Positions 1-64,000 of a stretch of DNA of 64,000 nt are shown here, piece after piece (position 1 is the first letter of the stretch; each line of letters opens with the position of its first letter). Where the stretch lies: contig NOWV01000127.1 in the NCBI GenBank assembly GCA_003344405.1, positions 62,001 to 126,000 of the forward strand. Direction: 5' to 3'. Source of the stretch: Trichoplax sp. H2. Taxonomy: Eukaryota. Position numbers and translations under genes: made by a program. The notes below the pieces were generated by a model. That model was not told where the DNA came from and ran no database searches. It saw nothing but the letters and a program-made list of their open reading frames with translations.

Positions 1-154
1 ACAGTGATGTCATAAAATAGCGATACAATCCATAATAAGTGTATTGACCAACTTAGCAATTCATCCCATTAAAAAGTCCATCGTAAACAAGTCAATGGAC
101 ATACTAGTATACGCGTAATTTTCCCATAGCATATACATGCAAATTGATTTTCAG

Positions 155-3100
155 CAAAAACAACTATTCCTATCCACTCAAAAGATGAATGGTGACGATG
201 ACACTACAGTCGATCTGCAATCATCCACTAAACTTGGTTATCAACAGCAGCAAGAATGGGATAAATTATTCATCTTAAAACATTCTATTGCAGCTAAAGA
301 AGAAAAACTTCGTCTATTAACCGATGAGCTAGCAAGATCCAATCGCCAACGAGATGCTTGGAAATCCAAAGTCGAGCAAATTACAGACGAGAAAGTTCAA
401 TTGCATGGTGAAATGATCCAATTTTCTACTTATCAACATAAAATACTATCACCTATTGCTGACTTGATTCAACAAATAGAAACTGCATTGTATTTAACCA
501 ATGAACCTGCTGCAACATCGGATAACCATCAAGACAATATTTACGCTCTACCCCGCCGATTAGAAACTTGCTATCATGCTTTAAAAGTGCGACTTTATCA
601 ACCAATGCATGACATCAATCAAACAAATCAGACATACATAGGAGATTATCGCTATAACACAAATAGTCATCATGACTATACTGTATCCGCTGCTGCAATT
701 AGTCAGAAAAAGACCTTAATGCATAAAGCGGTACAAACAATTCAGGAGCAAAATACAAGTGCCAATCCATTTCTTACAAGACCAAATATGAAACAGACTC
801 TCGTGACTAAAGCAACCACCGATAGATATGATAGCCCCAATGACATTCGAGATAGCGATAGGATAACACAGACAACAGCACACAATCACAATTTAATTGA
901 AAATGATCCAAATACAATCAATCAAACCAATACCAAAGCAGATAATATTACTTTAAATGCTCATTACTCTGCTATATCTAGTCACAGCTCCAGTAATATT
1001 CAGGATATAAAAATGAATAACATGGACGAATTGAAAAAGCAATTGCAAGAAAAAATAGAACAAATCAATTACCTAGAGCAACATAGCCATCAACAAGACC
1101 AAAAATTAAACACTTGCAAAGTATTACAAGGTACGATGGGTGTTGAAATAGCAAAATATACCACAGATATTGCTAAATTACAACGGCAAGTTCAAGATCT
1201 TCAATCTCAATTAACCGTTAAAACGAATAAGATTACTTCGCTGCAACAACAGCAACAACTACTAGAGGAATGTCGTCAAGAAATACAAACATTACTAGCA
1301 GAAAGAAATAATTTATTCAAGATGATCGGTAAATTACAAGATTCCCTTGGAATAAATCCATTACATCATTTTGATCATGCTACGATAACTCAACAGTATA
1401 AATCTTGGGCTACTCAGCCTTTACAAACTGGTCAAAAGTATCAGAAAAATAAAACAATCATTGATAATAGTATAAAAACAAGTGGTCATCAACCACACCA
1501 AAATCAACAAGCCAAGCAAACATCTGATTTAAGTGTCGTTATGGAACGATTTAAAGGTTCTTACTATCTTTATTACAACATGATTGAAACTTGTACTATA
1601 TTTTGTTGATAGTACTTGTTTAGAAGTGAGATACTTCACTGTACTTCGAACTTATCTACCGCTACACTCTAACAAACAAGGAACTTGCCACTATGATAAA
1701 GTAAATCCATTTCAATTTCTTTTATTAGCGTATCAGAAAGACTTGGATGTAGCTCATCGAGATTTGATATCCAAAGGACAAACGCATAATGATAGTAAGA
1801 GACGGACATTTGCAATGAAATGAAATTTTCAGTTCACACCTTCACACTATTTTAGCTAAAAAATAGTTCAATAGCTAAATCAGGCGAAATAGACTATCCT
1901 GTAGATTCGTTTTTAATCATACTTGTCGACGCCTGTAGCATCGCAGGTTTTTATGTTAAAAATTTTTCTCCGTCTTAGTATGCAAAGCAGCCTTCAAAAT
2001 GCAGAAACAAATTACAAATATGCGCAAGGAAATTGACACATTATTAACAAGGTGATGATAACCGTTTCAATAATATACTTGACCAAGTCACAATACCTCA
2101 AAATATATTACCGATGTTAAAATGTAGATCCTTTTATATCTTATTATGAGAACATCACAATAGTTTAGAACATCTGAAATGACTTTTAAATTGATATTTT
2201 ATTGATAATTACAGATTAGATTGGTTAGCTGAAGAGCGTGAAACATTGTTAAAGGTTCGATTTTTATCGTGCTATTGATGATAGATCGTTAGGAATAAAG
2301 ACTACTATACTATACTTATAAATTATATCCTATAGAACCGTATCTGGATGAATTTTTGTCCAATTTAACATCCAATATTACCTGTACTTATTTCTTTTTG
2401 CTCATAACTTGTTTAATGAGAATTTTTTAGTCTATATGCTTATAATTCCATTGATTACCTTAAGAAACTTATAGAATAATTTTATCTTCCCTAATTGCAC
2501 AAAATGTGTGTATTAGTGAGGTGTTAACGGTCATTAATAGGATAATATTATCCAGTATTTCTTCCTATACTTATAACGTATGTACTATTACTATGTAGCA
2601 ATGTTATTTTTATTAATTATACCCTAAGCGGTACCTTTACGAATGGCTTTAATCACCATCTATTATGCATATGGAAATAGTTTAAAGTTATTTTGGTTCA
2701 TGCCTATTAATAACAGGATAAAAAAAGTAGTCAACGACTGGCAAAAGACTTGACCGAGCGTCTAAAACATTCCAAAGCCTCCAATGAGAATTTACAGGCT
2801 GAAATTTTATTGCTGAGGGGAGAAATTGGTTTTAAAGATCAATTAATAGATCATCTACGTATGTCCGTTGAACAAGTAAGATTATGCTTATATCACTTAT
2901 GCAAACACGATTATCTTTCTATCCTCTAAAGCAAAGCATAGTAAAGTATGTAGAAGAAGGAAGGAGATTGAATAGAATATAATTATATTGAGATTTCATT
3001 ATTCGCTTAGGCTAAAATAAATCAAGCTGCAGTTGTTACCTTGGCAGAAAAACGAATTGAAGAGATGAATCAAGTAAGTTCTATTTTGCTATAACTACTT

Positions 3101-4335
3101 CAGAACATAGCAAGGGGAAATTATAATCATTCCTTACAAATAAGCTACAATCTATTGAATCATTAACATGATTGCGTCAATAATTTTATGAATACTAACT
3201 AATCATACTCGGAATATATTCTAGGCTACTCAAGTTAAGCACGCCAAAATTCTACCATCTCTGCCAAATGATATTGATGCTTTAAGGTTAACATGGTAGC
3301 AAGCCTAACAGATATTCTCGATAGATCAGATAGACTTTACAAATAACGTAAACTCTTGTTTTCTGTTACAGAAGTGCGAAAACTGGTTTACCACCAATCA
3401 ATTCAGAAACAAATACTGCTGAATCGGTAACTAATCATAACAGAAGCACTGCTACATTTAATATTTGCAGTTATGCTAGAAGTAAAATCATAATAATCTA
3501 TACGCGTATGTAGCATGGTGATCACTCTAACCCTAAAGCTGACGAAATTAGCCGTAAACTTCAAATTGAAACTCCAGCTGATCAAGTATAAATTAGTCTA
3601 AAAACTTTGATTCATGACTCCTTGATACATTTTATGTGAGGAAGTAATAATCCCTCAGAATTTATGTAATTATTGGCATAGTTTGTAACTATTTTACTTA
3701 AAGCTAATTTCTTATTTTATCGTCTTCCATCAGTTCAATTCCGTTCCTACAGGAAAACCATTGCATAATTTACATCCTAATATCCATCAACAGCTACTGC
3801 ACGACATTAATGTTCTCAGGCAACAGCAATTAGACATTTTAATGGACAATAACCAATCATCCTCAACGGTAGAATTAGTTATATCGTCTAGAGTACCCAA
3901 GGATCAACATGAATCTTCAACGTCCGCTTTTCATCTCTCTGAGATAACGCAGGATGCTAGTGATCAATCAACTGTAAAAAAGGATGAAAAGTCATCGGCA
4001 TCAGGGCAGGGTCTAAATTTATCCGCTAAATTCGAAAATACCGACAACTTGTCATCATTTACTGACGGTACCTATATTAATTGAATGAGTTATATGAAAA
4101 TTTGTAATAAAGCAATGACGTTATTGTTTGCATGATTAAGCATTTACTAACTATTCTCATACCGAAACGAATTGTAGACAGTTTATTATATAATTCAACG
4201 ATGAATGAAAGGAATCAATTGACCGGCCAGGTATTGAATAAAGACGTCTATCAACGTTTACGGCTTCGATTGAACGCATTGAAGCGGTTGGGAGGGCGAT
4301 TAGAAGAAGATAATACAGGTTCTGCATGTAGCTAA
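155..4335 (+). CDS. Multi-exon uncharacterised coiled-coil protein (probably 5'-partial)
   Basis: A large exon ~155-1556 (ORF 137..1609; acceptor tttcag at 149-154, donor aag|gttct at 1557) is followed by GT-AG-flanked exons near 1729-1794, 1980-2051, 2215-2254, 2718-2875, 3011-3073, 3226-3287, 3372-3426, 3734-4068 and 4178-4335 (TAA). The product has heptad/Gln-rich segments (LKKQLQEKIEQINYLEQ; AKLQRQVQDLQSQL). No family recognised. Confidence 0.75.
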
Positions 4336-4436
4336 TTTTATTTATTATTTGTGCCTTTAATATTTTATATTTAAAAAGTGGCTTTACACAGATGAAACTT
4401 TAACTACGGTATTTTTAACTAGAATTGCATCAGATG

Positions 4437-4795
4437 ATCCAAAATCATGATAGTAAACTTAAAAAGTGCCGGCAAAAAGAAAAGGATATTTCTAGCTTGA
4501 TGTAAGATTCATAGCAGTGTCCTCTTCTTCAATGAGTACATGTAAATAGCGGATAATCCAAACTCACGATAGCAAGTTTAAAAAATGCCGGTGAAAGAAA
4601 TGGATATTTCTAGCTTAAAGTAAAATTTCCAACGGATCTTCTTCAACGAGTACATATAAATAGCGCAAAAATGCAAATTCATGATAGCAACTTTAAAATT
4701 GCCGGTAAAAAGAAAAGGATATTCCTCACTCCATGTGAAATTGGCCATAGAGCAATTTTCTTCATCGAGTACATGTAAATAGCTAATGATTAACA
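4437..4795. repeat. Degenerate tandem repeat, ~117 bp x3
   Basis: The pattern 'catgatag..aa.ttaaaa..tgccgg..aaagaaa.ggatatt ... ttcttca..gagtacat.taaatagc' recurs at ~4445, ~4565 and ~4680. Confidence 0.85.
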
Positions 4796-6549
4796 CAGAT
4801 ATCAATGTCCAAGTTCCCTACATATTTTAAGTTTGCTATTGTACGCATGCATATGTGGAATATTAGATCAGCATAGTTTAATTTCATACGACAGAATTAC
4901 GGGAATGATTTTCAAAAGACTAAACATTATGACGTTTCACTTTACGTGCATTGCACTATTTATGTATTATTTAAGCTTTGCGCTACGTTAAATAGTTATG
5001 TTATGTCTCAGTGGTCGGTTCTGCTGGATTATTTCAATATTGATATTTCATCTTGACAGAACTTAATCCTGTGATAATTTAATTTTTCTTCATGGATCAG
5101 CATGTAAATAGAACACTATGGTATAAGTATAATTAATACTATGTTAAAGCGTTAAAAATCTAGACAGCCATAACTCTAATACTGCAATAACTGATATTAA
5201 AATAGAAACAGTGGAATATTCATATAGTTGCAGATTTTCACTAGAGTATACGTTATTTAAGCTTTCCGGCAGTTCGTTCTTCTACAAAAATATTTCTTAT
5301 ATTAGTAAATATCCTTACTTTTCGGATATGTTTAAATATTATATCATGCTTTGATTCTGATGTTGATGTAGGTGCTAATTTAATTTTAATTAATTAAGTA
5401 ATTGTATGCCAATCATTGTACATTTGATGAAAATTTTCCGGAAATCTGAACTGGATCTATATAGTACGGTCAAAAACTAGAATCGTACTGGTATAGCCAT
5501 AGTATCACATTTCAGATTTATTCTTTTACAATAAAGTAAATAGCTGAAACCAATCGTTAGAAATTGAAAATTTTTTATTCTAATCAAGGTTATAACCTGA
5601 GATACTAGGTTATTATTCAACGAACGATATTACTGTAGTACTATATTGCTATAGAGTAAATCCGTAAATACGAAATCCCATATTCATAATCTAAGCTATT
5701 TGAGAGCAAGAATGAATGAACAAAGTTTCATTTGATATGTAAAAGTTACTAAAATTTCCAATGTAAATTAATGCGATAATACAGATAATTTATATAGAGC
5801 ATCCATGAAACTAAGACAGCAATAGAATAAGTCATCAAACATTAAATCATCTTGTTTGCATAACGACAAACATTAGTTTGAACAATAAGTAGCCTATAAA
5901 TTTGTAAAAATTTCACTTGTATCTTGTGTCTTTAACTTTCCTTGATAAGCATATCTGCTGCAGTAAGGCAATGCATTGCATTGTATAACGTTAGAAAATG
6001 CAAGATTAGCTATTAAGGTAAGAAGAGAACCGGAAAGCAGCTGTAACAAATAAGACATTATAGAGATGAATTTGTATGAAAAGATAGTTTAGCCCTTAGT
6101 TACTACCGTTGCTTTCTGTAAAAAGTTGCCATACTTTAGGCACGGCGTAGAAAATGATCAAGTATCAAGCAGAAATAAACTTATAGATAAAGACAAAGCA
6201 TTAAACAAGATTATATATTACGATGGTAATTCCATTTTTGTATATTATACAAATTCGTTCTAGGCCAAGATATGAAAGTATACGGTATATCGCAACGAAT
6301 ACGTAAAGCTTAATCTCATATAGTACGAAACATGCAAAAATATCATGCACGTTAGCAATAAGCAAGTTATTATTATCACCTATCTACCCATCTAAAATAA
6401 TAATTTTCATCTACTAGAAACGAAAGGCATAAGCAGTGTAAAAGTAATTAGTTTTACTCCTCTGATCTGGTGTTACATATATCTTTGAAAGATATTAATT
6501 CATTCATTAATTAATATTTGATTTCGCTAAGCGAATTAGAATAGGTTTT

Positions 6550-9500
6550 TTATTTTTTACAATCTTCAACTAGTTTTTTAATGCCGCTAACGATGGATAA
6601 TCCCAGATAGGCATTGAAGCCTCTCTCGTAATAGTCAGGTGCGTGGCCTCTGTTAAAATAGAAGGTTTGCACTTTAGTCATTTCGCTCGATTGCCTAGAT
6701 AGATGATGAATGACTATGAAATAATTAGAGTAAATATTAACTTACCTATCGTCAATTCTGAATATATATGTCAATCTAGATTCACCACGTTCTGTTGGTT
6801 CAATTAAGAATCGCTCAGCTAGAACAATACCACGAGTTTCACCAATAGGTAAAGCACTATTGTATGATATCGATGCTGAGACGAGCACGCAAGAACCACG
6901 TTGTAAATGTGTTCTCCAAGATCTATAATCGATAAAAATAAAGCATATAGAGTTTTACCGTTGAATGTGTTTATTTCTAGTACTTGGATAAAAGTAGAAT
7001 TTAGCTGTGTCTTTTACAGTTTTATGATGTATTTACTCACCGTAGTGCATAATAATCCCTCGAGTCCATAGTGCTCATTGAAGAGGAATTTTTGACATAA
7101 TAATGAATATCGGTTTGGCAATCAAGAGTTTCTACAACTTTGTGGTTTTGCACCATTTTATCCCACAAATGTCTACAATATTTGTTGTTCACAATCAGTC
7201 TTAGCGTCGCAAGAATGTATTCACCGATGATGTTATTATATACTATACAAACCTATCATTGAGTAGTAATTCCAAGATATCTTCAGCAACACCATTGACA
7301 GTGGTAACAGCTCTGGCTAACGATAATGGATAGTCATCGCTAGCTTTTTTAAATGAAATTTCTATTCCGTTTTGCAAACTGTACGGTACCCAGCCACTAA
7401 ATTTATTTTTATATTCCTATAGATTGATATAAAGTATTAAGTGATGAATAACAATAAATATTAAAAATTGGAATGGGCGTGTCAATGATTATTCTAATAA
7501 CGATGAGATAAAAATTTGAAGGTTTATTATTACATTTATAACTATTCCAACTGCATTCTTAATGTAACTCTTAAAATCACTCTTTCCATCCGATTTACGT
7601 CGTCCTAAATCGGACAGTTGTAAGGGTTGGCCAAGGTCCAACGATGTAAAATCGCAAGCCTTGACAATGTCAGATGAAATCTGCAATCGAGGTATATGAA
7701 GAATCATTTCTTTAGCATAATAACCTTGCCATGAATACATTATGATGTCAGTTTCTACATATAATTTTGACTTACCGTAAACAGTTTTTCATGGTTACGA
7801 ATCATTAAATCAAGTACGTCAATGACGGTCTAACCAGATTGATTCATCATAAACCCATTTCAGTATATAGAATTGTGATCTTAAGATATGAAATAAAGAA
7901 TGCTATAATCGAATTAAACTTACAACGCTGTCATTAATTTCTTTACTGTTGGCAAGATTGGATGGCGAAGAAGGCCATGGTAATATCTTTTGTAGAGGAC
8001 CAGTTTGACTCGCTACGCTAAATAATGATGGGCTTAAACATACAGCAAGGCTATTGATAGTCATCTGAAAATAGAGACAAATACATGAAATTTACTTATA
8101 GGTAGACAAGTATGGATATAACATTTCCTACCTGATGCATATCGGAATGGGATGCAACATCACTTAAAAATTCCAAGAGAAATCTTAAGGCATCACGGCT
8201 TTCGTCTGGCATCAGTAGAACAGCCAATTGAGTATAGTAAAACCTTAAGTCACTTTCAACATCTACAACAGTAATAAAACAAGGCGTTAATGATATATTC
8301 TATATAGGCTTACAGTAGCTTTTCCATTTTAAATGTACATGATTTTATAAAGACCAAAATTTCTGTCATTTTGCTGTTAAAGACAGGTTCAGGTAATTCT
8401 CGAAAATATCCCTTGAGCATATCAGCAATATCATGGTGATAAGATTTTTCAAATTCGTTGAAATTACTGTTCGCTTCACATTTTTTACGTAGTGTAGATA
8501 CGCGCGATTTGACGCCAGCTTTTCTAAAGATGCCTTCAATAGCTAAGGATAAGAAATTATTTTGAGTGTATAATTATAGTTTACGTGTATGTATGGCACT
8601 ATAGTGTAGCAGATGATGCAAAGCAGTGTAAAACTATTTTATCTAAAGATTCTTATAATGATATACGTATTTACCGTTTCTACGTAGATAGTCTAGAGCA
8701 TTGATAATAGATTGAGGTAGGGAGCGTCCAGTTCTTTCCAATACAATCCATAAAGGTAAGTTTAGTAATTTATCTACGAATGAATGCAGATACAAGATAC
8801 AAATTTAAATAGTAGGAAAATAATGCACTTAAATGCGCAGTTCTTTGCAATACAATCAATCCATAAAGATAAGTTTAGTAATAAATCTACGAATAAATGC
8901 GAATAGTAATTTGACTAGTAGGACAAAAATGGACTTGAACGTCCAAGTCTTTGCAAAACAATCCATAAAGGTAAGATTAATACTTAATTTACATATGATT
9001 CGACTAGAAATTAAAATACAGTATTGAGTGCGAGGAAAAAAATAGACTTGTATGGTGGTCATTATACGTTAATCTTGTAGTACCTCTGGATTCATTTTTT
9101 GGTCTTTTGCGAACAAGTTTGGATGGCAGTAGCCTAATTAATGATATTGAGAATGATTTTATTAACTGTTAGGTTCACTGACTGGGTAAAGATGAAAATG
9201 TCTAAGCTAGAGCCATAAAATTACCTATCTAAAGTCTGCTTAGTCGATGATTGATTTTCTAACATTTCCGTAAGTTTACTAAAGGCAAACTTTTGCACAG
9301 CAGCAAATTGGCCGGCTGTTAATTCACTGAGGCTAAAGTCCCTAAATAGAAGAAATAAAGAAGGCATGATACCTTGGCCGTTAAATATAGAATAAGACTG
9401 AGCTACGTAGGAATTCTATGTATTTACCTTTCCATCTTAACAGGGACAACAGCACGTCCAAATGGATGCCATTTTGAGCTTTTCTTGCTAACACGATGTG

Positions 9501-12222
9501 CAAGACTACAAGAAATAAACATAAACATAGGGTAAATATACCACGCCATAACTACATCATTGGTATATTATTTCATGGCATTAAAAGAAACATTGACCTA
9601 TAAATAATATAATCAAACCTTGGCTGACGTAAAGCATGGGAATCTTTACGTAAAACAACGGCATCATGAAATCGATGACTGTTTGAATCAAGTAGGTTGG
9701 GATCGCTGGAATCTGAATCTGTTTCGACCCGATCGGATAACTCCATAGAACTCTTTTTGTGCCCTGTATAGAGGTATTAGAAGTCATAGAAAGCGAATGC
9801 GTAACTACAACAATATCCATGTAGAATAACGATAGAGGCAACGATGACACTGTCACAAACCTTCCTGGTCACTTGAATCATCTTGTAGAACAACCAAGTC
9901 AGCTAAACTGGCAGACTTTTGACTACTAGACAATGAAGCTTTCGATAGCTGGTTGTTACTTTCAGCTGTTGCATCGTTGTCTTTTCCTATATTTAGATTG
10001 CTATGACCATCCATAAATGGTAAATCTCTCTTTGCATAGTCATCACCTCCACTCGACGACCTAGCATGGTATCGATCTTTCGTATTTTCAATCCTTTTAT
10101 TGTATAATAAGGGAAATGATCCAGTAATACTTTTGTTGGCGTTCATTCCATAAAGTCCAAATCTACTTTCAATAAACTTATTGCGTGGTTTTTTGTGCCC
10201 ACTTTGAGCCATGTTAGACATCCTATTATTGGATATCGTTATAGTTTTACTTTGCTCACTCGATTCCAACTCTGTCGATCTTTGTGTTGTCCTCGATGTG
10301 CTGTGAATATCAACCGACGATCGAGAAATAGAATCACTCCCAATGTTGGTGTCGGAAGGATCCATTTGACGGACATTCAGCAAACTCTTTGCTAAATTTT
10401 TGCTAGTATCACCATTCCATGTTCGATTATAATTCTTGGTAGGGCGTTTTGAATAATTGGAACCCACACTAGAGGTGCGTATAACCTCTGGTGACTGAAT
10501 ACAGTTATCATAGCCAGCTGCTTTATCGGGAAAATCGGAAATTTGTGTCATAATGTCATAAACGGGAAATTTGGGAGGTATAGCACTGGCTTTAGATCTA
10601 TCTTGAAATCGACTGGATAAGGCAACAAGTTCGTTTTTATTTCCTTTCACTACTGGTTCAACTACAAAAGGCTTCCTGATATTTTTATCGAAAGAAGAAA
10701 TTGTAAATGCTCTATCCGGTTTACGTCGATCTGTTTGTTGAGGGATATCGAGCTTAGATGTAGTTGAAAATTTAGTAATTGAAGAGGTATGAGAAGCTTG
10801 TTGAGAATCTACTTTATCTAGTGATGATGGCTTTGCTAGGTTGGTATCTGTTAAGGTATGACTACTTGAATTTGGAGTTAAACTTTTAGTGTTATCGTTG
10901 ACATATTGATTTAATAGGTTGATTCGCCTATGCCACATTTTAAGGGTAGAAATAAATGAAAACATTGAGAATTAGCTATGGTAGAATTTTAATTTTACAA
11001 CAATATCCTTCTTCAATCATGATGCCCTTTTATGATCTTACCGAATGACAGCATTAATTGAGCTAGCATCCATGAAACTGTTATCTTTTTTAACAGTTGC
11101 AATGTCGATGGGAAATTGTCCGTCTAAATGAAGACATGGATTGGAAATTGGTACAACATATATAACATATCCATAACATAAAATAAGCTACGTGTAAATT
11201 TTCCATCTTTGCGTAGACATGTTATGATTACAACGACTGTGTTGTGAGAGAGCTCGATCATGCATGCTACATACCTTCATAGGCTCGAGCATAACGAGAG
11301 AAACCCGTAAATTTGAGCCATTGGCAAGCTTCTCCTGCATCTTTTTCTACAGTATGAAAAGGAAATATTTTTGTAAGAAGGGATAAAGCAAGGCAATTTT
11401 TGTACTGGATGTTATTGCTAAAGTCATTGATTGGTATTCTACTGCTATACCTGTGACATTGACAATTTGGTTTTTACTAATTCTTGGCAATTCGGGGGAA
11501 GATTGTACACGAGTAGCATCGTTATGGCCGATATTAAAGATTGCCTTGGATGGTAAATTAATTAATGACTTTGTTTGATTGATTGCTTCATGTTGAATTT
11601 GTCCTAAATTTTTAGAGTCCAAACTTTGTGTGCTGCCAGCCAACTACAGACAATAAAGTAAGCGTAGAATAACGATATCATGGTTGTTGAATGCTAGTTG
11701 TTTCTTGATTTTTAAGGTGGTATTGATGATGCTTTACTTACTTGCAAACTTTCTAAATCTTTCTGTAACTGCTCGTTTTGCTGGGATAGCAAATCAAGTT
11801 CTTGATCTAAGCTTTTAAGTAGCTATATAGCGATGGAGGTAGAAAATATGGATTATTTTAAAGCGTATAAAATATTGTCGAAGTATCTACTTTTTCAGTA
11901 AGTATAGTAGTTTTCATTAGTAAATCAAGCTGTGTGTGTTCATTTTTACTAGCTAGATGGAGATGGAGAAAGACAAATGCATTTCTTGTCGATATCCTCT
12001 TTGACGGTCGCTATACAGTACTGTAGTGAAAGTAAACTAATCTACTAGTTTTTACACGTTACTTCAAATGGAGTAGTTGATGTAAGCTTTTAAGTAGCTG
12101 CTAGTAGACAATTTACTCATTATGAAGAAACTTTAAGAACGATTTTACCTCTTTGTCAACTTGAGCGACTACGCCAGATTTCAGACCATTCTCCATTGAA
12201 AGAAACTTGCTGCTATCGACAT
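6550..12222 (-). CDS. STARD13: DLC1/STARD13/STARD8-family RhoGAP (SAM - Ser-rich - RhoGAP - START); 5' end not located
   Basis: Spliced exons encode a SAM domain (EKDAGEACQWLKFTGFSRYARAYE / DGQFPIDIATVKKDNSFMDASSINAVIR, ~11040-11346) and a Ser-rich linker (ORF 9853..10965). They continue with a RhoGAP domain carrying the Arg finger (GIFRKAGVKSRVSTLRK..DIADMLKGYFRELPEPVF, ~8340-8545) and a START domain (SWRTHLQRGSCVLVSASI..RFLIEPTERGESRLTYIFRIDDRGHAPDYY, 6550-6923). Stop is at 6550-6552. The most 5' exon I can splice in phase is 12149-12222. Confidence 0.93.
8735..8995 (-). repeat. Tandem triplication (~110 bp period) of a RhoGAP exon start and its splice acceptor; two copies degenerate
   Basis: 'caatccataaag.taag.tta.ta' occurs at ~8745, ~8857 and ~8959. 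The first copy is the real exon (LPLWIVLERTGRS); the other two are intronic. Confidence 0.8.
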
Positions 12223-12564
12223 CTGTAGGAGGAAGAAAAAGCGAAGAGTTGAGCTTTATTCCTTGCATTCAAGATTGACTGTCTACTATAGCAAAAGATG
12301 ATGATTTATTTGCATCTGGCAATACTAATACAGCCCCCCTCCATTGATTTTGCTGTTTCTCCGAAGGAAAGACTGTGTGCAAGTGTCTGCACTCCGCAGG
12401 TCATAAAAGTATACAGTCCAGCGAGCAAGAAAGGCAAGCTGTTGTCGTCTAGTTTGGAGATATTTTATGGCCCAAGATTACTGGTATGATTTTATGGACA
12501 AGGATTAAGGTATCTTTCTCCTTTCTTGCAAAGCCTTGACAAGCAATTGGAGACATTCAGCTAT

Positions 12565-13045
12565 GGTCAAGAAGCAATCTTGCTCGCTACCGTTGTTAAA
12601 ATGGAAAAGCACCCAAATGAATGATGGCCTAGACACAAATTGGAGCGATAGCTAGAATCAAGAAGCAATCTCTCTTGCTACCGCGTTGTTAAAATCCAAA
12701 TGAATGATGGCCTAGACACAAAGTGGAGCGATAGCTAGAGTCAAGAAGCAATTTCTCTTGCTACCGTTGGTAAAATAGAAAAGCATCCAAATGAATGATG
12801 GCCTAGGCACAAATTGGAGCGACAACTAGAGTCAAGAAGCAATCTCTCTTGCTACCGTTGTTAAAATGGAAAAGCATCCAAATGAATGATGGATTGATGG
12901 CACACGGACAGGAGGATAAAGTGGAGCGATGGCTAGGGTCAAGAAGCAATCCATTCGTGCTACTGTCGTTGAAATAGATTTCTCATGGAAGACATGATCT
13001 CCCTACCCCTCCAAAAAAAAATGATGGCTAGGATCAAGAAACAAT
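12565..13045. repeat. Tandem repeat, ~85-105 bp x6
   Basis: 'tcaagaagcaatct..cttgctaccgttgttaaaat..ccaaatgaatgatggcctagacacaaa.tggagcga' starts at ~12567, 12657, 12741, 12832, 12939 and 13035. Confidence 0.9.
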
Positions 13046-13914
13046 CTACCCGTACTACCGTCGTTAAGGTTCAAATGGGAATGGCTGTTAGTTAAAATAA
13101 GAAAAAGGATAGGAAATGGCGAATAGTGGATGGTAATGTCAAGTGACGATGATCGACTACAACGAGTATCTTCATTTTTAGCATGTTTAACATCTTCATC
13201 TTACCGACTAGGAGCAAAACAGACATGATATTCCCCAACGAACGAATAGATGATGATTTTCAAGACAACCTAAAGAACGCTCATCAAAACTTCAATCTCA
13301 TCAGATCAAAACGATTAATGCCGATAACTTGCAATGGTGACCACTCCGTGTCGACAACTATGCGTAAAATCGAGGATGGAAATGATGTTAAATAGCCACA
13401 AATTGAGCTTTCCAACGGTATACAAGTTAAGCAAAACAATAAGGATTAGAAATGATGATGGGAAAAGAGAGCAAGGTGTTGGAATGGACGATTGCATCAT
13501 CTAGCGCTAAGCTGTCATGATTTGCACAACATTCCTGGAGCTTGTTGTTATTTCAACCCTTATATGGGTAAAAAAAGTCTTGGATGATGGCCATCTATTG
13601 ATGCAAACTTATTGGAAATGCAATATCAACGGATGATCCATGTCTGGTTATTCTTCGACCGGAAATCAGCCTGTCAAGAAATGGCATGATTGACAGTTGG
13701 ATGCTATCGTCAAAGGTTTACTGGAGTGATTGTGATTGCAAGCCATTGCAGCTTGTAAAAATAACATCAAGGGGTGAGAAGATGACAACATTATGTCCTA
13801 CTAATCCTATTACGACATTGTTATTCTATTGGGAAAGTTACATAAAACGAGGAATGGATATTGTGTTTGTCAACGCCAGTGGTGCTTAAGCTGAGCTACC
13901 GACAGTGGGCTCTC

Positions 13915-14590
13915 CAAGAATGGAGAAGGAACTGCAGTAGAGCTGGAAATGATTCAACAGACGTTATTAAGAAGAAGAATGAAGGAATCAACATGCTGGT
14001 TCGACTGCAGTAGAGCTTTAAATGAAATTTCCTATTACAAATTTAGAATTGAAATGAAGACATTTGAAAAAATGGACGAGGAATGCACATTCTTGAAAAG
14101 GCTAATTTGTGGTGTAAAATTGAAAAGGGACGTTGGCAAGAATGGACAAGGAATCAACATTCTTATTCAACGACAGCCAAAGCTTGAAATGAGCTTTCCT
14201 ATTACAGTCTATCACTCAAAAGAAACATCTCGATAAATGGATGAGGAATCATTCTTCTAATTCAACGACAATTGAGCGTGAGAACTCATACTAAAAGAGA
14301 GGCCTTGAAGAATAGAAGAAGGATCAACATTCTTATTTAACTGCAATATTTCCTACTGAAAAGAGAGACATGGAGAAGAATCAAGGAGGAATCTACATTC
14401 TAATTCAATGGCAGTGGAGCTTGAAAATGAACTATTGGGAATGAAGATGGAAAGAAGAGTGTGGGGGGGGAGAATGGACGAGAAATTAAGATGATGATGG
14501 GGACAGCAGTTTATGAAATGAGCTTGCCATGTAGGATTGGAAGAGACGAAGAATCAATAAGATGATTAGATGATCGTTCAGCTTGAAATC
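13915..14590. repeat. Highly degenerate tandem repeat, ~80 bp x~8
   Basis: Variants of 'aagaatgga..aggaatcaacattctt.ttcaac..cag..gagcttgaaatga' recur. Confidence 0.7.
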
Positions 14591-15789
14591 AAACCCAAGA
14601 TTGAATGTTAACGATGGCTGACCAATGGCGATGATGAGGAGACTGTAGTTCAATTGGAATTGGGCTGCAAGACAGGATTAACATTTGATAGCCAAGACGC
14701 CATTGCAAGAATGGATGAGTCATAACATGGCCATTAATCATGAATCATTGATGAACAACGTCCATCATAATCGACATGGCTATGATTGAGCCATAACATG
14801 AACAACACACGAATAGTTTTCCCTGCGTCATTAGGGAATCCCTTTTCCTTTTATCCATGCGATGGATGAAAGTAAATTGAGCAGGAATCGTGGGGGATGA
14901 TGACTAAGACAATCCACTTATTTTTCTCAAGGGAGAGTGAGAAAGAATGCCAATCTTCTCATCATCATCTAGTTTATAAATCCAGTGATGGAAAGGACAT
15001 CAATAGATGGAGCTGATTGCAATATACACAAGCCTCCTCCGCTAGCAACAAACTGTTCATATTCATGTCGACATGGTCGAGAAGATTTTTCTTTCTTGGT
15101 AATCCCCATCCAACATCCCTCGACTGTACAATTGATGCAATTGAAGTTAAGATGGATATTTTCTATGGACAAATAACTTGTTCAAATGGTCATCAATCCA
15201 CTAGAAATGGATCGTCAATATTGATCTTGACAAGGTTGGATGAGATTGTCCTGTTGTTGACAATCTCGATATCCCTCAACAGCACTCTTATTTGGGGCTA
15301 TAGCTGTATCTTTTGAGCAAATCAAGACAGACATTTTGTAGCCAAACAACCTCTTCCCATGGCATCAACAACATGTTCAAATGTTCATCGATCAACTATG
15401 ATTTGACAATCCAACATTTCTTAACACAAGAGTACTTCTATTTCCGGCGCTAGCTACATCCTTTAAACAAATCAAGATGGACTCTTCTATGGCCAAACAA
15501 CCTCTTCCCATATCCATCTGTCTACTAGGAATAGATCGCCATCATTGATGTCGATTTGTGCAAGTACTGGATGAAGACAATCTCTCAAGTACACTTGGAT
15601 TGCTTTTATCCCATCATGGATGTTGACATGTCGGGCAAGATTGAATTTTCTTCCACTGGCTATCAATAAATACAACGAAATGGATCCTTTTTATACAGTA
15701 AATCAATCACAGTTGAGGTAGGCTTCGATACTAACAATTCATTGAGAGCTAATGTAATTAGCCTTGTGTCAATCTTCATTGGGGCAAAA

Positions 15790-16745
15790 CATGGCGTTCT
15801 TCCATCGCCTCCAACTTGAGATGAAGAGGACAAGGAGCAATCCATGTTTTACTTAGCACTAATTAACTGTTCACTGACTGATCCCATTGGATTAACCACC
15901 ATTATTCCATCATCTGTAGCTGGAGATGGGTATGAGATTGTACTTTGCTCATATTCAAGATTCTTGCAATTAGATCAGTCAACGTTATGCCATCCTCTCC
16001 AACTTAAGGTGGAGAGGAGATTGTACTTTGCTTTAATTGAAGACTCGTGCAATTGGATTAACCAGCATTAATGCATCATCTCTAGCTGGAGATGTATGCC
16101 ATCATTTTTACTTGGTACTTCATGGAAGATTCATCCAATGGCATGAACCAACGTTATGCCAGCACCATTTGTAGGTGGAGATCCATGTCGTTTTTACTTA
16201 ACACTGATTGAGGAAATGGCGATTAACCAACATTATGCCATCACCATCCCTAGGTGGAGATCAATGTCATCGTTTTTTACTTAGCACTGATTGAGGAAAT
16301 GGCGATTAACCAATGTTATGCCATCACCATCCCTAGGTGGAGATCAATGTCATCGTTTTTTACTTAGCACTGATTGAGGAAATGGCGATTAACCAACGTT
16401 ATGCCATCACCATCTGTTAGAGATGGATATGAGATTGTACTGAAATCCAATTCCAAACTCATGCAATGAGATCAATCAACGTTATTCCATCCCCTCCAGC
16501 TTGAGATGAATGTGCAATGGCTCCAATTGAAAATTTATGAAATTGCATCAGCCAACGTTATTCCATCCTCTCTAATTGGAGAGGAATGTCATCATTTTTA
16601 CTTAGCATCGATTCAAGATGAATACAATTTAAATGAACTAAGGCTATTCCATCATTGCCATCTTCAGATGGAGATTGTACTTGGCTCCAATGCAAGACTA
16701 AACCTCACGCAACAGATTCATCAATGTTATTCCCATCATCGACAG
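15790..16745. repeat. Tandem repeat, ~82 bp x~11, with near-identical core copies at 16195-16415
   Basis: 'aaccaacgttatgccatcaccatc..taggtggagat..atgtcatcgtttttacttagcactgattgaggaaatggcgatt' occurs at ~16146, 16225, 16308 and 16391, with diverged copies on both sides. Confidence 0.9.
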
Positions 16746-17099
16746 CTTGCTATTCCTGCTTTCTATTCCAGATAGCGGATGTCATTTTTCAAAGTCAAAA
16801 GTCCATCATCAGATACTGTATTTCTGAAGTCAACTCAACATGGCTACCCAATCACTCTCAGCCTTGGATAGACTATCGAAGAGGATGGCGCTGATTATGG
16901 AAAATAGCTGCTGAAGGATCAATTAATAAACTCTTCTTTTCTTTCTCCATGGAGAGCTGCTGTCGATCCAACTCGAGCATCTAATCTTGTTCACATCATG
17001 ATTGAGATTCATAACCATGTTCAACTCTCGATCGCTACATGGAAAGGCTCATCTCATCCTTGAAATCTTGCCCAATTTGGCATCATGCCACGATTGGCA

Positions 17100-17425
17100 T
17101 TAGTCTTACAGCACAAATATGCTCATCTCCATTGCACGATGGAATGGCCTTTTGCCATCATGCAAGATTAATGTTGTCCATGGTATGATGGCGATTGATC
17201 AAACCTGTTCAACTTCCTTGCAAGCCTATTACTGTCGGATCTAGCTAGCCTTTTGTCATCATGCAAAGATTCAATTTTGTCCATATCATCATGGGGATAA
17301 ATGCCCAGCAAATACGTTCATCTCCATCGCTAGATGGATAGACCTCATTCCCATGTTAGCTACCCTATCGTACGAGCTATCATTTTCTCCACCATGCAAA
17401 GACAGATCTTGTCTGCATCATCATT
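17100..17425. repeat. Degenerate short duplications
   Basis: 'ttttg.catcatgcaa.ga....t.ttgtc' occurs three times and 'caaata.g.tcatctccat.gc..gatgga' twice. Confidence 0.6.
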
Positions 17426-20400
17426 AGCACTCATAAAGTTGACATGACTAGGTAGATAGGCCATTCTCAAGTTAGCAATCTTGTCAATAGGATGATTCGT
17501 ATTTCCAGACTTGTATAGTATCAAGCCAAAAAGTCCATCGAACCATCAAGGACAAGGACAGACATGTTTAACTCGATCACTAACCTGCCCAGTGAATGAT
17601 ACAACATATTGCTAGTCGTGATCGCCAGAAAATCCCCACAATAACAGCTCTAAAATAAAGTTCTAGACTTGCAGATCAATGTCGACAATCAATCATGATG
17701 AAATGCATGTCCAAAAAGGCCTATCCATCGAGACGAAGATGAGAACAAGATGATCAACTCTTGCCATGGCATGGTTAAAAGAATCCCATCCCAAACGCAA
17801 TATCGGAGCTAATCCACGTCAAGGCATTTTCTCCAATGGAGTAAAACATGCTGAAAACGATAGGCAGCCATCGACTACAATAACTTGTTTAACTTGGTTA
17901 ACCTAGGTCATATCGAATAGGTCGAAAAAAAAGTAGGAGGAAAGAAAGCGACGAAAATGCCGGAAATGGGTCGATGATGAAAAGGTAGAAACAGGATCCG
18001 ATGGGAGGATACTTGGCCGCCTCAGTTTTGGCGTAGGGGAAGGGCAAAGAGAAATGATTCGGAATATCCTATTACAAATTTACAATCCAATACAAGCTAA
18101 TCCATCCTTGCATCAACAGAAAGAAGTAAAAACCCAAATGGTCAACCCGAATATAGTAAGAAATGGAGGCATCAAAAGTCGGATCACAACGTGTCTAGAC
18201 CAAATTAGCCGCTGGTGTCAAGAAAGATCATTTCCATTGCTTTTTAATCGTTTACATGGGATTAACTCGCTTTGGCTCTGATCGATGCCTATCCATTACC
18301 CGGAAATTAATCGGACCAGGGCACGAAATCCAACGGATAGATTTCATCGTCTTCCCCATATGTGGACGATGACAAAAGGGGAAAATACGCCGCCATAATC
18401 ACTTGGATAAAGTAGTTTTTAATGAGCCTTTTCCCATACAAAATGTCGACAAGTGTAGAGATAGATACCCATACCAACATGAACGTCATTGATATCATCA
18501 TGGCCCACTTGATCCCTTCTATCCATGCTTGTATTGATAAGCAGATTAAATCCCAATATCATGTGGAATCGAGTTGGAAATGTCCTCGCCCATAACGGCA
18601 AAGGCCAACAACAACAAAAAAAGATTGCAACATTGGAGAGAGAATCTGCCCGTAAAAATAATAAGAAAACAATGGAAAAAGGATAAAAAGAAATGATGGA
18701 AATGATAGGATAGAAATAAAAAAGAGTGGTAATGACTACCAATAGAGATTGTCTGCGGAATTTGGATGGATTAATCAATGAGTAAAAAGACGGAAGAAAG
18801 GATTACCCATCGTCCATGATTGCTGGGAAAGAAAGAAATCATTCATCTGCCATGAGTGATTGCAATGGTAGCTTATTGAGCCTATATTATTCTCTTACAA
18901 CATCATCTAGCGTATGAGTGCTCATGGATAAATGGATTATTTCATTGCCTAGCCTTGAAGGAAATCCACAACCCATGAAATATCATCCATCAAGGCCCTA
19001 GAGTCCCTTTTTCCACTGCAAATGCAATGCAAATCAACGAGCCATGATGGCCGATTGGACTTACCTACACACTCTACCACAAGGTCGTTGTTTGAATCAA
19101 GATGGCACTCAATTCGATCAATCGCTAGAATTCAACACTCGATCCCAATCTTGTCTCCTTCTTCTTCGTCTTATGCTCGTCTTATTAATCAATTTCTGAA
19201 TCAACAGACTTCTTTCAGCATACTCTTTCAATCACTGCAAGAGGAAGGAAAACTTGGCAAGAAAATCAACTTGCTAGGCGATCGTCGACGATCCAATTGG
19301 CTGCACAAGACGTCCAATCAATCCTCTTTGACAAAGTTACCTATAAAGTAAAAGTTAAACTAAGTCGACCAATCAATCAAGCCAATCGTTGGTCAACAAT
19401 TTGATGCATTGATGATCCAATTGGAGGAAAAAAGTGGCTGGAAAGAGCGATTTGAAGCATGCAAGAAAAATGAAAATGGCGACCAGCGACATGGGTCGAG
19501 ACACGGTAGTGGGGGGACAAGGCCGTCTACCACAGACGTAGGGTAGGGTGGGCTACCAGCCCAGGGGGGGGGCAATCGGTTGCACGGCTAGACAACAGAC
19601 TGAAGACGTTGACCAATTTTTCTTGGTATCGTATGGGAAAATGGGTCATGACAGGGATGGTAGATAGTCGTTGAGCCCAGGGTAAAGTCGTCATTTTACT
19701 GTATAAAACAAGAGTTGAAATGGCATACAAAAGCTTAGAGAGCCAAGTCATGGTTCCATAGTTCACTTGGGCAGGTGCAACAGCAGGTGGTGGTCATAAC
19801 GGTATCGGGGGGGTGACAACACCGCAGGTAGGGTACAGTCGCAAAATAAGCTCTATTTCCTATAGTAAATCGTGTTATAACCTGAGTCACAATGTAACCA
19901 CTATGAGAAGACACGGTACCCCCACCCAATGCACAACATGGCTGATATTGATTGATCTTACTATCCCTAGCTGGAATAACTAGGATAAAATCTTCCGTTT
20001 TCCTCCTCTATTGGCATCATTAATGATTCCTAGGGCTGCTACTCAAGGCTATAATGTAGTAGACGACAACGATGAATGCATAAGAGGGTAAAACGATAGA
20101 AATTTCAGCGTCAAGGATCGTCTCGGTATCGCTTTCAGCCTTTCACTTTTGCCTGCTGCAGCCTATCTCCTCCCGAGCTAATGTGCAGGAATAACATGGA
20201 GAAGGAAAGTTAAAGGATGGATCTACTGTGGCAAAGTCCTATGTCTTTCCACCTAGTGGATGTTCTTGATGTAATGAGGCACCTTTTTCTTGTCCACGGT
20301 GCTTATGATGAGTGCAGTAGTAGATTGAATTTGCAGCTCGGTAGAATGCTGGATCTGCTGCTGCTGCTGCTCGTCCTCACCTAGTTCTAGTGGTCATGGA

Positions 20401-20929
20401 GTAGCATGAGTAAAATCGCTTACGCGCTCCTTCTATTTCTTATTAGCTAGGTTAAATGATGGATCTTCGTTACATACCACTTTTCCACTGCTATAGATGA
20501 GCGAGATGGTATGAAACAGCTTGTAGCTATATGCGACTAGCTCTAGGCCAACGTTGAATATGAAAGCCAATCTATTGCTGCATACCTCAGAACGATTGAC
20601 GAGCTGCTAGCTATAATGTTAAAGTTGAGTAGTTTATTCATCTACTGTTACACCTTTCCTCCTAGTTAGAATTGATGAGCCACTGACAATAAGGATTAAT
20701 TTAATTTCATGATAAATTCAACCATTACTGTACATCTCCTTGTAGTTGGAATGGATGAGCTATTACTGTCTAGCGGGCGAAATTTAGCCATGAATTTACC
20801 GTCGCATCTCTGTCAAAAATGAGTGAATAAAAAAAATTCAAATTTCTCCGATACTCACAGGATACTGTTGGCTCTAATTCTATCCAGCCTTATACATTGC
20901 CTAATTCTATATTGACTACATTAGTCCCG

Positions 20930-21300
20930 TAACACACAAAGTATTCCATCAGTATTGCTATGGATCCATATCCCAAATAAAGCCATCTCCAAGTAAAAAA
21001 AAGGAATACCCCTCCAATACTCAGCCAGATCTGTAGACCAGAGTTAGTGTTGACTTTAATCCTATCTAAGCCTCTGTTAACTAGCAACAAGATCCATAAA
21101 GTATCCGATCAAGGATTGCTACGGATCTATATCCCAAATAAAACCCACCCTAGGTCAAAAAAACTAAAATTCCACCAATGTTCAACACGATACTGTAGAC
21201 TATTTGCCAGCAACAATATCCACAAAGTATTACTTGCGGACTACTATGGATCCATATCCCAAATCAAGGCCACCATCTGGGTAAAAAATGACCAGGTAAA
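20930..21300. repeat. Degenerate tandem repeat, ~130-150 bp x3
   Basis: 'aaagtat......gattgcta.ggatc.atatcccaaat.aa..c.a.c...g.taaaaa' occurs at ~20938, 21098 and 21224. Confidence 0.85.
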
Positions 21301-22099
21301 AAACAATGAAAATACCTTCTCATACTCACCAAGAGAAACTCCAACCTCGTCTAAATTTGCTCGGTGAGCAATAAATACCATAAAATAGTCCTCTATGAAT
21401 GTTATGCAGCAAGAGCCTAAATAAAACCCGACCCCTCCATCCAAAGGAGTAGGCTAATTGAGATGCAAATAAAATCAATACTTACCAAGATTGACTGTAA
21501 TGCTATCCAGGTTCGGCCAGCTAGCATACAGGTATTGCAATTTTCAAGACGAGCACTACCGAAATAACAGATTGAATATGGTTACATCAATCAATGATTC
21601 AATTAAGCAAAATATTGATTTAATTTGACCACTTCGTCAACACGACCACAATGATACTGCGATTGTTATCGCCATTTCGACATCGACTGTTTACATATAA
21701 GGTGGCAATCGCCATAACTATCCTGCCCTTACTTTAATCCTTGATGGCCATTTCTTTACACATTGCTGTAGTATCTAAATTCGATGTTAGGTAGACTTTG
21801 AGCTCAATCTGGCCGAGAAAAGATCGCACTGATTACTTACAAATCGAATTATCTCACTTTACACATTGGTTACGCTGTTATAAGTTATAACCTTCACAAA
21901 GATTATATTTACAACGGGAATGGGGCCTAGATGCAGCCAAAAATAAAGAAATGGCGGATCCAATTACATCCTATTATGTCAAACTGAGCAATATCCTCAT
22001 TTTACGAAGCCATCCCCCAAAAATAAATGCGGTGACCACCTTTGTTAACCCATGTGCTAAAGCTTTACCTTGCCCACTCGACAGGTTATACTATAGCTC

Positions 22100-22985
22100 A
22101 AGATGGCTACTTGCTGAGGAATAAGAAGAAGGCATTGCTACCCCCATCGATCCTCAGTACAGTCTTTGTTGAGTTAGGATTTGATAAAAATCAATAAACT
22201 ACTCTACGCTAGCAAGAATAGAGTATCGATAGGCTCACTAAAGTAAGCCAGGAGCTAGTCTTGTTGGAAATGATATTAACTTAATTACGTAAGCCAGTGA
22301 TATTCTTGAGCTGAATTACGTATCCTTTATGAATCATGCTATTCAAACAGATCAGCATCTTGTTACCAATATGCTAAAAATTTCCCTTACCTGATCGATA
22401 GATTATACTACAACTTATGACATTCTGGATGATCTATATATTAATGATATCCTGGAGCTAAATTATGTATCCATTATGAATCATGCTATTCAAAACAGGT
22501 CAGCACCCTGTTACCGATTTGCTAGAAATTTCCCTTACCTGATCGATAGATTATACTACAACTTATGACATTCTGGATGATCTATATATTAATGATATCC
22601 TGGAGCTAAATTATGTATCCTTTATGAATCATGCTATTCAAAACAGGTCAACACCTTGTTACCAACATGCTAAAAATTTGCCTTGTCTGATCGATAGATT
22701 ATACTACAACTTAAAATGGTTGCTTACTGAGGAATAAGAAGGCACTGATACTAATCTATCCGCAGTACAGTCTTTCATGATTTAGGATTTACAAAATCAA
22801 TCCCTTGACGCTAGCAAGGATAAAATGCCGATGGGCCCACTAGCATAGGCCAGGAGCTAGTCTTCTTGAATTTGACATTATTATTTTGATTGCGTAAGCT
22901 AATGATATTCTTCTCCGATATATTCTTTAGCTTAATTGTGTATCTTTTCATGAATCATGCTATTCAAAAGAGGTGTGCATCGTTG
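22100..22985. repeat. Compound repeat: ~148 bp unit x3 nested in a larger duplication
   Basis: 'atgaatcatgctattcaaa' occurs at 22329, 22476, 22624 (period 147-148) and 22949. 'tgaggaataagaag..ggca.tg.ta' occurs at ~22115 and ~22728. Confidence 0.9.
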
Positions 22986-24229
22986 TTATGATCCATAGCC
23001 AATGTCAATAACCAATGTGAAAAGTTGAATACAATCCTAAATGTCATTAAAAGCAATGTTAATTACCTGTGCATTTCATTCCTATCTTGTTATGGCCTAC
23101 AGTAGAAGGGAAGAGAAATATTCAATTTCACCCAGCAAATTTTTTGAGTCAATGTAGAAGCTTCAAAAGTGAAACACTTTAAGGAATTAAGTATTCACAA
23201 TTTTAGAACTAATGTTATATAAGGCTTTAGCAAATTGACCAATATATGCAAATATCATATTATCCAATTCAATTTTTAACCCATGCTCAATCATCTAAAT
23301 AGATTATTCAATCGCCAACATATGGTGGATGGTAGTATTCGTTGTTTATCGGTCAGTCTTCCTCTAGCCTTATGTCAATATTATCTACAGATTTTTTATT
23401 TTTTTCCTGTAGGAAATAAATAATATCCAGCAGCCACGTTATGGAAATGCTTGATAGGGTCTTGGTAATGAGAAATCAGTTTAAAATGGATTGGCCTAGA
23501 TAAATAATTCTTTTCCGTGCGATGGCTACTTATAATCCTTATGAAATTATTTAAAATACAAGCAGGGCAAATATCTGCTTTTGATTCCCTTGTCTCTATT
23601 AATCATAATCCAATAGCATCCATATTGTAAGCCAATCATTGACAGACCATTTATTTTAAATCACTTGAATAATCTGGTCTTGGCTTTAAAGAATCAAACA
23701 GTAATAAACTGACCCGTTTCTCCTCATATTCGTATTTGTTACTCGTACATCGTTTAATATACTTCATAAATTGCTAAGTTGCGGTACTAGAGACGCTCAA
23801 CTTGTCCTACTATCAAGGCAGAACTAATTTGCTCTAACAAATAAATAAAACAAGGCAGGAAATCAATATTGATGGAGGATTTTATACATCTCTCAATTTT
23901 AATTGTAGAGTAGGATATTGTACAAAGATTACGTAATATCTCTTACTATTCCTATCATTTAACAAGCATAGATACGGGAAGGCTTTCAAAATTCTCCCTC
24001 TAAAGACAGTTTTAAGGTTTACACTTAGAATGTTTATTGCTTATTTAATTACCCATAGTCCTATCTCTCCATACGTATCCATAGACTGCTCCTTGATATC
24101 ATCCATCAATCATCTACAAATCGTTAAGCTTACCTAAATAGGAAAGAGCAACTTATCGCATAAATAAATTAATCTTCTCATGCCAATAATAACTGCCTAA
24201 TACGGAATAGATCCAGTAGGTGTCCAGGT

Positions 24230-26310
24230 CAAAAAATAATAATGAAAAGGATTGTCTAAATGTTAGGAAGAAGTCATTTTGCAGCATATAAGTTTTCATC
24301 TCTTAGCGATGCGGTGATAACATTAGAATTCCATTATATACGAATTAATACAATTAGAATTTCAATTTATAAGCAGGTAATATAATTAGAATTTCATTGT
24401 ATATATCTCATAAACTAACAGGATATGCAATATTCTAATAAAAGTTATGAAGTGATCTCAATAAAAATAGCTACGCTTAACATACATCCATCCATCCTTT
24501 CTTTATAGTAGTGGTAAAATTTTATTATTTTACTTAAGAAATAAAGTCCTATTTGATAATGTTCAATCTAGACTTTCTTTCGATTTCTTGAAGACTACTA
24601 CCGGTGCTTAATATGATCCATCAGTGGTTTAATAATGATCATAAGGATTGTTTAATTATTTGAAAGAAATCATTCTCCTACGTACAATAATCAAACTCTA
24701 ATACAACGCGCGTAATATAACTAGAATTCCACTTAAAACATTTGGAAATATAAAGTAGTAGTCTACAGTAAATCCAATAAGAACTATATATAGAACACTA
24801 TAGCTGCAGAGAGAGCTAAAAATTGAAAAACATGCTAGCAGATATTATCTATCAGCAGTTTAATAATGATTACGAGGATTATCTAGAAATAAGAAGAGAG
24901 CCATTTTATTCATATAAATTAATCATTGGTTTAAAATGCGGATAATAGAATTAAAATTCCGTTTAAAATAATTTAGAATATACGGTAACAGCCAACGGTA
25001 AACCCATGAAGGACTATTGATGGAACACTACTACTGCAGCGAAAACTAAAAGTTGAATGATATGCTAGAAGATAATATCATCCATCAGCATTTAATATCG
25101 ATTATGAAGAATTATTTTTCTGCATATATTTAATCATCTCTTTACAACACATGTAATATAATCAGAATGTCATTTAAAATTCGGAAATAGAAAGTATCAG
25201 TCTACAGTTAATGTATAAAAAACTATAGATGGAATACTACCGCCGCAGAGATAACTAAAGACTGAATAACATGCTGCAAGATAATGTCATCCTTCCGCGG
25301 TTTAATAAGAATTGTGAGAATTTATCTAAAAATGACGAGAGAGAGAGAGAGAGTCTTTTTCCTTTACGTAAATTAATCATCTCTCCGTAATATAGTTATT
25401 GTAATTAGAATTTCAAGCAAAATTTGGAAATACAGTCTTGTATGTTATTCACTCTTGAACTCTCTCTGTAGTGGAATATTGAAATAATATATGTATTAGG
25501 TACAGACTGCTAGTAAATATTATCTATCCATGAAGAACTATCTCAATATTACAACAATAATAATAATTGGAGAGATCATTGTAGAGAATAATAATTGTAG
25601 AGATCCGGTATAGAATGGAAAGAATAACATTGAGACTTTAGTAATAGGGTCTTGTTTGATGTTACTCAATCTCAAACCCCAGCTCTCCCTGAATTAACAT
25701 CTTGTGATTACTCAGTACCTGCCTAGTTAGAATTGTCCAATAAAGACCGTAACAATTGTCTCCACGAGAGAGAGAGAGTAACTTTTCCTCCAAATTACTC
25801 AGTCTTTTCTCGATGAAGGTAACTAGAATTACATTAAAAACTTAGAAATAGAATCTTGTTTGGGGTTGTTCAATCATTAGGATTGCGATTTGGTATTGGT
25901 AAATCTTTAACTCGAGCTCTTCCTCAATTGACTCAATCGTAGACTCCATCGTAGATAGAATGATCTGATAAAGATCGTAAGGATTGCTCAACTAAGAGCA
26001 AGTTTGAATTACATAAGCTCACCTTCTTTTTGTAATAATTAGTTCAATAGCAATACAAAGTTCAGAACAGAATCTTGTTTGGTATTGATGAAGCTCTCCC
26101 TAAAATGAACTGTTTGTAGTACAATAAACTGCTAATAGAAAGTTCCAATAAAGATGGTGAAGATGATCTAAATAGGAAAAATAATTTCCCCTAAATCAAT
26201 CAATCTTCTATTTACGATAAAAACTATCGTATAATAAGAATAAAAATTCAAAAATAGAGCTTGTTTGATTTTTCTCAATTTTGAACACTAGCTCTGCCCT
26301 GCATTGACAA
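24230..26310. repeat. Long degenerate tandem array, ~205-235 bp unit x~9
   Basis: 'atcag..gtttaataatgat...aggatt' occurs at ~24620, 24851, 25084 and 25293. 'cttgtttg.t.tt..tcaat' occurs at ~25436, 25651, 25854, 26074 and 26260. A shared 'tagaatt.ca.ttaaaa..tt.gaaata' motif links both halves. Confidence 0.75.
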
Positions 26311-29300
26311 TAAATTGATCCTACAAGGTTTCTCAAATTTGTCTACATCATAAAATCAATCTTTTCTTTATGATTCAAATTATGATTGCATGGATCCGGT
26401 ATACAGGACAAGAAATGAAAAGAATAGCTCCGTTCTAGTTCATGAATAGCATTTTATTTAACTTTCCATTCTCTTTGAATTTATTCGGTAATAAGTATTC
26501 CTCACTTATAGGCTGTTGCTGAACATAAAGCATCGAATAATAGTCGAGATTGCCTTAATGCGGTGGATCAAACTTTTGACGTAAACAAATTCATCTTCCT
26601 TTTCAATAATTAGTCATCATCATAGTCAATACATGATCAGCTTAATAAATAATATAATTAGTCATCATAATAGTCAACACATGAGAAAAGAAAATATTGT
26701 TTTATTAATCAAAATATGGCGCTATTCAAGCAGTTAATCGATCTTGTAGAATAATAAAGAAGAGATTGATTCTCCCCATTGGCTAGATAGACCAGTCGCA
26801 TGGATGCTTAAACTTCTAGCAGATGGCTATGGCTTATCTTTAGACCGCGATGATACAGATATTGAAAAAGAAGATTAACGTTTATATACACTACTATCCA
26901 TTTCGTTCTCTAATATTAGCCCTCCACTCAAATATTCCTTAGTCTCACGTTTACATCGATCACCATTTCTTGAATAAACTAATCTCTCGATCACGATGAT
27001 GCGTATACTGCCATTTCTCCGGTTGCTTGGTATTTTCCTTCGACCTAAATATTTCTTAGTCTTATGTTTACATCAATCACCATTCCTAAAACGATGAATT
27101 CATTTGTAGATCAAGACGATGAGATAGAGATGAAACACATCTATCAATACGACTATCCATTTAATTTCTTGATATTAGCCCTCAACCCAAATATTGATTA
27201 ATTAATTCTGTTTCCCTGATTTTGACTCCTTGCCTAAATATTTTTATTTGATCTTATGTTGACATTAGTCACCATTTCAAAAAGGCTGATGATGACATGG
27301 AGTGTATTGATTCCGCCATCATTACGCCAGCAGGTGTAATGGATTGATTCAATTGAAGACCAATCGATGTTGTCATTTTAACTTTTTCTTTATTCACTCA
27401 ATACCGTGCCTTCCAACTAGCAGTCAATATTATTATTAATCAATTAACTCAATCTTGTTGATAGTAGGTTGAAAATATCTGATACCATCTTTATCCTTTA
27501 TTCTATTATCACCGAGACATCTTATCAGCATCATGAACAATGCTATCTATTCTTATCATTTGTCTTATCTAATTTCGACATCACATGATCCAACGATCAT
27601 AGATAAAATTGATTCAGATTGCGGTTAAACTAGAGTATACAGTATGTTCAAATAAGGCCGATAGACAAGTAAATAGACTGCAAACCATACTGTATAGAGT
27701 TAATAATAATCAACTGATATTGAACAACCCAATCGATTTTTATTAAAATGGATAGGCTGATGAGCATCGGCATGAGCTGTGGGCCATCGTTAGTGACTGC
27801 TGAAAAAATAATTTTGTTACTTTCTCTTTCTTCTTTCAAAGAAGAACAGACATGGTACTGTACAATCGAAAGTGATCCAGAATATCCATTTCATGGCTTG
27901 AGATAAAAAATACGTATTCACTTATTAATCTGTATCACCTATACTGTAATTATCCAAATCATTGAAACGCTCCATTGGCTATTCTTGGAATCTCCGGCAC
28001 GGCAATCCTCTTTGCATTATTAAATAGGCATTGGCCACGCACTACGTTAGTCGATAATTATAATAGACAATAACACATTGCTGGTCAATTGTGGAGCAAT
28101 TTGCTATCAAAAAAATTATCAAAACATCGCATAGTAACGTCGTCGATTCTAGACTGCGTTAAGGCTAAGGTTGAGATTTATTGAGTGTCATAGGCATGCC
28201 AAGAGACTCCTGGCTTATTGTGCTCTTGGGCAAGATTTAAGCTAGGCTACTACTGTAGAATACAATCGATTTTCATTGCTTCTCGTATAATTAATAACAA
28301 GCATCTGTGGAAAAAATTTTAGGGGTATAAATAACGAAAAATAAGAAATCGATCAGATACTTAAAAATTAACCATTTAAAATCCATATCTATCCGTGATC
28401 GTTCTTTCAGCGATTGCCAAGGCTGCTCCACCTGTCATAAAACCCATGGCTAGAAATATTTCATGACATATTTCTAGAATCTCCCATCATAGTTATAATA
28501 GTATTCAATACTTTCATTAAATATACATGTATGCTCTCTTACAACGTCATGTCTTGTATAAGGAAATTATTATGTTAATAAGAAACAGCTTTACTTGTCG
28601 ATCATGATTGAAATGAAATTTCTTAATCTATTCACTGATCATATCATATAAGTGACTTGGCACCATTCAATCACGGTATCACAATGACATCATCTGTTTT
28701 AGAGCTCAAAACAAGGAAGTAGTAAAGTTGCTTTCCATCGTAATAATCAAAAATTATCTTGAACATCCATCGACTACTTAGAATAATACCTATTCGCTAA
28801 TAGAACATGATTAAATCATGGCGTCATAATATCATCATCCATTTAGAGCTTAAATCAGGGAAGTAAAATTAAGTTCCAAGGTTATAAACAAGGATAATCA
28901 TGAACGTATTTATTAATTGGAATAAAAGCTATTCAATGTCGATACTAACAATGGTTGTCCTACTTATAATTGCAAGAATACTCGGAAACTGCTTTTAAAC
29001 ATTCTTGGAATCGCCATCCTAGTCATGACACTTTTAAATATTAAAGATGCATTCTCCGTCGCTCAGATTATACATTGCATTCATCCTTTGCTAACACAAA
29101 ATATATTATTTGTTAATTTTGGTTAAGTTATGGAATGGCAACATGATGAGATAGAAAGAATATTTTTAATGTTATAATGACATACGGAATAGACTATCCG
29201 CCCACTAGAATGGTAATGGAATACTGTACTAGAGTGAGTGCTTAAAATTTTATCCTAATATCGATCCTTTAGAGTTGCGATGCATCATTGTGATCAGTAG

Positions 29301-31205
29301 TTGCCTACCTCGATAAATTATCAGGAAAAATGCTTCTAATTGTATGATAATACATTATATTACCTATCTATTAAAGTCGCAATTTAATATTATGCTTAGA
29401 TTTTTTATTGCTAGTTTAATCGCCAGAAGGAATACTTTTGGTGCGGTGATAGTACTGTATTTTATAGTATCTATCCATCGAGCCGCAATGCATGACCATC
29501 GATAATCTATAATTAATTACTCTTTGACCTATTCCGAGAACTCCTGTTCTAGTAATGGTACTTTTAAATATTTAATGTATTTCTTCTACGTGGTGAGAAT
29601 GATCGTGTATTATCCTAATAGATGAATAGCAAAATGATATTCCATGCAGTCCACGATCAAACCATGCTATCGTCATGAAATCAATTTTCATTCCTTTGAA
29701 CGAGTTATAAACCTCATACGCATGAATGAATAATTTTAAGGCTTAGATAATTACTAGCAAGAAATGTTTTCAACTATGAAATTTAAAAGTGATAAAATGA
29801 TGTCAGTTTATCACTGGCTACAGTAATAATAAAATATTATCCGCATGCTAACCCTGCAATTTGAAACGTTAGAATTCTGATCTAAGCTATAACGACTGTT
29901 ATATACCATGCAAGACTATGAAAGACATTTTGCTGATCGATTATATTATAATTAAACCATAGCGTAGCAATGCAATAGAATAGCTATTGGCTACTTGTCA
30001 AGATAATATTACGAAACAATTCTTGAAGGGTCATGATAATATAGCGTTCATATACTCGTGCTATCCGATATTGCTAGAGACACAATCTTATTTAAGAGGA
30101 TGAAAGGTTATCCCATTCCGAATTAGTAAGATAATCTAAAATACTTCTTGGTCTGAAACTAGAATTTCTATCCTAGTTATAAAAGACAGTTTCAACGGCA
30201 TTTTTAGATAGTATAGTCAGTTATGCATAATACTAATTAAAATGGCAGTTGCATTCCTAATGATGCAGGTAATTTGAAACGTTTCATCTCCTATTCTTGG
30301 AATTTCTATCCAAGTAATAACGATATGAAATACTTTCTTTATTACATACCTAATTTTGTCCATGATGCGCAACAGTAATGAGCTCGAAACAAGGACAGAT
30401 TACCTAAAAGTTCATAATCAACCTATTATGCCACTATTCAATCATCTTCCACTGAATTTAACATCATTTAATAATGATTAGTCTTTGCTTGATTAGTGCA
30501 CGTAAATAAGAGTAATAATAGCCTAAAATAAAACTTGTTCAATCTTTATTAACGCTAGTCTGCTCTTATCGATGGTGTGTGGGCAATGCAAATGCTCCAT
30601 AAACTCTTTCTGGATTCCAATCATAGCTATCCAGTTTTAAATGGATACTCCCTCATGCGGTATTATATATCGCGTTAATAGATAGTAAACAGGAGTCATA
30701 TTGGCACTAGCCCTTCATAGAGCTAAGTATTTGTGACCGAATTGATTTTCACTTTACTTGACAGTAGAATAAGGCATTTAAAGCCCAACGTATGCCTGTG
30801 ATAGAATGCTTTTCAGTTTACCGTAAATTCGATATCTACCTGTAGGCTAAAGTAAGCATCCCGTCGTTCACCAATCTTGAATGGCAATAGTCAATAGCCA
30901 AATAAAACCAACTTAGTTCGCTAGTAGCCTATTACTAAAGCTATGATACGGCAATTGGAAGCCAATTTATACAGTATGACGATGGTCATGATATTTATTA
31001 CGTAGAAATGAATTTCCCGCCAATGCCAATAGCGTCTCTATTAAGTAAACGAATTATCAATCATTCACTATAAACCAGTAAAACCCTTCCCTATACTTAA
31101 TCAGCTATTTCTTTGCGTAGCATTAGCTCAGAAAGTACAGGAAATAAGAAAATTTTCTCAATTTGGTTTACTGTGATGGACAATAAATTCATATAGGAAG
31201 TCATT

Positions 31206-31271
31206 TATTAAACGTATGGTATTCCAATGCTGTAAATATAATAGACCGTATTGGAATACCGTACGTTAATA
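31206..31271 (+). other. Isolated inverted repeat / ~66-nt hairpin
   Basis: Arms are aacgtatggtattccaatgc (31211-31230) and gtattggaataccgtacgtt (31248-31267), with a 17-nt loop. The two non-Watson-Crick positions are G-U pairs on the + strand. Confidence 0.85.
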
Positions 31272-32161
31272 TAGCGTAATAGCAAACTGGATATCAATAG
31301 TCATCGCTCTTACAATTTTCTACTAATTGACGTATCATATAATACTGTAGTAGGCAAGAATCACAACACACCTACAGTACCTCCAAGCTACACGAAATTT
31401 TCCAAAAGGATAATCCGCATGACTATAGCAAATTTTATTACAGTACGGTAACTTTTTACTATACAATGTAGTAAAAGCCTTAGACCAAACTGAAGAGCAG
31501 ATCAAACTTTTTATTTAAATACAAATTTATGCGCACAAGGGCACAATAAAACATGCTGTAAAACTTTCTACGTTTACTAAGTTTAATATAGTAAATTTTG
31601 ACGCTAACGTTGCCGATATCAAATAACCAATAATTAAACTTATGCAACCGTTTCTACTAATTCTATTTTGCCTACTGTATTGATGAAATAATGTACCCGA
31701 ATAGCGAGATAGACTCTAAATTTACTTGGATAAAATCATGATATCATAGATTGAATAACTATAGGCATAAAATGTTGGAAAGAAACTATGTTAGCAGTGA
31801 TATGGCAATTTCATAAACAACTGTATATAAATAGAGTTTGAAAAAAATTTGAAAACTGCTGCAGCTAAATTACAGTTGAAGTTAATTTATGAACAAGATA
31901 TTTAAAGCTCATTTTTTTGTACAAGCGATATTTAGACAACTGGTACAAGTACTATTAATAAAGTAATCATCTATTAAACTTTTCAGATAAGGGTAAAACA
32001 TTACTAGCCCCTTTACCTACATTACTGTTTACATTACAAGCGAGTACGTGTATAATGTACGAGTATGTCAGTAAAACAGAATGTTAACGATCTATATTTT
32101 ACAAGATTGACTCGTACGTAAACCATGTCTTTGCACGAGTATAGAGCCAGAAATGCTACCA

Positions 32162-35100
32162 TTACGTTTTTCTACGTTTACTGGCTCTACTTGGAGGAGT
32201 GGCAATTGCTGCTTTAGCAGTCGATCGACTACGTTTCTTACCAGCAACTACGGGCAACATGTCTTTTGGCCATAATATATTATTGTCCGTATCCAATGCT
32301 TGCCGCAATACACCACTTAAGAGTAACTCAGCACTGTGTACAGTCATACAATTTTTAACAGCATCGAAGCAAACGTCTTCGTCTTCATCACAGCTTATAA
32401 TTAACACATTATTGTTAGGATTAGTTGGCATTTTACTTAAGTAGTGACCACCAGCACATTCTACAATCATTTTCATTTGTTCCGGCGGTGGGCGTACATT
32501 CGGTGTCACATACACTTCATAATTTTCAAGTAATGGTTTTTCTTTCGCATTATCATGAGCTTGCCTGATTAGAAAGTTATTCTGCCTTTCTGCAACACGA
32601 TCTTTGATGAAATAAGCAGCTGATGGTACAAATGTTTTGGCAGATTTACAGGCATCAAGCCACTTCGTATTGACGATAGGAATGCCTCTCGATAGGCCAC
32701 ATAAAAATTTAACGGTCCTTCGAATTTTGTCTGTCACTAAATGTGTACATTCCTGGATATTATCAACTACTTGACCTCCTAAAGATTTAATTGTCTATAA
32801 AATAAAACAATACAAATTAGTTCTTATACATGTGTAAGCTATATAAATTGAAAGTTATAGTCCACGCAGCCTGACGCAGGGCAAGAAACTAAAACTTACT
32901 TTTTCACCATCTTCATCAATGAAACCTGTAAACATAACTTTAACCGTCGGATTTTTGCATTCTGATTCAACACTAGATGCATAAATGGTAGACGAGCTAT
33001 CTTTACCAGAAGATTCAAACGGCTGTTTTCTAGATCTTCCTCTTGTGCTACTGACACTTTGAGATTTATCTTTGATATTAGAAGGTGCTGATTTTTGCCT
33101 TTTATTTCCATTTCTCCTACTTGGACTTTTTACTTCCAAAGTATCCACAGTGTCGCTACTTTTCTCGGTAGTGCAACTTTCTAGTGCAATATTTGGCGAT
33201 TCTTCGTCTACGGTTGCATAATTTAAATTGTCGTCGGTTTCAGATGGGGATAACTCAGTAGTCTCTTTTTGGTCATGTGATATTTTTCTTTTGATGCCAG
33301 ATTTTGTAGATTCTTCTTGCTGCCGAATTGAATCAACTATCGACAATTTCTCTTCACTATCCTTAGCAGATACATCTTTATTATCAGAAAGCTTACTTGC
33401 GATCTTGCCATCTTTATTTTGATCCTCTTGAGCTACTGGAGCTGTGGAGAATAACGGACTGGAAAAGCCTTGATTATCGTCTATATCAGTAGCATCAGAG
33501 TCGTCATTTGCATCTGCAACCTCTTCAGTAATTTGCTGTTTAACAGGTCGTAAATCCAAGGTCGATGGCAATTTCTCTACAGAGGGTACACTATCGAATA
33601 AACTCTTATCAGATTGGATACTAGTTTTTACTTCATCATCTGAACTGTATGCAACAGTGGTTGCCATTGGTAGATCGACATGTTTGTCTTTTTCTTTCTG
33701 ACAAACGATCGATTCATTAAACTCATCTTCTGATTCCGTATCTGCTTCATATGGATCTTGTGCTCTAGCTTTATTATCAGACGAAGCACTAGCAGCTGTG
33801 TTTGAATTAGCATTTCCTAGGAAAAGATTAGTGCAAGAAAAAAGAAATCAGAATCAGTTAGAACCAACCTTTTGTCAATTTAATGATAGCGTTGTGTTTT
33901 AAAACTAACCATCATCTACATAGGAAATAGTTTGATCTTGGTCCTTATCATCTAAATTTAATTTGTATGCTATAGTTGCTTCATCATTGTTGGCAATCGT
34001 TTTTTCACTTTTATCGTCTTTATCAGCATCAGTAGAGATGTCATATGCTAGCGTTTCTTCGTAAAAACTGCTCTCTTTTCCCTTGCTAGCTATTTCATTA
34101 TTATCAACCTCTATTTCATAGCAAAGCGTTTCTTGATAATCACTCGCTCGTTTTGTATCTTTATGGCTAATTTCATCATCAGTTGGTGTAGACTGCTTAG
34201 CATCATCATCAATGTTATATGGAATCGTTTCTTGATTGTAGCTATCCTGCACTTTAGAAGTACTACTATTTTGAATATTCTCGGCATTCACGATTTTGGA
34301 GTAATCATTCTTTTCTTCCGCATCATCATTACTTGTATCATCACATGGCAATGTTGCCTCATTTGAAATAGTTGCGCTATGATTTATATCTTTTCTGAAC
34401 TGCGAGCTCTTACTTTCATCCGTATAAACTAGAGTCTGTTGATCGTCAGTATCCTTGTCTGCAACAGATGACCGACGTTGTTTGTTGTTAGGCTGGCTTT
34501 CTTGGCTACTTCCACTGCCAGAAGTTTCAGCTGAGTAAGCTTCAACTGCTTCCAAATTAAACGTGACCGTTTTCTTGGAATTTATTTCTTGCTGAATTTT
34601 ACTGTCATCGTGCTTTCGTGGTATAGCTGGTGATACTGTTTCAACTTTTTTTAATAACAGTTCATTACTGCTGTTAGAATCAGGTAAGTCATCTCCGTTG
34701 GAATCTACAAAATATACAATCGATTCGAGTCCGGTGATTAATATAAAAGGCGTCTACGTTAACAAATTTGCATTAATCTGCAAAGGTAAAAAGCATAGCA
34801 CACTGTTTAATGCTAGGATTTATTTACTTCACAGTGACATGTAAACAAGACATAATTCTATATTCACGATACACTTTATAGAAATGTGCAATCACAATTA
34901 GCAAGTTTGATTTTATTGTACTCATAGTCCTGTCATAATCAATTTATTAAGACCTGATTGTTTCTCACGATCGGGCTTTTCTTTTACATCATCGTCCATG
35001 TTTTCTGCCTACAAGGAGCACAAAATGCAAAAACGTACGTACGAGAGTAATCACTGATTTTATCCTACATGTAAAGATTTTTGCAATGTACTATTAACAA

Positions 35101-36972
35101 GAGCAATAATAAATTAATTACCAACGTGTGTCAAAATGATAGGTATGAGTATCTCTTACTTGTAAGTTAAGCATTAATTCTGATTCTGATGGAGTATCAC
35201 TGCCATCGTCTTCTTCGTTATCATCTTGCTCTATCGTACGAATGTAACAAAGTCTAAGTGATGTCAACGTGTTTTTAAATGGCCTCAAAGAGTAATGTAT
35301 TTGAAAGAAGATTCTTCTAATCACATCTTATTTACTAACTAACATGAAATAACAGCGAGTTCAACATGACATCATACCTAAATTTTTCAAGTACTGACAG
35401 CGAACATCGCCAAAAATGAGCATATCGCAGTGGTTTAACTCGTAACGAACATGCGGCTGAAGTTGTAGCTTTCCACGACGTGATTTGTTCTTGCTATCGC
35501 AATCATACAATAGGTGCATGTCGCCAGCAATTTCGATGCATGCATGGCGTTTGGAGAGTGGTTTTACCGGAACATGCACGGTACTTTTTTTGTCGCGTCC
35601 AATATAATTTTTACCTCGGCGAATAGGAAAGATTGCTTCTTGAAATTCCTCACGCCACCGAAAGACTTTCAAGTATCCAACCTGTAAAGCATATGATGAC
35701 ATGGTTAACAGTGACTACCCTACTGCATATGCATAAGTTATAAATCAGCAAGCAAGTTGTAGCCAGAAAGCCATCATGCGCATGGTAAGATTCAGATTAA
35801 TTATTACCCTCGTTTGATTGCACTGCACAGCCTACTCTGTATCGAACTAGATTACATTACGTCCATCTACAGTCGATGCTAAAGTCACTATTCTTGCAAC
35901 TTTATACAGTAAATAACTCAGGACCAGGCCTGCTCTTGGTGCAGATTCGAGCTACTAAAAAGGTGCAATGGTGATAAATTGCGCAGGGCCACTTCAGGCC
36001 GCCATTAGCATCGTGAGCCATGAGAAATGGAGGATAAGAATCGTGGCCAAGAGTAATTCGGTTTTGTGCAGCTGTTAGCGTTGTCCAACCATGAGAAATG
36101 GATATTTTGAATCATGGCCAAAGTAGTTGGATACATTATCATTATAAAGTCATCATTTTTTGATCACTTAATTAAATGATTCATAATTATAAGCACTGCT
36201 AAATTAAGGCTATAGGCGCAGATTCGAGCTACTAAAAAGGTGAAATTGTGACGAGATGCTGCAGATCCGGTACAGCTATACTGTATACTGTATACATCTC
36301 CAGAGGTCATTTTTGGCAGTTCATCAATGATTCATCCTAAGGCTCTACAGTAGGCTACTAAAATGGTGAAATAGTGATGAAATACTTGTCGGTAAAGTCC
36401 TGCAAATTTACGCCAAGGGATAATAACAATCATGGTCCAGAGAAGTTTGCTACATTCTCAACTAGATCATTAACGTGCAGAGATCAAGTCCAATAGACAC
36501 AGTAAGAATATATTAAAGTCTAAGTCATGATTTATTTTCCACCTGGGTGCAGATTAGAGCTACTAACTGTATTGGGTGAAATGGTGATGAAGTACTGGCA
36601 AAGAGTATGATAGGTAGTGTCCAGATATTTATGCGATCTGCCAAGCTAGCATGTCAAGTCTAACGAGTATTTCTTGATGATTTTCTCATCCATGATATCG
36701 TGGTTGTGGTTTTCGATCGGTAGATGTATTGATTCTACTGACTATATATTCTACGAGCGTGATCTTAAGCTCCATTACGTCATAATACGATGAACAATAA
36801 CGGTGAAAAAGCCATGATGATTTTTCAAGAATGCAATTAAAACCTTGCAGCCCGTTCATGCGTAGGCATACCTAAAGATACTTACCGGAGTGGATGCATC
36901 CTGTGCACTCTTGACGACATCTTCTTCTTGTTGAAAGACGTCCAAGTCCAGTGGTATCGTAAAATCATCCAT
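32162..36972 (-). CDS. MDC1: Mediator of DNA damage checkpoint 1 (FHA - acidic linker - tandem BRCT)
   Basis: Exon 1 (36886-36972) encodes MDDFTIPLDLDVFQQEEDVV..STP. The FHA exon 35378-35681 encodes VGYLKVF..GKNYIGRD..LSKRHACIE..LIFGDVRCQY. Acidic exons follow (ORFs 33905..34555, 32855..33667), then tandem BRCT (KVMFTG..HLVTDKIRRTVKFLCGLSRGIPIVNTKWL..AELLLSGVLRQ). Stop at 32162. Confidence 0.93.
35937..36595. repeat. Dispersed short repeats in MDC1 intron 1
   Basis: 'gg.gcagatt.gagctactaa....ggtg.aa..gtga' occurs at ~35938, 36216, (36353) and 36546. Confidence 0.75.
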
Positions 36973-37378
36973 TGCTTTAATTGGCTTGCAACGATAACGT
37001 GTTACAATGGCAACGTGATCGCCTTTTCGAGGCTTAACAGAAAACTGGATGTAGACTGCACAAGTTGATCAAGGCGGTAGCCAATGGATGCCCTGGCAAT
37101 GATCCAATTTGCTTTGACTGCTATTATTCTCAAACAGAGGATGCAAATACTCGCTTGCACAATTGGATCAGTAGAATAACGTTAATGAAACTCTGGCACT
37201 TTCATCAATGACCAATCACAACTGATAGAAGGAAAGAAATTTCTTCTTGTTAGACCATCCTAGTTCTACAAGGCTGAAAAAGGTCGTGGAGAAGAGGAAT
37301 TTGGATCATCCTTCTCTTGCTTGGCACTCTATCAGGCTGAGCAAGGAGTTGCGCCAAAAGCAAACATGTACGAGCAGG

Positions 37379-38825
37379 TACGCTACAGTACTGTACACTG
37401 TACTGTGCAGAATAAGCTGTCATCCCTAGGGTGATTTCTGTCGTACTGATCGTGTGATACGCGTTGAAAATCGATGACACATTATTGACCAGCTGGAGTA
37501 CGTACGGTACAGTACTGTACACTGTACTGTGCAGAATAAGCTGTCATCCCTAGGGTGATTTCTGTCTTATTGATCGTGTGATACACGTTGAAAACCGATG
37601 ACACGTTATTGACCAGCTGGAGTACGTACGGTACAGTACTGTACACTGTACTGTGCAGAATAAGCTGTCATCCCTAGGGTGATTTCTGTCGTACTGATCG
37701 TGTGATACGCGTTGAAAACCGATGACACGTTATTGACCAGCTGGAGTACGTACGGTACAGTACTGTACACTGTACTGTGCAGAATAAGCTGTCATCCCTA
37801 GTGTGATTTCTGTCCTACTGATCGTGTGATACGCTTTGAAAACCGATGACACGTTATTGACCAGCTCGAGTACAGTGTAAAAGGAGATTGTACTGTAAAA
37901 ATGTAGAGTACGTTGGATTGATAAAAAGCAGAATACCGTCTTGACACCTACAGTACAGTATACAGTAACATAGATCCTGGAGTCGTACTGTACTGTACAC
38001 AGCACAGTATGCTGTGGAAATCATACAGTACTGTACACTGTACAGCATAGTACTCTACTAATCTGTACTGTAGCCCGAATTTCGACTACGGTGACAATAG
38101 TTTTGCTTAAGCTGTTGCTCAATATTCACGGGCGTACATGATATTCTATTGTCTAGTGTCTACTCAACGACTCATAAACTGGTAGATTAAGTACTATAGC
38201 GTACAGTACATTGTCTTTGTTGATGGCCCGATGAATGCGAGTCATGGCTGAAATCCACTGCGGATGGCTTTCAAAATCATATCGTGCCTACAGTACGGAA
38301 TCATGATCGCATTCTGTGAAACTGTGTGTAAAATAAATGTCGTAAAAAGCTGATATACTATACTGTAATTTACGACATATGTTTTCCACGAGCCTATACC
38401 GTACTATACTGTACAGTGTACAGTACTGTGATTTTGTGCATCGGTTTGCACTCTGGAGTCTCCATACTAGACAGACTGATAGATGGACCCTAAAATCGTT
38501 AGCTTACAGTAGACCTACTGAAACAACTGNNNNNNNNNNNNNNNNNNNNGATGACACATTATTGACCAGCTGGAGTACGTACGGTACAGTACTGTACACT
38601 GTACTGTGCAGAATAAGCTGTCATCCCTAGGGTAATTTCTGTCTTACTGATCGTGTGATACGCGTTGAAAACCGATGACACGTTATTGACCAGCTGGAGG
38701 ACGTACGGTACAGTACTGTACACTGTACTGTGCAGAATAAGCTGTCATCCCTAGAGTAATTTCTATCTTACTGATCGTGTGATACGCGTTGAAAACCGAT
38801 GACACGTTATTGACCAGCTCGAGTA
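37379..38825. repeat. Near-identical 124-bp tandem repeat (4 copies 37379-37870; 2+ copies 38550-38825), each carrying a TACAGTACTGTACACTGTACTGT block
   Basis: 'gcagaataag' occurs at 37407, 37531, 37655 and 37779 (period exactly 124) and at 38608 and 38732. Confidence 0.95.
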
Positions 38826-40130
38826 CAGTGTAAAAGCAGATTGTACTGTAAAAATGTAGAGTACTGTACAGTACGTTGGATTGATAAAAAGCAGAATACC
38901 GTCTTGACACCTACTGTACAGTATACAGTAATATAGATCCTGGAGTCGTACACAGCACAGTATGCTGTGGAAATCATACAGTACTGTACACTGTACTGTA
39001 CACTGTGCAGTAATATACAGTGTACAGTGTACAGTACAGCATAGTACTCTACTAATCTGTACTGTAGCCCGAATTTCGACTACGGTGACAATAGTTTTGC
39101 TTAAGCTGTTGCTCAATATTCACGGGCGTACATGATATTCTATTGTCTAGTGTCTACTCAACGACTCATAAACTGGTAGATTAAGTACTATAGCGTACAG
39201 TACATTGTCTTTGTTGATGGCCCGATGAATGCGAGTCATGGCTGAAATCCACTGCGGATGGCTTTCAAAATCATATCGTGCCTACAGTACGGAATCATGA
39301 TCGCATTCTGTGAAACTGTGTGTAAAATAAATGTCGTAGAAAGCTGATATACTATACTGTAATTTACGACATATGTTTTCCACGAGCTTATACCGTACTA
39401 TACTGTACTGTACAGTGTACAGTACTGTGATTTGGTGCATCGGTTTGCACTCTGGAGTCTCCATACTAGACAGACTGATAGATGGACCCTAAAATCGTTA
39501 GCCTACAGTAGACCTACTGAAACAACTGTACAGCTACCTAGTAATGATAGCAATGACAGCTAAGGCTTTCAAAATCATGTCGTGCCTATAGTAAGGGAAT
39601 CATGATCGCATTGTGTAAAACTGTGTGTAAAATTAATGTCGTAGAAAGCTGGTACACTATAGTGTAATTGACACCTTAATTTACGACATCTGTTTTCCAC
39701 GGGCCTATACCGTACTATACTGTACAGTGTACAGTACTGTGATTTTGTGCATCGGTTTGCACTCTGGAGTCTCCATACTAGACAGACTGATAGATGGACC
39801 CTAAAATCGTTAGCTTACAGTAGACCTACTGAAACAACTGCACAGCTACCTAGTAATGATAGCAATGGCAGCTAAGGCTTTCAAAACCATGTCTTGCCTA
39901 TAGTAAGGGAATCATGATCGCATTGTGTAAAACTGTGTGTAAAATTAATGTCGTAGAAAGCTGATACATTATAGTGTAATTGACACCTTAATTTGCGACA
40001 TCTGTTTTCCACGGATCGATACGGTACTGTACTATACTGCGATTTCGTGACTGTGTCACGTCTTGCTAGTGGACAGACTGACATATGGACCCCACAATCG
40101 TTAGACTATAGTAAACCTAGTGAAACAACG
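38265..40130. repeat. ~305-312 bp repeat (copies at ~38265, 39260, 39565, 39877), part of a larger ~1 kb duplication 37860-38529 / 38814-39528
   Basis: 'gctttcaaaa.cat.tc.tgccta.agta.ggaatcatgatcgcatt.tgt.aaactgtgtgtaaaat' occurs four times. 'ccagctcgagtacagtgtaaaa' occurs at 37861 and 38814. Confidence 0.92.
38530..38549. other. Assembly gap (20 N)
   Basis: Run of N between two copies of the duplicated repeat block. Confidence 1.
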
Positions 40131-40646
40131 GCATACTGGAAGTAGGCGCGTCTCCATACTGGACATACTGACGAACGGACAGGAGGAAGATTGGCTTAAA
40201 GTAGACCTACTGAAACATTAGTGCAGCTCGCTAGCAACGGTATACCGAAAAGACAAGCTCAAGACCAAGTGGACGCAAGCCAATCCATGCAGCCAATTCA
40301 AATTGACAGTTATTCTTCTCGCCAAGCTGAGGATAAAAACACTTTCTCGATCTTGGCCTTGATTGCAATGATGGAAAATCATCCAATCAACTAATGTACA
40401 GTTGTTTTCCATCATGCCCTTAGCGGAGAGACGATTGAACGATCTTGTAGGTGGTAGAAAAGCCAAGAAATTGGTCTCCGTTAATTGAATTATTGATCGA
40501 TCGAAAACAATTTAGTGGCATCGTCCTCAACATCGTTGCTGACAAGTACAACGCCAAAGCAATTTGAAATTATTGATTTCATCGACATTCGTTTCCATTT
40601 CTTCTATAATCGATACACAGATAGTTTCCAATGTAACATAATTATC

Positions 40647-43600
40647 ATGGAAGATTCAAGTATCCATGCTGATGGCTTTGATGCCAATCATTACGATGAT
40701 GATGATCAAGTACGAAGTTTACAAGAAAGAGTCAAGCAATTAGAATTGCAAAATAAGATCTTACAACAACAAAATCAATTGGATGAAGAACACAATAAAT
40801 TCAATTTAAACGATGTTCAATTAATCGATTTGAAACAGCCAACCATCCATGATGATAACGAAGACAGTTGGTGAGGATAACTTATAAATAGTGAATATAT
40901 CAACATTCACTTTCATCCATCATACAGTGCATCACTTGGAAGCGATCATATGTTGACCTAAAAGTGAATCACCATCTTGAGCTGATTGTGTTGATACTCT
41001 TTCGTCATATGTTAGGAGATAGCTAATTTTCTCAATAGGATCTTCCAGTAAATCGTCAATTTTACTCCATTGACGATCTATACTTGTACATAGATTGAAA
41101 TCATTCAAAATCGCAATCGAGTTGACTTTCTATGCATACGGCATTAGACGGTATTCGACGTACTTAAATTTGATATGTAATGGAAACGACTGCAGCTTGT
41201 CAATGTTCGTATACTTTACTAGAACTGATTTAAGGTGTACTTGAATTGTTTTAGTTGTTGATCCTCTTCCCTTCCCATCTCCCTACAAATTGTTTCTGCA
41301 TACTGTAGACGCAGTGTTTATTTAGATGACTACGCTGAATGGCTATTCTCAATCTTTGATATGACAGTATAAAAGTCTTATGAGTAACTTAATAATAATT
41401 ATCATTTGATGATCAATCATGGCGCCGTCCAGTCTGCTACAATGACTACAGTAAACTACACTTTCCATTAAACCACGACACCTAGATGATCCCCGTTCAA
41501 GTCCGTCGTAATCCCGATTTTATCCCTTACATGGACATTTTCTCTATGTGCCTTAATCTTAATTATGTTGAGGAGTCATGCCCTGCCAACTGCCACTATT
41601 AAAACAGCAGCAGCTTAAAAATATTTACACTTGGCGCTATCCTACCGTGCTAGTCTGCAAATCATCATGCTGATGATAGGATGGATGTTCGAATTATACA
41701 GTAATTGAAGATTAAGGAGGAAATGCATGATACACGTGAAATGGTAGGCATAGCTATCCCATGCTAGCCAAAATGATTAGACAATACATTATCCTAAATT
41801 GAATTAATGAGTCATTCTATCCACTAAACAATCAATCAATGATGCATTTGTATTAAAGTCTTCTCGTCTTTTGACCGCTTATATTGGATTGTTTTAGCTT
41901 AATCTTCCTTCAAGTGCTCCAATAACAAACTCAATTATAATTAACGACATTGATTGCGTATGTGTCTGCGATATTACCATCTTTAATTTAGCCTATTTAG
42001 TTATAATCGGTAATCGTGATCCGTTTTTTGAAAAAGAGGATTAAATAGAAGAAAGCTCAACACTACATGTACAGTATAATTCAATTGAAGCAAATATGAA
42101 GTGTCGAAAGCTCTGAAATCAACAAGGCGCATTAGCTACCTTTCATTACTTTAAGTCATAGCAAATAACGAATAACTTTAACAAATCAATGTTAATATGA
42201 TCTAGCATCAGTAATAATTATATAATCAATCTATTACTTTTTGCAGCCGCAAATCTTGCATTATTCCAATCCTTTTTAATAGTCTGTAAAAAATTATTTA
42301 GTTCTTCCAATACTTTTTAAATAATTAGTAAAGGACGTCATGAACGATTGGATTAATACTCAAATCATCCATTTTGTATGCGCGTATAAATATACAAAGA
42401 GCAAACGTTTATTAGCACCTTGATGGAGTATTAACATGGATTTTACCATGGCAATGGTAACCTATTCTTTCAATAGGCTTTATGAATCACCAAGAGCTCA
42501 TCCGACACCAGAACAAAAACTACAGAGCCCATGGAAATGGATGGAAGTAGGCTCTTATGATGAACTACAAGAAATTCGCGGTAATCTTGCTTCAAGATTT
42601 AACCAAGCTAGCAATGATCACCCAGGTTTGTAACTTGTTTATGAATTCAACGCTATGCTCAATTTCAAGTAAAATGCAAAGTGCAATAATGGATAGATAA
42701 ACATGAGCATAGCTGAATTAATTAATATTTTTCATAATTTAAATGAATAGCCAGCATTGCGCGTCTACCAAGTCAATGCAATTTTCAACCTACAGTACAA
42801 TATTATAGCGTGGATTATATTCATGACTGTCTCAATTACTTTAGATCACTTAAATACATCTGGCAGTCTATCATATGCGAATCGACGCTATTCGGATCTT
42901 AGTCAGGTTTCGCGATCAACTGCACGCTTATCAAAGAAAGCGTTTACTTCGCCTCCTTCTATCAAAATTCATGGCAAAGGTAATCGCCAGGAATTACAAC
43001 AGGATGTAAATAATAATCATACAGATTCCAATTTATTACATAAAAGTGCATCAAACATTTCCAATGGTGATGGCGGCTCGAAAATCAAACTACTCTCAGA
43101 CACTAATTTACGACGACACTCTTTAAACACAAACAATAATCGTTCAATCCCTAGCAGCGGAAGCTCTAATCGCTCCATCGCAGGAAGTGGATTATCGCCA
43201 AGAGGTAGTATAGAGAACTTAAACGATGGTGGATCACGACTTGGTTTAAGAAGACCTAATCTAACGACGAAGCAGACTCTACAAGTTGGTACTCCAGTTG
43301 CACAGAGTCGTCAATTTAGCCGATCTACTAATGATGGTAAGATATTAGTGCCAGTGAGATTGCTTTGCATACGTTCATGTTATTTATCGTTTCTATTAAC
43401 AATAACACAGTGATACAACCTGCCTTCTGTATCTGGTAAAGTAGGTAGTCTATACTGTCATTAAATTTCATGTTGTGTAAATCATTATTGATATACACGA
43501 TCTTAACAGTTTCAGGTGATGCTAACAATAATAATTCAGCAATGATCAGATTTGGTACCTTCAGACGTTCGTCAGATGTACCACCCCGTACCCTGAATGC

Positions 43601-43896
43601 TTCTTATACTAATCTTCATAAAGCTGATTCTACATCACTTTTAGCGCCAAGCCCCATTACAAAATCAGCCATTGCTAGATCATCCCCCTCCATCCCCCGT
43701 GGTAAATCCGGAATTACACCCCCACGGTATGTAGCAATAGGTATTTTCGCGGCCGTTGTATTATCATTATGGTTAGAGTTAAACATCTATTAACTATAAT
43801 AATCAATTATTTTTATGAAGTCGTCAAGGAATTCCCCGGACAGTCCAACAAACACCCAAAGCTCAAGAGCAAGAAGACGATTTCGAATATTATTAA
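40647..43896 (+). CDS. SLAIN: SLAIN motif-containing microtubule plus-end tracking protein
   Basis: Exon 1 encodes MEDSS..DQVRSLQERVKQLELQNKIL..LNDVQLID..NEDSW and splices to LYESPRAHPTPEQKLQSPWKW, resembling SLAIN2 (EVRKLQELVKKLEKQNEQL..ESWLYSSPKKKLTP). Ser/Arg-rich exons carry SxIP-like motifs. The last exon (43821-43896) ends EQEDDFEYY*. Confidence 0.85.
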
Positions 43897-45542
43897 TAAA
43901 TACCTTTTACTACTGCGATATCCTACTCTACCTTTGTGAAAATCGCAAACAAACAGCATTACTCATATCATGGAATAAATAGCTTTAATGGTTCATCGCT
44001 CAAATTCGATAAATTGGAACCGATCTTACCATTTTACTTAGCTATTACGGAAAGAGCTGATGATTTTTCAAATTATTGAAAAATAACGTTACATTTCAAC
44101 GGATTGTCACAATAACTGTAATAATTCAAAGCTAAATTGATACAATAATGTCAGATTGATTATATTATCTGATAAATCTTGCCTCGTTATTGAAATGTAT
44201 TTATTTATGAATTTATTAAATGTACAGATGAGTAGCTTTCATATCAATTCGATCAGATGGTTTACCATGTTTTAGAATAGAGGTTACAATGCATAATTAA
44301 TATGTCCCTATTTGCCTGTGTTGCTGGCGGGTTTTGCAAGCATTAGAATTAACAATGGTTATTGTATGTTATATAGTGATGTCAATATCGCATTGAAAAC
44401 CAATATAGAAATTAATTGGCGACTTTCGTCTAAAGTTTTTATTGTTGCTCAAATTTATGAAATTTATGGAACGTTAATTCCAGTTTTACGACATTTATGT
44501 AATTATGATACGGTAAACTACATTGTTGTTATTACTGTACTTAAATGTTTATTACCCTTGCTTGTAAATGAAGTTTTTATTGCTGCACTCTTTACCTAGA
44601 TTTAATCCTTTAAAAACTGTCAAGTTGAGTATTTACTACTGTATTACGGCCAAAGAAAGCAATAAGCAAAAATATTTCGATTTCACTCTTTTGTTTTTCG
44701 ACTAAGTTATTCTACATGGAATTCTATTGTACTCGTACATCCAGATTAAGTAAACGGCTTCTTTATCTGTATATCGCTGTCTTATAGGGGTGCAATTCAT
44801 CAATTAAACATTCATAATTTAGAAATCGCTCAAATACATTTATTTAAAAATATGTTGTACCTTATTTACAGTTAGTTCTACAGCATTATAATTTAGAATT
44901 GCTACAATTTAAAGAATCGCAAATCAATCTATTTATTGCATTACTACGTTCCAGCTGGTATCATACATTGCGTTTTTGTTTTACGTTGAGGTGCGTTATA
45001 TATATATACAGGATAGCCCATACAATAGTAAAATGGCTGGCTAGCGCTTCATTCTGGCATTACTATTTACCGATGGATGGTAACATGAATAAAAATAGTT
45101 GTCAAACACTAACTACTGTCGATAATTGATTTTTCGTTAATGACAGTCAGGAATATTAAATCGATCGTCATGATACAGATAGTTATTAACGTGATTGCTT
45201 AATTAATAAAAAACAAACATTTGATAGGAGGATTATAATTAATTATAAACAGAGTCAAGAAAGTTGAAATGAATCAATCTAAAGTTGCATATTTACATTC
45301 ACAGTCACTTAAAATACCAACATCTATATTGAATTGAACTCATAGAGGTAAGAAGACTGTATGATTGAGCTAACTAATTTAATCGAATTATATATATTAC
45401 AATATAATAATATCGTTTTTCTAAATCCAGGTATAAAGTGTCTTTAGTGTAGGTGTAACAGTAAGACCAACGCAGTGATATTAATAAGACTTTAGATACA
45501 ATCAGTAAACGACAGAAGAGGGCATGTCATACGCATTTCCTT

Positions 45543-48500
45543 TTACCAATCGAAAGCTTCATCATCAGATAATGCATTCCTAATTTCATAAATCAACCAT
45601 TACAAAATATATAATTTTTGTCGATGTATTAGTAAAGTTATTATGGCTTGGGCTATAACAATTAAGTAATAGCAAGAATAATCACTTTATCTAATCCGAG
45701 CTATACGCCGTCAAAATCTGAATAATTATTTATCGATATCAATTGCCAGCTACTTACATTCCTATATCTTCCTGTAATAAAGAATCTTCCTTTAATGAGG
45801 ACTCCGAACGGTAAGATAACGTTTCCTATAATGTAATGGAGCATAAATATAAATTATAGCTCCAAATCAAAAATCTATAAAATTATATCTCTTCTAAAAA
45901 TACAACGAACCTCATCTTTGGTCGCAACCTTACTCGGCTTGGAAACTTCTGCTGCAGTCTATTTAAGTAAGTTTTTTCAAGTCAAATTATTATTAAGTGT
46001 TTTAAAGTCCATAAAACGTAAAGCTATTATTTAATTTCGCCGTACCGCACTTTCTTCCCGACGTTTTTTAACCAGTTCCATATAGTGTAACATAACCGGG
46101 TCAACCCCACCCATGCTAGAATCTTCCATTTGCTGCTTTTCATCGCTACGTTTTTCAACCTCCTGCTTCGATTTCTGTTCTTCTTCTTCACGGGCTCTTT
46201 TTTCGTTTTCAATGGCTTCCTTTTCTCTTCGTTCCTGCTCTTGTTGTTGTTGCTGTAACAGTTCTAGTTCTCGTTGCTCCTTTTCCCAAGCCTCTTGCTG
46301 TAGTCTTTTTTGCTCTTCCTCTTTCCTCCTTTTTTCTTCCTCCCAGGTCAAGGTTTCTTCTTCTTCTTTATCCATTACCAATTGAGCTTCATTTACTATA
46401 TCGTCGCTTTCATGTCTTGTTTCATTACTCGATTTGGAAATAGTATCTACTTTAGTTGATGTATCTGTCCTATCAAAATCACTTTGTAAACGTGTATACT
46501 CGACATTGGAAGTAGGCATGTCTCCGTGATTTGAACTAGGATTTCGATGACTTAAATTCTCCTCATTCTTTACTATTCTGTCTTCAAATATATCAGTGGA
46601 TGGCTCAGTATCACTGCCAGAACGGTCATGTGTAATTACTTGACTATTATTTGCTAATGAAATGACTGAAGGATGGTAATTATTTGCAATCGGTGTTACG
46701 TTTTCGTCATGTTCAGTATGCAACGCTATTGGTCTAGATGAGGTAGACGCTATGGTTGTCGTTGGAACAGTTGATAATGACGTAGTTGCCGTGGTATGAA
46801 GATACTGATTTGATAACACTACATCGAATGTTGAACCGATTTTAAATGATTGTTCTCTTTGAGATGGTTCTGTTACAGTTGAAGGCTTGGAATTAATAAT
46901 GTTGTCACTGCTTTTGAGTTTAGAGCGCCTCTGCGGTAGTCCTTCAGCAACTACAAGCAAGTAATAATACGTCATGAATACTTCTATTTGAGACATAGCT
47001 TTCATAAATAATGACCTAGTTACCTGTATTACTTGTTGATATTTCAGGATATACATTTTCAGATCCAACTGATGTAGTCGAAACTAGAGGCATCCTTTTA
47101 GGTGGTAATGATTCAGTAACTATCGCAGCTGGAACAACTTGTGAATGAGTTAACCGTGATATATTATTAGTAGATACTGCATCTGAATGAGCAGTGGGTA
47201 GGTTAGAAAATGATGGAATTTGTGTAATGCTGTGGGTAGAAATAGGGCGCCTACTATCGACATTGTAGCTAGGTCCATCAAAAGAACGATCACCCCAAGC
47301 AAATTTGTGATTGATTTCATTCGGCTGTCCCTCGACAGCAATTGCATCATGAGTGTTGGTAGGATTTGAGGCTGTTGACCCATGATCGAGATAGTTGCGA
47401 TAGGAGCGCTGTATGGCCTACAGAAGACGTTCCATTAGAAGGTTATACTGTATATCCTAAGCAAGGTTAACTTTACTGTTGATCAATACGATCACGTAAT
47501 AAGTCTATGTATTCACCTCGGTTTGTAATTCTAATTTCTGTAGCTTTTGTCTCGCATTGATAGCGACAGATTCAACATCTTCCGCAGTATCTTTTGTTGT
47601 TGCGTTAGTCTGTAGGCCATGGCTTAGATCATTACTACTTTCTCGATGGGTCAATGATGAATTGCCAGCAAGGACTGTTGGAATCAATATCGAAATTGCA
47701 AGTATTATTGCTATAGCATAGAAGTTAAAATCATGCTCAATTACTAAAAGTGCATTAATTTTAAGGACTTACGTCGATTTATTCGTTCTGATGTTGCAGC
47801 TGCTTGCTCAAGAATGGATTTATCGCCACTATCAGTACGTTTTAATAACGATTTCATAGCAGCTGATCGATCAGGGTTTAAAATTGAATCAGGAATGGGT
47901 CTCGATCGATCCAAGTCTACTTCTTGAGTTCTACGTTTCATTTGTAGACTAAGCGCAGTTTGTGCTTGATGTAGAGCAAGACGTAAGTCGGAAATTTCTC
48001 GATTCATTTCTCTCTGATGCAGAAGCTGCTCTTCAAATCTTTGACGAATATTTCGATTACGATCTATTTCAGCTTGTTGTACTGCTTGTAATTGTTGTAT
48101 TTGCTGAGCATGTTGTAAACGCATATTGTGATTGATTTCCCTGAGTTGCTTCACTTCTTGCCTTAAATTAATCTATTAATCAATGTAACTTTCATTTAGA
48201 AGTTGTAGGAGTCTTACTACATGTAGTTTTCTATAGATAGGTCACTTACAACTTCTTCCGACGGTTGCAGTAATTTATGGGTTAGCTTCTCGATTTCTTT
48301 CGACGACGTTGTTTTTTCGTCATTAAGTTGCTCTAATTGTTTCTGGCTATTACTTAATTGCTCACATAGAACGACTAGGCGCTCTCTTAAAACATTATAA
48401 TCTGATACTTCTTCAATGCGTCTACGTAAATGTTCCTTCTGTTCTTTCACTACAGCCAGCTCTTGCCTGGTTCCCTCTAGTGTTTCCTGTACATTTAAAG

Positions 48501-51346
48501 AGCAGCAATTAAGATTATTCTAAACCTTGCTTAGGCGGTACCCATTATTGAATAAGGTCTATTTATATTGATGAAAATTTTACCCGAAGTTGTGATATTA
48601 AGCTTTTATAATCTTCTATTTCTTGCACTAATTTACGATGAAATGCTTCATCTTTATCCGATCTGGCAAGATTTTCCTTTAGTTTAGCTTCTCTTACGTC
48701 GAGATTACGCGATTTTTGTATAAATTGTTCTTGTGTTTCGAGTTTAATTCTGTTTCAAATTAAAAATTACCACAAGTGTCCGGTTAGTAGAGTTAATTAC
48801 ACAGTATGAAAGATTATCACTTCTTTGATAGTAACGTAAGACAGACAGTAGAATCATGCCTGGTAATATTGTCTTCCAGATCCCGCTGATATCTTTGCTC
48901 TAAATTACTGATTGAAGTTTCCTTCATTCGGATGCGCTCTTCGGCAGCTCGGGCTTTCTCACTTTCTAATTTTTGAGATCTGAATAGGCAAAACATGTTG
49001 TTAATTTTTACAAATCATTTCGTACCATGTTACAGCAACACTTTTAGGCATAGCCTATTATCTTATGTTTTATTTCCATATCTGAGTTACGTAGCTTACT
49101 GTTCGTTAAGCTCAAAACAACGCTTCAATTCCAGTTCTTTTGATCGAACCATTTCTAGTTGTTCAAGTATTGATTGGCGCTGCAAATGCAATTGGGCTTC
49201 CTTTTCTAACTCTTGATTACGAAGGTGTTGCATCGTATCTTCTTCTTTCCTTCGTAGCGCTTCCTTTTTTTGATAATAGTCTTGCTCTAGCTCATTCCTT
49301 ATGGTCTGCAATTCTTGCTGGTATTTGGTTCGTTCTTCCAGGCGCATCTTAGTAAGGGTTACATTTTCGAATCGTTCCATCTACAGTAGGATAATTATTT
49401 ATTGGTATTAGATGTTGTTCTATAGTCATGACCGATATATATTTATAAAAGTAAGACATACTTCAACTTTTGCCTGCGCGATACATCTTGTTTCTATTTC
49501 TTTTTCCATAGCAATTAATTTATCTTCCACAGAATCGTGATTCTTGTCACGGGTATGATGGCTGTCCATTACGGTTTGATCTAAAATTTGAAGTCTTTGG
49601 TCTAAATTTTAATAAACAGTAATAAGCAACAAATGTAAGCTTAAAATGGGTTGCTTAACATTAAAGTGATTCGGTTGTAATTACTTAGATGTTCTTGAGT
49701 GAGTATCGGCTGTTGATCAGTTTGACAGCTATTATCCAATCGAGGAATAGGTTTGACTTGATTTTGGTTCAAGAAGTAATCTAACAATACTATTAAAAGA
49801 CTTTGTTCCGCGGTGGTTGTTAAAGCAATGGCTTTACGATAGAACGGATCATTTGGTTGAAACTTCATAAAATCGATGATATCGGGTATGTTGTATACCT
49901 ACATGAGTGTTGTATGAAATTTATAAGATTTTCAATAGCCAATTTTTGATCCTTCTATTAACTTTCAGTAATTGAAACGCTATATCAGACAATTACTCTA
50001 TGCAATCGCATATGATTGTAGGTAGAACGAGTGCATTAGGTAGGAAAATTTCCACCTTAATTACTGGCTTTTATATGATAAATCATGTCAATAGATCTGA
50101 TTAAGCTTCTATTGTTAATATTACGTGACTTTTCTTATTGCAGTAATCCATTACCTTATCTTCTGATAAATTGCATTCTGGCAGGTAGACCGATAAAGCG
50201 TAATCGTATCGATACGTCTTTAAATGGTTGCAAATGATGCTATTGCCCACATCCAAATTTAATTGATTGATAGTTTGTTTACTATGATTGATGTTGGATG
50301 TTAATACGCCTTGACGTTGCTGAAGTTCGTCAACCATTTTCTTGCGCAATTGAGACTGGTAAAGAAAACATTTGAGAGTCAATTTTCATATTTAAGGTCG
50401 GTCATTTTATGATCTATTCACCGGCTAAAACTAGAATATACGTTGTAGTAAGTATGTCGCTGCAAAGCTAAACTATTGTCTAATCTACAAAACCTTTCCT
50501 AGTCATGGTAGAGATGAGATGAATGGTAGCATTTTTGTTGGATTGATTCATCCATTGGATCATTTGGATATTATTATTGTACTATACTCACTCACTGAGG
50601 GATATGGATACTGTACAGTAGAGAGATTGATCCATGGCATATGAGTTATTATCGACTGGAATGGGATGCACTAAGATAGTAAAGGGAGTTGAGCCTGTGA
50701 AGGAAGTTTTACTGTACAGTGTCGATTGTACAATCTATACGCGTCTAGCAGGATACATTGAATAACTTGGATAGTTAGGGTTGAGCGCATTCTAACAGTA
50801 GGTTATGACTAATCCTGGAGTATTTCATTTATTTGTTGTAGCTGCATTGCTTTGTGTTGCCGTATCGTATCCAAATGATGTTCTAGGAGAGTGAAAAGAA
50901 GGTGAAGGACTTTATGACGTTCCCTTGTTCAATGATGGGACTTTAGTTGAATTCTCCAAACTGTTTACAATGTAGAGTACAGTAAATGAGTTGTATTGGT
51001 TTGATGTTCAAAGTAGTATTCCAATTGCACTAGGTAATCAATGGAATAAGTGAGCTACTGTACTTTTGAATGACGATTGAAATAGTCTGTGATGGTTTCT
51101 ACAGATGTACTGTTGGTCGATGGGTTCTCCTTTTGTTATATCGAGGCCATTTAAGTTGTGGTACTCCATCTCATCGCTAAACTACGCTATAGTGCCTGCC
51201 TATGGGAATGACGATGGTAAAGTCCAGGATGAAAACATTGCTTACGTTACCTTCAAAGTCGTCAATATCCCACGCTGGCGAAAGTTATGAAATAACTTGA
51301 GTTTCAATTCTTCTTCCGATAGAGTTGGTTCTTCCAAGTCCACCAT
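45543..51346 (-). CDS. OFD1: Oral-facial-digital syndrome 1 centriolar/basal-body protein (LisH + coiled coils)
   Basis: Exon 1 encodes MVDLEEPTLSEEELKLKLFHNFRQRGILTTLK. Exon 2 encodes SQLRKKMVDEL..GNSIICNHLKTYRYDYALSVYLPECNL (LisH). Multiple coiled-coil exons follow (46031-49380), including DPVMLHYMELVK. The C-terminus is LSDDEAFDW* at 45543. Confidence 0.92.
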
Positions 51347-54316
51347 GATTTAAGCTTGTAATGGCGATGACTAATCTCAGTAGAATGAGTGCAATAAGTC
51401 AAGACAGAATGGTTGAAATCAATCCAAGATTGAACACGATCACCAAGGTGATAATCAAGCTTGCGGTTGTGCAACTTGGTGGTACTGGTACCTGTCCCTT
51501 TCCGTCATGGATCGCTGCTGACTGCTGAAGATTTTCCACTAGGATCACGTCGATCCACGTCTAGTTGGGTCTAGTAATCAATGGATTCCTTCTTGTCAAT
51601 GTATCAATCTCCATAGACGTCGATGGCTGACTGACTATTTCTCTATTTGGTCAGCAGCTTGGAGAATAATTTGAAATTTGAATTTTGAGCTGCAGCAAAT
51701 TGGCTGGAGGCGAGGCTACAGTACTGTACTACAGTATAGCGCTGGAATGGAGAGAATGGAAATTGCTGTTTTCTACTGTGGTACTGAGTGCGCCAACGGC
51801 AGGTCTGTTAACGTATCGCGCGGGAAAATACTGTAGTAGAAGTGGGGTGGACTACAGTACGTTGTACTGTAGTTCCCACCCTGACGGAGGATCCGTACGT
51901 CCGCACTGCCATGTCGCGAGCGCCATTCCACAGTACTGTACACTACAGTACATTGTACAGTGGTGTACCTAGTGTACAGTACAGTGTACAGTACTGTCCA
52001 ATGGTGTGCATCGAATTGCTGTCCATCCACCTTCCATTTTCTCTATAGTAAAAGCTGTTCAAATTGAAACTTCTTCCAACGGGAACCCTGCAGATTGAAT
52101 CGTCCAAACATGACTAAGTCTGAGTGTACTCTACCATAGAGTTGACTTGATGGCGTGTAGTGTACGTCCGTATCGTCAATCTGTCATGTACAGTACAGTG
52201 CAGTACTAGACCGTGTACAGTACAATGTACTGTACATCCTTCATCCAAACATGACTGGGTGTACTGTACAGTGTACAGTGTACAGTACTGTACCATAGAG
52301 TTGACTTGATGGAGGGTAGTGTACAACTGTACAGTACGTACTGTACTGTACGCCCGTATCGTCGATCTATCATCTACAGTGCAGTTCTGGACCGTCTACA
52401 CTGTCCATCCCCTCTACACTCTACTGTATTTTCCCTATAGTAAAAGCTGTTCAAATTGAAATTGCTTCCAATGGGAACCCTGCAGATCCACTCTTCCAAA
52501 CATGACTGAGTGTACTCTACCATAAAGTTGAAAGGATGGAGGGTAGTGTACGTCCGTATCGTCAATCTGTCATCTACAGTGCATTACTAGATCAGTACTG
52601 TACTGTACAGTGATGTACTGTACATCCCTTCATCCAAACATGACTGCGTGTACAGTACTGTACAGTACCATAGACTTGACTTGATGGAGGGTAGTGTACT
52701 GTACGTACGTCCGTATCGTCGATCTGTCATCTACAGTGCAGTTCTGGACCGTCTACAGTACACTGTCCATCCCCTCTACAGTACACTCTACTGTATTTTC
52801 CCTACAGTACTGTATAGTAAAAGCTGTTCAAATTGAAACTGCTTCCAATGGGAACCCTGCCGATCCTATCCTCCAAACATGACTGAGTGTACAGTACTGT
52901 ACCATACACTTCCCTCTATGGAGTGGAGAATCCATCCGTATTGTCCATCTGTCACCCACAGTGCCGTCCTCGACGGTGTACAGTACAGTGTACAGTCGGC
53001 CTATGTTAGTACTGTAGCTAGTAGGCAAAAACAACGGTTCACAGTCCCAGTATAGCAGTCAACACCAACGGCCAAGTAAGTCATCAAGTCTGCAAGAAAC
53101 AGCTTGCCATCGTCAACAACATCTCTTGCTCTCCATACTTTGTTAACTCTATCCATGGAATCTTAGTGGTATGTAGAGAATGTATGCCTGCTTGCAAAGG
53201 AATGATGTACGATGAATCATGACTAGACTACCTCACTTTTTTGTTGCACTATACTATCATGCAATGCCGCTATCCTAGACAGTTAGTTGTCGTCATCATG
53301 CATCAGCGTCTTTTCGACTTGTTGTATTTGAAATGACGCTGGAGCTAGTGCATGCTTTCCAATGGCATGCCCATGACTCTACTACAACTTTCAAATAAAA
53401 CTAATAAGTTGATGATGGTACGCAGTGATAGAATAAATAGTCAGTCAGATGTACAATATTAGCATGCTTGACTATCGGTCAAGTGGAAGGAAAGTCATCA
53501 AAAACTGACATTGCTTTATGCCTCCTCGATTGCCCAATGCTATTCGTTGTGCATGCAATCAAGAAAGGATCCATGTCCTAATGCAATGGATTAGGAGAAC
53601 GTGACACTAGGCTTCAATTGCTGTAGATAGAGTGGAAAGTATTAGCTTTCAATCGCTAGGATCCGATGTCATAGACGGCTACTCGAAAATTGAGAAAATT
53701 TTCGGAAACTATACTCACAACGAAATCTTACTAGGATCTCATCGCTACAAGCAAACGGGCAATCTTAGCAGTATTGATCCTAACGTCCTCTTAGGATAAC
53801 GGCGTACCACTACAGGACATTACAAGTGGCATACGTATGCCAGCGAAATAGACGCACACTTGTGATGTTGCAATCATTAAAAGATAAATCTTTTAGACAT
53901 GGACTGCTTAGAACTATTCTTATCAAACAATTGTGCTAAGAGATGAAATGCCATGTTGAAATATTGTCTCCCCTTCTAGCTTAATACTGTACTTGCTTGC
54001 TACCGTATTGGATAGATCGCTTTTCCACTGTACAACGATAAATCATCAACGACGTGTATACTGTACGGAGACGTACAAATAACGACGCTAGTTTTGTATG
54101 TAGACGTAGTGAGAATGGCGTTAAAGGATAAAATTGAACATGGTGAAATGTTGTCCACTTTACAGCTTGCTTTCTATTCTATTCGATATATTACTCTTCC
54201 ACAACGAAAATCATAAATTCTATCTAGTAATAGAAGAATCCATCAACAACGCTGATTAGTCCAATTGTTGAACGCTAAGTCAACACTTTATATTTTCTCT
54301 TGCAGAGCACCAAATA
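51347..54316. promoter_or_regulatory. Divergent OFD1/NUP54 promoter interval
   Basis: Lies between the ATG of OFD1 (-, 51346) and the ATG of NUP54 (+, 54317). An acceptor ttgcag at 54300-54305 suggests a 5'-UTR intron in NUP54. Confidence 0.6.
51717..52996. repeat. Compound tandem repeat (~120-150 bp subunits, ~380-400 bp higher-order unit) riddled with TA-CAG-TA/TA-CTG-TA blocks
   Basis: 'tccaaacatgact' occurs at ~52103, 52243, 52495, 52633 and 52872. 'tagtaaaagctgttcaaattgaaa' occurs at ~52046, 52438 and 52815. Confidence 0.92.
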
Positions 54317-57292
54317 ATGTTTTCACAATCTCTTAGTGGAAATAATACTGGTACATTCAAATTTGGTGCTGGTGGCAACACTGCTACCACACAAGCCAAT
54401 CCGTTAGGTGGTGGTGGTGGCGGCGGCTTTTCCTTCGGAGCATCAAATACCCAAAACGCTGCTAATAAAAGCTTTACCGGATTTGGCAACACAACCACCC
54501 AAGCTGGTAATTTCACAGGTTTGGGTGCCACCGCAGCAGCGTCCGGTGGTTTTGGTGGATTTGGCACCAATACAACCTCACAAGCAGCCGGATTTGCAGG
54601 ATTTGGCAAGACAGCAACCACACAATCAACAGGATTTGGTGGACTCGGTACAAATACTTCTACACCATCGACAGGCTTTGGTAATTTCGGTACAAATACG
54701 TCCACGCAATCGGCTGGCTTTGGAGGATTCGGTACCAATCCAACGACGCAATCTGCAGGATTTAGCACTTTCGGTAAGCCAACGGCCACGCAATCCGCTG
54801 CCTTTGGGGGATTTGGTAATACATCTACTTCACAACCAGCTGGATTTGGTGGCTTTGGTACTACATCAGCGCAACCCACTGGCTTCGGTGGATTCAATAT
54901 GTCAACAACATCCAAACCAACTTTCGGCACAGCAACCACTCAATCGAGCGGATTTGGTAGTTTTGGTACAACAGCACCTCAAGCAATTGGTTTCGGTGGA
55001 TTTGGTAGCCTTGGAGGCAGTTCTGCCTTACAAACAGGATTTGGACCATCGACCGCGACTACCTCTCTATTCGGTAAGCCGTCTGGTAATATAAGTGGAT
55101 TTGGAGCTGGAACCAGTGCGCTTAGCTTTGGCGGTCAAACTACTGCAAGTAATTTACTTGGTGGCCAAGGATTAGCTCCTGGTGTTGGTCAACAAGGTTA
55201 GTTTTCACTGAGCTTATTTCACATTTTAATTATCTTGAAAGACGGTAATTTATTCTGTGCAGTTTAGGAAATAAGTAGTAAGAGTGCGTCTGAATTCATT
55301 ATTGATCATCTATTTGTCAATAGCTGTTCAGGGTGGTGTTCCTGAGAATCTTCTTTTAGTTGCTAGTTGTACCTGTAATATTTTTGGTGATGAAAGGGAT
55401 CTAACACTAGCAAAGTTTAATCAACTTCAAGCTATCTGGGGGCTCGGAAAAGGCTTTTATAATAGACACGCGCCTCCAATTGAGTACCAACGATCGAATC
55501 CTTTGTGTATATTTAAGGTTAGAATCGCTGTGACAATTATATAACTATCAAATACAGAATGTTTTATCAAGATCCTCTTCAGGGTAATTCATAATTTCAA
55601 TGATCCATATTGTTCTTCTTAGACCGTATGCTTTAGTAGCCTGCCTGCAGTAAAAGAATCTGATGGACTTGTTGTTCTTAAACTCAATAAGAAAGAAGCA
55701 GATGTAAATGCTCAAAAACAAAACATTTTAGATGCACTTTATACTGCTTTAGGAAAAAGACCGTTATTATCGGTGCGATTTGTTGATGTTAGAGCTATTG
55801 GCGACAATGCGTAAGTAGATGGTATATTGACCCTATTTCGCGTAGTAGATTGACTTGCTACCAGTGGACTTCATGTTGTAGACTAGTTTAAATTGAAGGG
55901 GATTTTATTTTTAGATCCGAAATGACATTTTATATTGAAGAAAGAGCGCTCAATGGGGTTCGAAAGCGTTACCTTGCTCGTGAGATTATTGATCATTTGT
56001 CTAGAAATAATTTTTCTGTAAGTTTCATCAATATAAACTTGGTCTACGCGTATACGAGATGTACTTTTCATAGATGGTAGCAATATTGGCAAATGATAAT
56101 GATCTAGGTAATATAGAATGCATATTTTTCTGAATCATAGAGCCAAATAGCCAGCTTAGGAATAGTGGATATTTATCCAAAACCGATCATTACTCCACAA
56201 CAAGTTAGAGATGTCCTAGAAAATCCTCCGTCAGGTTCTAATATCGGTATAGATTTCAATTTTTTAATTACGGCAATTGCTAACATTCTAGTATTGTGTA
56301 GGTATTAATCCAGCTGTGTGGAAACAAGCTATTGAGAATAATCCTGATTCCGCAAAGTTAGTCACTTAACTCTTTGGCGCATTAGTTAAGGAGAAAGATT
56401 GACATTATGATACAAGGCATTCTTGTTAAAAGTATTTACCCATTGTTTCCTACGCTATTCTAGTTTAATTCCTATACCAGTAGTTGGATTTGAAGAATTA
56501 TGTGCTAGATTTAAGGCTCAACAAGAAGAAACAAAACGCCAAAATTCTGCTTGTGAAGTAAGACCTATTATTGTGGTAAAATAATTCAATCCTAATAATA
56601 TGCTTATTTTATCCGAAATATTTTGACAGCAAATATCGGATGAGTTGGTTAAATTACAGCAAAAGCAAGCTGTAGTTAGTGCTAGAGTAAATCAGTATCG
56701 ACGTAAACACATGGAACTATGCCATCGTGTGTTAAAGATCATTAGTAAACAAGAGTTAATTAATAAGAGTGGATTTTCGTTAACTGAAGAAGAAGATCAA
56801 TTCCGATTTAGACTTCAGGGAATGGAAACTGATTTCAATGCCCCAAATCAGTTTAAGGTTATTTAGCATTTTATTATATCCATGCAAATTAACTGCCTAG
56901 CTGTATATGGGATACACCAAGCGAGTGATAAAAAGGAATTGATTTTTATCCTTATTGATTGCAGAACCGGCTGTATGAGTTAATGTCTCAAATCAGTATG
57001 AAGAACACAACTTCATCAGGACCACAAAATTTAGAATTTAAGGCAGATGAAGAGACATTGCATACCATTAAAAGAGTTAGTTATACTCGTACACTATTTT
57101 TGATAAAAATAAGATTAAAATAGATTATAATAAGGTTTTTATTAATTGATTTTGTACACGTATTTCCATTATACATAGTATCTAACAAACCAACAGAAAG
57201 CTATAACTGCCTTAGTTGAAACATTTAAAGAAGATCTAGAGGACATTAACGTTATTGAACAAGGCTGGTCAGGTTCTTCAAATAAAAGCTGA
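54317..57292 (+). CDS. NUP54: Nucleoporin Nup54 (FG-repeat N-terminus, alpha/beta and helical domains)
   Basis: An FG-repeat exon (54317-55197) is followed by IFGDERDLTLAKFNQLQAIWGLGKGFY..NPLCIFK, NPPSGINPAVWKQAIENNPDSAKLIPIPVVGFEEL and YRRKHMELCHRVLKII..NAPNQFK. Stop TGA at 57290-57292. Confidence 0.95.
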
Positions 57293-57584
57293 GATAGCAC
57301 TCTGTTAAATTCAAAGTCAAGTCGAAGCTACTGTTGAAAGATTGCAGATTCCTAAAGATATTGTTATTACTTATACTGCAATTTCAGCAATGAATTAATT
57401 CCTTCATTAATTATTGGAAGCCATTTTTGTACAGATACTGATTCAAATTACGACATCAGTATATCATAAAATATCGAATTCAAATAACTTATCATTTTTT
57501 TATTTGGATACAATCATGGTCTATAACGTACGTTTTTTTAATTGGAATATTATATGAATCTTGCGACATATAGACACCAATTGA

Positions 57585-59085
57585 TCAATGATTATAATTA
57601 GCAGCTTTATTTGAAATATCACTGTGACGTCTAACTTTATTACTATGAGATGTATGGTAATGTTCCTTTGCTTTATTTTGGGCGTGATCCCTGCTCTTGG
57701 AACGTTTGTCTGTAGTAGTAACCGACTTTTCGTCTAAACGACTCTTCTTGACGCAGTCTTTAGCACTAGCAAGTTTGGGCAACTCTATAAAGTAAAAATG
57801 TCACATCAAACGTTACTGTAGCATTTATTCAGTCGCTTCTTTAATAAGTCGATTATTGTAAAGCAAAATAAAGTTTTCCATTTTATTTACTATGTATATT
57901 GTAATGCAATATTTGTTATCCGTCCTATCAAGGCAGCGATAAATAACGGAGGCTCTGTACTACTACTGCTTTATATCGAATTTTATAAGTAACATTATTG
58001 TTCGTTGCATTTTGTTTATACTTATTGTAATAAGGTTACGAAATTATTTATCATTGCTACAATAATAGTAGGAACTACCTATATCGTTCTCAATTTATCT
58101 GATAGTCGCTAAGAAATCATTTATCACTCAGGTTACCTTTCCTTTTGTTTGATCGAACAGCATTTGTCATCATATTTTTCAAATAAACCTTATTAGCACC
58201 CGGTAATTTTTTCCTATGTGATGCGGTAGATAAATGTTACACATAAGCAATACACTACGTCAATTTATTATAATTATTATCGCTTTCAGACTACGTTTAA
58301 CTATTTCTACTTGTGTACAGTGGTGATGTATCATAGAGCACACTACTCATTCATTTTAGTTTAATCAGAAATGCGATTTAGCTGCAATATACTACATTTA
58401 TTATCGCTTTTCAGACAACGCTTAACTATTTTTGCTTGTGTACAGTGGTAATGTATCATACATAGAGTACACTACTCATTCTTTCTACTTCAATCAGGAA
58501 TGCAATTTAGCTGCATTTACATTGCAGTCAATTTATCCATACTTTTACATTAACAAGATGGATAAGGTATTTAATGTATCCTTTTGAGTAGAGATTGAAA
58601 GGAATTACCCAGTTTACTTACCATCCAATGACTCCTATTCTTTCAGAGCGATCTTTTCCTCTCTTTGCTTCTTTTAAGATTTCTTCAGCGGCTAACCTGG
58701 AAAATAGGATGAAGTATGATAGAATTAGTACCTTATTACTGCCATCCTTAGAATTAAGTCTCTCTTTCCCTCTCTCTCTCAATCATCGTTCAGTATCGTA
58801 CCATTCCATACAGTAGTGAACTCGTGATTGTATCAGCCAACATGATCGCAATATAACTACAGGTATTGCACACGGTACCTCGATACCTCGCAATTGGAAG
58901 CTATCGAGAGCAACTACTGCAATGTGATATCAATTTCAAAATAAATTTATTGACTAGCTAACAGTACTTGAATCTATTCTTTACTATCTTCATACGAAGT
59001 GTATATGATACTACATAGATCACCTTTCAAGTTCGTCATCATCAAAAGTAGGAAGAGATTTGCTGTCCTTTTTATCCATTGACAT
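57585..59085 (-). CDS. POLR1D: POLR1D isoform-2-like small basic protein (not the RPAC2 polymerase subunit), 4 exons
   Basis: In-phase exons 59024-59085, 58622-58696, 58137-58213 and 57585-57784 give MSMDKKDSKSLPTFDDDELER LAAEEILKEAKRGKDRSERIGVIGW KKLPGANKVYLKNMMTN... This matches recalled human POLR1D isoform 2 (MEEDQELERKAIEELLKEAKRGKTRAETMGPMGWMKCPLASTNKRFLINTIKN). Confidence 0.85.
58255..58515. repeat. ~130 bp direct duplication in an intron
   Basis: 'ttattatcgctttcagac.acg.ttaactattt....ttgtgtacagtggt.atgtatcata..gag.acactactcatt...aatcag.aatgc.atttagctgca' occurs twice. Confidence 0.9.
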
Positions 59086-60578
59086 TAATGCTGATGTGAA
59101 GAGTATATTTACAAGTATTCTATGTATTCCAATTTCGACTGGTGGTTGAAGATCTTCCAACTGTACACCACATCCAGTATGATTGGTTGCTTGAATATCC
59201 GATGATCTACTGATCAGCCAATATTACTCCAAAGACCAAAGCAAAACTCCTACTTTGTCCAAATTGATCATTCCACCCATAGGATTGATTGACTTCAATA
59301 GATGCCAATTATGATGGCTAAGAAAAGCTCAACTTACTGACTGTGAAGATTCTATCTATTTTTATACTTGATGAATTAGCCAAATGGAGACCGCAAGCAA
59401 TCGGTTATGCAAGCCTGATCGTTGTCGTCGTTACCAGTCTACTGGTAACGACGACACTGGACCGTTAACAGACGTTTGGGTATTTTACCCATGACATCAT
59501 TGACTGTATAGCCTTCCGTCTGTCTGTCGTTGTGTCCTAGACTACTCCAAGGCGAGTTGTTTTGAGGAAGTGCATCCATGGACATTGGATAGGACTTTCA
59601 ATAAGGCTGGAGAAAACAACTCTTATAACGTGGTAATATTGTCTACAGTAGCTTTTTAAGACTTGAAAATGAGTCAGTAATAGAGCATGGACTCCTCGTC
59701 TATGCATGGACTTGTGTCTACCTAGTGAAACTACTTAAAAGGTCCCTGATATAACAATATTCAACAATAGATTAAAGATCAATTTCAAGTATCTTGCACA
59801 GTGTCCAGTACAGTGCAGGACAAGACTGTAATGTACATTCTAGTCTGCACTATTTTGCAATTATCTTTTAGTACCCTATTGCTGAAAGTGCTTACTGAAG
59901 CTGTAAAGCAGTTGCAGCAATAGATACTAAACGATAATTGCAAAATGCCAGAGTGTACAATCCACATAGACGACTAGTCCATGTTGACTGAGGCTTGTAT
60001 GCGAAAACACTTTAAAGTCCCTGATGGAACAATTCAACTACAACTTTAACCATAATACAATATCTCCTATAGTACTGGATCAAAACTGTACAAGTATTTC
60101 AGGACAACTTTAAGCCCTTCAACTAGGAAAGGATCTGCAAGCGATCGGAGTGGAAGCGACTAGCTTACCATGGACTTGCAAGTTTTGCAAGTCGCTGCAG
60201 ACCTTGAGCACGCCGGATCGTCTTGCATCCATACTACTTGCTATACAGTGTACAATACGGTAGCTAGAATAGAGTAGAACAAGTATGACAAGGTTCTATT
60301 GTCTATCGTTTCGTGGGACACATTCTACAGTACAAGATCGTACAGTACAAGACTGTACGATCTAGAGTGATTTGACTGAGAGTTTGGGAAATGAGCGTCG
60401 ATGGTACTGTAAAATAGCGAGCAGAAATAATGTCGCAATTCTCGACCTAGAGATGGTATGATAACCTAAGCAATTCTAGTAAATACATGGTTATAAGGTG
60501 ACATTCATTTTTCTACAAATTGATGGATATGCTAGCACCAAATGCGACGACGCAAAGACAAATCCATCGACTGCAATC
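59086..60578. promoter_or_regulatory. Divergent POLR1D-like/FIP1L1 promoter interval
   Basis: Lies between the ATG at 59085 (-) and the ATG at 60579 (+). Confidence 0.6.
59423..59456. other. Perfect 16-bp inverted repeat with 2-nt spacer
   Basis: tgtcgtcgttaccagt-ct-actggtaacgacgaca. Confidence 0.95.
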
Positions 60579-61764
60579 ATGGCAGATGTAGAACAGCCCG
60601 CGGCTCAAGATGAAGGATCGCCAGCCCTTTCTCAAGCTGAAAATGAAGGTATTAAAACATAATATAGTTGAGATGATGGTAGTACTTGATTCTGGACTAG
60701 AGTACTGCTTCTATCTACTGTAAACTCTGTCATTATTTTCCATTTTGTTGGCGTACTGTGAGCCCAACAAGGAGATGCTGTTCAATGTCGGCGTTTTCCT
60801 TGCAGTGACTCACCAGCTCTTGCTAGGTGCTATCTTCATGTATCATTATAGAGTTACTACCGCGGATGACTGCTCGATATGAAGTAATGTAGTATTCCAA
60901 CTGCAACTATTGTGTGTTTTAGCTTAAAAACTTCATTTTTTTCTGATTAAATGATGGATGATTGATATTTTGCAAAGTCCTATTCGATTTCGCTTGATTT
61001 TGATATCGGTCATTGTCGATAATGTGGACATGGCCTAGCCATGCACTCGATGCATTTTACTCTATCCATTCCTACTGTCATGAAAGCGATAAAAGTGTAA
61101 AAGATCAGAGTTGTAGGATCGAATTTGTAGTGCATAGCTTATTCAATTGCGATGAATTATATCTTAGCAAGAGCCGCTAATACAATTTGCAGTTTGTAAT
61201 GATGACATATTAATGCGACAGATCAGCCAAATGTAACAAATCATGAGGAACAAGCTAAGGAAGAAGCTCAAGTCATCAAACCTTTGGTAACAGTAAGACC
61301 AGATAGTGATGAACCAGTGGTAGACAATCAAGTACAGCCGGTAATGACATAATAATACCTAATCGTAGTAAATAGGCCATTGGAGTCAAGATGTTGTAGT
61401 GGCTGCATCCAATGGGACAATCACCATTCAATCAACTTTTTATGTGCACAGGAGGAAGAAGAAACGCCAAAAATAGAGATGGAATCCCAGGGTGAAGATG
61501 CTGAAGAAAATATTGAAAAAACTACTGAAGAAAATATGGAAGAAAATATGGAAGAAAATATGGAAGAAAATATGGAAGAAAATATTGAAGAAAATATGGA
61601 AGAAAATATGGAAGAAAATATGGATGAAAATATTGAAGAAAATATTGAAGAAAATATTGAGGAAAATATTGAAGAAAATATAGAAGAAAATATTGAAAAT
61701 GAGCAAGCAAATGAAGATAATAAGGATGAAGGAGATAATGACGACAAAGGCAACGATGACGATA

Positions 61765-61807
<43 letters not shown>

Positions 61808-64000
61808 CGATGATATCCAAATTCATATCGGGGATGTAACAGCGACATCGACTACCTCCTTTCCAAGGTATTTAACCATTGTAGACAACTTTAACTAAGA
61901 TATATTATAATAATAATTAAAATTCTTACTAACGATACAATCTGACTAAACGCTAGCGGTCCAAATGTACCATTTAAAAGTGGTACTCGAACATCGGGAA
62001 CTGGAACAGGTAAATCATTGATCCCGTAGCCGACTTTCTTGCAGTAGCAGCATAAATTCTCTAACTTATGTTTCAGAGCTTATATTTAGAAATTAATAAT
62101 CGATACAAGTGGAAAGAGAAAGTTCCATTCGATGTAGTCCGCTAATTACTTTTATATTTGTACATAGGTGCAAGCAAGAAGGTTATTGATATTGAAGCTG
62201 AAGGACAAGTGGATGGCACCCCTTTGTACGAGTATGATATAGATGATAGTGAAAAACCATGGAGGAAGCCAGGTACGACTTTTGGCTAATAGCACATTTA
62301 CGTCTATTTATGAACAGTAAAGATAGTCAGATTCTTGACGTTGTCAATATCTTTTATCCTTATGCACCACATAGTCATCCCTTAGCCTTGCCTCTAGTAC
62401 TAACTGAGACTAACTGAACCCTTTATTAGGTGCTGATATTACTGACTACTTTAATTACGGATTTAATGAAGAAGTTTGGAAGCAATATTGCGAGAAGCAA
62501 CGCAAATTGAGGGCAGAGATTGCAAATGGATTATATAATCCGCCACCAAAAGTACAAGAAAACTTTTACATATTATTAATAACCGTCGCCATCGTAGTAA
62601 TCTTGCTATTGATAATCTGATAGTATTATCTTCCATTAATCCTACTCTTATGAATTAGGGATCATTGCCATCAATACATAAGAGTGAACTTAATACTCAA
62701 GCTGCTAAGACTGATGCAGTGAGTGCGACTGGTAAGGATTGACTCTAATTTAGAATCCTACTTTCTTCAGATACTCTGAAGCTGTACAGCTTTTGCATTT
62801 ATTGTTGACTTTATACTGGTCTACTTATCATTAGATGCACTATTAAAATGAATTTTTTTATTAATCTAGCAGGAAAGCGACTTCCCAACAAAGCTGGACC
62901 GCCTCCAGATAGGAAAACAGAGGGAGCTATCGCTGTTATTGGAGTCGGTAAGTGTATCCGCTATCACAAGTTTATATCTTATACTAACCATCGGCGTTTT
63001 GAATTAGTGTTGGTATCTTTTATCATTGATTGAAAATTTGTCGCAAGCAGTGCAATGATTGAAGTTGCTATTTGTTTTACGTAGCTGACAGCCGACGCAG
63101 ACTGGATGAGTTACCTGCGACATCGGAAATAAACATTCCCCAGAGGTTTTGGAATAATTTAATGCAAAGTTGTAATTAATCGAACTACTGGATATTGGAT
63201 ATTTATAACATCTTACTAATTACCATTTTAGGGACACGAATAAAAATAATTCTAGCCAATCTCGACAATCGCAATCCAACGTAGGTCCTGGTATGGTACA
63301 GGTAAATACTAGTATTCCACCCCCTATGATGAGTGGCCAGCAATTTTCTCAGCCAGCAAATCAAGCCAATTCGGCTAGTGGTCCAATCATGAATAATCAT
63401 CCCAATCCAGCCCCTCCTGTGCAGCAGTTTCTCGTTCCTCCACTTAGTCATAACTTACCACCACCCAATATGCAACTTCCGCCACCCATTCCAAATCCAC
63501 CTCCAATGGTTGTACCAGGATTTAATGCTATGCAAGGTGAAGGAATACCTCCGGCTGGCTTTCATAATATGAATATGCCTCCAGTTGGTATGGGTAGAGG
63601 CCGTGGAAGAGGTGGTATGGGTATCCCGGGAATGGGCCTACCCGGTCAAGGTCCAGGTGAATTCCAACCAGGAATGGAAGATAGGTACAATGTCATGTCA
63701 CGAATATAACAAATGTGAACGTAATAGCAGACAATGTTAATCACTACATTCTTTTTTACTATAATGGTGGATGGTAGACCTTTTTTTGCCGGCTCAGGTA
63801 ATGCTGCTAATTACGTAATTATATTTGAATTGTTGATATTCACTGTTGACTATAAAACTTATCCTGATATTTTTTTATGGCAAACATTCTATTTGATATA
63901 GGTCAGGCGACTTCACCTGATATTTGGCCTCCTAATCAAGAATTCCCTCAAGGCTTTAATCCAGAGTCGAGAGGTCATAGCTCTGTTTCCGATAGTGAAA
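60579..64000 (+). CDS. FIP1L1: Pre-mRNA 3'-end processing factor FIP1 (3'-partial)
   Basis: An acidic N-terminus ends [11 protein letters not shown]. The Fip1 motif is split over exons ~62169-62272 and 62430-62550 ([57 protein letters not shown]). [11 protein letters not shown] and Pro-rich exons follow, and the gene runs off the window end. Confidence 0.95.
61527..61694 (+). repeat. Coding 12-bp minisatellite (GAAGAAAATAT[G/T/A]) x14 encoding EEN[M/I]
   Basis: Read directly from ORF 61380..61898. Confidence 0.95.
61767..61805 (+). repeat. (GAT)n microsatellite encoding poly-Asp in FIP1L1
   Basis: Direct sequence. Confidence 0.95.

What the first reader, a model, noticed from the sequence alone, without database searches (positions are those of the whole stretch)
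36973..60578. Scar motifs concentrate at head-to-head housekeeping promoters
Seen: three consecutive divergent pairs (MDC1/SLAIN, OFD1/NUP54, POLR1D-like/FIP1L1). Dense TACWGTA stacks occupy the middle of the first two intervals and a weaker cluster the third (e.g. tacagtacaagatcgtacagtacaagactgtac at ~60327-60358). Isolated doublets occur in promoter-proximal first introns (36277-36295, 50609-50620, 50710-50721). By eye the motif is only sporadic in exons and in the 12-31 kb desert. Inference: a transposase, possibly domesticated or tethered, targets open bidirectional promoters, and the palindromic TACAGTACTGTA arrays may have been co-opted as protein-binding or chromatin-architecture sites. 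I recall reports of transposon-associated motifs at placozoan promoter loop anchors but cannot verify here whether this is the same motif.
Basis: inference. Interest (0 to 1): 0.8.

Follow-up and report, generated by a model that had tools for sequence, protein, structure and literature searches.

The report
Placozoan promoter-spacer GTAC motif arrays
In this stretch of the Trichoplax genome, the untranscribed DNA between back-to-back housekeeping genes is packed with short palindromic ACAGT/ACTGT stacks; this is real, but it looks like a local example of the promoter and chromatin-loop motif already reported for placozoans.

Summary
The window is Trichoplax adhaerens. TACWGTA occurs 139 times against 10.6 expected, and none of 100 shuffles reached 139. 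85 of the 139 sites lie in two blocks, 37.4-40.0 kb and 51.7-53.0 kb. RNA contigs show these blocks fill the spacers between divergent transcripts: MDC1-like/gene D and OFD1-like/NUP54. A third divergent spacer is weakly enriched, 4 sites against 0.41 expected. About half of the first block is tandem or segmental copies beside an assembly gap. After collapsing copies, 26 and 36 distinct sites remain.

The unit is ACWGT in either orientation, which places GTAC every 5 or 7 nt. Stacks differ by 5-nt steps between copies and between strains. The same words recur at many other places in a DNA run, with unrelated flanks. I found no transposon hallmark.

A 2025 preprint names a repeating ACAGT motif as a predictor of Trichoplax Micro-C maps. 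I read these as multivalent protein-binding or architectural arrays that evolve like microsatellites. This is largely known, so interest is modest. The Mutator origin remains open.

The parts
32162..36972 (-). MDC1-like gene: FHA exon 35361-35714, tandem-BRCT exon 32162-32794, first coding ATG at 36972-36970.
   Evidence: Pfam FHA and BRCT_2/RTT107_BRCT_5. 100% identity to TRIADDRAFT_30248. Sequence read.
36279..36292 (.). Isolated motif doublet in the promoter-proximal intron of the MDC1-like gene.
   Evidence: It lies between the ATG exon and the FHA exon.
37378..40037 (.). Array 1. ACWGT/GTAC stacks fill the spacer between the MDC1-like gene and gene D. Layout: 124-nt tandem repeat at 37378-37873 and 38550-38823; roughly 1-kb duplicated segment at 37874-38529 and 38824-39520; run of N at 38530-38549; 312-nt tandem repeat at 39260-40037; decayed copies to about 40242.
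   Evidence: 49 TACWGTA sites against 2.26 expected, of which 26 have distinct flanks. Repeat structure. RNA contig depth is low in bins 37634-38967 and 39635-40301.
40302..40869 (+). ATG at 40647. Donor at 40869, spliced to 42476.
   Evidence: RNA contig joints with GT..AG ends in X16 and X14, and RNA depth 50-119 in bin 40302-40968. Sequence read.
50609..50722 (.). Two palindromic doublets (50609-50620 and 50710-50722) in the 5' intron of the OFD1-like gene.
   Evidence: They lie between the LisH exon 50101-50385 and the 5' exon 51251-51678.
51251..51678 (-). 5' exon of the OFD1-like gene. The RNA contig stops 39 nt before the first stack.
   Evidence: X19 record 15. LisH_2 in the downstream exon. 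Minus-strand CT..AC introns further 3'.
51717..53016 (.). Array 2. ACWGT/GTAC stacks lie in diverged repeat units of roughly 160-390 nt between the 5' ends of the OFD1-like gene and NUP54.
   Evidence: 36 TACWGTA sites against 1.15 expected, all 36 with distinct flanks. Units. 5-nt indels at stacks between units. A 5-nt deletion at 52978 in DNA run X2.
53151..53168 (+). 3' end of the NUP54 non-coding first exon. Intron 53169-54305, exon 2 from 54306, ATG at 54317.
   Evidence: The X14 loose end before 54305 matches 53151-53167, and the loose end behind 53168 matches exon 2. Sequence read. Pfam Nup54.
59231..60480 (.). Third divergent spacer, weakly enriched. Stack remnants at 59644, 60326-60358 and 60405-60411.
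   Evidence: 4 sites against 0.41 expected. Sequence read. The gene on the minus side rests on reading frames only.
60579..63709 (+). FIP1-like gene. ATG at 60579. Fip1 motif exons at 62146-62289 and 62414-62620.
   Evidence: Pfam Fip1, E = 1.9e-16. Sequence read.

Best explanation
What it is. These are cis-regulatory or architectural arrays of the placozoan housekeeping-promoter type. The element is a 5-nt unit, ACWGT, used in both orientations. It is strung into stacks of 12-28 nt, which puts the palindrome GTAC every 5 nt, or every 7 nt in the direct GTACAGT form. Dozens of stacks fill the non-transcribed spacer between two divergent transcription start regions, and a thin halo extends into the first introns.

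How it most likely works (inferred). Each GTAC-W-GTAC palindrome is a site for a sequence-specific, probably dimeric, DNA-binding protein. Many sites side by side make a multivalent platform. That platform would keep the spacer open, insulate the two genes, and let such promoters stick together into the promoter hubs seen by Micro-C.

How it evolves (shown in part). Stacks gain and lose 5-nt units by slippage. Whole segments of 124-390 nt that carry stacks are duplicated in tandem, probably by unequal exchange between stacks. The arrays can therefore grow in place without transposition.
For: Shown here:
- Strong enrichment confined to the divergent spacers: 49, 36 and 4 sites against 2.26, 1.15 and 0.41 expected.
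- The enrichment survives collapsing copies: 26 and 36 distinct sites.
- Spliced RNA contigs bracket both arrays.
- Halo near the spacers: 14 sites in the 7.2 kb next to them against 9 in the other 19.4 kb of gene bodies (binomial p = 7e-4).
- Grammar. GTAC-to-GTAC spacing is 5 nt 57 times, 7 nt 19 times and 10 nt 17 times. GTACWGTAC occurs 51 times against 6 for GTACSGTAC. At 5-nt spacing there are 30 palindromic and 15 direct junctions. At 7-nt spacing 18 of 20 are the direct form.
- The two arrays share only the motif. Their repeat units are unrelated, so the motif was enriched independently at two loci.
- All top-enriched 6-mers and 8-mers belong to this grammar.
- The same words occur widely in the genome. 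In DNA run X2 the summed word depth is 2041 and 2748 in the two stack-rich bins, against about 33 beside them. At each of six stack edges, 23-45 contigs run on into unrelated flanks (agreement 0.38-0.42).
- 5-nt indels at stacks between repeat units and a 5-nt deletion at 52978 in X2.

From papers:
- Kim et al. 2025 (PMC12221973; passages): a motif at loop anchors overlapping GP1 housekeeping promoters in two placozoans.
- Chimaera preprint (section 60): a repeating ACAGT motif found de novo for Trichoplax and confirmed by in-silico insertion to change predicted maps.
Against: - No binding, accessibility or contact data could be laid on this window. The functional step is inference.
- Neither paper gives the letters of the Kim et al. 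motif in its text. The preprint says the motif that belongs to the transposable element of Kim et al. is the ACGG repeat, not ACAGT. ACGG/CCGT is only 2.7 times denser in these spacers. The arrays here may therefore not be the published loop-anchor motif itself.
Such DNA can therefore exist without this function.
- The sample is one window with three divergent spacers. The third spacer is weak although its genes look equally housekeeping.
- Part of array 1 may be an assembly artefact around the run of N.
Confidence: 0.55

Rival explanations
1. Transposon origin. The stacks are terminal inverted repeats, or excision scars, of a Mutator-type DNA transposon that integrates preferentially into open promoters of highly expressed genes. 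Any architectural role is secondary or absent.
For: - Kim et al. 2025 report that GP1 promoters often contain elements annotated as Mutator whose inverted repeats carry the loop-anchor motif, and they name targeted integration as one option.
- Inside the arrays, inverted pairs of stacks with arms up to 37 nt exist.
- The stack words are dispersed over the genome.
Against: - No inverted-repeat pair carrying the motif lies outside the arrays. The 10 pairs found there are weak (71-81% complementary) and do not carry it.
- In a simple scan for 10-nt inverted ends with flanking direct repeats, all 27 pairs with a direct repeat of 8 nt or more lay in the arrays, and their 'target duplications' were motif letters. 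None of the 819 pairs elsewhere had one longer than 6 nt. None had 9 nt, the usual Mutator length.
- None of the 10 array reading frames scanned, of 15, has a transposase domain.
- The non-motif parts of the units are specific to each locus, and flanks at other genomic copies disagree right at the stack edge.
- The 124-nt unit is a head-to-tail tandem repeat, not an insertion.
- The published Mutator calls come from EDTA, a pipeline that finds such elements by structure. Palindromic stacks could satisfy it by themselves. This last point is my inference and was not tested.
Confidence: 0.2
2. Neutral by-product. The arrays are an unstable pentanucleotide microsatellite or minisatellite that expands where selection is lax and DNA is open. 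The spacer tolerates them and they do nothing.
For: - 5-nt indels between units and between strains.
- Local tandem duplication of 124-390-nt units.
- Runs of the same pentanucleotide occur in 113 or more metagenome contigs.
Against: - Ordinary runs are pure. 566 of the 599 matching 19-mers in the metagenome loci are one-orientation repeats. Here palindromic junctions outnumber direct ones, 30 to 15, and stacks are short and numerous rather than a few long ones.
- The 20 kb with no gene evidence and the tail-to-tail DNA carry about 1 site per kb against 16 per kb in divergent spacers. Lax constraint alone does not predict that placement.
- A model trained on Micro-C found the motif independently.
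Confidence: 0.15
3. Intrinsic DNA-structure element. The half-turn (5-nt) phasing of GTAC and the dense palindromes exclude or position nucleosomes, or extrude cruciforms. This sets up a nucleosome-free, insulating spacer without a dedicated binding protein.
For: - Strict 5/7/10-nt phasing of GTAC and many perfect palindromes of 10-14 nt.
- Repeat-unit lengths of 124, about 160-230 and 312 nt are of nucleosome scale. This is an observation only.
Against: - No structural or nucleosome data are available here.
- The high sequence specificity argues for base-specific reading rather than shape. Single substitutions at motif positions 2 and 6 (A and T) are nearly absent from the arrays, 2-4 sites each against 85. 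Position 3 is looser, 16 with G and 14 with T.
Confidence: 0.1

Closest known systems
Placozoan loop-anchor / GP1-promoter motif (Kim et al. 2025, Nature, PMC12221973)
   Same: Same species. The motif sits at promoters of highly expressed housekeeping genes and is dispersed over thousands of sites.
   Different: The motif's letters are only in figures and supplements that I could not see. A later preprint describes the transposon-borne motif as an ACGG repeat, which is not what dominates here. I found no Mutator hallmark in this window.
Repeating ACAGT motif found de novo by the Chimaera network on Trichoplax Micro-C (preprint 10.1101/2024.11.14.623548)
   Same: Same letters and same species. 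The preprint reports that it changes predicted contact maps when inserted in silico.
   Different: The preprint gives one sentence and a figure. It says nothing about promoters, gene orientation, grammar or origin. The two-orientation grammar, the placement between start sites and the microsatellite-like turnover are described here only, for one window.
Clustered short insulator or housekeeping-promoter motifs of Drosophila (BEAF-32, M1BP, DREF sites); recalled knowledge
   Same: Clusters of a short motif lie between head-to-head housekeeping genes and coincide with domain boundaries. The preprint notes that the fly M1BP motif has a strong effect in the Trichoplax model because it contains a 4-nt pattern tied to insulation there.
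   Different: The sequences and, presumably, the proteins are unrelated. The fly sites are not 5-nt-phased palindromic stacks or slippage-prone arrays.
Pentanucleotide microsatellites
   Same: A 5-nt unit and length changes in 5-nt steps. Pure runs of the same unit exist in other organisms' DNA.
   Different: Here the unit appears in both orientations, in many short stacks confined to promoter spacers.

Membership tests
Mutator-like transposon (element or its inverted-repeat remnant) | Terminal inverted repeats bounding a discrete insert | tested here: inconclusive
   Inverted pairs exist only inside the arrays and consist of the palindromic stacks themselves. None carrying the motif lies elsewhere in the window.
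Mutator-like transposon (element or its inverted-repeat remnant) | Target-site duplication of 9-11 nt that is not part of the element | tested here: not met
   Of 1628 pairs with 10-nt inverted ends, none had a 9-nt flanking repeat. 23 had 8 nt and 4 had 10 nt. All of these lie in the arrays and all are made of motif letters. This was my own simple scan, not a published caller.
Mutator-like transposon (element or its inverted-repeat remnant) | MULE transposase gene (autonomous copies only) | tested here: not met
   None of the 10 array reading frames scanned, of 15 that are 70 aa or longer, has a transposase domain. None of the 9 frames scanned in 13.6-21.4 kb has one. Non-autonomous copies would lack it anyway.
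Mutator-like transposon (element or its inverted-repeat remnant) | Copies elsewhere share sequence beyond the ends | tested here: not met
   At six stack edges, 23-45 DNA contigs run on into flanks with 0.38-0.42 agreement. Bins holding non-stack parts of the units show only 3-6 times the flanking depth, in line with the local copy number.
Placozoan GP1 promoter / loop-anchor motif (Kim et al. 2025) | Sequence matches the published logo | not testable with these tools
   The logo is in Fig. 3d and the supplements. No letters appear in the text, and supplements are closed.
Placozoan GP1 promoter / loop-anchor motif (Kim et al. 2025) | Sits at promoters of expressed housekeeping genes | tested here: met
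   The arrays are bracketed by spliced RNA contigs of three RNA runs. Flanking genes are MDC1-like, OFD1-like and NUP54; FIP1 flanks the third, weaker spacer, which one search did not cover.
Placozoan GP1 promoter / loop-anchor motif (Kim et al. 2025) | ATAC and H3K4me3 peaks and a Micro-C loop anchor at the site | not testable with these tools
   Only assembled contigs of public runs could be laid, and these carry no signal level.
Pentanucleotide microsatellite | Head-to-tail repeats of one unit | tested here: not met
   There are 30 palindromic against 15 direct junctions at 5-nt spacing. Only 1 match to a four-GTAC 19-mer occurs in the window, against pure runs in the metagenome loci.
Pentanucleotide microsatellite | Length variation in steps of the unit | tested here: met
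   5-nt indels at stacks between repeat units. A 5-nt deletion at 52978 in DNA run X2.

The most novel reading that the evidence does not exclude
The arrays did not come from a transposon. They are a self-expanding, two-orientation pentanucleotide binding platform that arises and grows in place at housekeeping promoters, by 5-nt slippage and by unequal exchange between stacks. The published 'Mutator inverted repeat' origin of the placozoan loop-anchor motif would then be a side effect of structure-based transposon calling on palindromic stacks. If so, placozoan promoter hubs would be wired by microsatellite-like evolution of binding sites rather than by transposition.
Probability: 0.3. Interest if true: 0.55.

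Novelty: already known. Interest (0 to 1): 0.3.

Why it matters
Placozoans have thousands of promoter-promoter loops but no CTCF-type explanation, and the factor that reads the anchor motif is unknown (Kim et al. 2025). This window gives a clean base-level example of what such a promoter spacer looks like:
- a 5-nt unit in both orientations;
- GTAC phased at half a helical turn;
- dozens of sites exactly between two start regions;
- turnover in 5-nt steps.

That grammar suggests a dimeric reader of GTAC-W-GTAC and gives concrete oligonucleotides for a pull-down. It also raises a checkable doubt about the transposon origin. The phenomenon itself is already in print, so the finding confirms and refines rather than discovers.

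Tried and rejected
- **Whole genome.** None is held for this window, so the genome-wide test by intergenic orientation class could not be run.
- **Earlier notes of this scan.** Four look-ups gave nothing relevant.
- **Motif letters in print.** Searches for the strings GTACAGTAC, GTACTGTAC and two 12-mers returned 375 papers. None of the 25 listed concerned placozoans.
- **Other papers.** Further searches on Trichoplax or placozoan with Mutator, promoter hubs, bidirectional promoters or H3K4me3 gave only Kim et al. 2025 and the Chimaera preprint as relevant.
- **Non-coding RNA genes in the spacers.** Rfam at gathering threshold and ARAGORN found none in the window.
- **A second shared motif in the arrays.** k-mer contrasts returned only the GTAC/ACWGT grammar. 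ACGG/CCGT is only 2.7 times enriched.
- **Metagenome scan for a four-GTAC 19-mer**. This shows only that such runs are not unique to placozoans.
- **Names 'SLAIN' and 'POLR1D-like'.** Pfam and PDB sequence searches on single exons gave nothing. I ran no further search on them.
- **RNA contig depth inside the arrays** (bins 38968-39634 and 51641-52974). It is raised by motif words shared with other loci and says nothing about transcription of the arrays.
- **Whether the roughly 1-kb duplicate across the run of N is real.** This could not be settled from contigs.
- **Excision-scar model.** The idea is that 5-nt target duplications are left behind by repeated insertion and excision. The 5-nt differences between units are not exact duplications of the neighbouring unit, and they fit deletion between TACA or GTAC microhomologies. 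I therefore rank this model low, but it is not excluded.

Full report
**Where the window comes from.** The tandem-BRCT exon at 32162-32794 (minus strand) is 100% identical to a Trichoplax adhaerens protein, TRIADDRAFT_30248. The window is therefore placozoan nuclear DNA, with one assembly gap at 38530-38549. No whole genome is held for it.

- TACWGTA occurs 139 times. Dinucleotide-preserving shuffles give 10.56 (sd 3.59), and none of 100 reaches 139.
- The per-kb profile shows two blocks: 48 sites in 37-40 kb and 36 in 51-53 kb.
- Each segment was tested against a first-order Markov expectation drawn from that segment.

| Segment | Sites observed | Expected |
|---|---|---|
| Spacer 37371-40300 | 49 | 2.26 |
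| Spacer 51681-53030 | 36 | 1.15 |
| Spacer 59231-60480 | 4 | 0.41 |
| 11651-31900 (no gene evidence) | 22 | 2.37 |

- Gene bodies hold 1-7 sites each.
- The third spacer has Poisson p = 8.5e-4.
- Divergent spacers together carry 16.1 sites per kb, against 0.98 per kb in tail-to-tail DNA plus DNA with no gene evidence.

**Are these head-to-head promoters?** For the first two intervals, yes. I laid contigs of three RNA runs and one DNA run on 36300-56299.
- Plus-strand GT..AG introns at 40869>42476, 42623>42843, 43335>43509 and 43725>43820 define gene D. RNA depth is 50-119 in bin 40302-40968 and 0.6-1.5 in the bin before it.
- Minus-strand CT..AC introns between 45.5 and 48.3 kb define the OFD1-like gene. 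An RNA contig covers 51251-51678 and stops 39 nt before the first stack.
- A spliced NUP54 contig carries, ahead of 54305, letters that match 53151-53167. NUP54 therefore has a non-coding first exon ending at 53168, about 150 nt beyond the last stack.
- On the MDC1-like side the ATG is at 36972-36970, and RNA contigs cover the next bin.
- Contigs cannot fix transcription starts, so 'fills the spacer' is accurate to about 100-300 nt.
- The third interval lies outside the stretch I could lay. Its minus-side gene rests on reading frames only.

**Gene names.** Pfam confirms FHA plus BRCT, Nup54, LisH_2 and Fip1. 'SLAIN' and 'POLR1D-like' were not confirmed.

**How much is duplication?**
- Array 1 is built from a 124-nt tandem repeat (4.0 plus 2.2 copies), a roughly 1-kb segment present twice at 99% identity on either side of the run of N, and a 312-nt tandem repeat of 2.5 copies. 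Only 26 of its 49 sites have distinct flanks.
- Array 2 is made of older, diverged units of about 160-390 nt. All 36 of its sites have distinct flanks.
- The two arrays share nothing but the motif, so the enrichment arose at least twice.
- Whether the 1-kb duplicate is real or an assembly artefact cannot be told from contigs.

**Anatomy of the motif.**
- The unit is ACWGT. ACAGT and ACTGT are reverse complements, so this is one 5-nt word in either orientation.
- GTAC-to-GTAC distances of 30 nt or less are 5 nt (57 times), 7 nt (19) and 10 nt (17), with 1-7 cases at each of the other distances that occur.
- GTACWGTAC occurs 51 times and GTACSGTAC 6 times.
- At 5-nt spacing there are 19 ACAGT|ACTGT and 11 ACTGT|ACAGT palindromic junctions, against 15 direct ones.
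- At 7-nt spacing 18 of 20 are the direct GTACAGT form.
- 29 of the 34 stacks of two or more units lie in the two arrays, which make up 6.7% of the window.
- Every top-enriched 6-mer and 8-mer in the spacers belongs to this grammar.
- Outside the arrays, sites in gene bodies concentrate within 1.2 kb of the spacers (14 against 9; p = 7e-4).

**Dynamics.**
- Aligning the three large units of array 2 shows that they differ at the stacks by 5-nt steps (twice TACAG, once GTACA) and once by 14 nt (two 7-nt units). The sequence between stacks is conserved.
- The 5-nt differences are not exact copies of the neighbouring unit. They fit loss between 4-nt microhomologies.
- DNA run X2 carries a 5-nt deletion at 52978 inside a stack.
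- The stacks therefore behave like a pentanucleotide microsatellite.

**Spread in the genome.**
- In DNA run X2 the summed word depth is about 33 along the genes. It is 2041 in bin 38968-39634 and 2748 in bin 51641-52307.
- 2034 contigs were laid for this run, against 71-106 for the RNA runs.
- At each of six stack edges, 23-45 contigs continue into flanks that agree only 0.38-0.42 with each other.
- The tool warns that summed depth is not a copy number. The safe statement is that the stack words recur at many other places with unrelated neighbours, while the non-stack parts of the units do not.

**Transposon hallmarks.**
- No motif-bearing inverted repeat lies outside the arrays.
- In a simple scan for 10-nt inverted ends with flanking direct repeats, all 27 cases with a repeat of 8 nt or more were inside the arrays. 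Their 'target duplications' were motif letters, and none had 9 nt.
- None of the 10 array reading frames scanned (of 15) has a transposase domain, and none of the 9 frames scanned in the 12-22 kb region has one.
- No RNA gene hides in the spacers.

**What is in print.**
- Kim et al. 2025 (PMC12221973; I read passages and figure legends, not figures or supplements) found thousands of promoter-promoter loops in T. adhaerens and Cladtertia.
- They describe a class of highly expressed housekeeping genes (GP1) whose promoters are loop anchors, an enriched motif at those anchors, and frequent 'Mutator' annotations whose inverted repeats contain the motif.
- They propose either a protein that came to read the motif or targeted integration. 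Their transposon calls come from EDTA v2.1.0. The motif's letters are not in the text.
- The Chimaera preprint (10.1101/2024.11.14.623548; section 60 read in full, other passages by search) trained a network on that Micro-C map.
- It reports 'repeating motifs ACGG and ACAGT' for Trichoplax, and says the former belongs to the transposable element of Kim et al. It says inserted motifs change the predicted maps.
- ACAGT repeats are thus already tied to Trichoplax chromatin architecture, in one sentence and a figure.
- Whether they are the Kim et al. motif is unresolved. In this window ACGG/CCGT is only 2.7 times enriched in the spacers, against 9-10 times for ACWGT and GTAC.

**Reading.** I take the arrays to be multivalent binding platforms of the placozoan housekeeping-promoter system that evolve in place like microsatellites (confidence 0.55). 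The rivals are:
- transposon remnants (0.2);
- a neutral unstable repeat (0.15);
- a purely structural DNA element (0.1).

The binding, openness and looping steps are inferred. The placement, grammar, turnover and dispersal are shown.

**A side check.** A scan of metagenome contigs found 113 or more loci with four phased GTAC units. 566 of the 599 matching 19-mers were pure one-orientation runs, and only 22 of the 113 loci had any mixed 19-mer. The letters are not unique to placozoans, but the short mixed-orientation stacks at promoters are unlike ordinary runs.

**Verdict.** The novelty lies only in detail (grammar, exact placement, 5-nt turnover) and in a testable doubt about the Mutator origin.

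Noticed in passing
window 38530-38549 with 37378-38529 and 38550-39520: A 20-nt run of N separates two near-identical stretches of about 1 kb (300-nt blocks at 97-99% identity). This may be a true tandem duplication or an assembly artefact in a repeat.
   Followed up: partly
window 11651-31900: About 20 kb without gene evidence. None of the 9 reading frames scanned has a Pfam match below 0.001. It holds tandem repeats of 83, 91 and 148 nt and has higher G+C at 12-22 kb. TACWGTA is still about 9 times expectation, with small groups at 27.6-28.3 and 29.2-31.7 kb.
   Followed up: partly
window 37081-37216 and 40280-40297: CCAAT boxes sit just outside both ends of array 1 (37081, 37104, 37212; 40280, 40293). 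The spacers themselves are poorer in CCAAT than the rest of the window, 1.6 against 3.0 per kb. Ordinary promoter elements seem to lie at the array edges.
   Followed up: no
window 52978: DNA run X2 lacks 5 nt inside a stack. This is a unit-length difference between the reference and another sample.
   Followed up: partly
window 61501-61814: The FIP1-like exon contains a 12/24/36-nt coding tandem repeat (an ENIEENME-type run) followed by 20 GAT codons (poly-Asp).
   Followed up: no
window 54272-55201: The NUP54 exon 2 is an FG-repeat region with a 42-nt tandem periodicity.
   Followed up: no
L038:2670-2900 and L025:200-260: Two metagenome contigs carry phased GTAC arrays in which the fifth base varies among A, T, C and G. 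ACGGT-type and ACAGT-type units are intermixed. This suggests the 'ACGG' and 'ACAGT' repeats named for Trichoplax could be variants of one GTAC-N family. The organisms are unknown.
   Followed up: no
window 12014-12025: A lone perfect 12-nt palindrome of the motif lies in the 5' part of the RhoGAP gene region, either upstream or in an early intron. There was no RNA evidence to place it.
   Followed up: no

What the first reader, a model, noticed from the sequence alone, without database searches (positions are those of the whole stretch)
37861..39070. Reciprocal CAGTA/CTGTA gains between two near-identical ~1 kb copies show the footprint process is recent and ongoing
Seen: copy 1 has gagta|cgttgg (37906) where copy 2 has gagta-CTGTA-CAGTA-cgttgg (38859). 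Copy 1 has gtcgta-CTGTA-CTGTA-cacagc (37982) where copy 2 has gtcgta|cacagc (38945). Copy 1 has accta-CAGTA (37951) where copy 2 has accta-CTGTA (38914). A much longer stack sits at 38977-39040 than at 38023-38045. Outside these sites the copies differ by only a few substitutions, so footprint-type indels arise about as often as point mutations. Established: the CAG/CTG alternative at one site is what repair of the mismatched 3-nt overhang heteroduplex produces. Inference: both copies (tandem duplicates, or two haplotypes joined across the N gap) gained scars independently.
Basis: partly seen in the sequence, partly recalled or inferred. Interest (0 to 1): 0.85.

Follow-up and report, generated by a model that had tools for sequence, protein, structure and literature searches.

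The report
Allelic variation in Trichoplax ACAGT repeats
The two near-identical copies are the two parental versions of one promoter region of the tiny sea animal Trichoplax, and they differ by gains and losses in an already published five-base repeat whose unit looks like a jumping-gene scar but which here seems to grow mostly by copying its neighbours, with no sign that it is changing right now.

Summary
The differences are real and at the stated places; a fourth one (5 nt at 39401) was missed. The DNA is Trichoplax and the units are the (ACAGT)n repeat published in 2010 with no origin given. Public contigs show that the copies are alleles laid side by side across the 20-N gap, not a tandem duplication, and reveal a third and probably a fourth allele that differ again by 10 and 15 nt. 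All 4 indels between the copies are built of TA-CAG/CTG units, about six times the genome's indel rate. But 'ongoing' is not shown: one allele recurs unchanged under another species label. The process is local: 0 of 51 indels in older repeats outside two promoter fields are of this type. The 5-nt unit points either way, as a Tc1/mariner footprint would; the 7-nt unit is polar (9 of 10), as a local duplication would be, and most gains are multi-unit. No transposase or element was found. Best reading: footprint-like seeds, later growth and loss by local copying. The scan noted this repeat before in other Trichoplax windows.

The parts
37597..38529 (.). Copy 1 = allele 1 (unique part 37874-38529); ends at the contig break
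   Evidence: same version in run X13 records 10 and 11, which run on past the break into the sequence that follows copy 2
38530..38549 (.). 20-N assembly gap between two overlapping haplotype contigs
   Evidence: allelic reading
38550..39528 (.). Copy 2 = allele 2 (unique part 38827-39528)
   Evidence: long stack exact in X1 record 3 and X3 record 19, 5-nt gain exact in X1 record 7
38862..38873 (.). Site A filled (CTG, CAG); empty GTAC site in copy 1 at 37908-37911; direction unresolved
   Evidence: a T at 38870 in X3 and X7 suggests that other alleles are filled differently
37949..37960 (.). Site B in copy 1 (CAG, CAG); copy 2 has CTG, CAG at 38912-38923; third allele CTG, CAG, CAG, CTG
37986..37997 (.). 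Site C filled in copy 1 only (CTG, CTG); exact reverse complement of site B, 25 nt away; empty in copy 2 at 38948-38951
   Evidence: absent from the third allele
38977..39040 (.). Site D long stack; 41 nt (38993-39033) absent from copy 1 (38024-38045) and the third allele; holds 2-3 letters off the unit grammar
39401..39405 (.).
   Evidence: absent from copy 1, from X7 record 26, X13 record 11 and from the paralogous 312-bp unit
37378..37873 (.). 124-bp tandem array (4 copies; 2.2 more at 38550-38823), each unit with a stack
39260..40037 (.). 312-bp tandem array (2.5 copies); serves as internal outgroup for site E
35364..35714 (-). FHA-domain exon of the MDC1-like gene (BRCT exon 32162-32794) that points away from the field on the left
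   Evidence: Pfam FHA E 1.4e-8; BRCT; MDC1-named relatives. A start near 36970 is inferred, not shown
40497..40874 (+). Open frame of an unnamed gene pointing away on the right; the field thus lies in a probable head-to-head promoter
   Evidence: no Pfam family; promoter role is inference
51600..53100 (.). Second field of the same units, in a ~390-bp diverged array between a LisH gene (minus) and an FG-repeat gene (plus)
   Evidence: LisH_2 E 1.8e-13; FG-rich frame 54272-55201

Best explanation
Shown: the two copies are alleles of one locus in a heterozygous Trichoplax, lying in a dense field of the published (ACAGT)n repeat between two divergent genes, and the field is a length-mutation hotspot. 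Inferred, two steps. (1) The 5-nt unit TA-C(A/T)G-TA was first laid down at TA sites as the excision footprint of a CAG-ended Tc1/mariner element that is now a relic; this gives the thin scatter outside the fields. (2) Where several units lie close, they share the palindrome GTAC, and slippage, template switching or synthesis-dependent end joining copy one or several units from a neighbour, directly or inverted, into nearby GTAC/TAC sites, or delete them between two GTACs. Step 2 makes most of the differences between today's alleles and needs no active transposase. The differences built up over the ordinary 1% allelic divergence, not demonstrably in the present.
For: Alleles: X13 record 11 (700 nt) matches copy 1 in all six substitutions and the sizes of three indels and continues into 39529-39563 and beyond, like copy 2; depth of the shared part equals single-locus depth (X1 51.5 vs 61 for an unrelated 7.1-kb contig and 25-30 for one-allele pieces; X7 43.9 vs 21.6; X3 34.2 vs 11.4); 7 substitutions vs 6.5 expected at the published 1%. 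Seeds: unit equals the canonical footprint; first-unit orientation is blind to the outer flank (TG 17:18, TA 14:12, AG 7:7); 52 heptamers at 4685 TA outside fields and long frames vs 2 at 765 in long frames, P = 0.028; isolated ones avoid TTAA context, 0 vs 5.0 expected; decayed Tc1-type relics are listed for the genome. Local growth: 23-24 heptamers per kb in two fields vs 0.9 outside; footprint-type indels 0 of 51 in nine older arrays outside the fields (349 substitutions) vs 3 strict of 4 in the allele pair (7 substitutions), P = 1.6e-5; allele differences are 10, 10, 41, 5, 10 and 15 nt, only one a single unit; the 7-nt unit TACAGTG-TA is followed by CAG in 9 of 10 cases, never by CTG; 4 of 7 bare sites that gained units are GTAC against 12-17% of bare TA in the fields, P about 0.005-0.012 (my tally; test); 123 of 144 GTAC outside the fields are untouched; the 41-nt piece has 2-3 off-grammar letters (P 0.002-0.08) and a 10-mer identical to 38926-38935 (about 0.016, post hoc). 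SD-MMEJ makes direct, inverted and patchwork copies of nearby sequence (PMC2943611 passages).
Against: No direct test of either step. Orientation-blind 5-nt gains at bare sites in field B (52754, 52777, 52803) are simplest as fresh footprints, and 52803 has only TA in common with the unit. The match of each 10-nt insert to its neighbour stack is weak (1 in 8 by chance). The hairpin in the long stack is no evidence: 59-74% of random stacks of that length hold a 16-nt inverted repeat. A C before the TA favours CAG 33:16 (P 0.02 uncorrected), unexplained. A transposase that prefers open promoters and its own scars would also cluster. Some outside arrays may be coding or otherwise constrained. Counts are small and several tests are post hoc. 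No CAG-ended element has been shown in this genome, so step 1 rests on likeness of sequence.
Confidence: 0.47

Rival explanations
1. One reading: every unit is one insertion-and-excision cycle of a TA-targeting, CAG-ended Tc1/mariner element. Each scar in a GTAC site creates two new GTAC sites, so an element that prefers GTAC in open promoter chromatin re-hits its own scars; activity lasted at least through the divergence of these alleles and may continue.
For: Exact identity with the Sleeping Beauty footprint pair; mixed orientation in stacks, identical neighbours only 7 of 30; orientation blind to flanks; clean single-unit gains at bare TA sites in field B; TA-CG-TA, a listed non-canonical footprint, 28 vs 14; the same grammar in 22 distinct metagenome loci against 1 match in 596 Gb of prokaryote genomes, 1.1 expected.
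Against: No transposase in 70 frames of 55 aa or more in the two intergenic regions; no element-like inverted ends among the 25 longest of 362 inverted pairs; two papers find Trichoplax transposons scarce and probably inactive; none of the four alleles is seen with an element; about 11 cycles at 5 of 73 TA sites would be needed within 1% divergence while 209 TA in older arrays show none; polarity of the 7-nt unit; off-grammar letters in the 41-nt piece; no full fill-in product TA-CAGCTG-TA (0); shared allele unchanged.
Confidence: 0.25
2. No transposon at any stage: the unit arises by mutation from GTAC-rich palindromic words, spreads by slippage and template switching, and is kept near promoters because it has a chromatin role; likeness to the footprint is a coincidence of a short palindrome.
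For: All local-copying evidence above; promoter link published (54% within 1 kb upstream); a Hi-C model recovers repeating ACAGT as a motif tied to chromatin folding in T. adhaerens (PMC12817080 passage); transposons reported inactive.
Against: Does not say why this one heptamer among all odd palindromes is about tenfold enriched, why isolated copies far from any stack are still several-fold above chance (0.9 per kb outside fields), why orientation ignores the flank, or why the same word turns up in unrelated, apparently eukaryotic contigs.
Confidence: 0.24
3. The copies are a true tandem duplication, or one of them is an assembly error.
For: No laid contig spans the whole stretch, the gap length is unknown, and contig depth is a rough measure. 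Three copy-2 letters in the 124-bp array are in no contig.
Against: Both versions occur in independent runs; copy 1 continues into the same downstream sequence as copy 2; depth is that of one diploid locus; runs hold different pairs of versions, as alleles would; divergence equals the published allelic rate.
Confidence: 0.04

Closest known systems
(ACAGT)n microsatellite of Trichoplax adhaerens (Wang, Zhang, Meyer, Bao 2010, PMC2871265; parts 1-3 of 4 read, supplement hits seen)
   Same: Same organism and unit (5624 perfect arrays in the genome; 54% within 1 kb upstream of genes); here too upstream of genes.
   Different: The paper counts pure arrays and proposes a transcription-factor site; it does not describe mixed CAG/CTG orientation, the 7-nt unit, allelic gains at bare TA sites, or an origin.
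Canonical excision footprint of Sleeping Beauty / Tc1-like elements (PMC6943129 and bioRxiv 10.1101/659086, passages)
   Same: TA + CAG or CTG + TA; either orientation; TA-CG-TA also listed.
   Different: No element, inverted ends or transposase seen; units are stacked and clustered; the 7-nt unit is not among the eight listed footprints and is polar; most allelic differences are multi-unit.
Synthesis-dependent microhomology-mediated end joining, loop-out and snap-back (Yu and McVey 2010, PMC2943611, passages); replication slippage and template switching (recalled)
   Same: Direct, inverted and patchwork copies of nearby sequence primed by short repeats.
   Different: Described at induced breaks in Drosophila; not tested in placozoans; does not by itself explain the first unit.
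Placozoan promoter-hub motif in Mutator terminal repeats (Kim et al. 2025, PMC12221973, passages; figures not held)
   Same: A transposon-linked repeat concentrated at housekeeping promoters of placozoans; shows that open promoters collect such sequence.
   Different: PMC12817080 assigns the ACGG motif, not ACAGT, to that element; ACAGT, TACAG, mariner and Tc1 do not occur in Kim's text. I did not test for Mutator ends here.

Membership tests
(ACAGT)n microsatellite of Trichoplax | Trichoplax DNA | tested here: met
   BRCT frame 100% identical to a T. adhaerens protein
(ACAGT)n microsatellite of Trichoplax | Unit ACAGT or its complement, strongly over-represented | tested here: met
   about tenfold over shuffles
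(ACAGT)n microsatellite of Trichoplax | Upstream of genes | tested here: met
   both fields lie between divergently pointing frames; transcription starts not mapped
Classical slippage microsatellite | Head-to-tail units in one orientation | tested here: not met
   identical neighbours 7 of 30; among 5-nt pairs 12 of 17 are opposite
Tc1/mariner excision footprint | TA + terminal 3 nt (CAG or CTG) + TA at a former TA | tested here: met
   3 of 4 allele indels parse strictly so; the 41-nt one does not
Tc1/mariner excision footprint | Orientation independent of the flank | tested here: inconclusive
   met for the 5-nt unit at TG, TA, AG flanks, not met for the 7-nt unit; C-flank bias 33:16
Tc1/mariner excision footprint | A donor element with CAG...CTG ends on TA duplications in the genome, or at the site in another allele | tested here: not met
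   none in the window or in the alleles seen; whole genome not held, so absence holds for the window only
Tc1/mariner excision footprint | An intact, expressed transposase | not testable with these tools
   no genome held; papers report relics only, three single-copy full frames without terminal repeats
Tc1/mariner excision footprint | Single events spread over TA sites | tested here: not met
   0 of 51 indels outside fields; multi-unit gains at 5 of 73 TA sites inside
SD-MMEJ / template-switch products | Insert plus flanks repeated nearby, direct or inverted, including non-unit letters | tested here: inconclusive
   every insert has local matches, but the alphabet is shared; only a 10-mer and a 9-mer carry non-unit letters
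SD-MMEJ / template-switch products | Dependence on polymerase theta or on replication | not testable with these tools
   needs genetics
Haplotype duplication in an assembly | Both versions continue into the same flank; single-locus depth; allelic divergence | tested here: met

The most novel reading that the evidence does not exclude
An unseen or domesticated TA-targeting cut-and-paste activity still visits open placozoan promoters again and again, leaves almost no element behind, and its scars have built the genome's commonest repeat, which has become part of promoter or chromatin-folding architecture; the same stacking grammar in unrelated eukaryotes would make excision scars a general, overlooked source of simple repeats.
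Probability: 0.18. Interest if true: 0.85.

Novelty: new variant of a known kind. Interest (0 to 1): 0.36.

Why it matters
The ACAGT repeat is the dominant simple repeat of Trichoplax, sits at promoters and has had no explained origin since 2010. A series of three or four alleles at one promoter shows that these fields are length-mutation hotspots with mixed orientation, unlike ordinary microsatellites, and gives testable signatures for birth by transposon footprint versus growth by local copying. If footprints are the seed, a genome called almost free of transposons carries a large record of past transposition.

Tried and rejected
No whole genome held, so no genome-wide search for elements. 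A 23-nt pattern from the shared part found 0 stretches in metagenome contigs. Chimera idea (copy 1 = recombinant of 312-bp units 1 and 2, because it shares three letters and the missing unit with unit 2): dropped, as X13 record 11 returns to unit-1 letters after 39528; a conversion tract remains possible. The 7-nt unit as a second, trimmed footprint class from CAGTG ends: attractive at first (12 and 8 vs 0.5 and 0.4; GT/AC slippage forms CACAG, CTGTG 1 and 0) but rejected because it is polar. Hairpin of the long stack (-20.4 kcal/mol, z -3.8) as proof of fold-back copying: rejected by simulation. TA-CCG/CGG-TA as a second element family: not pursued, 5 and 8 after removing duplicate copies and one transition away from the main unit. 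A 4-bp GTAC target duplication around TGT...ACA ends (Ginger-like, recalled): fits site A only, not C or E. X13 was chosen as a possible divergent outgroup (share 0.48) but is a low-depth run of the same alleles. In the metagenome loci that have relatives, indels are ordinary; none listed is a clean CAG/CTG unit gain. A Tc1-like transposase relic next to a stack in L001 has no matching ends: anecdote only. No Rfam family in 34000-56000. Coral MITE paper (PMC2872659 passages): unrelated piggyBac-type elements. Ten literature searches (listings only unless named) showed no paper that derives the Trichoplax repeat from footprints; the library lacks most subscription journals and Repbase Reports, and the supplement of PMC12221973 was not looked at.

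Full report
Setting. The window is placozoan DNA: the BRCT frame at 32165-32788 is 100% identical to a Trichoplax adhaerens protein, with MDC1-named relatives. No whole genome is held. The finding lies between an MDC1-like gene on the minus strand (FHA exon 35364-35714) and an unnamed frame on the plus strand (40497-40874), so probably in a head-to-head promoter (inference). It holds a 124-bp array, a unique segment and a 312-bp array; a 20-N gap at 38530-38549 separates two versions of about 1 kb.

All coordinates check. Three of the four parse strictly as (CAG or CTG + TA)n behind a TA; the 41-nt one is made of the same units with 2-3 stray letters. TA-CAG-TA and TA-CTG-TA occur 67 and 72 times in the window against 6.1 and 6.8 in shuffles. 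With the published allelic rates of 1% SNPs and 0.1% indels (Kamm 2018, PMC6057997 passages), 6.5 substitutions and 0.65 indels are expected: substitutions are ordinary, indels are in excess (P = 0.004).

The repeat is known. Wang et al. 2010 (PMC2871265, parts 1-3 of 4 read; supplement hits) report ACAGT as the dominant microsatellite of Trichoplax, 54% within 1 kb upstream of genes, propose a factor-binding role, give no origin, and find transposons scarce (0.13%) and inactive, with 11 mariner/Tc1 relics. Kamm 2018 also concludes that transposons are not now shaping the genome. A Hi-C model recovers repeating ACAGT among motifs tied to chromatin folding in this species (PMC12817080, one passage). 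My ten searches showed no paper deriving the repeat from footprints. The scan's own notes hold the footprint idea several times for other Trichoplax windows; these are unchecked leads, not support.

Alleles, not duplicates. I laid contigs of 4 of the 18 listed runs (X1, X3 with label A; X7, X13 with label B; four studies) on 38703-39563. X13 record 11 (700 nt, depth 3.8) matches copy 1 in all six substitutions and in the size of three indels (+10, the 41-nt skip, -5; inserted letters not printed) and runs on through 39529-39563 and 62 nt further, exactly where copy 1 breaks off; record 10 has copy 1's empty site A (for the lengths). Copy 2's long stack is exact in X1 record 3 and X3 record 19, its extra unit at 39401 in X1 record 7. 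Per-contig depth of the shared part is that of one diploid locus (X1 51.5 against 61 for an unrelated 7.1-kb contig and 25-30 for one-allele pieces; X7 43.9 and 21.6; X3 34.2 and 11.4). Depth is rough and no contig spans the whole stretch, but all signs agree. A third allele appears in X7 record 24 and X13 record 12: four units (CTG, CAG, CAG, CTG) at site B, no insert at site C, short stack at D. X3 record 17 carries a T at 38870 and 15 nt more than copy 2, probably a fourth allele; contigs can mix alleles across bubbles, and only 32 of about 9,000 pieces were printed.

Direction and date. By majority among the alleles that can be read, site C is a gain in copy 1, and sites D and E are gains in copy 2 (E is also absent from the paralogous 312-bp unit). 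Site A is unresolved: other alleles seem filled, so copy 1 may have lost 10 nt between two GTACs; D could likewise be an old stack deleted elsewhere. 'Reciprocal gains' is therefore likely but unrooted. 'Ongoing' is not shown: the copy-1 allele is unchanged in length at all five variable sites in a run with the other species label, which fits the published pattern of an allele shared by two clonal lineages apart for at least 25 years. That bounds the rate only loosely; a slow present process is not excluded.

For a footprint origin. The unit pair is the canonical Sleeping Beauty footprint. Stacks are mixed: identical neighbours are 7 of 30, so plain slippage is not enough. The first unit of a stack ignores the outer flank (TG 17 CAG to 18 CTG, TA 14 to 12, AG 7 to 7), as end joining of a mismatched overhang would give; a C flank leans to CAG, 33 to 16. 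Outside the fields isolated heptamers remain enriched, are rarer in long frames (2 of 765 TA vs 52 of 4685, P = 0.028) and avoid TTAA context (0 vs 5.0). In the second field single units appear at bare TA sites between array units. A 20-nt stack word occurs in 36 metagenome stretches, 22 distinct, against 1 in 596 Gb of prokaryote genomes where 1.1 is expected; the size of the metagenome collection is not given, so this is no rate. Six of 23 such loci had Pfam hits in 90 of 94 listed frames scanned, all of eukaryote or transposase type.

Against one excision per unit. The process is local: 23-24 heptamers per kb in two fields, 0.9 outside. Nine older arrays outside the fields (2173 aligned nt, 349 substitutions, 209 TA) show 0 footprint-type indels of 51, against 3 strict of 4 at 7 substitutions here (P = 1.6e-5). 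GTAC alone is not the target: 123 of 144 outside are bare. Allele differences are 10, 10, 41, 5, 10 and 15 nt; the only single unit sits beside an identical unit. The 7-nt unit is followed by CAG in 9 of 10 cases and never by CTG (7 of 7 informative stacks, P = 0.008; 17 to 1 in the metagenome loci, many from one locus), which marks a direct duplication, not blind joining. The 41-nt piece has 2-3 off-grammar letters where 0.2-0.45 are expected (P 0.002-0.08) and repeats a 10-mer from 80 nt upstream (post hoc), so it was copied or is old, not freshly stacked. No transposase domain in 70 frames of the two intergenic regions, no element ends among the longest inverted repeats, no element in any allele seen. 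One argument failed: the long stack's hairpin is common in random stacks (59-74%).

Verdict. Real allelic polymorphism in a known repeat. I favour footprint-like seeds from a lost Tc1/mariner element with later growth and loss by local copying (0.47), over repeated transposase visits (0.25), no transposon at all (0.24) and duplication or artefact (0.04). It works like a footprint at the level of the unit; membership as Tc1/mariner footprints is not established, since no donor was found and the spread over TA sites is not met. Interest 0.36: the repeat is published and the headline claim of ongoing activity is unsupported, but the allele series and the polarity and locality tests make the origin question testable.

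Noticed in passing
window 51600-53100: Second field of the same units in a diverged ~390-bp array; 8 of 23 indels between units parse as unit gains (pairs not independent), including clean single units at 52754 and 52777.
   Followed up: partly
window 37384, 38977, 39401, 51975, 52262: The same unit order (CAGTG, CAG, CTG or its reverse) recurs in five of the long stacks; contigs from elsewhere in the genome pile on such strings (summed depth 125,000 at 39399-39427 in X1).
   Followed up: partly
L001:247-1105: Internally deleted Tc1-like transposase frame (HTH domains, QQDND-type motif) 330 nt from a stack; no matching terminal repeats found.
   Followed up: partly
L008, around 374-393: A stack in the middle of a 23-nt inverted repeat that extends into non-unit flanks, as a fold-back duplication would leave.
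   Followed up: no
L003, L013, L033, L027: Dense fields of the same 5- and 7-nt units in unrelated metagenome contigs (L033: 31 heptamers in 1.2 kb; L027: 35 in 8 kb beside a C2H2 gene).
   Followed up: partly
L036:1-1176: Frame with a Tc5-type transposase DNA-binding domain about 1.6 kb from the stack word.
   Followed up: no
window 59423-59456 and 59852-59946: Two palindromes (34 nt at 94%, 95 nt at 82%) in non-coding DNA, the first centred on a CAGT-CT-ACTG word.
   Followed up: no
window 4433-4783, 8729-9012, 12545-12978, 15886-16749, 22031-22988, 58261-58515: Many short diverged tandem arrays (units 83-148 nt) with ordinary indels; used as controls.
   Followed up: partly
window 38755-38765: Three letters of copy 2's 124-bp unit are in none of the laid contigs; possible contig-end errors or rare unit variants.
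   Followed up: no
window 61501-61814: 12-nt (16 copies) and GAT (20 copies) repeats in an open frame coding an acidic low-complexity stretch.
   Followed up: no

Follow-up and report, generated by a model that had tools for sequence, protein, structure and literature searches.

The dominant microsatellite of Trichoplax adhaerens is (ACAGT)n, and in the genome survey of Wang, Zhang, Meyer and Bao (2010, Biol Direct 5:18; PMC2871265) this motif makes up 78% of 7,233 pentanucleotide repeats. The survey places 54% of the ACAGT repeats within 1 kb upstream of genes, calls the pattern "intriguing" and proposes a binding site; the word "footprint" does not occur in the available text of that paper. 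A repeating ACAGT motif has also been recovered for Trichoplax by a neural-network study of Micro-C maps (bioRxiv 10.1101/2024.11.14.623548, available text). Placozoan promoter hubs carry another short motif for which a transposon origin has been proposed, the terminal-repeat motif of Mutator (Kim et al. 2025, Nature; PMC12221973), but that motif is a different one, borne by recognisable elements with intact terminal repeats, and ACAGT is absent from the available text of the study. Since 2010 it has been a question why a single pentamer is so dominant among the simple repeats of Trichoplax and why it lies upstream of genes.

The repeat as an object is thus already known (Wang et al. 2010, PMC2871265), and the array described here, field 2 in Table 1, is a local dense patch of this genome-wide, promoter-associated (ACAGT)n. 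It shares with the published repeat its host organism, its motif (read on one strand or the other), its location upstream of genes and its abundance across the genome. An open reading frame (ORF) of 496 aa, at 119-1606, shares 99% identity with T. adhaerens TRIADDRAFT_60096. By ORF positions, field 2 has a minus-strand LisH_2 ORF on one side and a plus-strand NUP54 gene on the other, both of which diverge from it, and is therefore upstream of genes on a scale of 1-5 kb.

The way in which copies are counted separates our description from the earlier one. The survey counted only perfect repeats longer than 12 bp (PMC2871265, available text), a rule that finds 4 loci in the 64-kb stretch of DNA that we analysed (the window), as against 139 copies of TACAGTA or TACTGTA (TACWGTA). 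In 100 dinucleotide-preserving shuffles of the window, 10.56 ± 3.59 copies were expected and at most 21 were reached. The true repeat unit is the 7-bp palindrome TAC[A/T]GTA, which forms chains of the type TA(C[A/T]GTA)n; most of its copies escape the usual definition of a microsatellite. Most units are singles or stand in chains of mixed orientation, for which this formula is a better description than the published (ACAGT)n. Single-unit tracts account for 94 of the 116 tracts, and the longest chains hold 3 strict units, or about 5 blocks when a 7-bp variant, CAGTG/CACTG, is included; this variant occurs 19 times within the fields. The central base is close to balance (A in 67 units, T in 72). 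Neighbours are mostly opposite in orientation: adjacent units differ in 12 and agree in 5 of 17 independent pairs, obtained by collapsing paralogues by hand from raw counts of 14 AT, 4 TA, 4 TT and 1 AA. Perfect period-5 runs of at least 13 bp number only 4 among the 139 units.

Two fields with a total length of 4.1 kb (37.37-40.13 kb and 51.70-53.02 kb) contain 85 of the 139 units, and smaller clusters lie at 36279-36352 and 50609-50716. Single units are scattered through unique DNA from end to end of the window, at a density of about 0.9 per kb; 13 of them fall in the ORF-poor interval from 27.6 to 31.7 kb. Outside the fields, TACWGTA ranks first in over-representation among 7,548 7-mer words: the 54 copies observed compare with expectations of 8.75 (order 1) and 18.7 (order 3). 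Its one-mismatch neighbours are not enriched (279 versus 256.4 expected, a ratio of 1.09), a weak discriminator because we estimate a neutral steady state at about 1.16. The flanks of single units outside the fields resemble background beyond position -2; nearer the unit, T is weakly favoured at -2 and avoided at -1 (chi2 10.3 and 11.1; 3 df; 8 positions tested). Tract edges inside the fields are mostly G...C, with both bases present in 31 of 64, whereas outside the fields G..C edges occur in 2 of 52 tracts, and hence there is no GTAC extension. The short words TACTA, TAGTA and TACGTA are 1.8-3.5 times commoner inside the fields.

Table 1. Coordinates in the window of the two repeat fields, the repeat features and length differences within them, and the genes beside field 2.
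Feature	Position	Strand	Remarks
Field 1	37378..40133	.	Intergenic array that shares the motif but is not related to field 2; ~48 units
41-bp insertion between two 98%-identical field 1 copies	38993..39033	+	Inverted repeat with itself
Exon-like ORF with LisH_2 motif	50104..50385	-	E 1.8e-13; would fit an OFD1-like gene reading away from field 2
Field 2	51717..53016	.	Intergenic; ~36 TACWGTA units; higher-order tandem repeat (A1 B1 B2)(A2 B3 B4)(A3 B5)
Other exact tandem duplications, field 2	51971-51994; 52649-52668		Period 12; period 10
B subunits, five	52096-52236; 52237-52388; 52487-52624; 52625-52745; 52864-52996	+	
Added unit in B1	52190..52194	+	The 5-bp gap can be aligned here or at other, equivalent positions
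Perfect (TGTACAG)x3.1 tandem array	52265..52286	+	
Perfect head-to-tail ACAGT/ACTGT runs, field 2	52338-52351; 52595-52608		2 of the window's 4
A subunits	A2 52375-52495; A3 52732-52872	+	A3 with three added TA-anchored stretches
Added CAGTA after TA in A3	52756..52760	+	Not an exact duplication; 4/5 copy of adjacent bases
Second added CAGTA after TA in A3	52779..52783	+	CTA-CAC context, as at 52756
Added CAGTACTGTA in A3	52805..52814	+	CCCTA-TAGTA site; no copy of adjoining bases
NUP54-like gene	54272..56863	+	Transcribed away from field 2
NUP54-like pieces	54272-55198; 56411-56581; 56627-56863		Repeat-rich ORF, taken to be the FG-repeat part of the gene, no Pfam match; Nup54 domain in two pieces (E 1.5e-18)

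Field 2 is built from two kinds of subunit, and whole subunits of 120-390 bp, with their tracts already included, have been tandemly duplicated in it. Among the B subunits, tract length varies at every tract site. At the site after CATGACTGAG, four states are found in the five copies: B1 and B3 are alike and read GTGTA-CTCTA-CCATA, B5 has 2 units, B4 has 3, and B2 reads CTGTA-CAGTGTA-CAGTGTA-CAGTA-CTGTA. Field 1, which lies upstream of a minus-strand FHA/BRCT gene, offers a second comparison in two of its copies. These differ by 16 mismatches and 4 indels over 914 aligned columns, and instability is concentrated in the tracts, which hold 4 of the 4 indels in 17-19% of the length. The stretches 37597-38520 and 38550-39528 of field 1, on either side of an N gap, may be a genuine duplication or a pair of haplotypes assembled in tandem. 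In the same field, TACAGTACAGTA at 37949 matches TACTGTACAGTA at 38912 with its length unchanged, an A/T flip.

The original prediction had interpreted field 2 as a series of stacked transposon excision scars, on the strength of blocks added after TA in one of two paralogous copies. The observation is real: the strings that it quoted are present where it placed them, A3 does carry two extra CAGTA blocks and one CAGTACTGTA relative to A2, each following a TA, and a second example, a GTGTA-CTGTA... tract set against shorter copies, holds in the alignment of the B subunits. The assertion that no block copies its flanking bases is correct only in the strict sense, for the first two blocks give CTACA-GTACA, a 4/5 copy. 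A deletion between TACA...TACA in A2 would explain the block at 52756 equally well, and both this block and the one at 52779 fit a gain or a loss. The 10-bp block at 52805 would most simply be a gain, since A1 and A2 are both without it; the 12-mer TACAGTACTGTA, made at this gain, recurs nearby at 52281, 52651 and 52890. The unit at 52190 is a gain because the B2, B3 and B4 copies (and B5 in the alignment) lack it, and as an exact tandem duplication it is compatible with slippage.

Taken over both fields, unique paralogue indels of the form TA+(C[A/T]GTA)n number 9, and gain polarity is established for the two at 52805 and 52190 only. The view that slippage is inadequate may hold for the 7 that are not exact tandem duplications, two of them being 4/5 copies of neighbouring bases, and fails for the other 2. 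The short allele reads TA-C at 8 of the 9 sites (the hyphen marks the junction), so the long allele has TAC...TAC repeats that deletion could use. Anchoring at TA was likewise borne out in part, in these 9 cases, while 20 of the 29 indel rows have some other form. As for the supposed series of independent hits, part of the stacking comes from the duplication of subunits that already carried tracts. Outside the fields we found no single unit with an empty-site paralogue, which is what unique DNA should give.

We explain field 2 best, at about an even chance of being right, as a minisatellite-like ACAGT array between divergent OFD1-like and NUP54 genes, whose units would be changed as the cell replicates and repairs its DNA. 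On a short, self-complementary repeat these processes could gain, lose and flip units. Slippage would give exact tandem duplications of 5, 7, 10 and 12 bp, and slippage or end-joining between TAC...TAC repeats would remove blocks of 5n bp. Units of opposite orientation, inverted insertions and flips of the central A/T may come from strand switching or from the copying of a nearby tract, and unequal exchange would then multiply whole subunits with their tracts. Judging from the copies themselves, ordinary repeat instability does act here, as seen in exact duplications, deletions that repeats can explain, an inverted insertion and an A/T flip. The perfect tandem duplications of period 7, 10 and 12 inside field 2, together with the two exact ones among the nine indels, argue for slippage, and the 41-bp insertion at 38993, which pairs with itself on the opposite strand, and the flip between 37949 and 38912 argue for strand switching. 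Published censuses, with few transposable elements and none active, also favour an endogenous origin.

The pattern nevertheless departs from that of ordinary slippage, which would leave homogeneous units of one orientation and changes that copy the neighbour, rather than 5 of 17 same-orientation pairs and 2 of 9 exact duplications. Plain slippage cannot yield the opposite-orientation units that make up 12 of the 17 adjacent pairs, perfect period-5 runs are few, and the 10-bp gain at 52805 copies none of the adjoining bases. Tracts of 2-3 units are also shorter than the lengths at which slippage is usually frequent. Nor can slippage seed single units, although the 7-mer tops the over-representation outside the fields. 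Strand switching, for its part, is seen directly in one insertion and one flip only. Template switching at quasi-palindromes, or snap-back synthesis at short inverted repeats, is a process that makes inverted copies, perfected palindromes and length-neutral central flips, and what is seen here resembles its products in all three respects (the inverted insertion of 41 bp, an excess of TACAGTACTGTA and the central flip). It leaves the isolated single units unexplained here, however, and is not known to build the dominant repeat of any genome. An endogenous account thus leaves the origin of the first scattered single units unexplained.

The transposon reading takes the units to be scars left on excision by a Tc1/mariner-type element with CAG...CTG ends and a stagger of 3 nt; each cycle of insertion and excision would add C[A/T]GTA at a TA together with a new TA target. 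We consider this reading unlikely, although it fits formally. The identification of TACAGTA and TACTGTA as canonical Sleeping Beauty footprints is correct (bioRxiv 10.1101/659086, available text), and the likeness extends to the net gain of 5 bp at TA and the ambiguous central A/T. Seven of the nine TA-form indels are not exact duplications, the central bases are as balanced as ambiguous repair would leave them, and the orientations of adjacent units (8 AT, 4 TA and 5 same, against an expected 1:1:2) are mixed. Dispersed singles are enriched about 6-fold, with background-like flanks and no GTAC extension, and TACTA, TAGTA and TACGTA, the words that are commoner in the fields, are non-canonical Sleeping Beauty footprints. 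Tc1 and Sleeping Beauty prefer YA-TA-TR targets, which the weak preference for T at -2 and its avoidance at -1 resemble. Sleeping Beauty footprints, however, are single scars at the donor sites of a known element, whereas the units here form chains, and the search of the window for a CAG-ended Tc1/mariner element went against the original prediction. The 64 kb hold no TA-CAG...CTG-TA element with matching ends: pairs of TACAG...CTGTA lying 80-8,000 bp apart, compared over 30-nt ends, gave 8 candidates, all of them tract-to-tract matches. TACAGT shows no enrichment before G, C or T in the window (observed/expected 8/9.4, 16/9.5 and 15/14.6), so there are no relic element ends to set beside 139 "footprints", and none of the 60 ORF translations of the window matched a transposase family in Pfam. 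The lineage is nearly devoid of Tc1/mariner DNA in published censuses, with DNA transposons, mostly Ginger, at 0.5-0.6% of the Trichoplax genome; the available text of PMC2871265 lists 11 degenerate mariner/Tc1 fragments (9,098 bp), three intact, single-copy mariner/Tc1 ORFs and a MITE family with ~20 members; terminal repeats are missing from both the fragments and the ORFs, and no element is reported as active. The common CAGTG/CACTG unit is outside the eight Sleeping Beauty footprints (bioRxiv 10.1101/659086, available text). The 41-bp insertion does not read as a stack of canonical footprints, and neither it nor the A/T flip is a footprint; all but one of the nine "insertions" are equally readable as TAC...TAC deletions. 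Repeated hits within a few bases would require extreme self-targeting, and Tc1/mariner elements do not typically show a promoter bias. A hybrid is more plausible than the pure version: old footprints would have supplied the first units, which slippage and exchange later remodelled. Extended to the genome, the dominant placozoan repeat would be the fossil of a Sleeping-Beauty-like Tc1/mariner element that is now extinct or has escaped detection. Its TAC[A/T]GTA scars at TA, in the tens of thousands, would have gathered mainly in open promoter DNA and then been reshaped by slippage, and the elements would have been purged from a mostly clonal animal; this, too, we regard as improbable. We found no proposal of a transposon-footprint origin for the ACAGT repeat, and no occurrence of the 14-mer GTACAGTACTGTAC, in the literature searched. 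The idea makes the question of origin sharply testable in existing placozoan assemblies. If true, it would connect mobile DNA that has died out with the promoter sequences of an early-branching animal, and would be the first case in which excision footprints, not elements, form the main simple repeat of a genome and seed its promoters; if false, the repeat would be a good example from nature of instability driven by palindromes, or would point to a DNA-binding factor yet to be found.

Such a factor is central to another reading, to which we give a rather small chance: TAC[A/T]GTA may be a putative protein-binding site, for a dimeric factor or as an initiator-like promoter or chromatin element, kept by selection near gene starts both as lone sites and in clusters. 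The mutational source would then be secondary, and either repeat instability or footprints would be compatible with it. The 7-mer is sharply bounded, and both fields and the two smaller clusters lie between or just upstream of genes, in keeping with the published upstream placement and proposed binding site (PMC2871265) and with the motif from the Micro-C network. Singles nevertheless occur everywhere, the ORF-poor interval included, tract length varies at every paralogous site, unlike what constraint would give, and the missing halo of one-mismatch neighbours, so close to its neutral value, has little power. We know of no protein that binds TAC[A/T]GTA. A 4-bp GTAC target duplication with one leftover base (GTAC-W-GTAC), from another cut-and-paste family, is very improbable. 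The G...C edges of field tracts and the report of Ginger as the commonest DNA transposons in Trichoplax speak for it, but Ginger target duplications are CCGG-like, G..C flanks are rare outside the fields, and TA is the sole anchor common to the sites. It was rejected on the short-allele contexts judged by eye at 52756, 52779, 52805, 38864, 37988 and 52892, three of which lack GTAC (CTA-CAC twice and CTA-TAG). Replication and repair acting on the array itself remain the explanation that we prefer.

Short-read assemblies of public runs bear on both the accuracy of the field and the spread of the repeat. One contig matches 51730-52059 with 1 mismatch and 0 gaps, and this gap-free independent match covers that interval, not the A3 blocks; the listed contigs end at tracts (51722/51730, 52059 and 52813). 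A contig from X7 covers 51730-51994 with 5 gap letters, and one from X2 covers 52554-52725 with 12. Small indels listed inside the field were left out, as they fall at positions where many other loci pile up. Contigs lying on the tracts number ~1,700-1,840 per run in three runs and 559 in the low-depth X13, in line with a repeat that has thousands of loci. Contig depth reaches 4,688 over the tracts, against ~35 alongside them, and the loose ends are unrelated to one another, which indicates that the repeat is spread throughout the genome.

The palindromic unit TACWGTA (TACAGTA or TACTGTA) occurs 139 times in the window, far above chance (10.56 ± 3.59 in dinucleotide-preserving shuffles, maximum 21). 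Two fields make up 6.4% of the window yet contain 85 of these units: field 2 (51.70–53.02 kb), the subject of the original prediction, and field 1 (37.37–40.13 kb), a second, unrelated repeat array absent from that prediction. When the words separating successive TA dinucleotides are tallied (410 in the fields and 5,455 in the rest of the window), four dominate in the fields: CTG (43 versus 29 in the rest), CAG (42 versus 25), CAGTG (11 versus 1), and CACTG (8 versus 0). Most tracts, which we define as chains TA(C[A/T]GTA)n, hold a single unit (94 of 116), and only 4 perfect period-5 runs of at least 13 bp occur in the window, compared with 139 units. Outside both fields, TACAGTA/TACTGTA still ranks first in over-representation among 7,548 7-mers, with 54 observed versus 8.75 expected under a first-order model or 18.7 under a third-order model. 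The next 7-mers by the first-order model are CATCATC/GATGATG and ATGATGA, which probably derive from coding-sequence trinucleotide repeats.

The G..C flanks that extend a unit to GTAC are found in 31 of 64 cases inside the fields versus 2 of 52 outside, where single units lack the extension. Beyond position −2, the flanks of single units resemble ordinary TA sites; T is weakly in excess at −2 (χ2 10.3) and depleted at −1 (χ2 11.1). Adjacent units, named by their central bases, are opposite in orientation in most pairs (AT 14, TA 4, TT 4, AA 1), and collapsing paralogous copies by hand gives AT ≈8, TA ≈4, and AA and TT pooled ≈5. A looser cluster of 13 single units, not within any tandem repeat, occupies an AT-rich stretch of ≈4 kb (27638–31679) without an ORF of at least 90 aa.

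Field 2 is a higher-order tandem repeat of A and B subunits, arranged as [A1 B1 B2][A2 B3 B4][A3 B5]. The strings quoted in the original prediction are present where it had placed them, and alignment of A3 with A2 bears out three additional stretches, every one immediately 3′ of TA. Its second example also holds, in that the B-copy site following CATGACTGAG shows four states among five copies: B1 and B3 read CTCTA with zero units, whereas B5 has two blocks, B4 three, and B2 ≈5, including two of the 7-bp type CAGTGTA.

Coordinates of gene features bordering field 2 and of extra blocks in subunit A3 relative to A2
Feature	Position	Strand	Sequence	Remark
LisH_2 ORF	50104–50385	minus		consistent with OFD1
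NUP54 gene, repeat-rich ORF	54272–55198	plus		taken as FG part; no Pfam hit
NUP54 gene, Nup54 domain pieces	56411–56863	plus		domain matches
Extra block	52756–52760		CAGTA	directly after TA in alignment
Extra block	52779–52783		CAGTA	directly after TA in alignment
Extra block	52805–52814		CAGTACTGTA	directly after TA in alignment

Eight pairwise alignments of paralogous copies yielded 29 indel rows, 16 of which touch GTAC. Nine rows fit TA+(C[A/T]GTA)n; because one event appears twice, these represent eight unique events, or nine once the 10-bp block at 52805 is added. The remaining 20 rows comprise minor indels that fall outside tracts and, within tracts, complex changes of 9, 12, 17, and 41 bp. 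Exact tandem duplication, compatible with slippage, accounts for two of the nine unique events but not for the other seven. In eight of the nine, the short allele reads TA followed by C at the indel site; the long allele therefore repeats TAC directly at a spacing of 5 or 10 bp (TAC...TAC), and for most apparent insertions a deletion would fit the sequences equally well. Only two events are polarized by the majority of copies: the block at 52805, which is missing in A1 and A2 and is no copy of adjacent bases, and a unit of B1 at ≈52190, which is missing in B2, B3, B4, and B5 and is an exact tandem duplication.

Two field 1 copies, 37597–38520 and 38550–39528, align with 898 matches and 16 mismatches, and all four of their indels (10, 10, 41, and 5 bp) fall inside tracts, which occupy 17 to 19% of the length. 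These ≈930-bp copies are 98% identical and lie head to tail around a 20-N gap (38521–38540). They could be a true segmental duplication, or the assembler could have set both haplotypes of a single locus in tandem, which is conceivable because heterozygosity is reported at ≈1%; the four tract indels would then be allelic differences.

As an object, field 2 is already known: it belongs to the ACAGT repeat published for Trichoplax. The accessible parts of Wang et al. (2010; PMC2871265) assign 61.8% of T. adhaerens microsatellites (n = 11,697) to pentanucleotides and 78% of the pentanucleotide repeats to ACAGT, with ACAGT repeats upstream of genes (54% within 1 kb, 85% within 5 kb). A repeating ACAGT motif was also recovered for Trichoplax from Micro-C maps, according to the accessible part of a 2025 preprint (10.1101/2024.11.14.623548). 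Wang et al. (PMC2871265) nowhere use the word "footprint," nor was a footprint origin of the repeat found in the literature searched. Public contigs reach a summed depth of 4,688 over the tracts versus ≈35 alongside (≈1,700–1,840 contigs per run in three runs and 559 in X13, a low-depth fourth), and their loose ends are unrelated, indicating genome-wide spread. To the published description, the window adds that the units are mostly single, scattered outside the fields, and mostly opposite in orientation to their neighbors.

In our view, the likeliest driver of the 5-bp steps is endogenous instability of the repeat, which is short and palindromic; we give this account about an even chance of being correct. 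Such instability would comprise slippage, deletions that run between short repeats, switches of strand, and unequal exchange involving entire subunits. The 41-bp insertion at 38993–39033 pairs with itself on the opposite strand and is a strand-switching signature, not a footprint stack. Between TACAGTACAGTA at 37949 and TACTGTACAGTA at 38912, the central base is flipped with length unchanged. Along with perfect tandem duplications inside field 2 of period 7 (52265–52286), 12 (51971–51994), and 10 (52649–52668), these changes are evidence of ordinary repeat instability.

The original prediction instead took the units for stacked Tc1/mariner footprints, left when an element with CAG...CTG ends excises from TA. 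They do match the canonical Sleeping Beauty footprints exactly in form (bioRxiv 10.1101/659086, accessible part), and this reading accommodates several features less well explained by plain slippage: the anchoring of units at TA, the almost equal numbers of A and T centers (67 versus 72), the mixed orientation of neighbors, the nonduplicative gain at 52805, and the scattered single units. However, chains would demand repeated hits within a few bases, and the footprints given in the accessible part of that preprint, two canonical and six noncanonical, do not include CAGTG/CACTG, a common 7-bp unit. The element itself is not in evidence: the 64-kb window lacks a TA-CAG...CTG-TA pair whose ends match, TACAGT shows no enrichment before G, C, or T and thus marks no relic element ends there, and none of 60 ORF translations matches a transposase family. 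Published censuses, as given in the accessible parts of Wang et al. (PMC2871265), put transposable elements at 0.13% of the genome, with 11 mariner/Tc1 fragments, three intact ORFs without terminal repeats, one MITE family of ≈20 copies, and no active element reported in Trichoplax. A footprint origin, chiefly as the source of the first single units, seems unlikely to us. We find it improbable that the unit is a selected binding site, a putative role that would be compatible with instability or footprints alike; a transcription-factor site was proposed for the repeat in the accessible parts of Wang et al. (2010; PMC2871265).

The original prediction placed field 2 in an OFD1/NUP54 promoter. 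The LisH_2 ORF and Nup54 domain pieces make the gene names reasonable, whereas "promoter" reflects position alone; both bordering genes are transcribed away from the field. Within the repeat-rich NUP54 ORF, a 42-bp tandem repeat (54618–54739) has 2.9 copies at 76% identity. Field 1 lies upstream of a minus-strand FHA/BRCT gene, and a 496-aa ORF at 119–1606 shares 99% identity with TRIADDRAFT_60096 of Trichoplax adhaerens.

Field 1 also holds a 124-bp tandem repeat, with four copies at 37378–37873 and 2.2 past the gap at 38550–38826. The copies are 94 to 97% identical with zero indels, and all begin with the tract TACAGTACTGTACACTGTACTG, so that tracts are multiplied passively along with their host repeat. 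The tail repeat has two sites at which TACAGTA in younger copies (38289, 38505) corresponds to TATAGTA in older ones (39588, 39900, 40108) and to TAAAGTA in one further copy; TATAGTA is also kept in A1, A2, and A3 of field 2. The difference is either C-to-T decay of the unit or change toward the motif. The string TACAGTACTGTGAT (38419–38432, also at 39418 and 39730) matches animal miR-101 over the initial 14 bases of that microRNA, probably by coincidence, since it is just two units plus flank.
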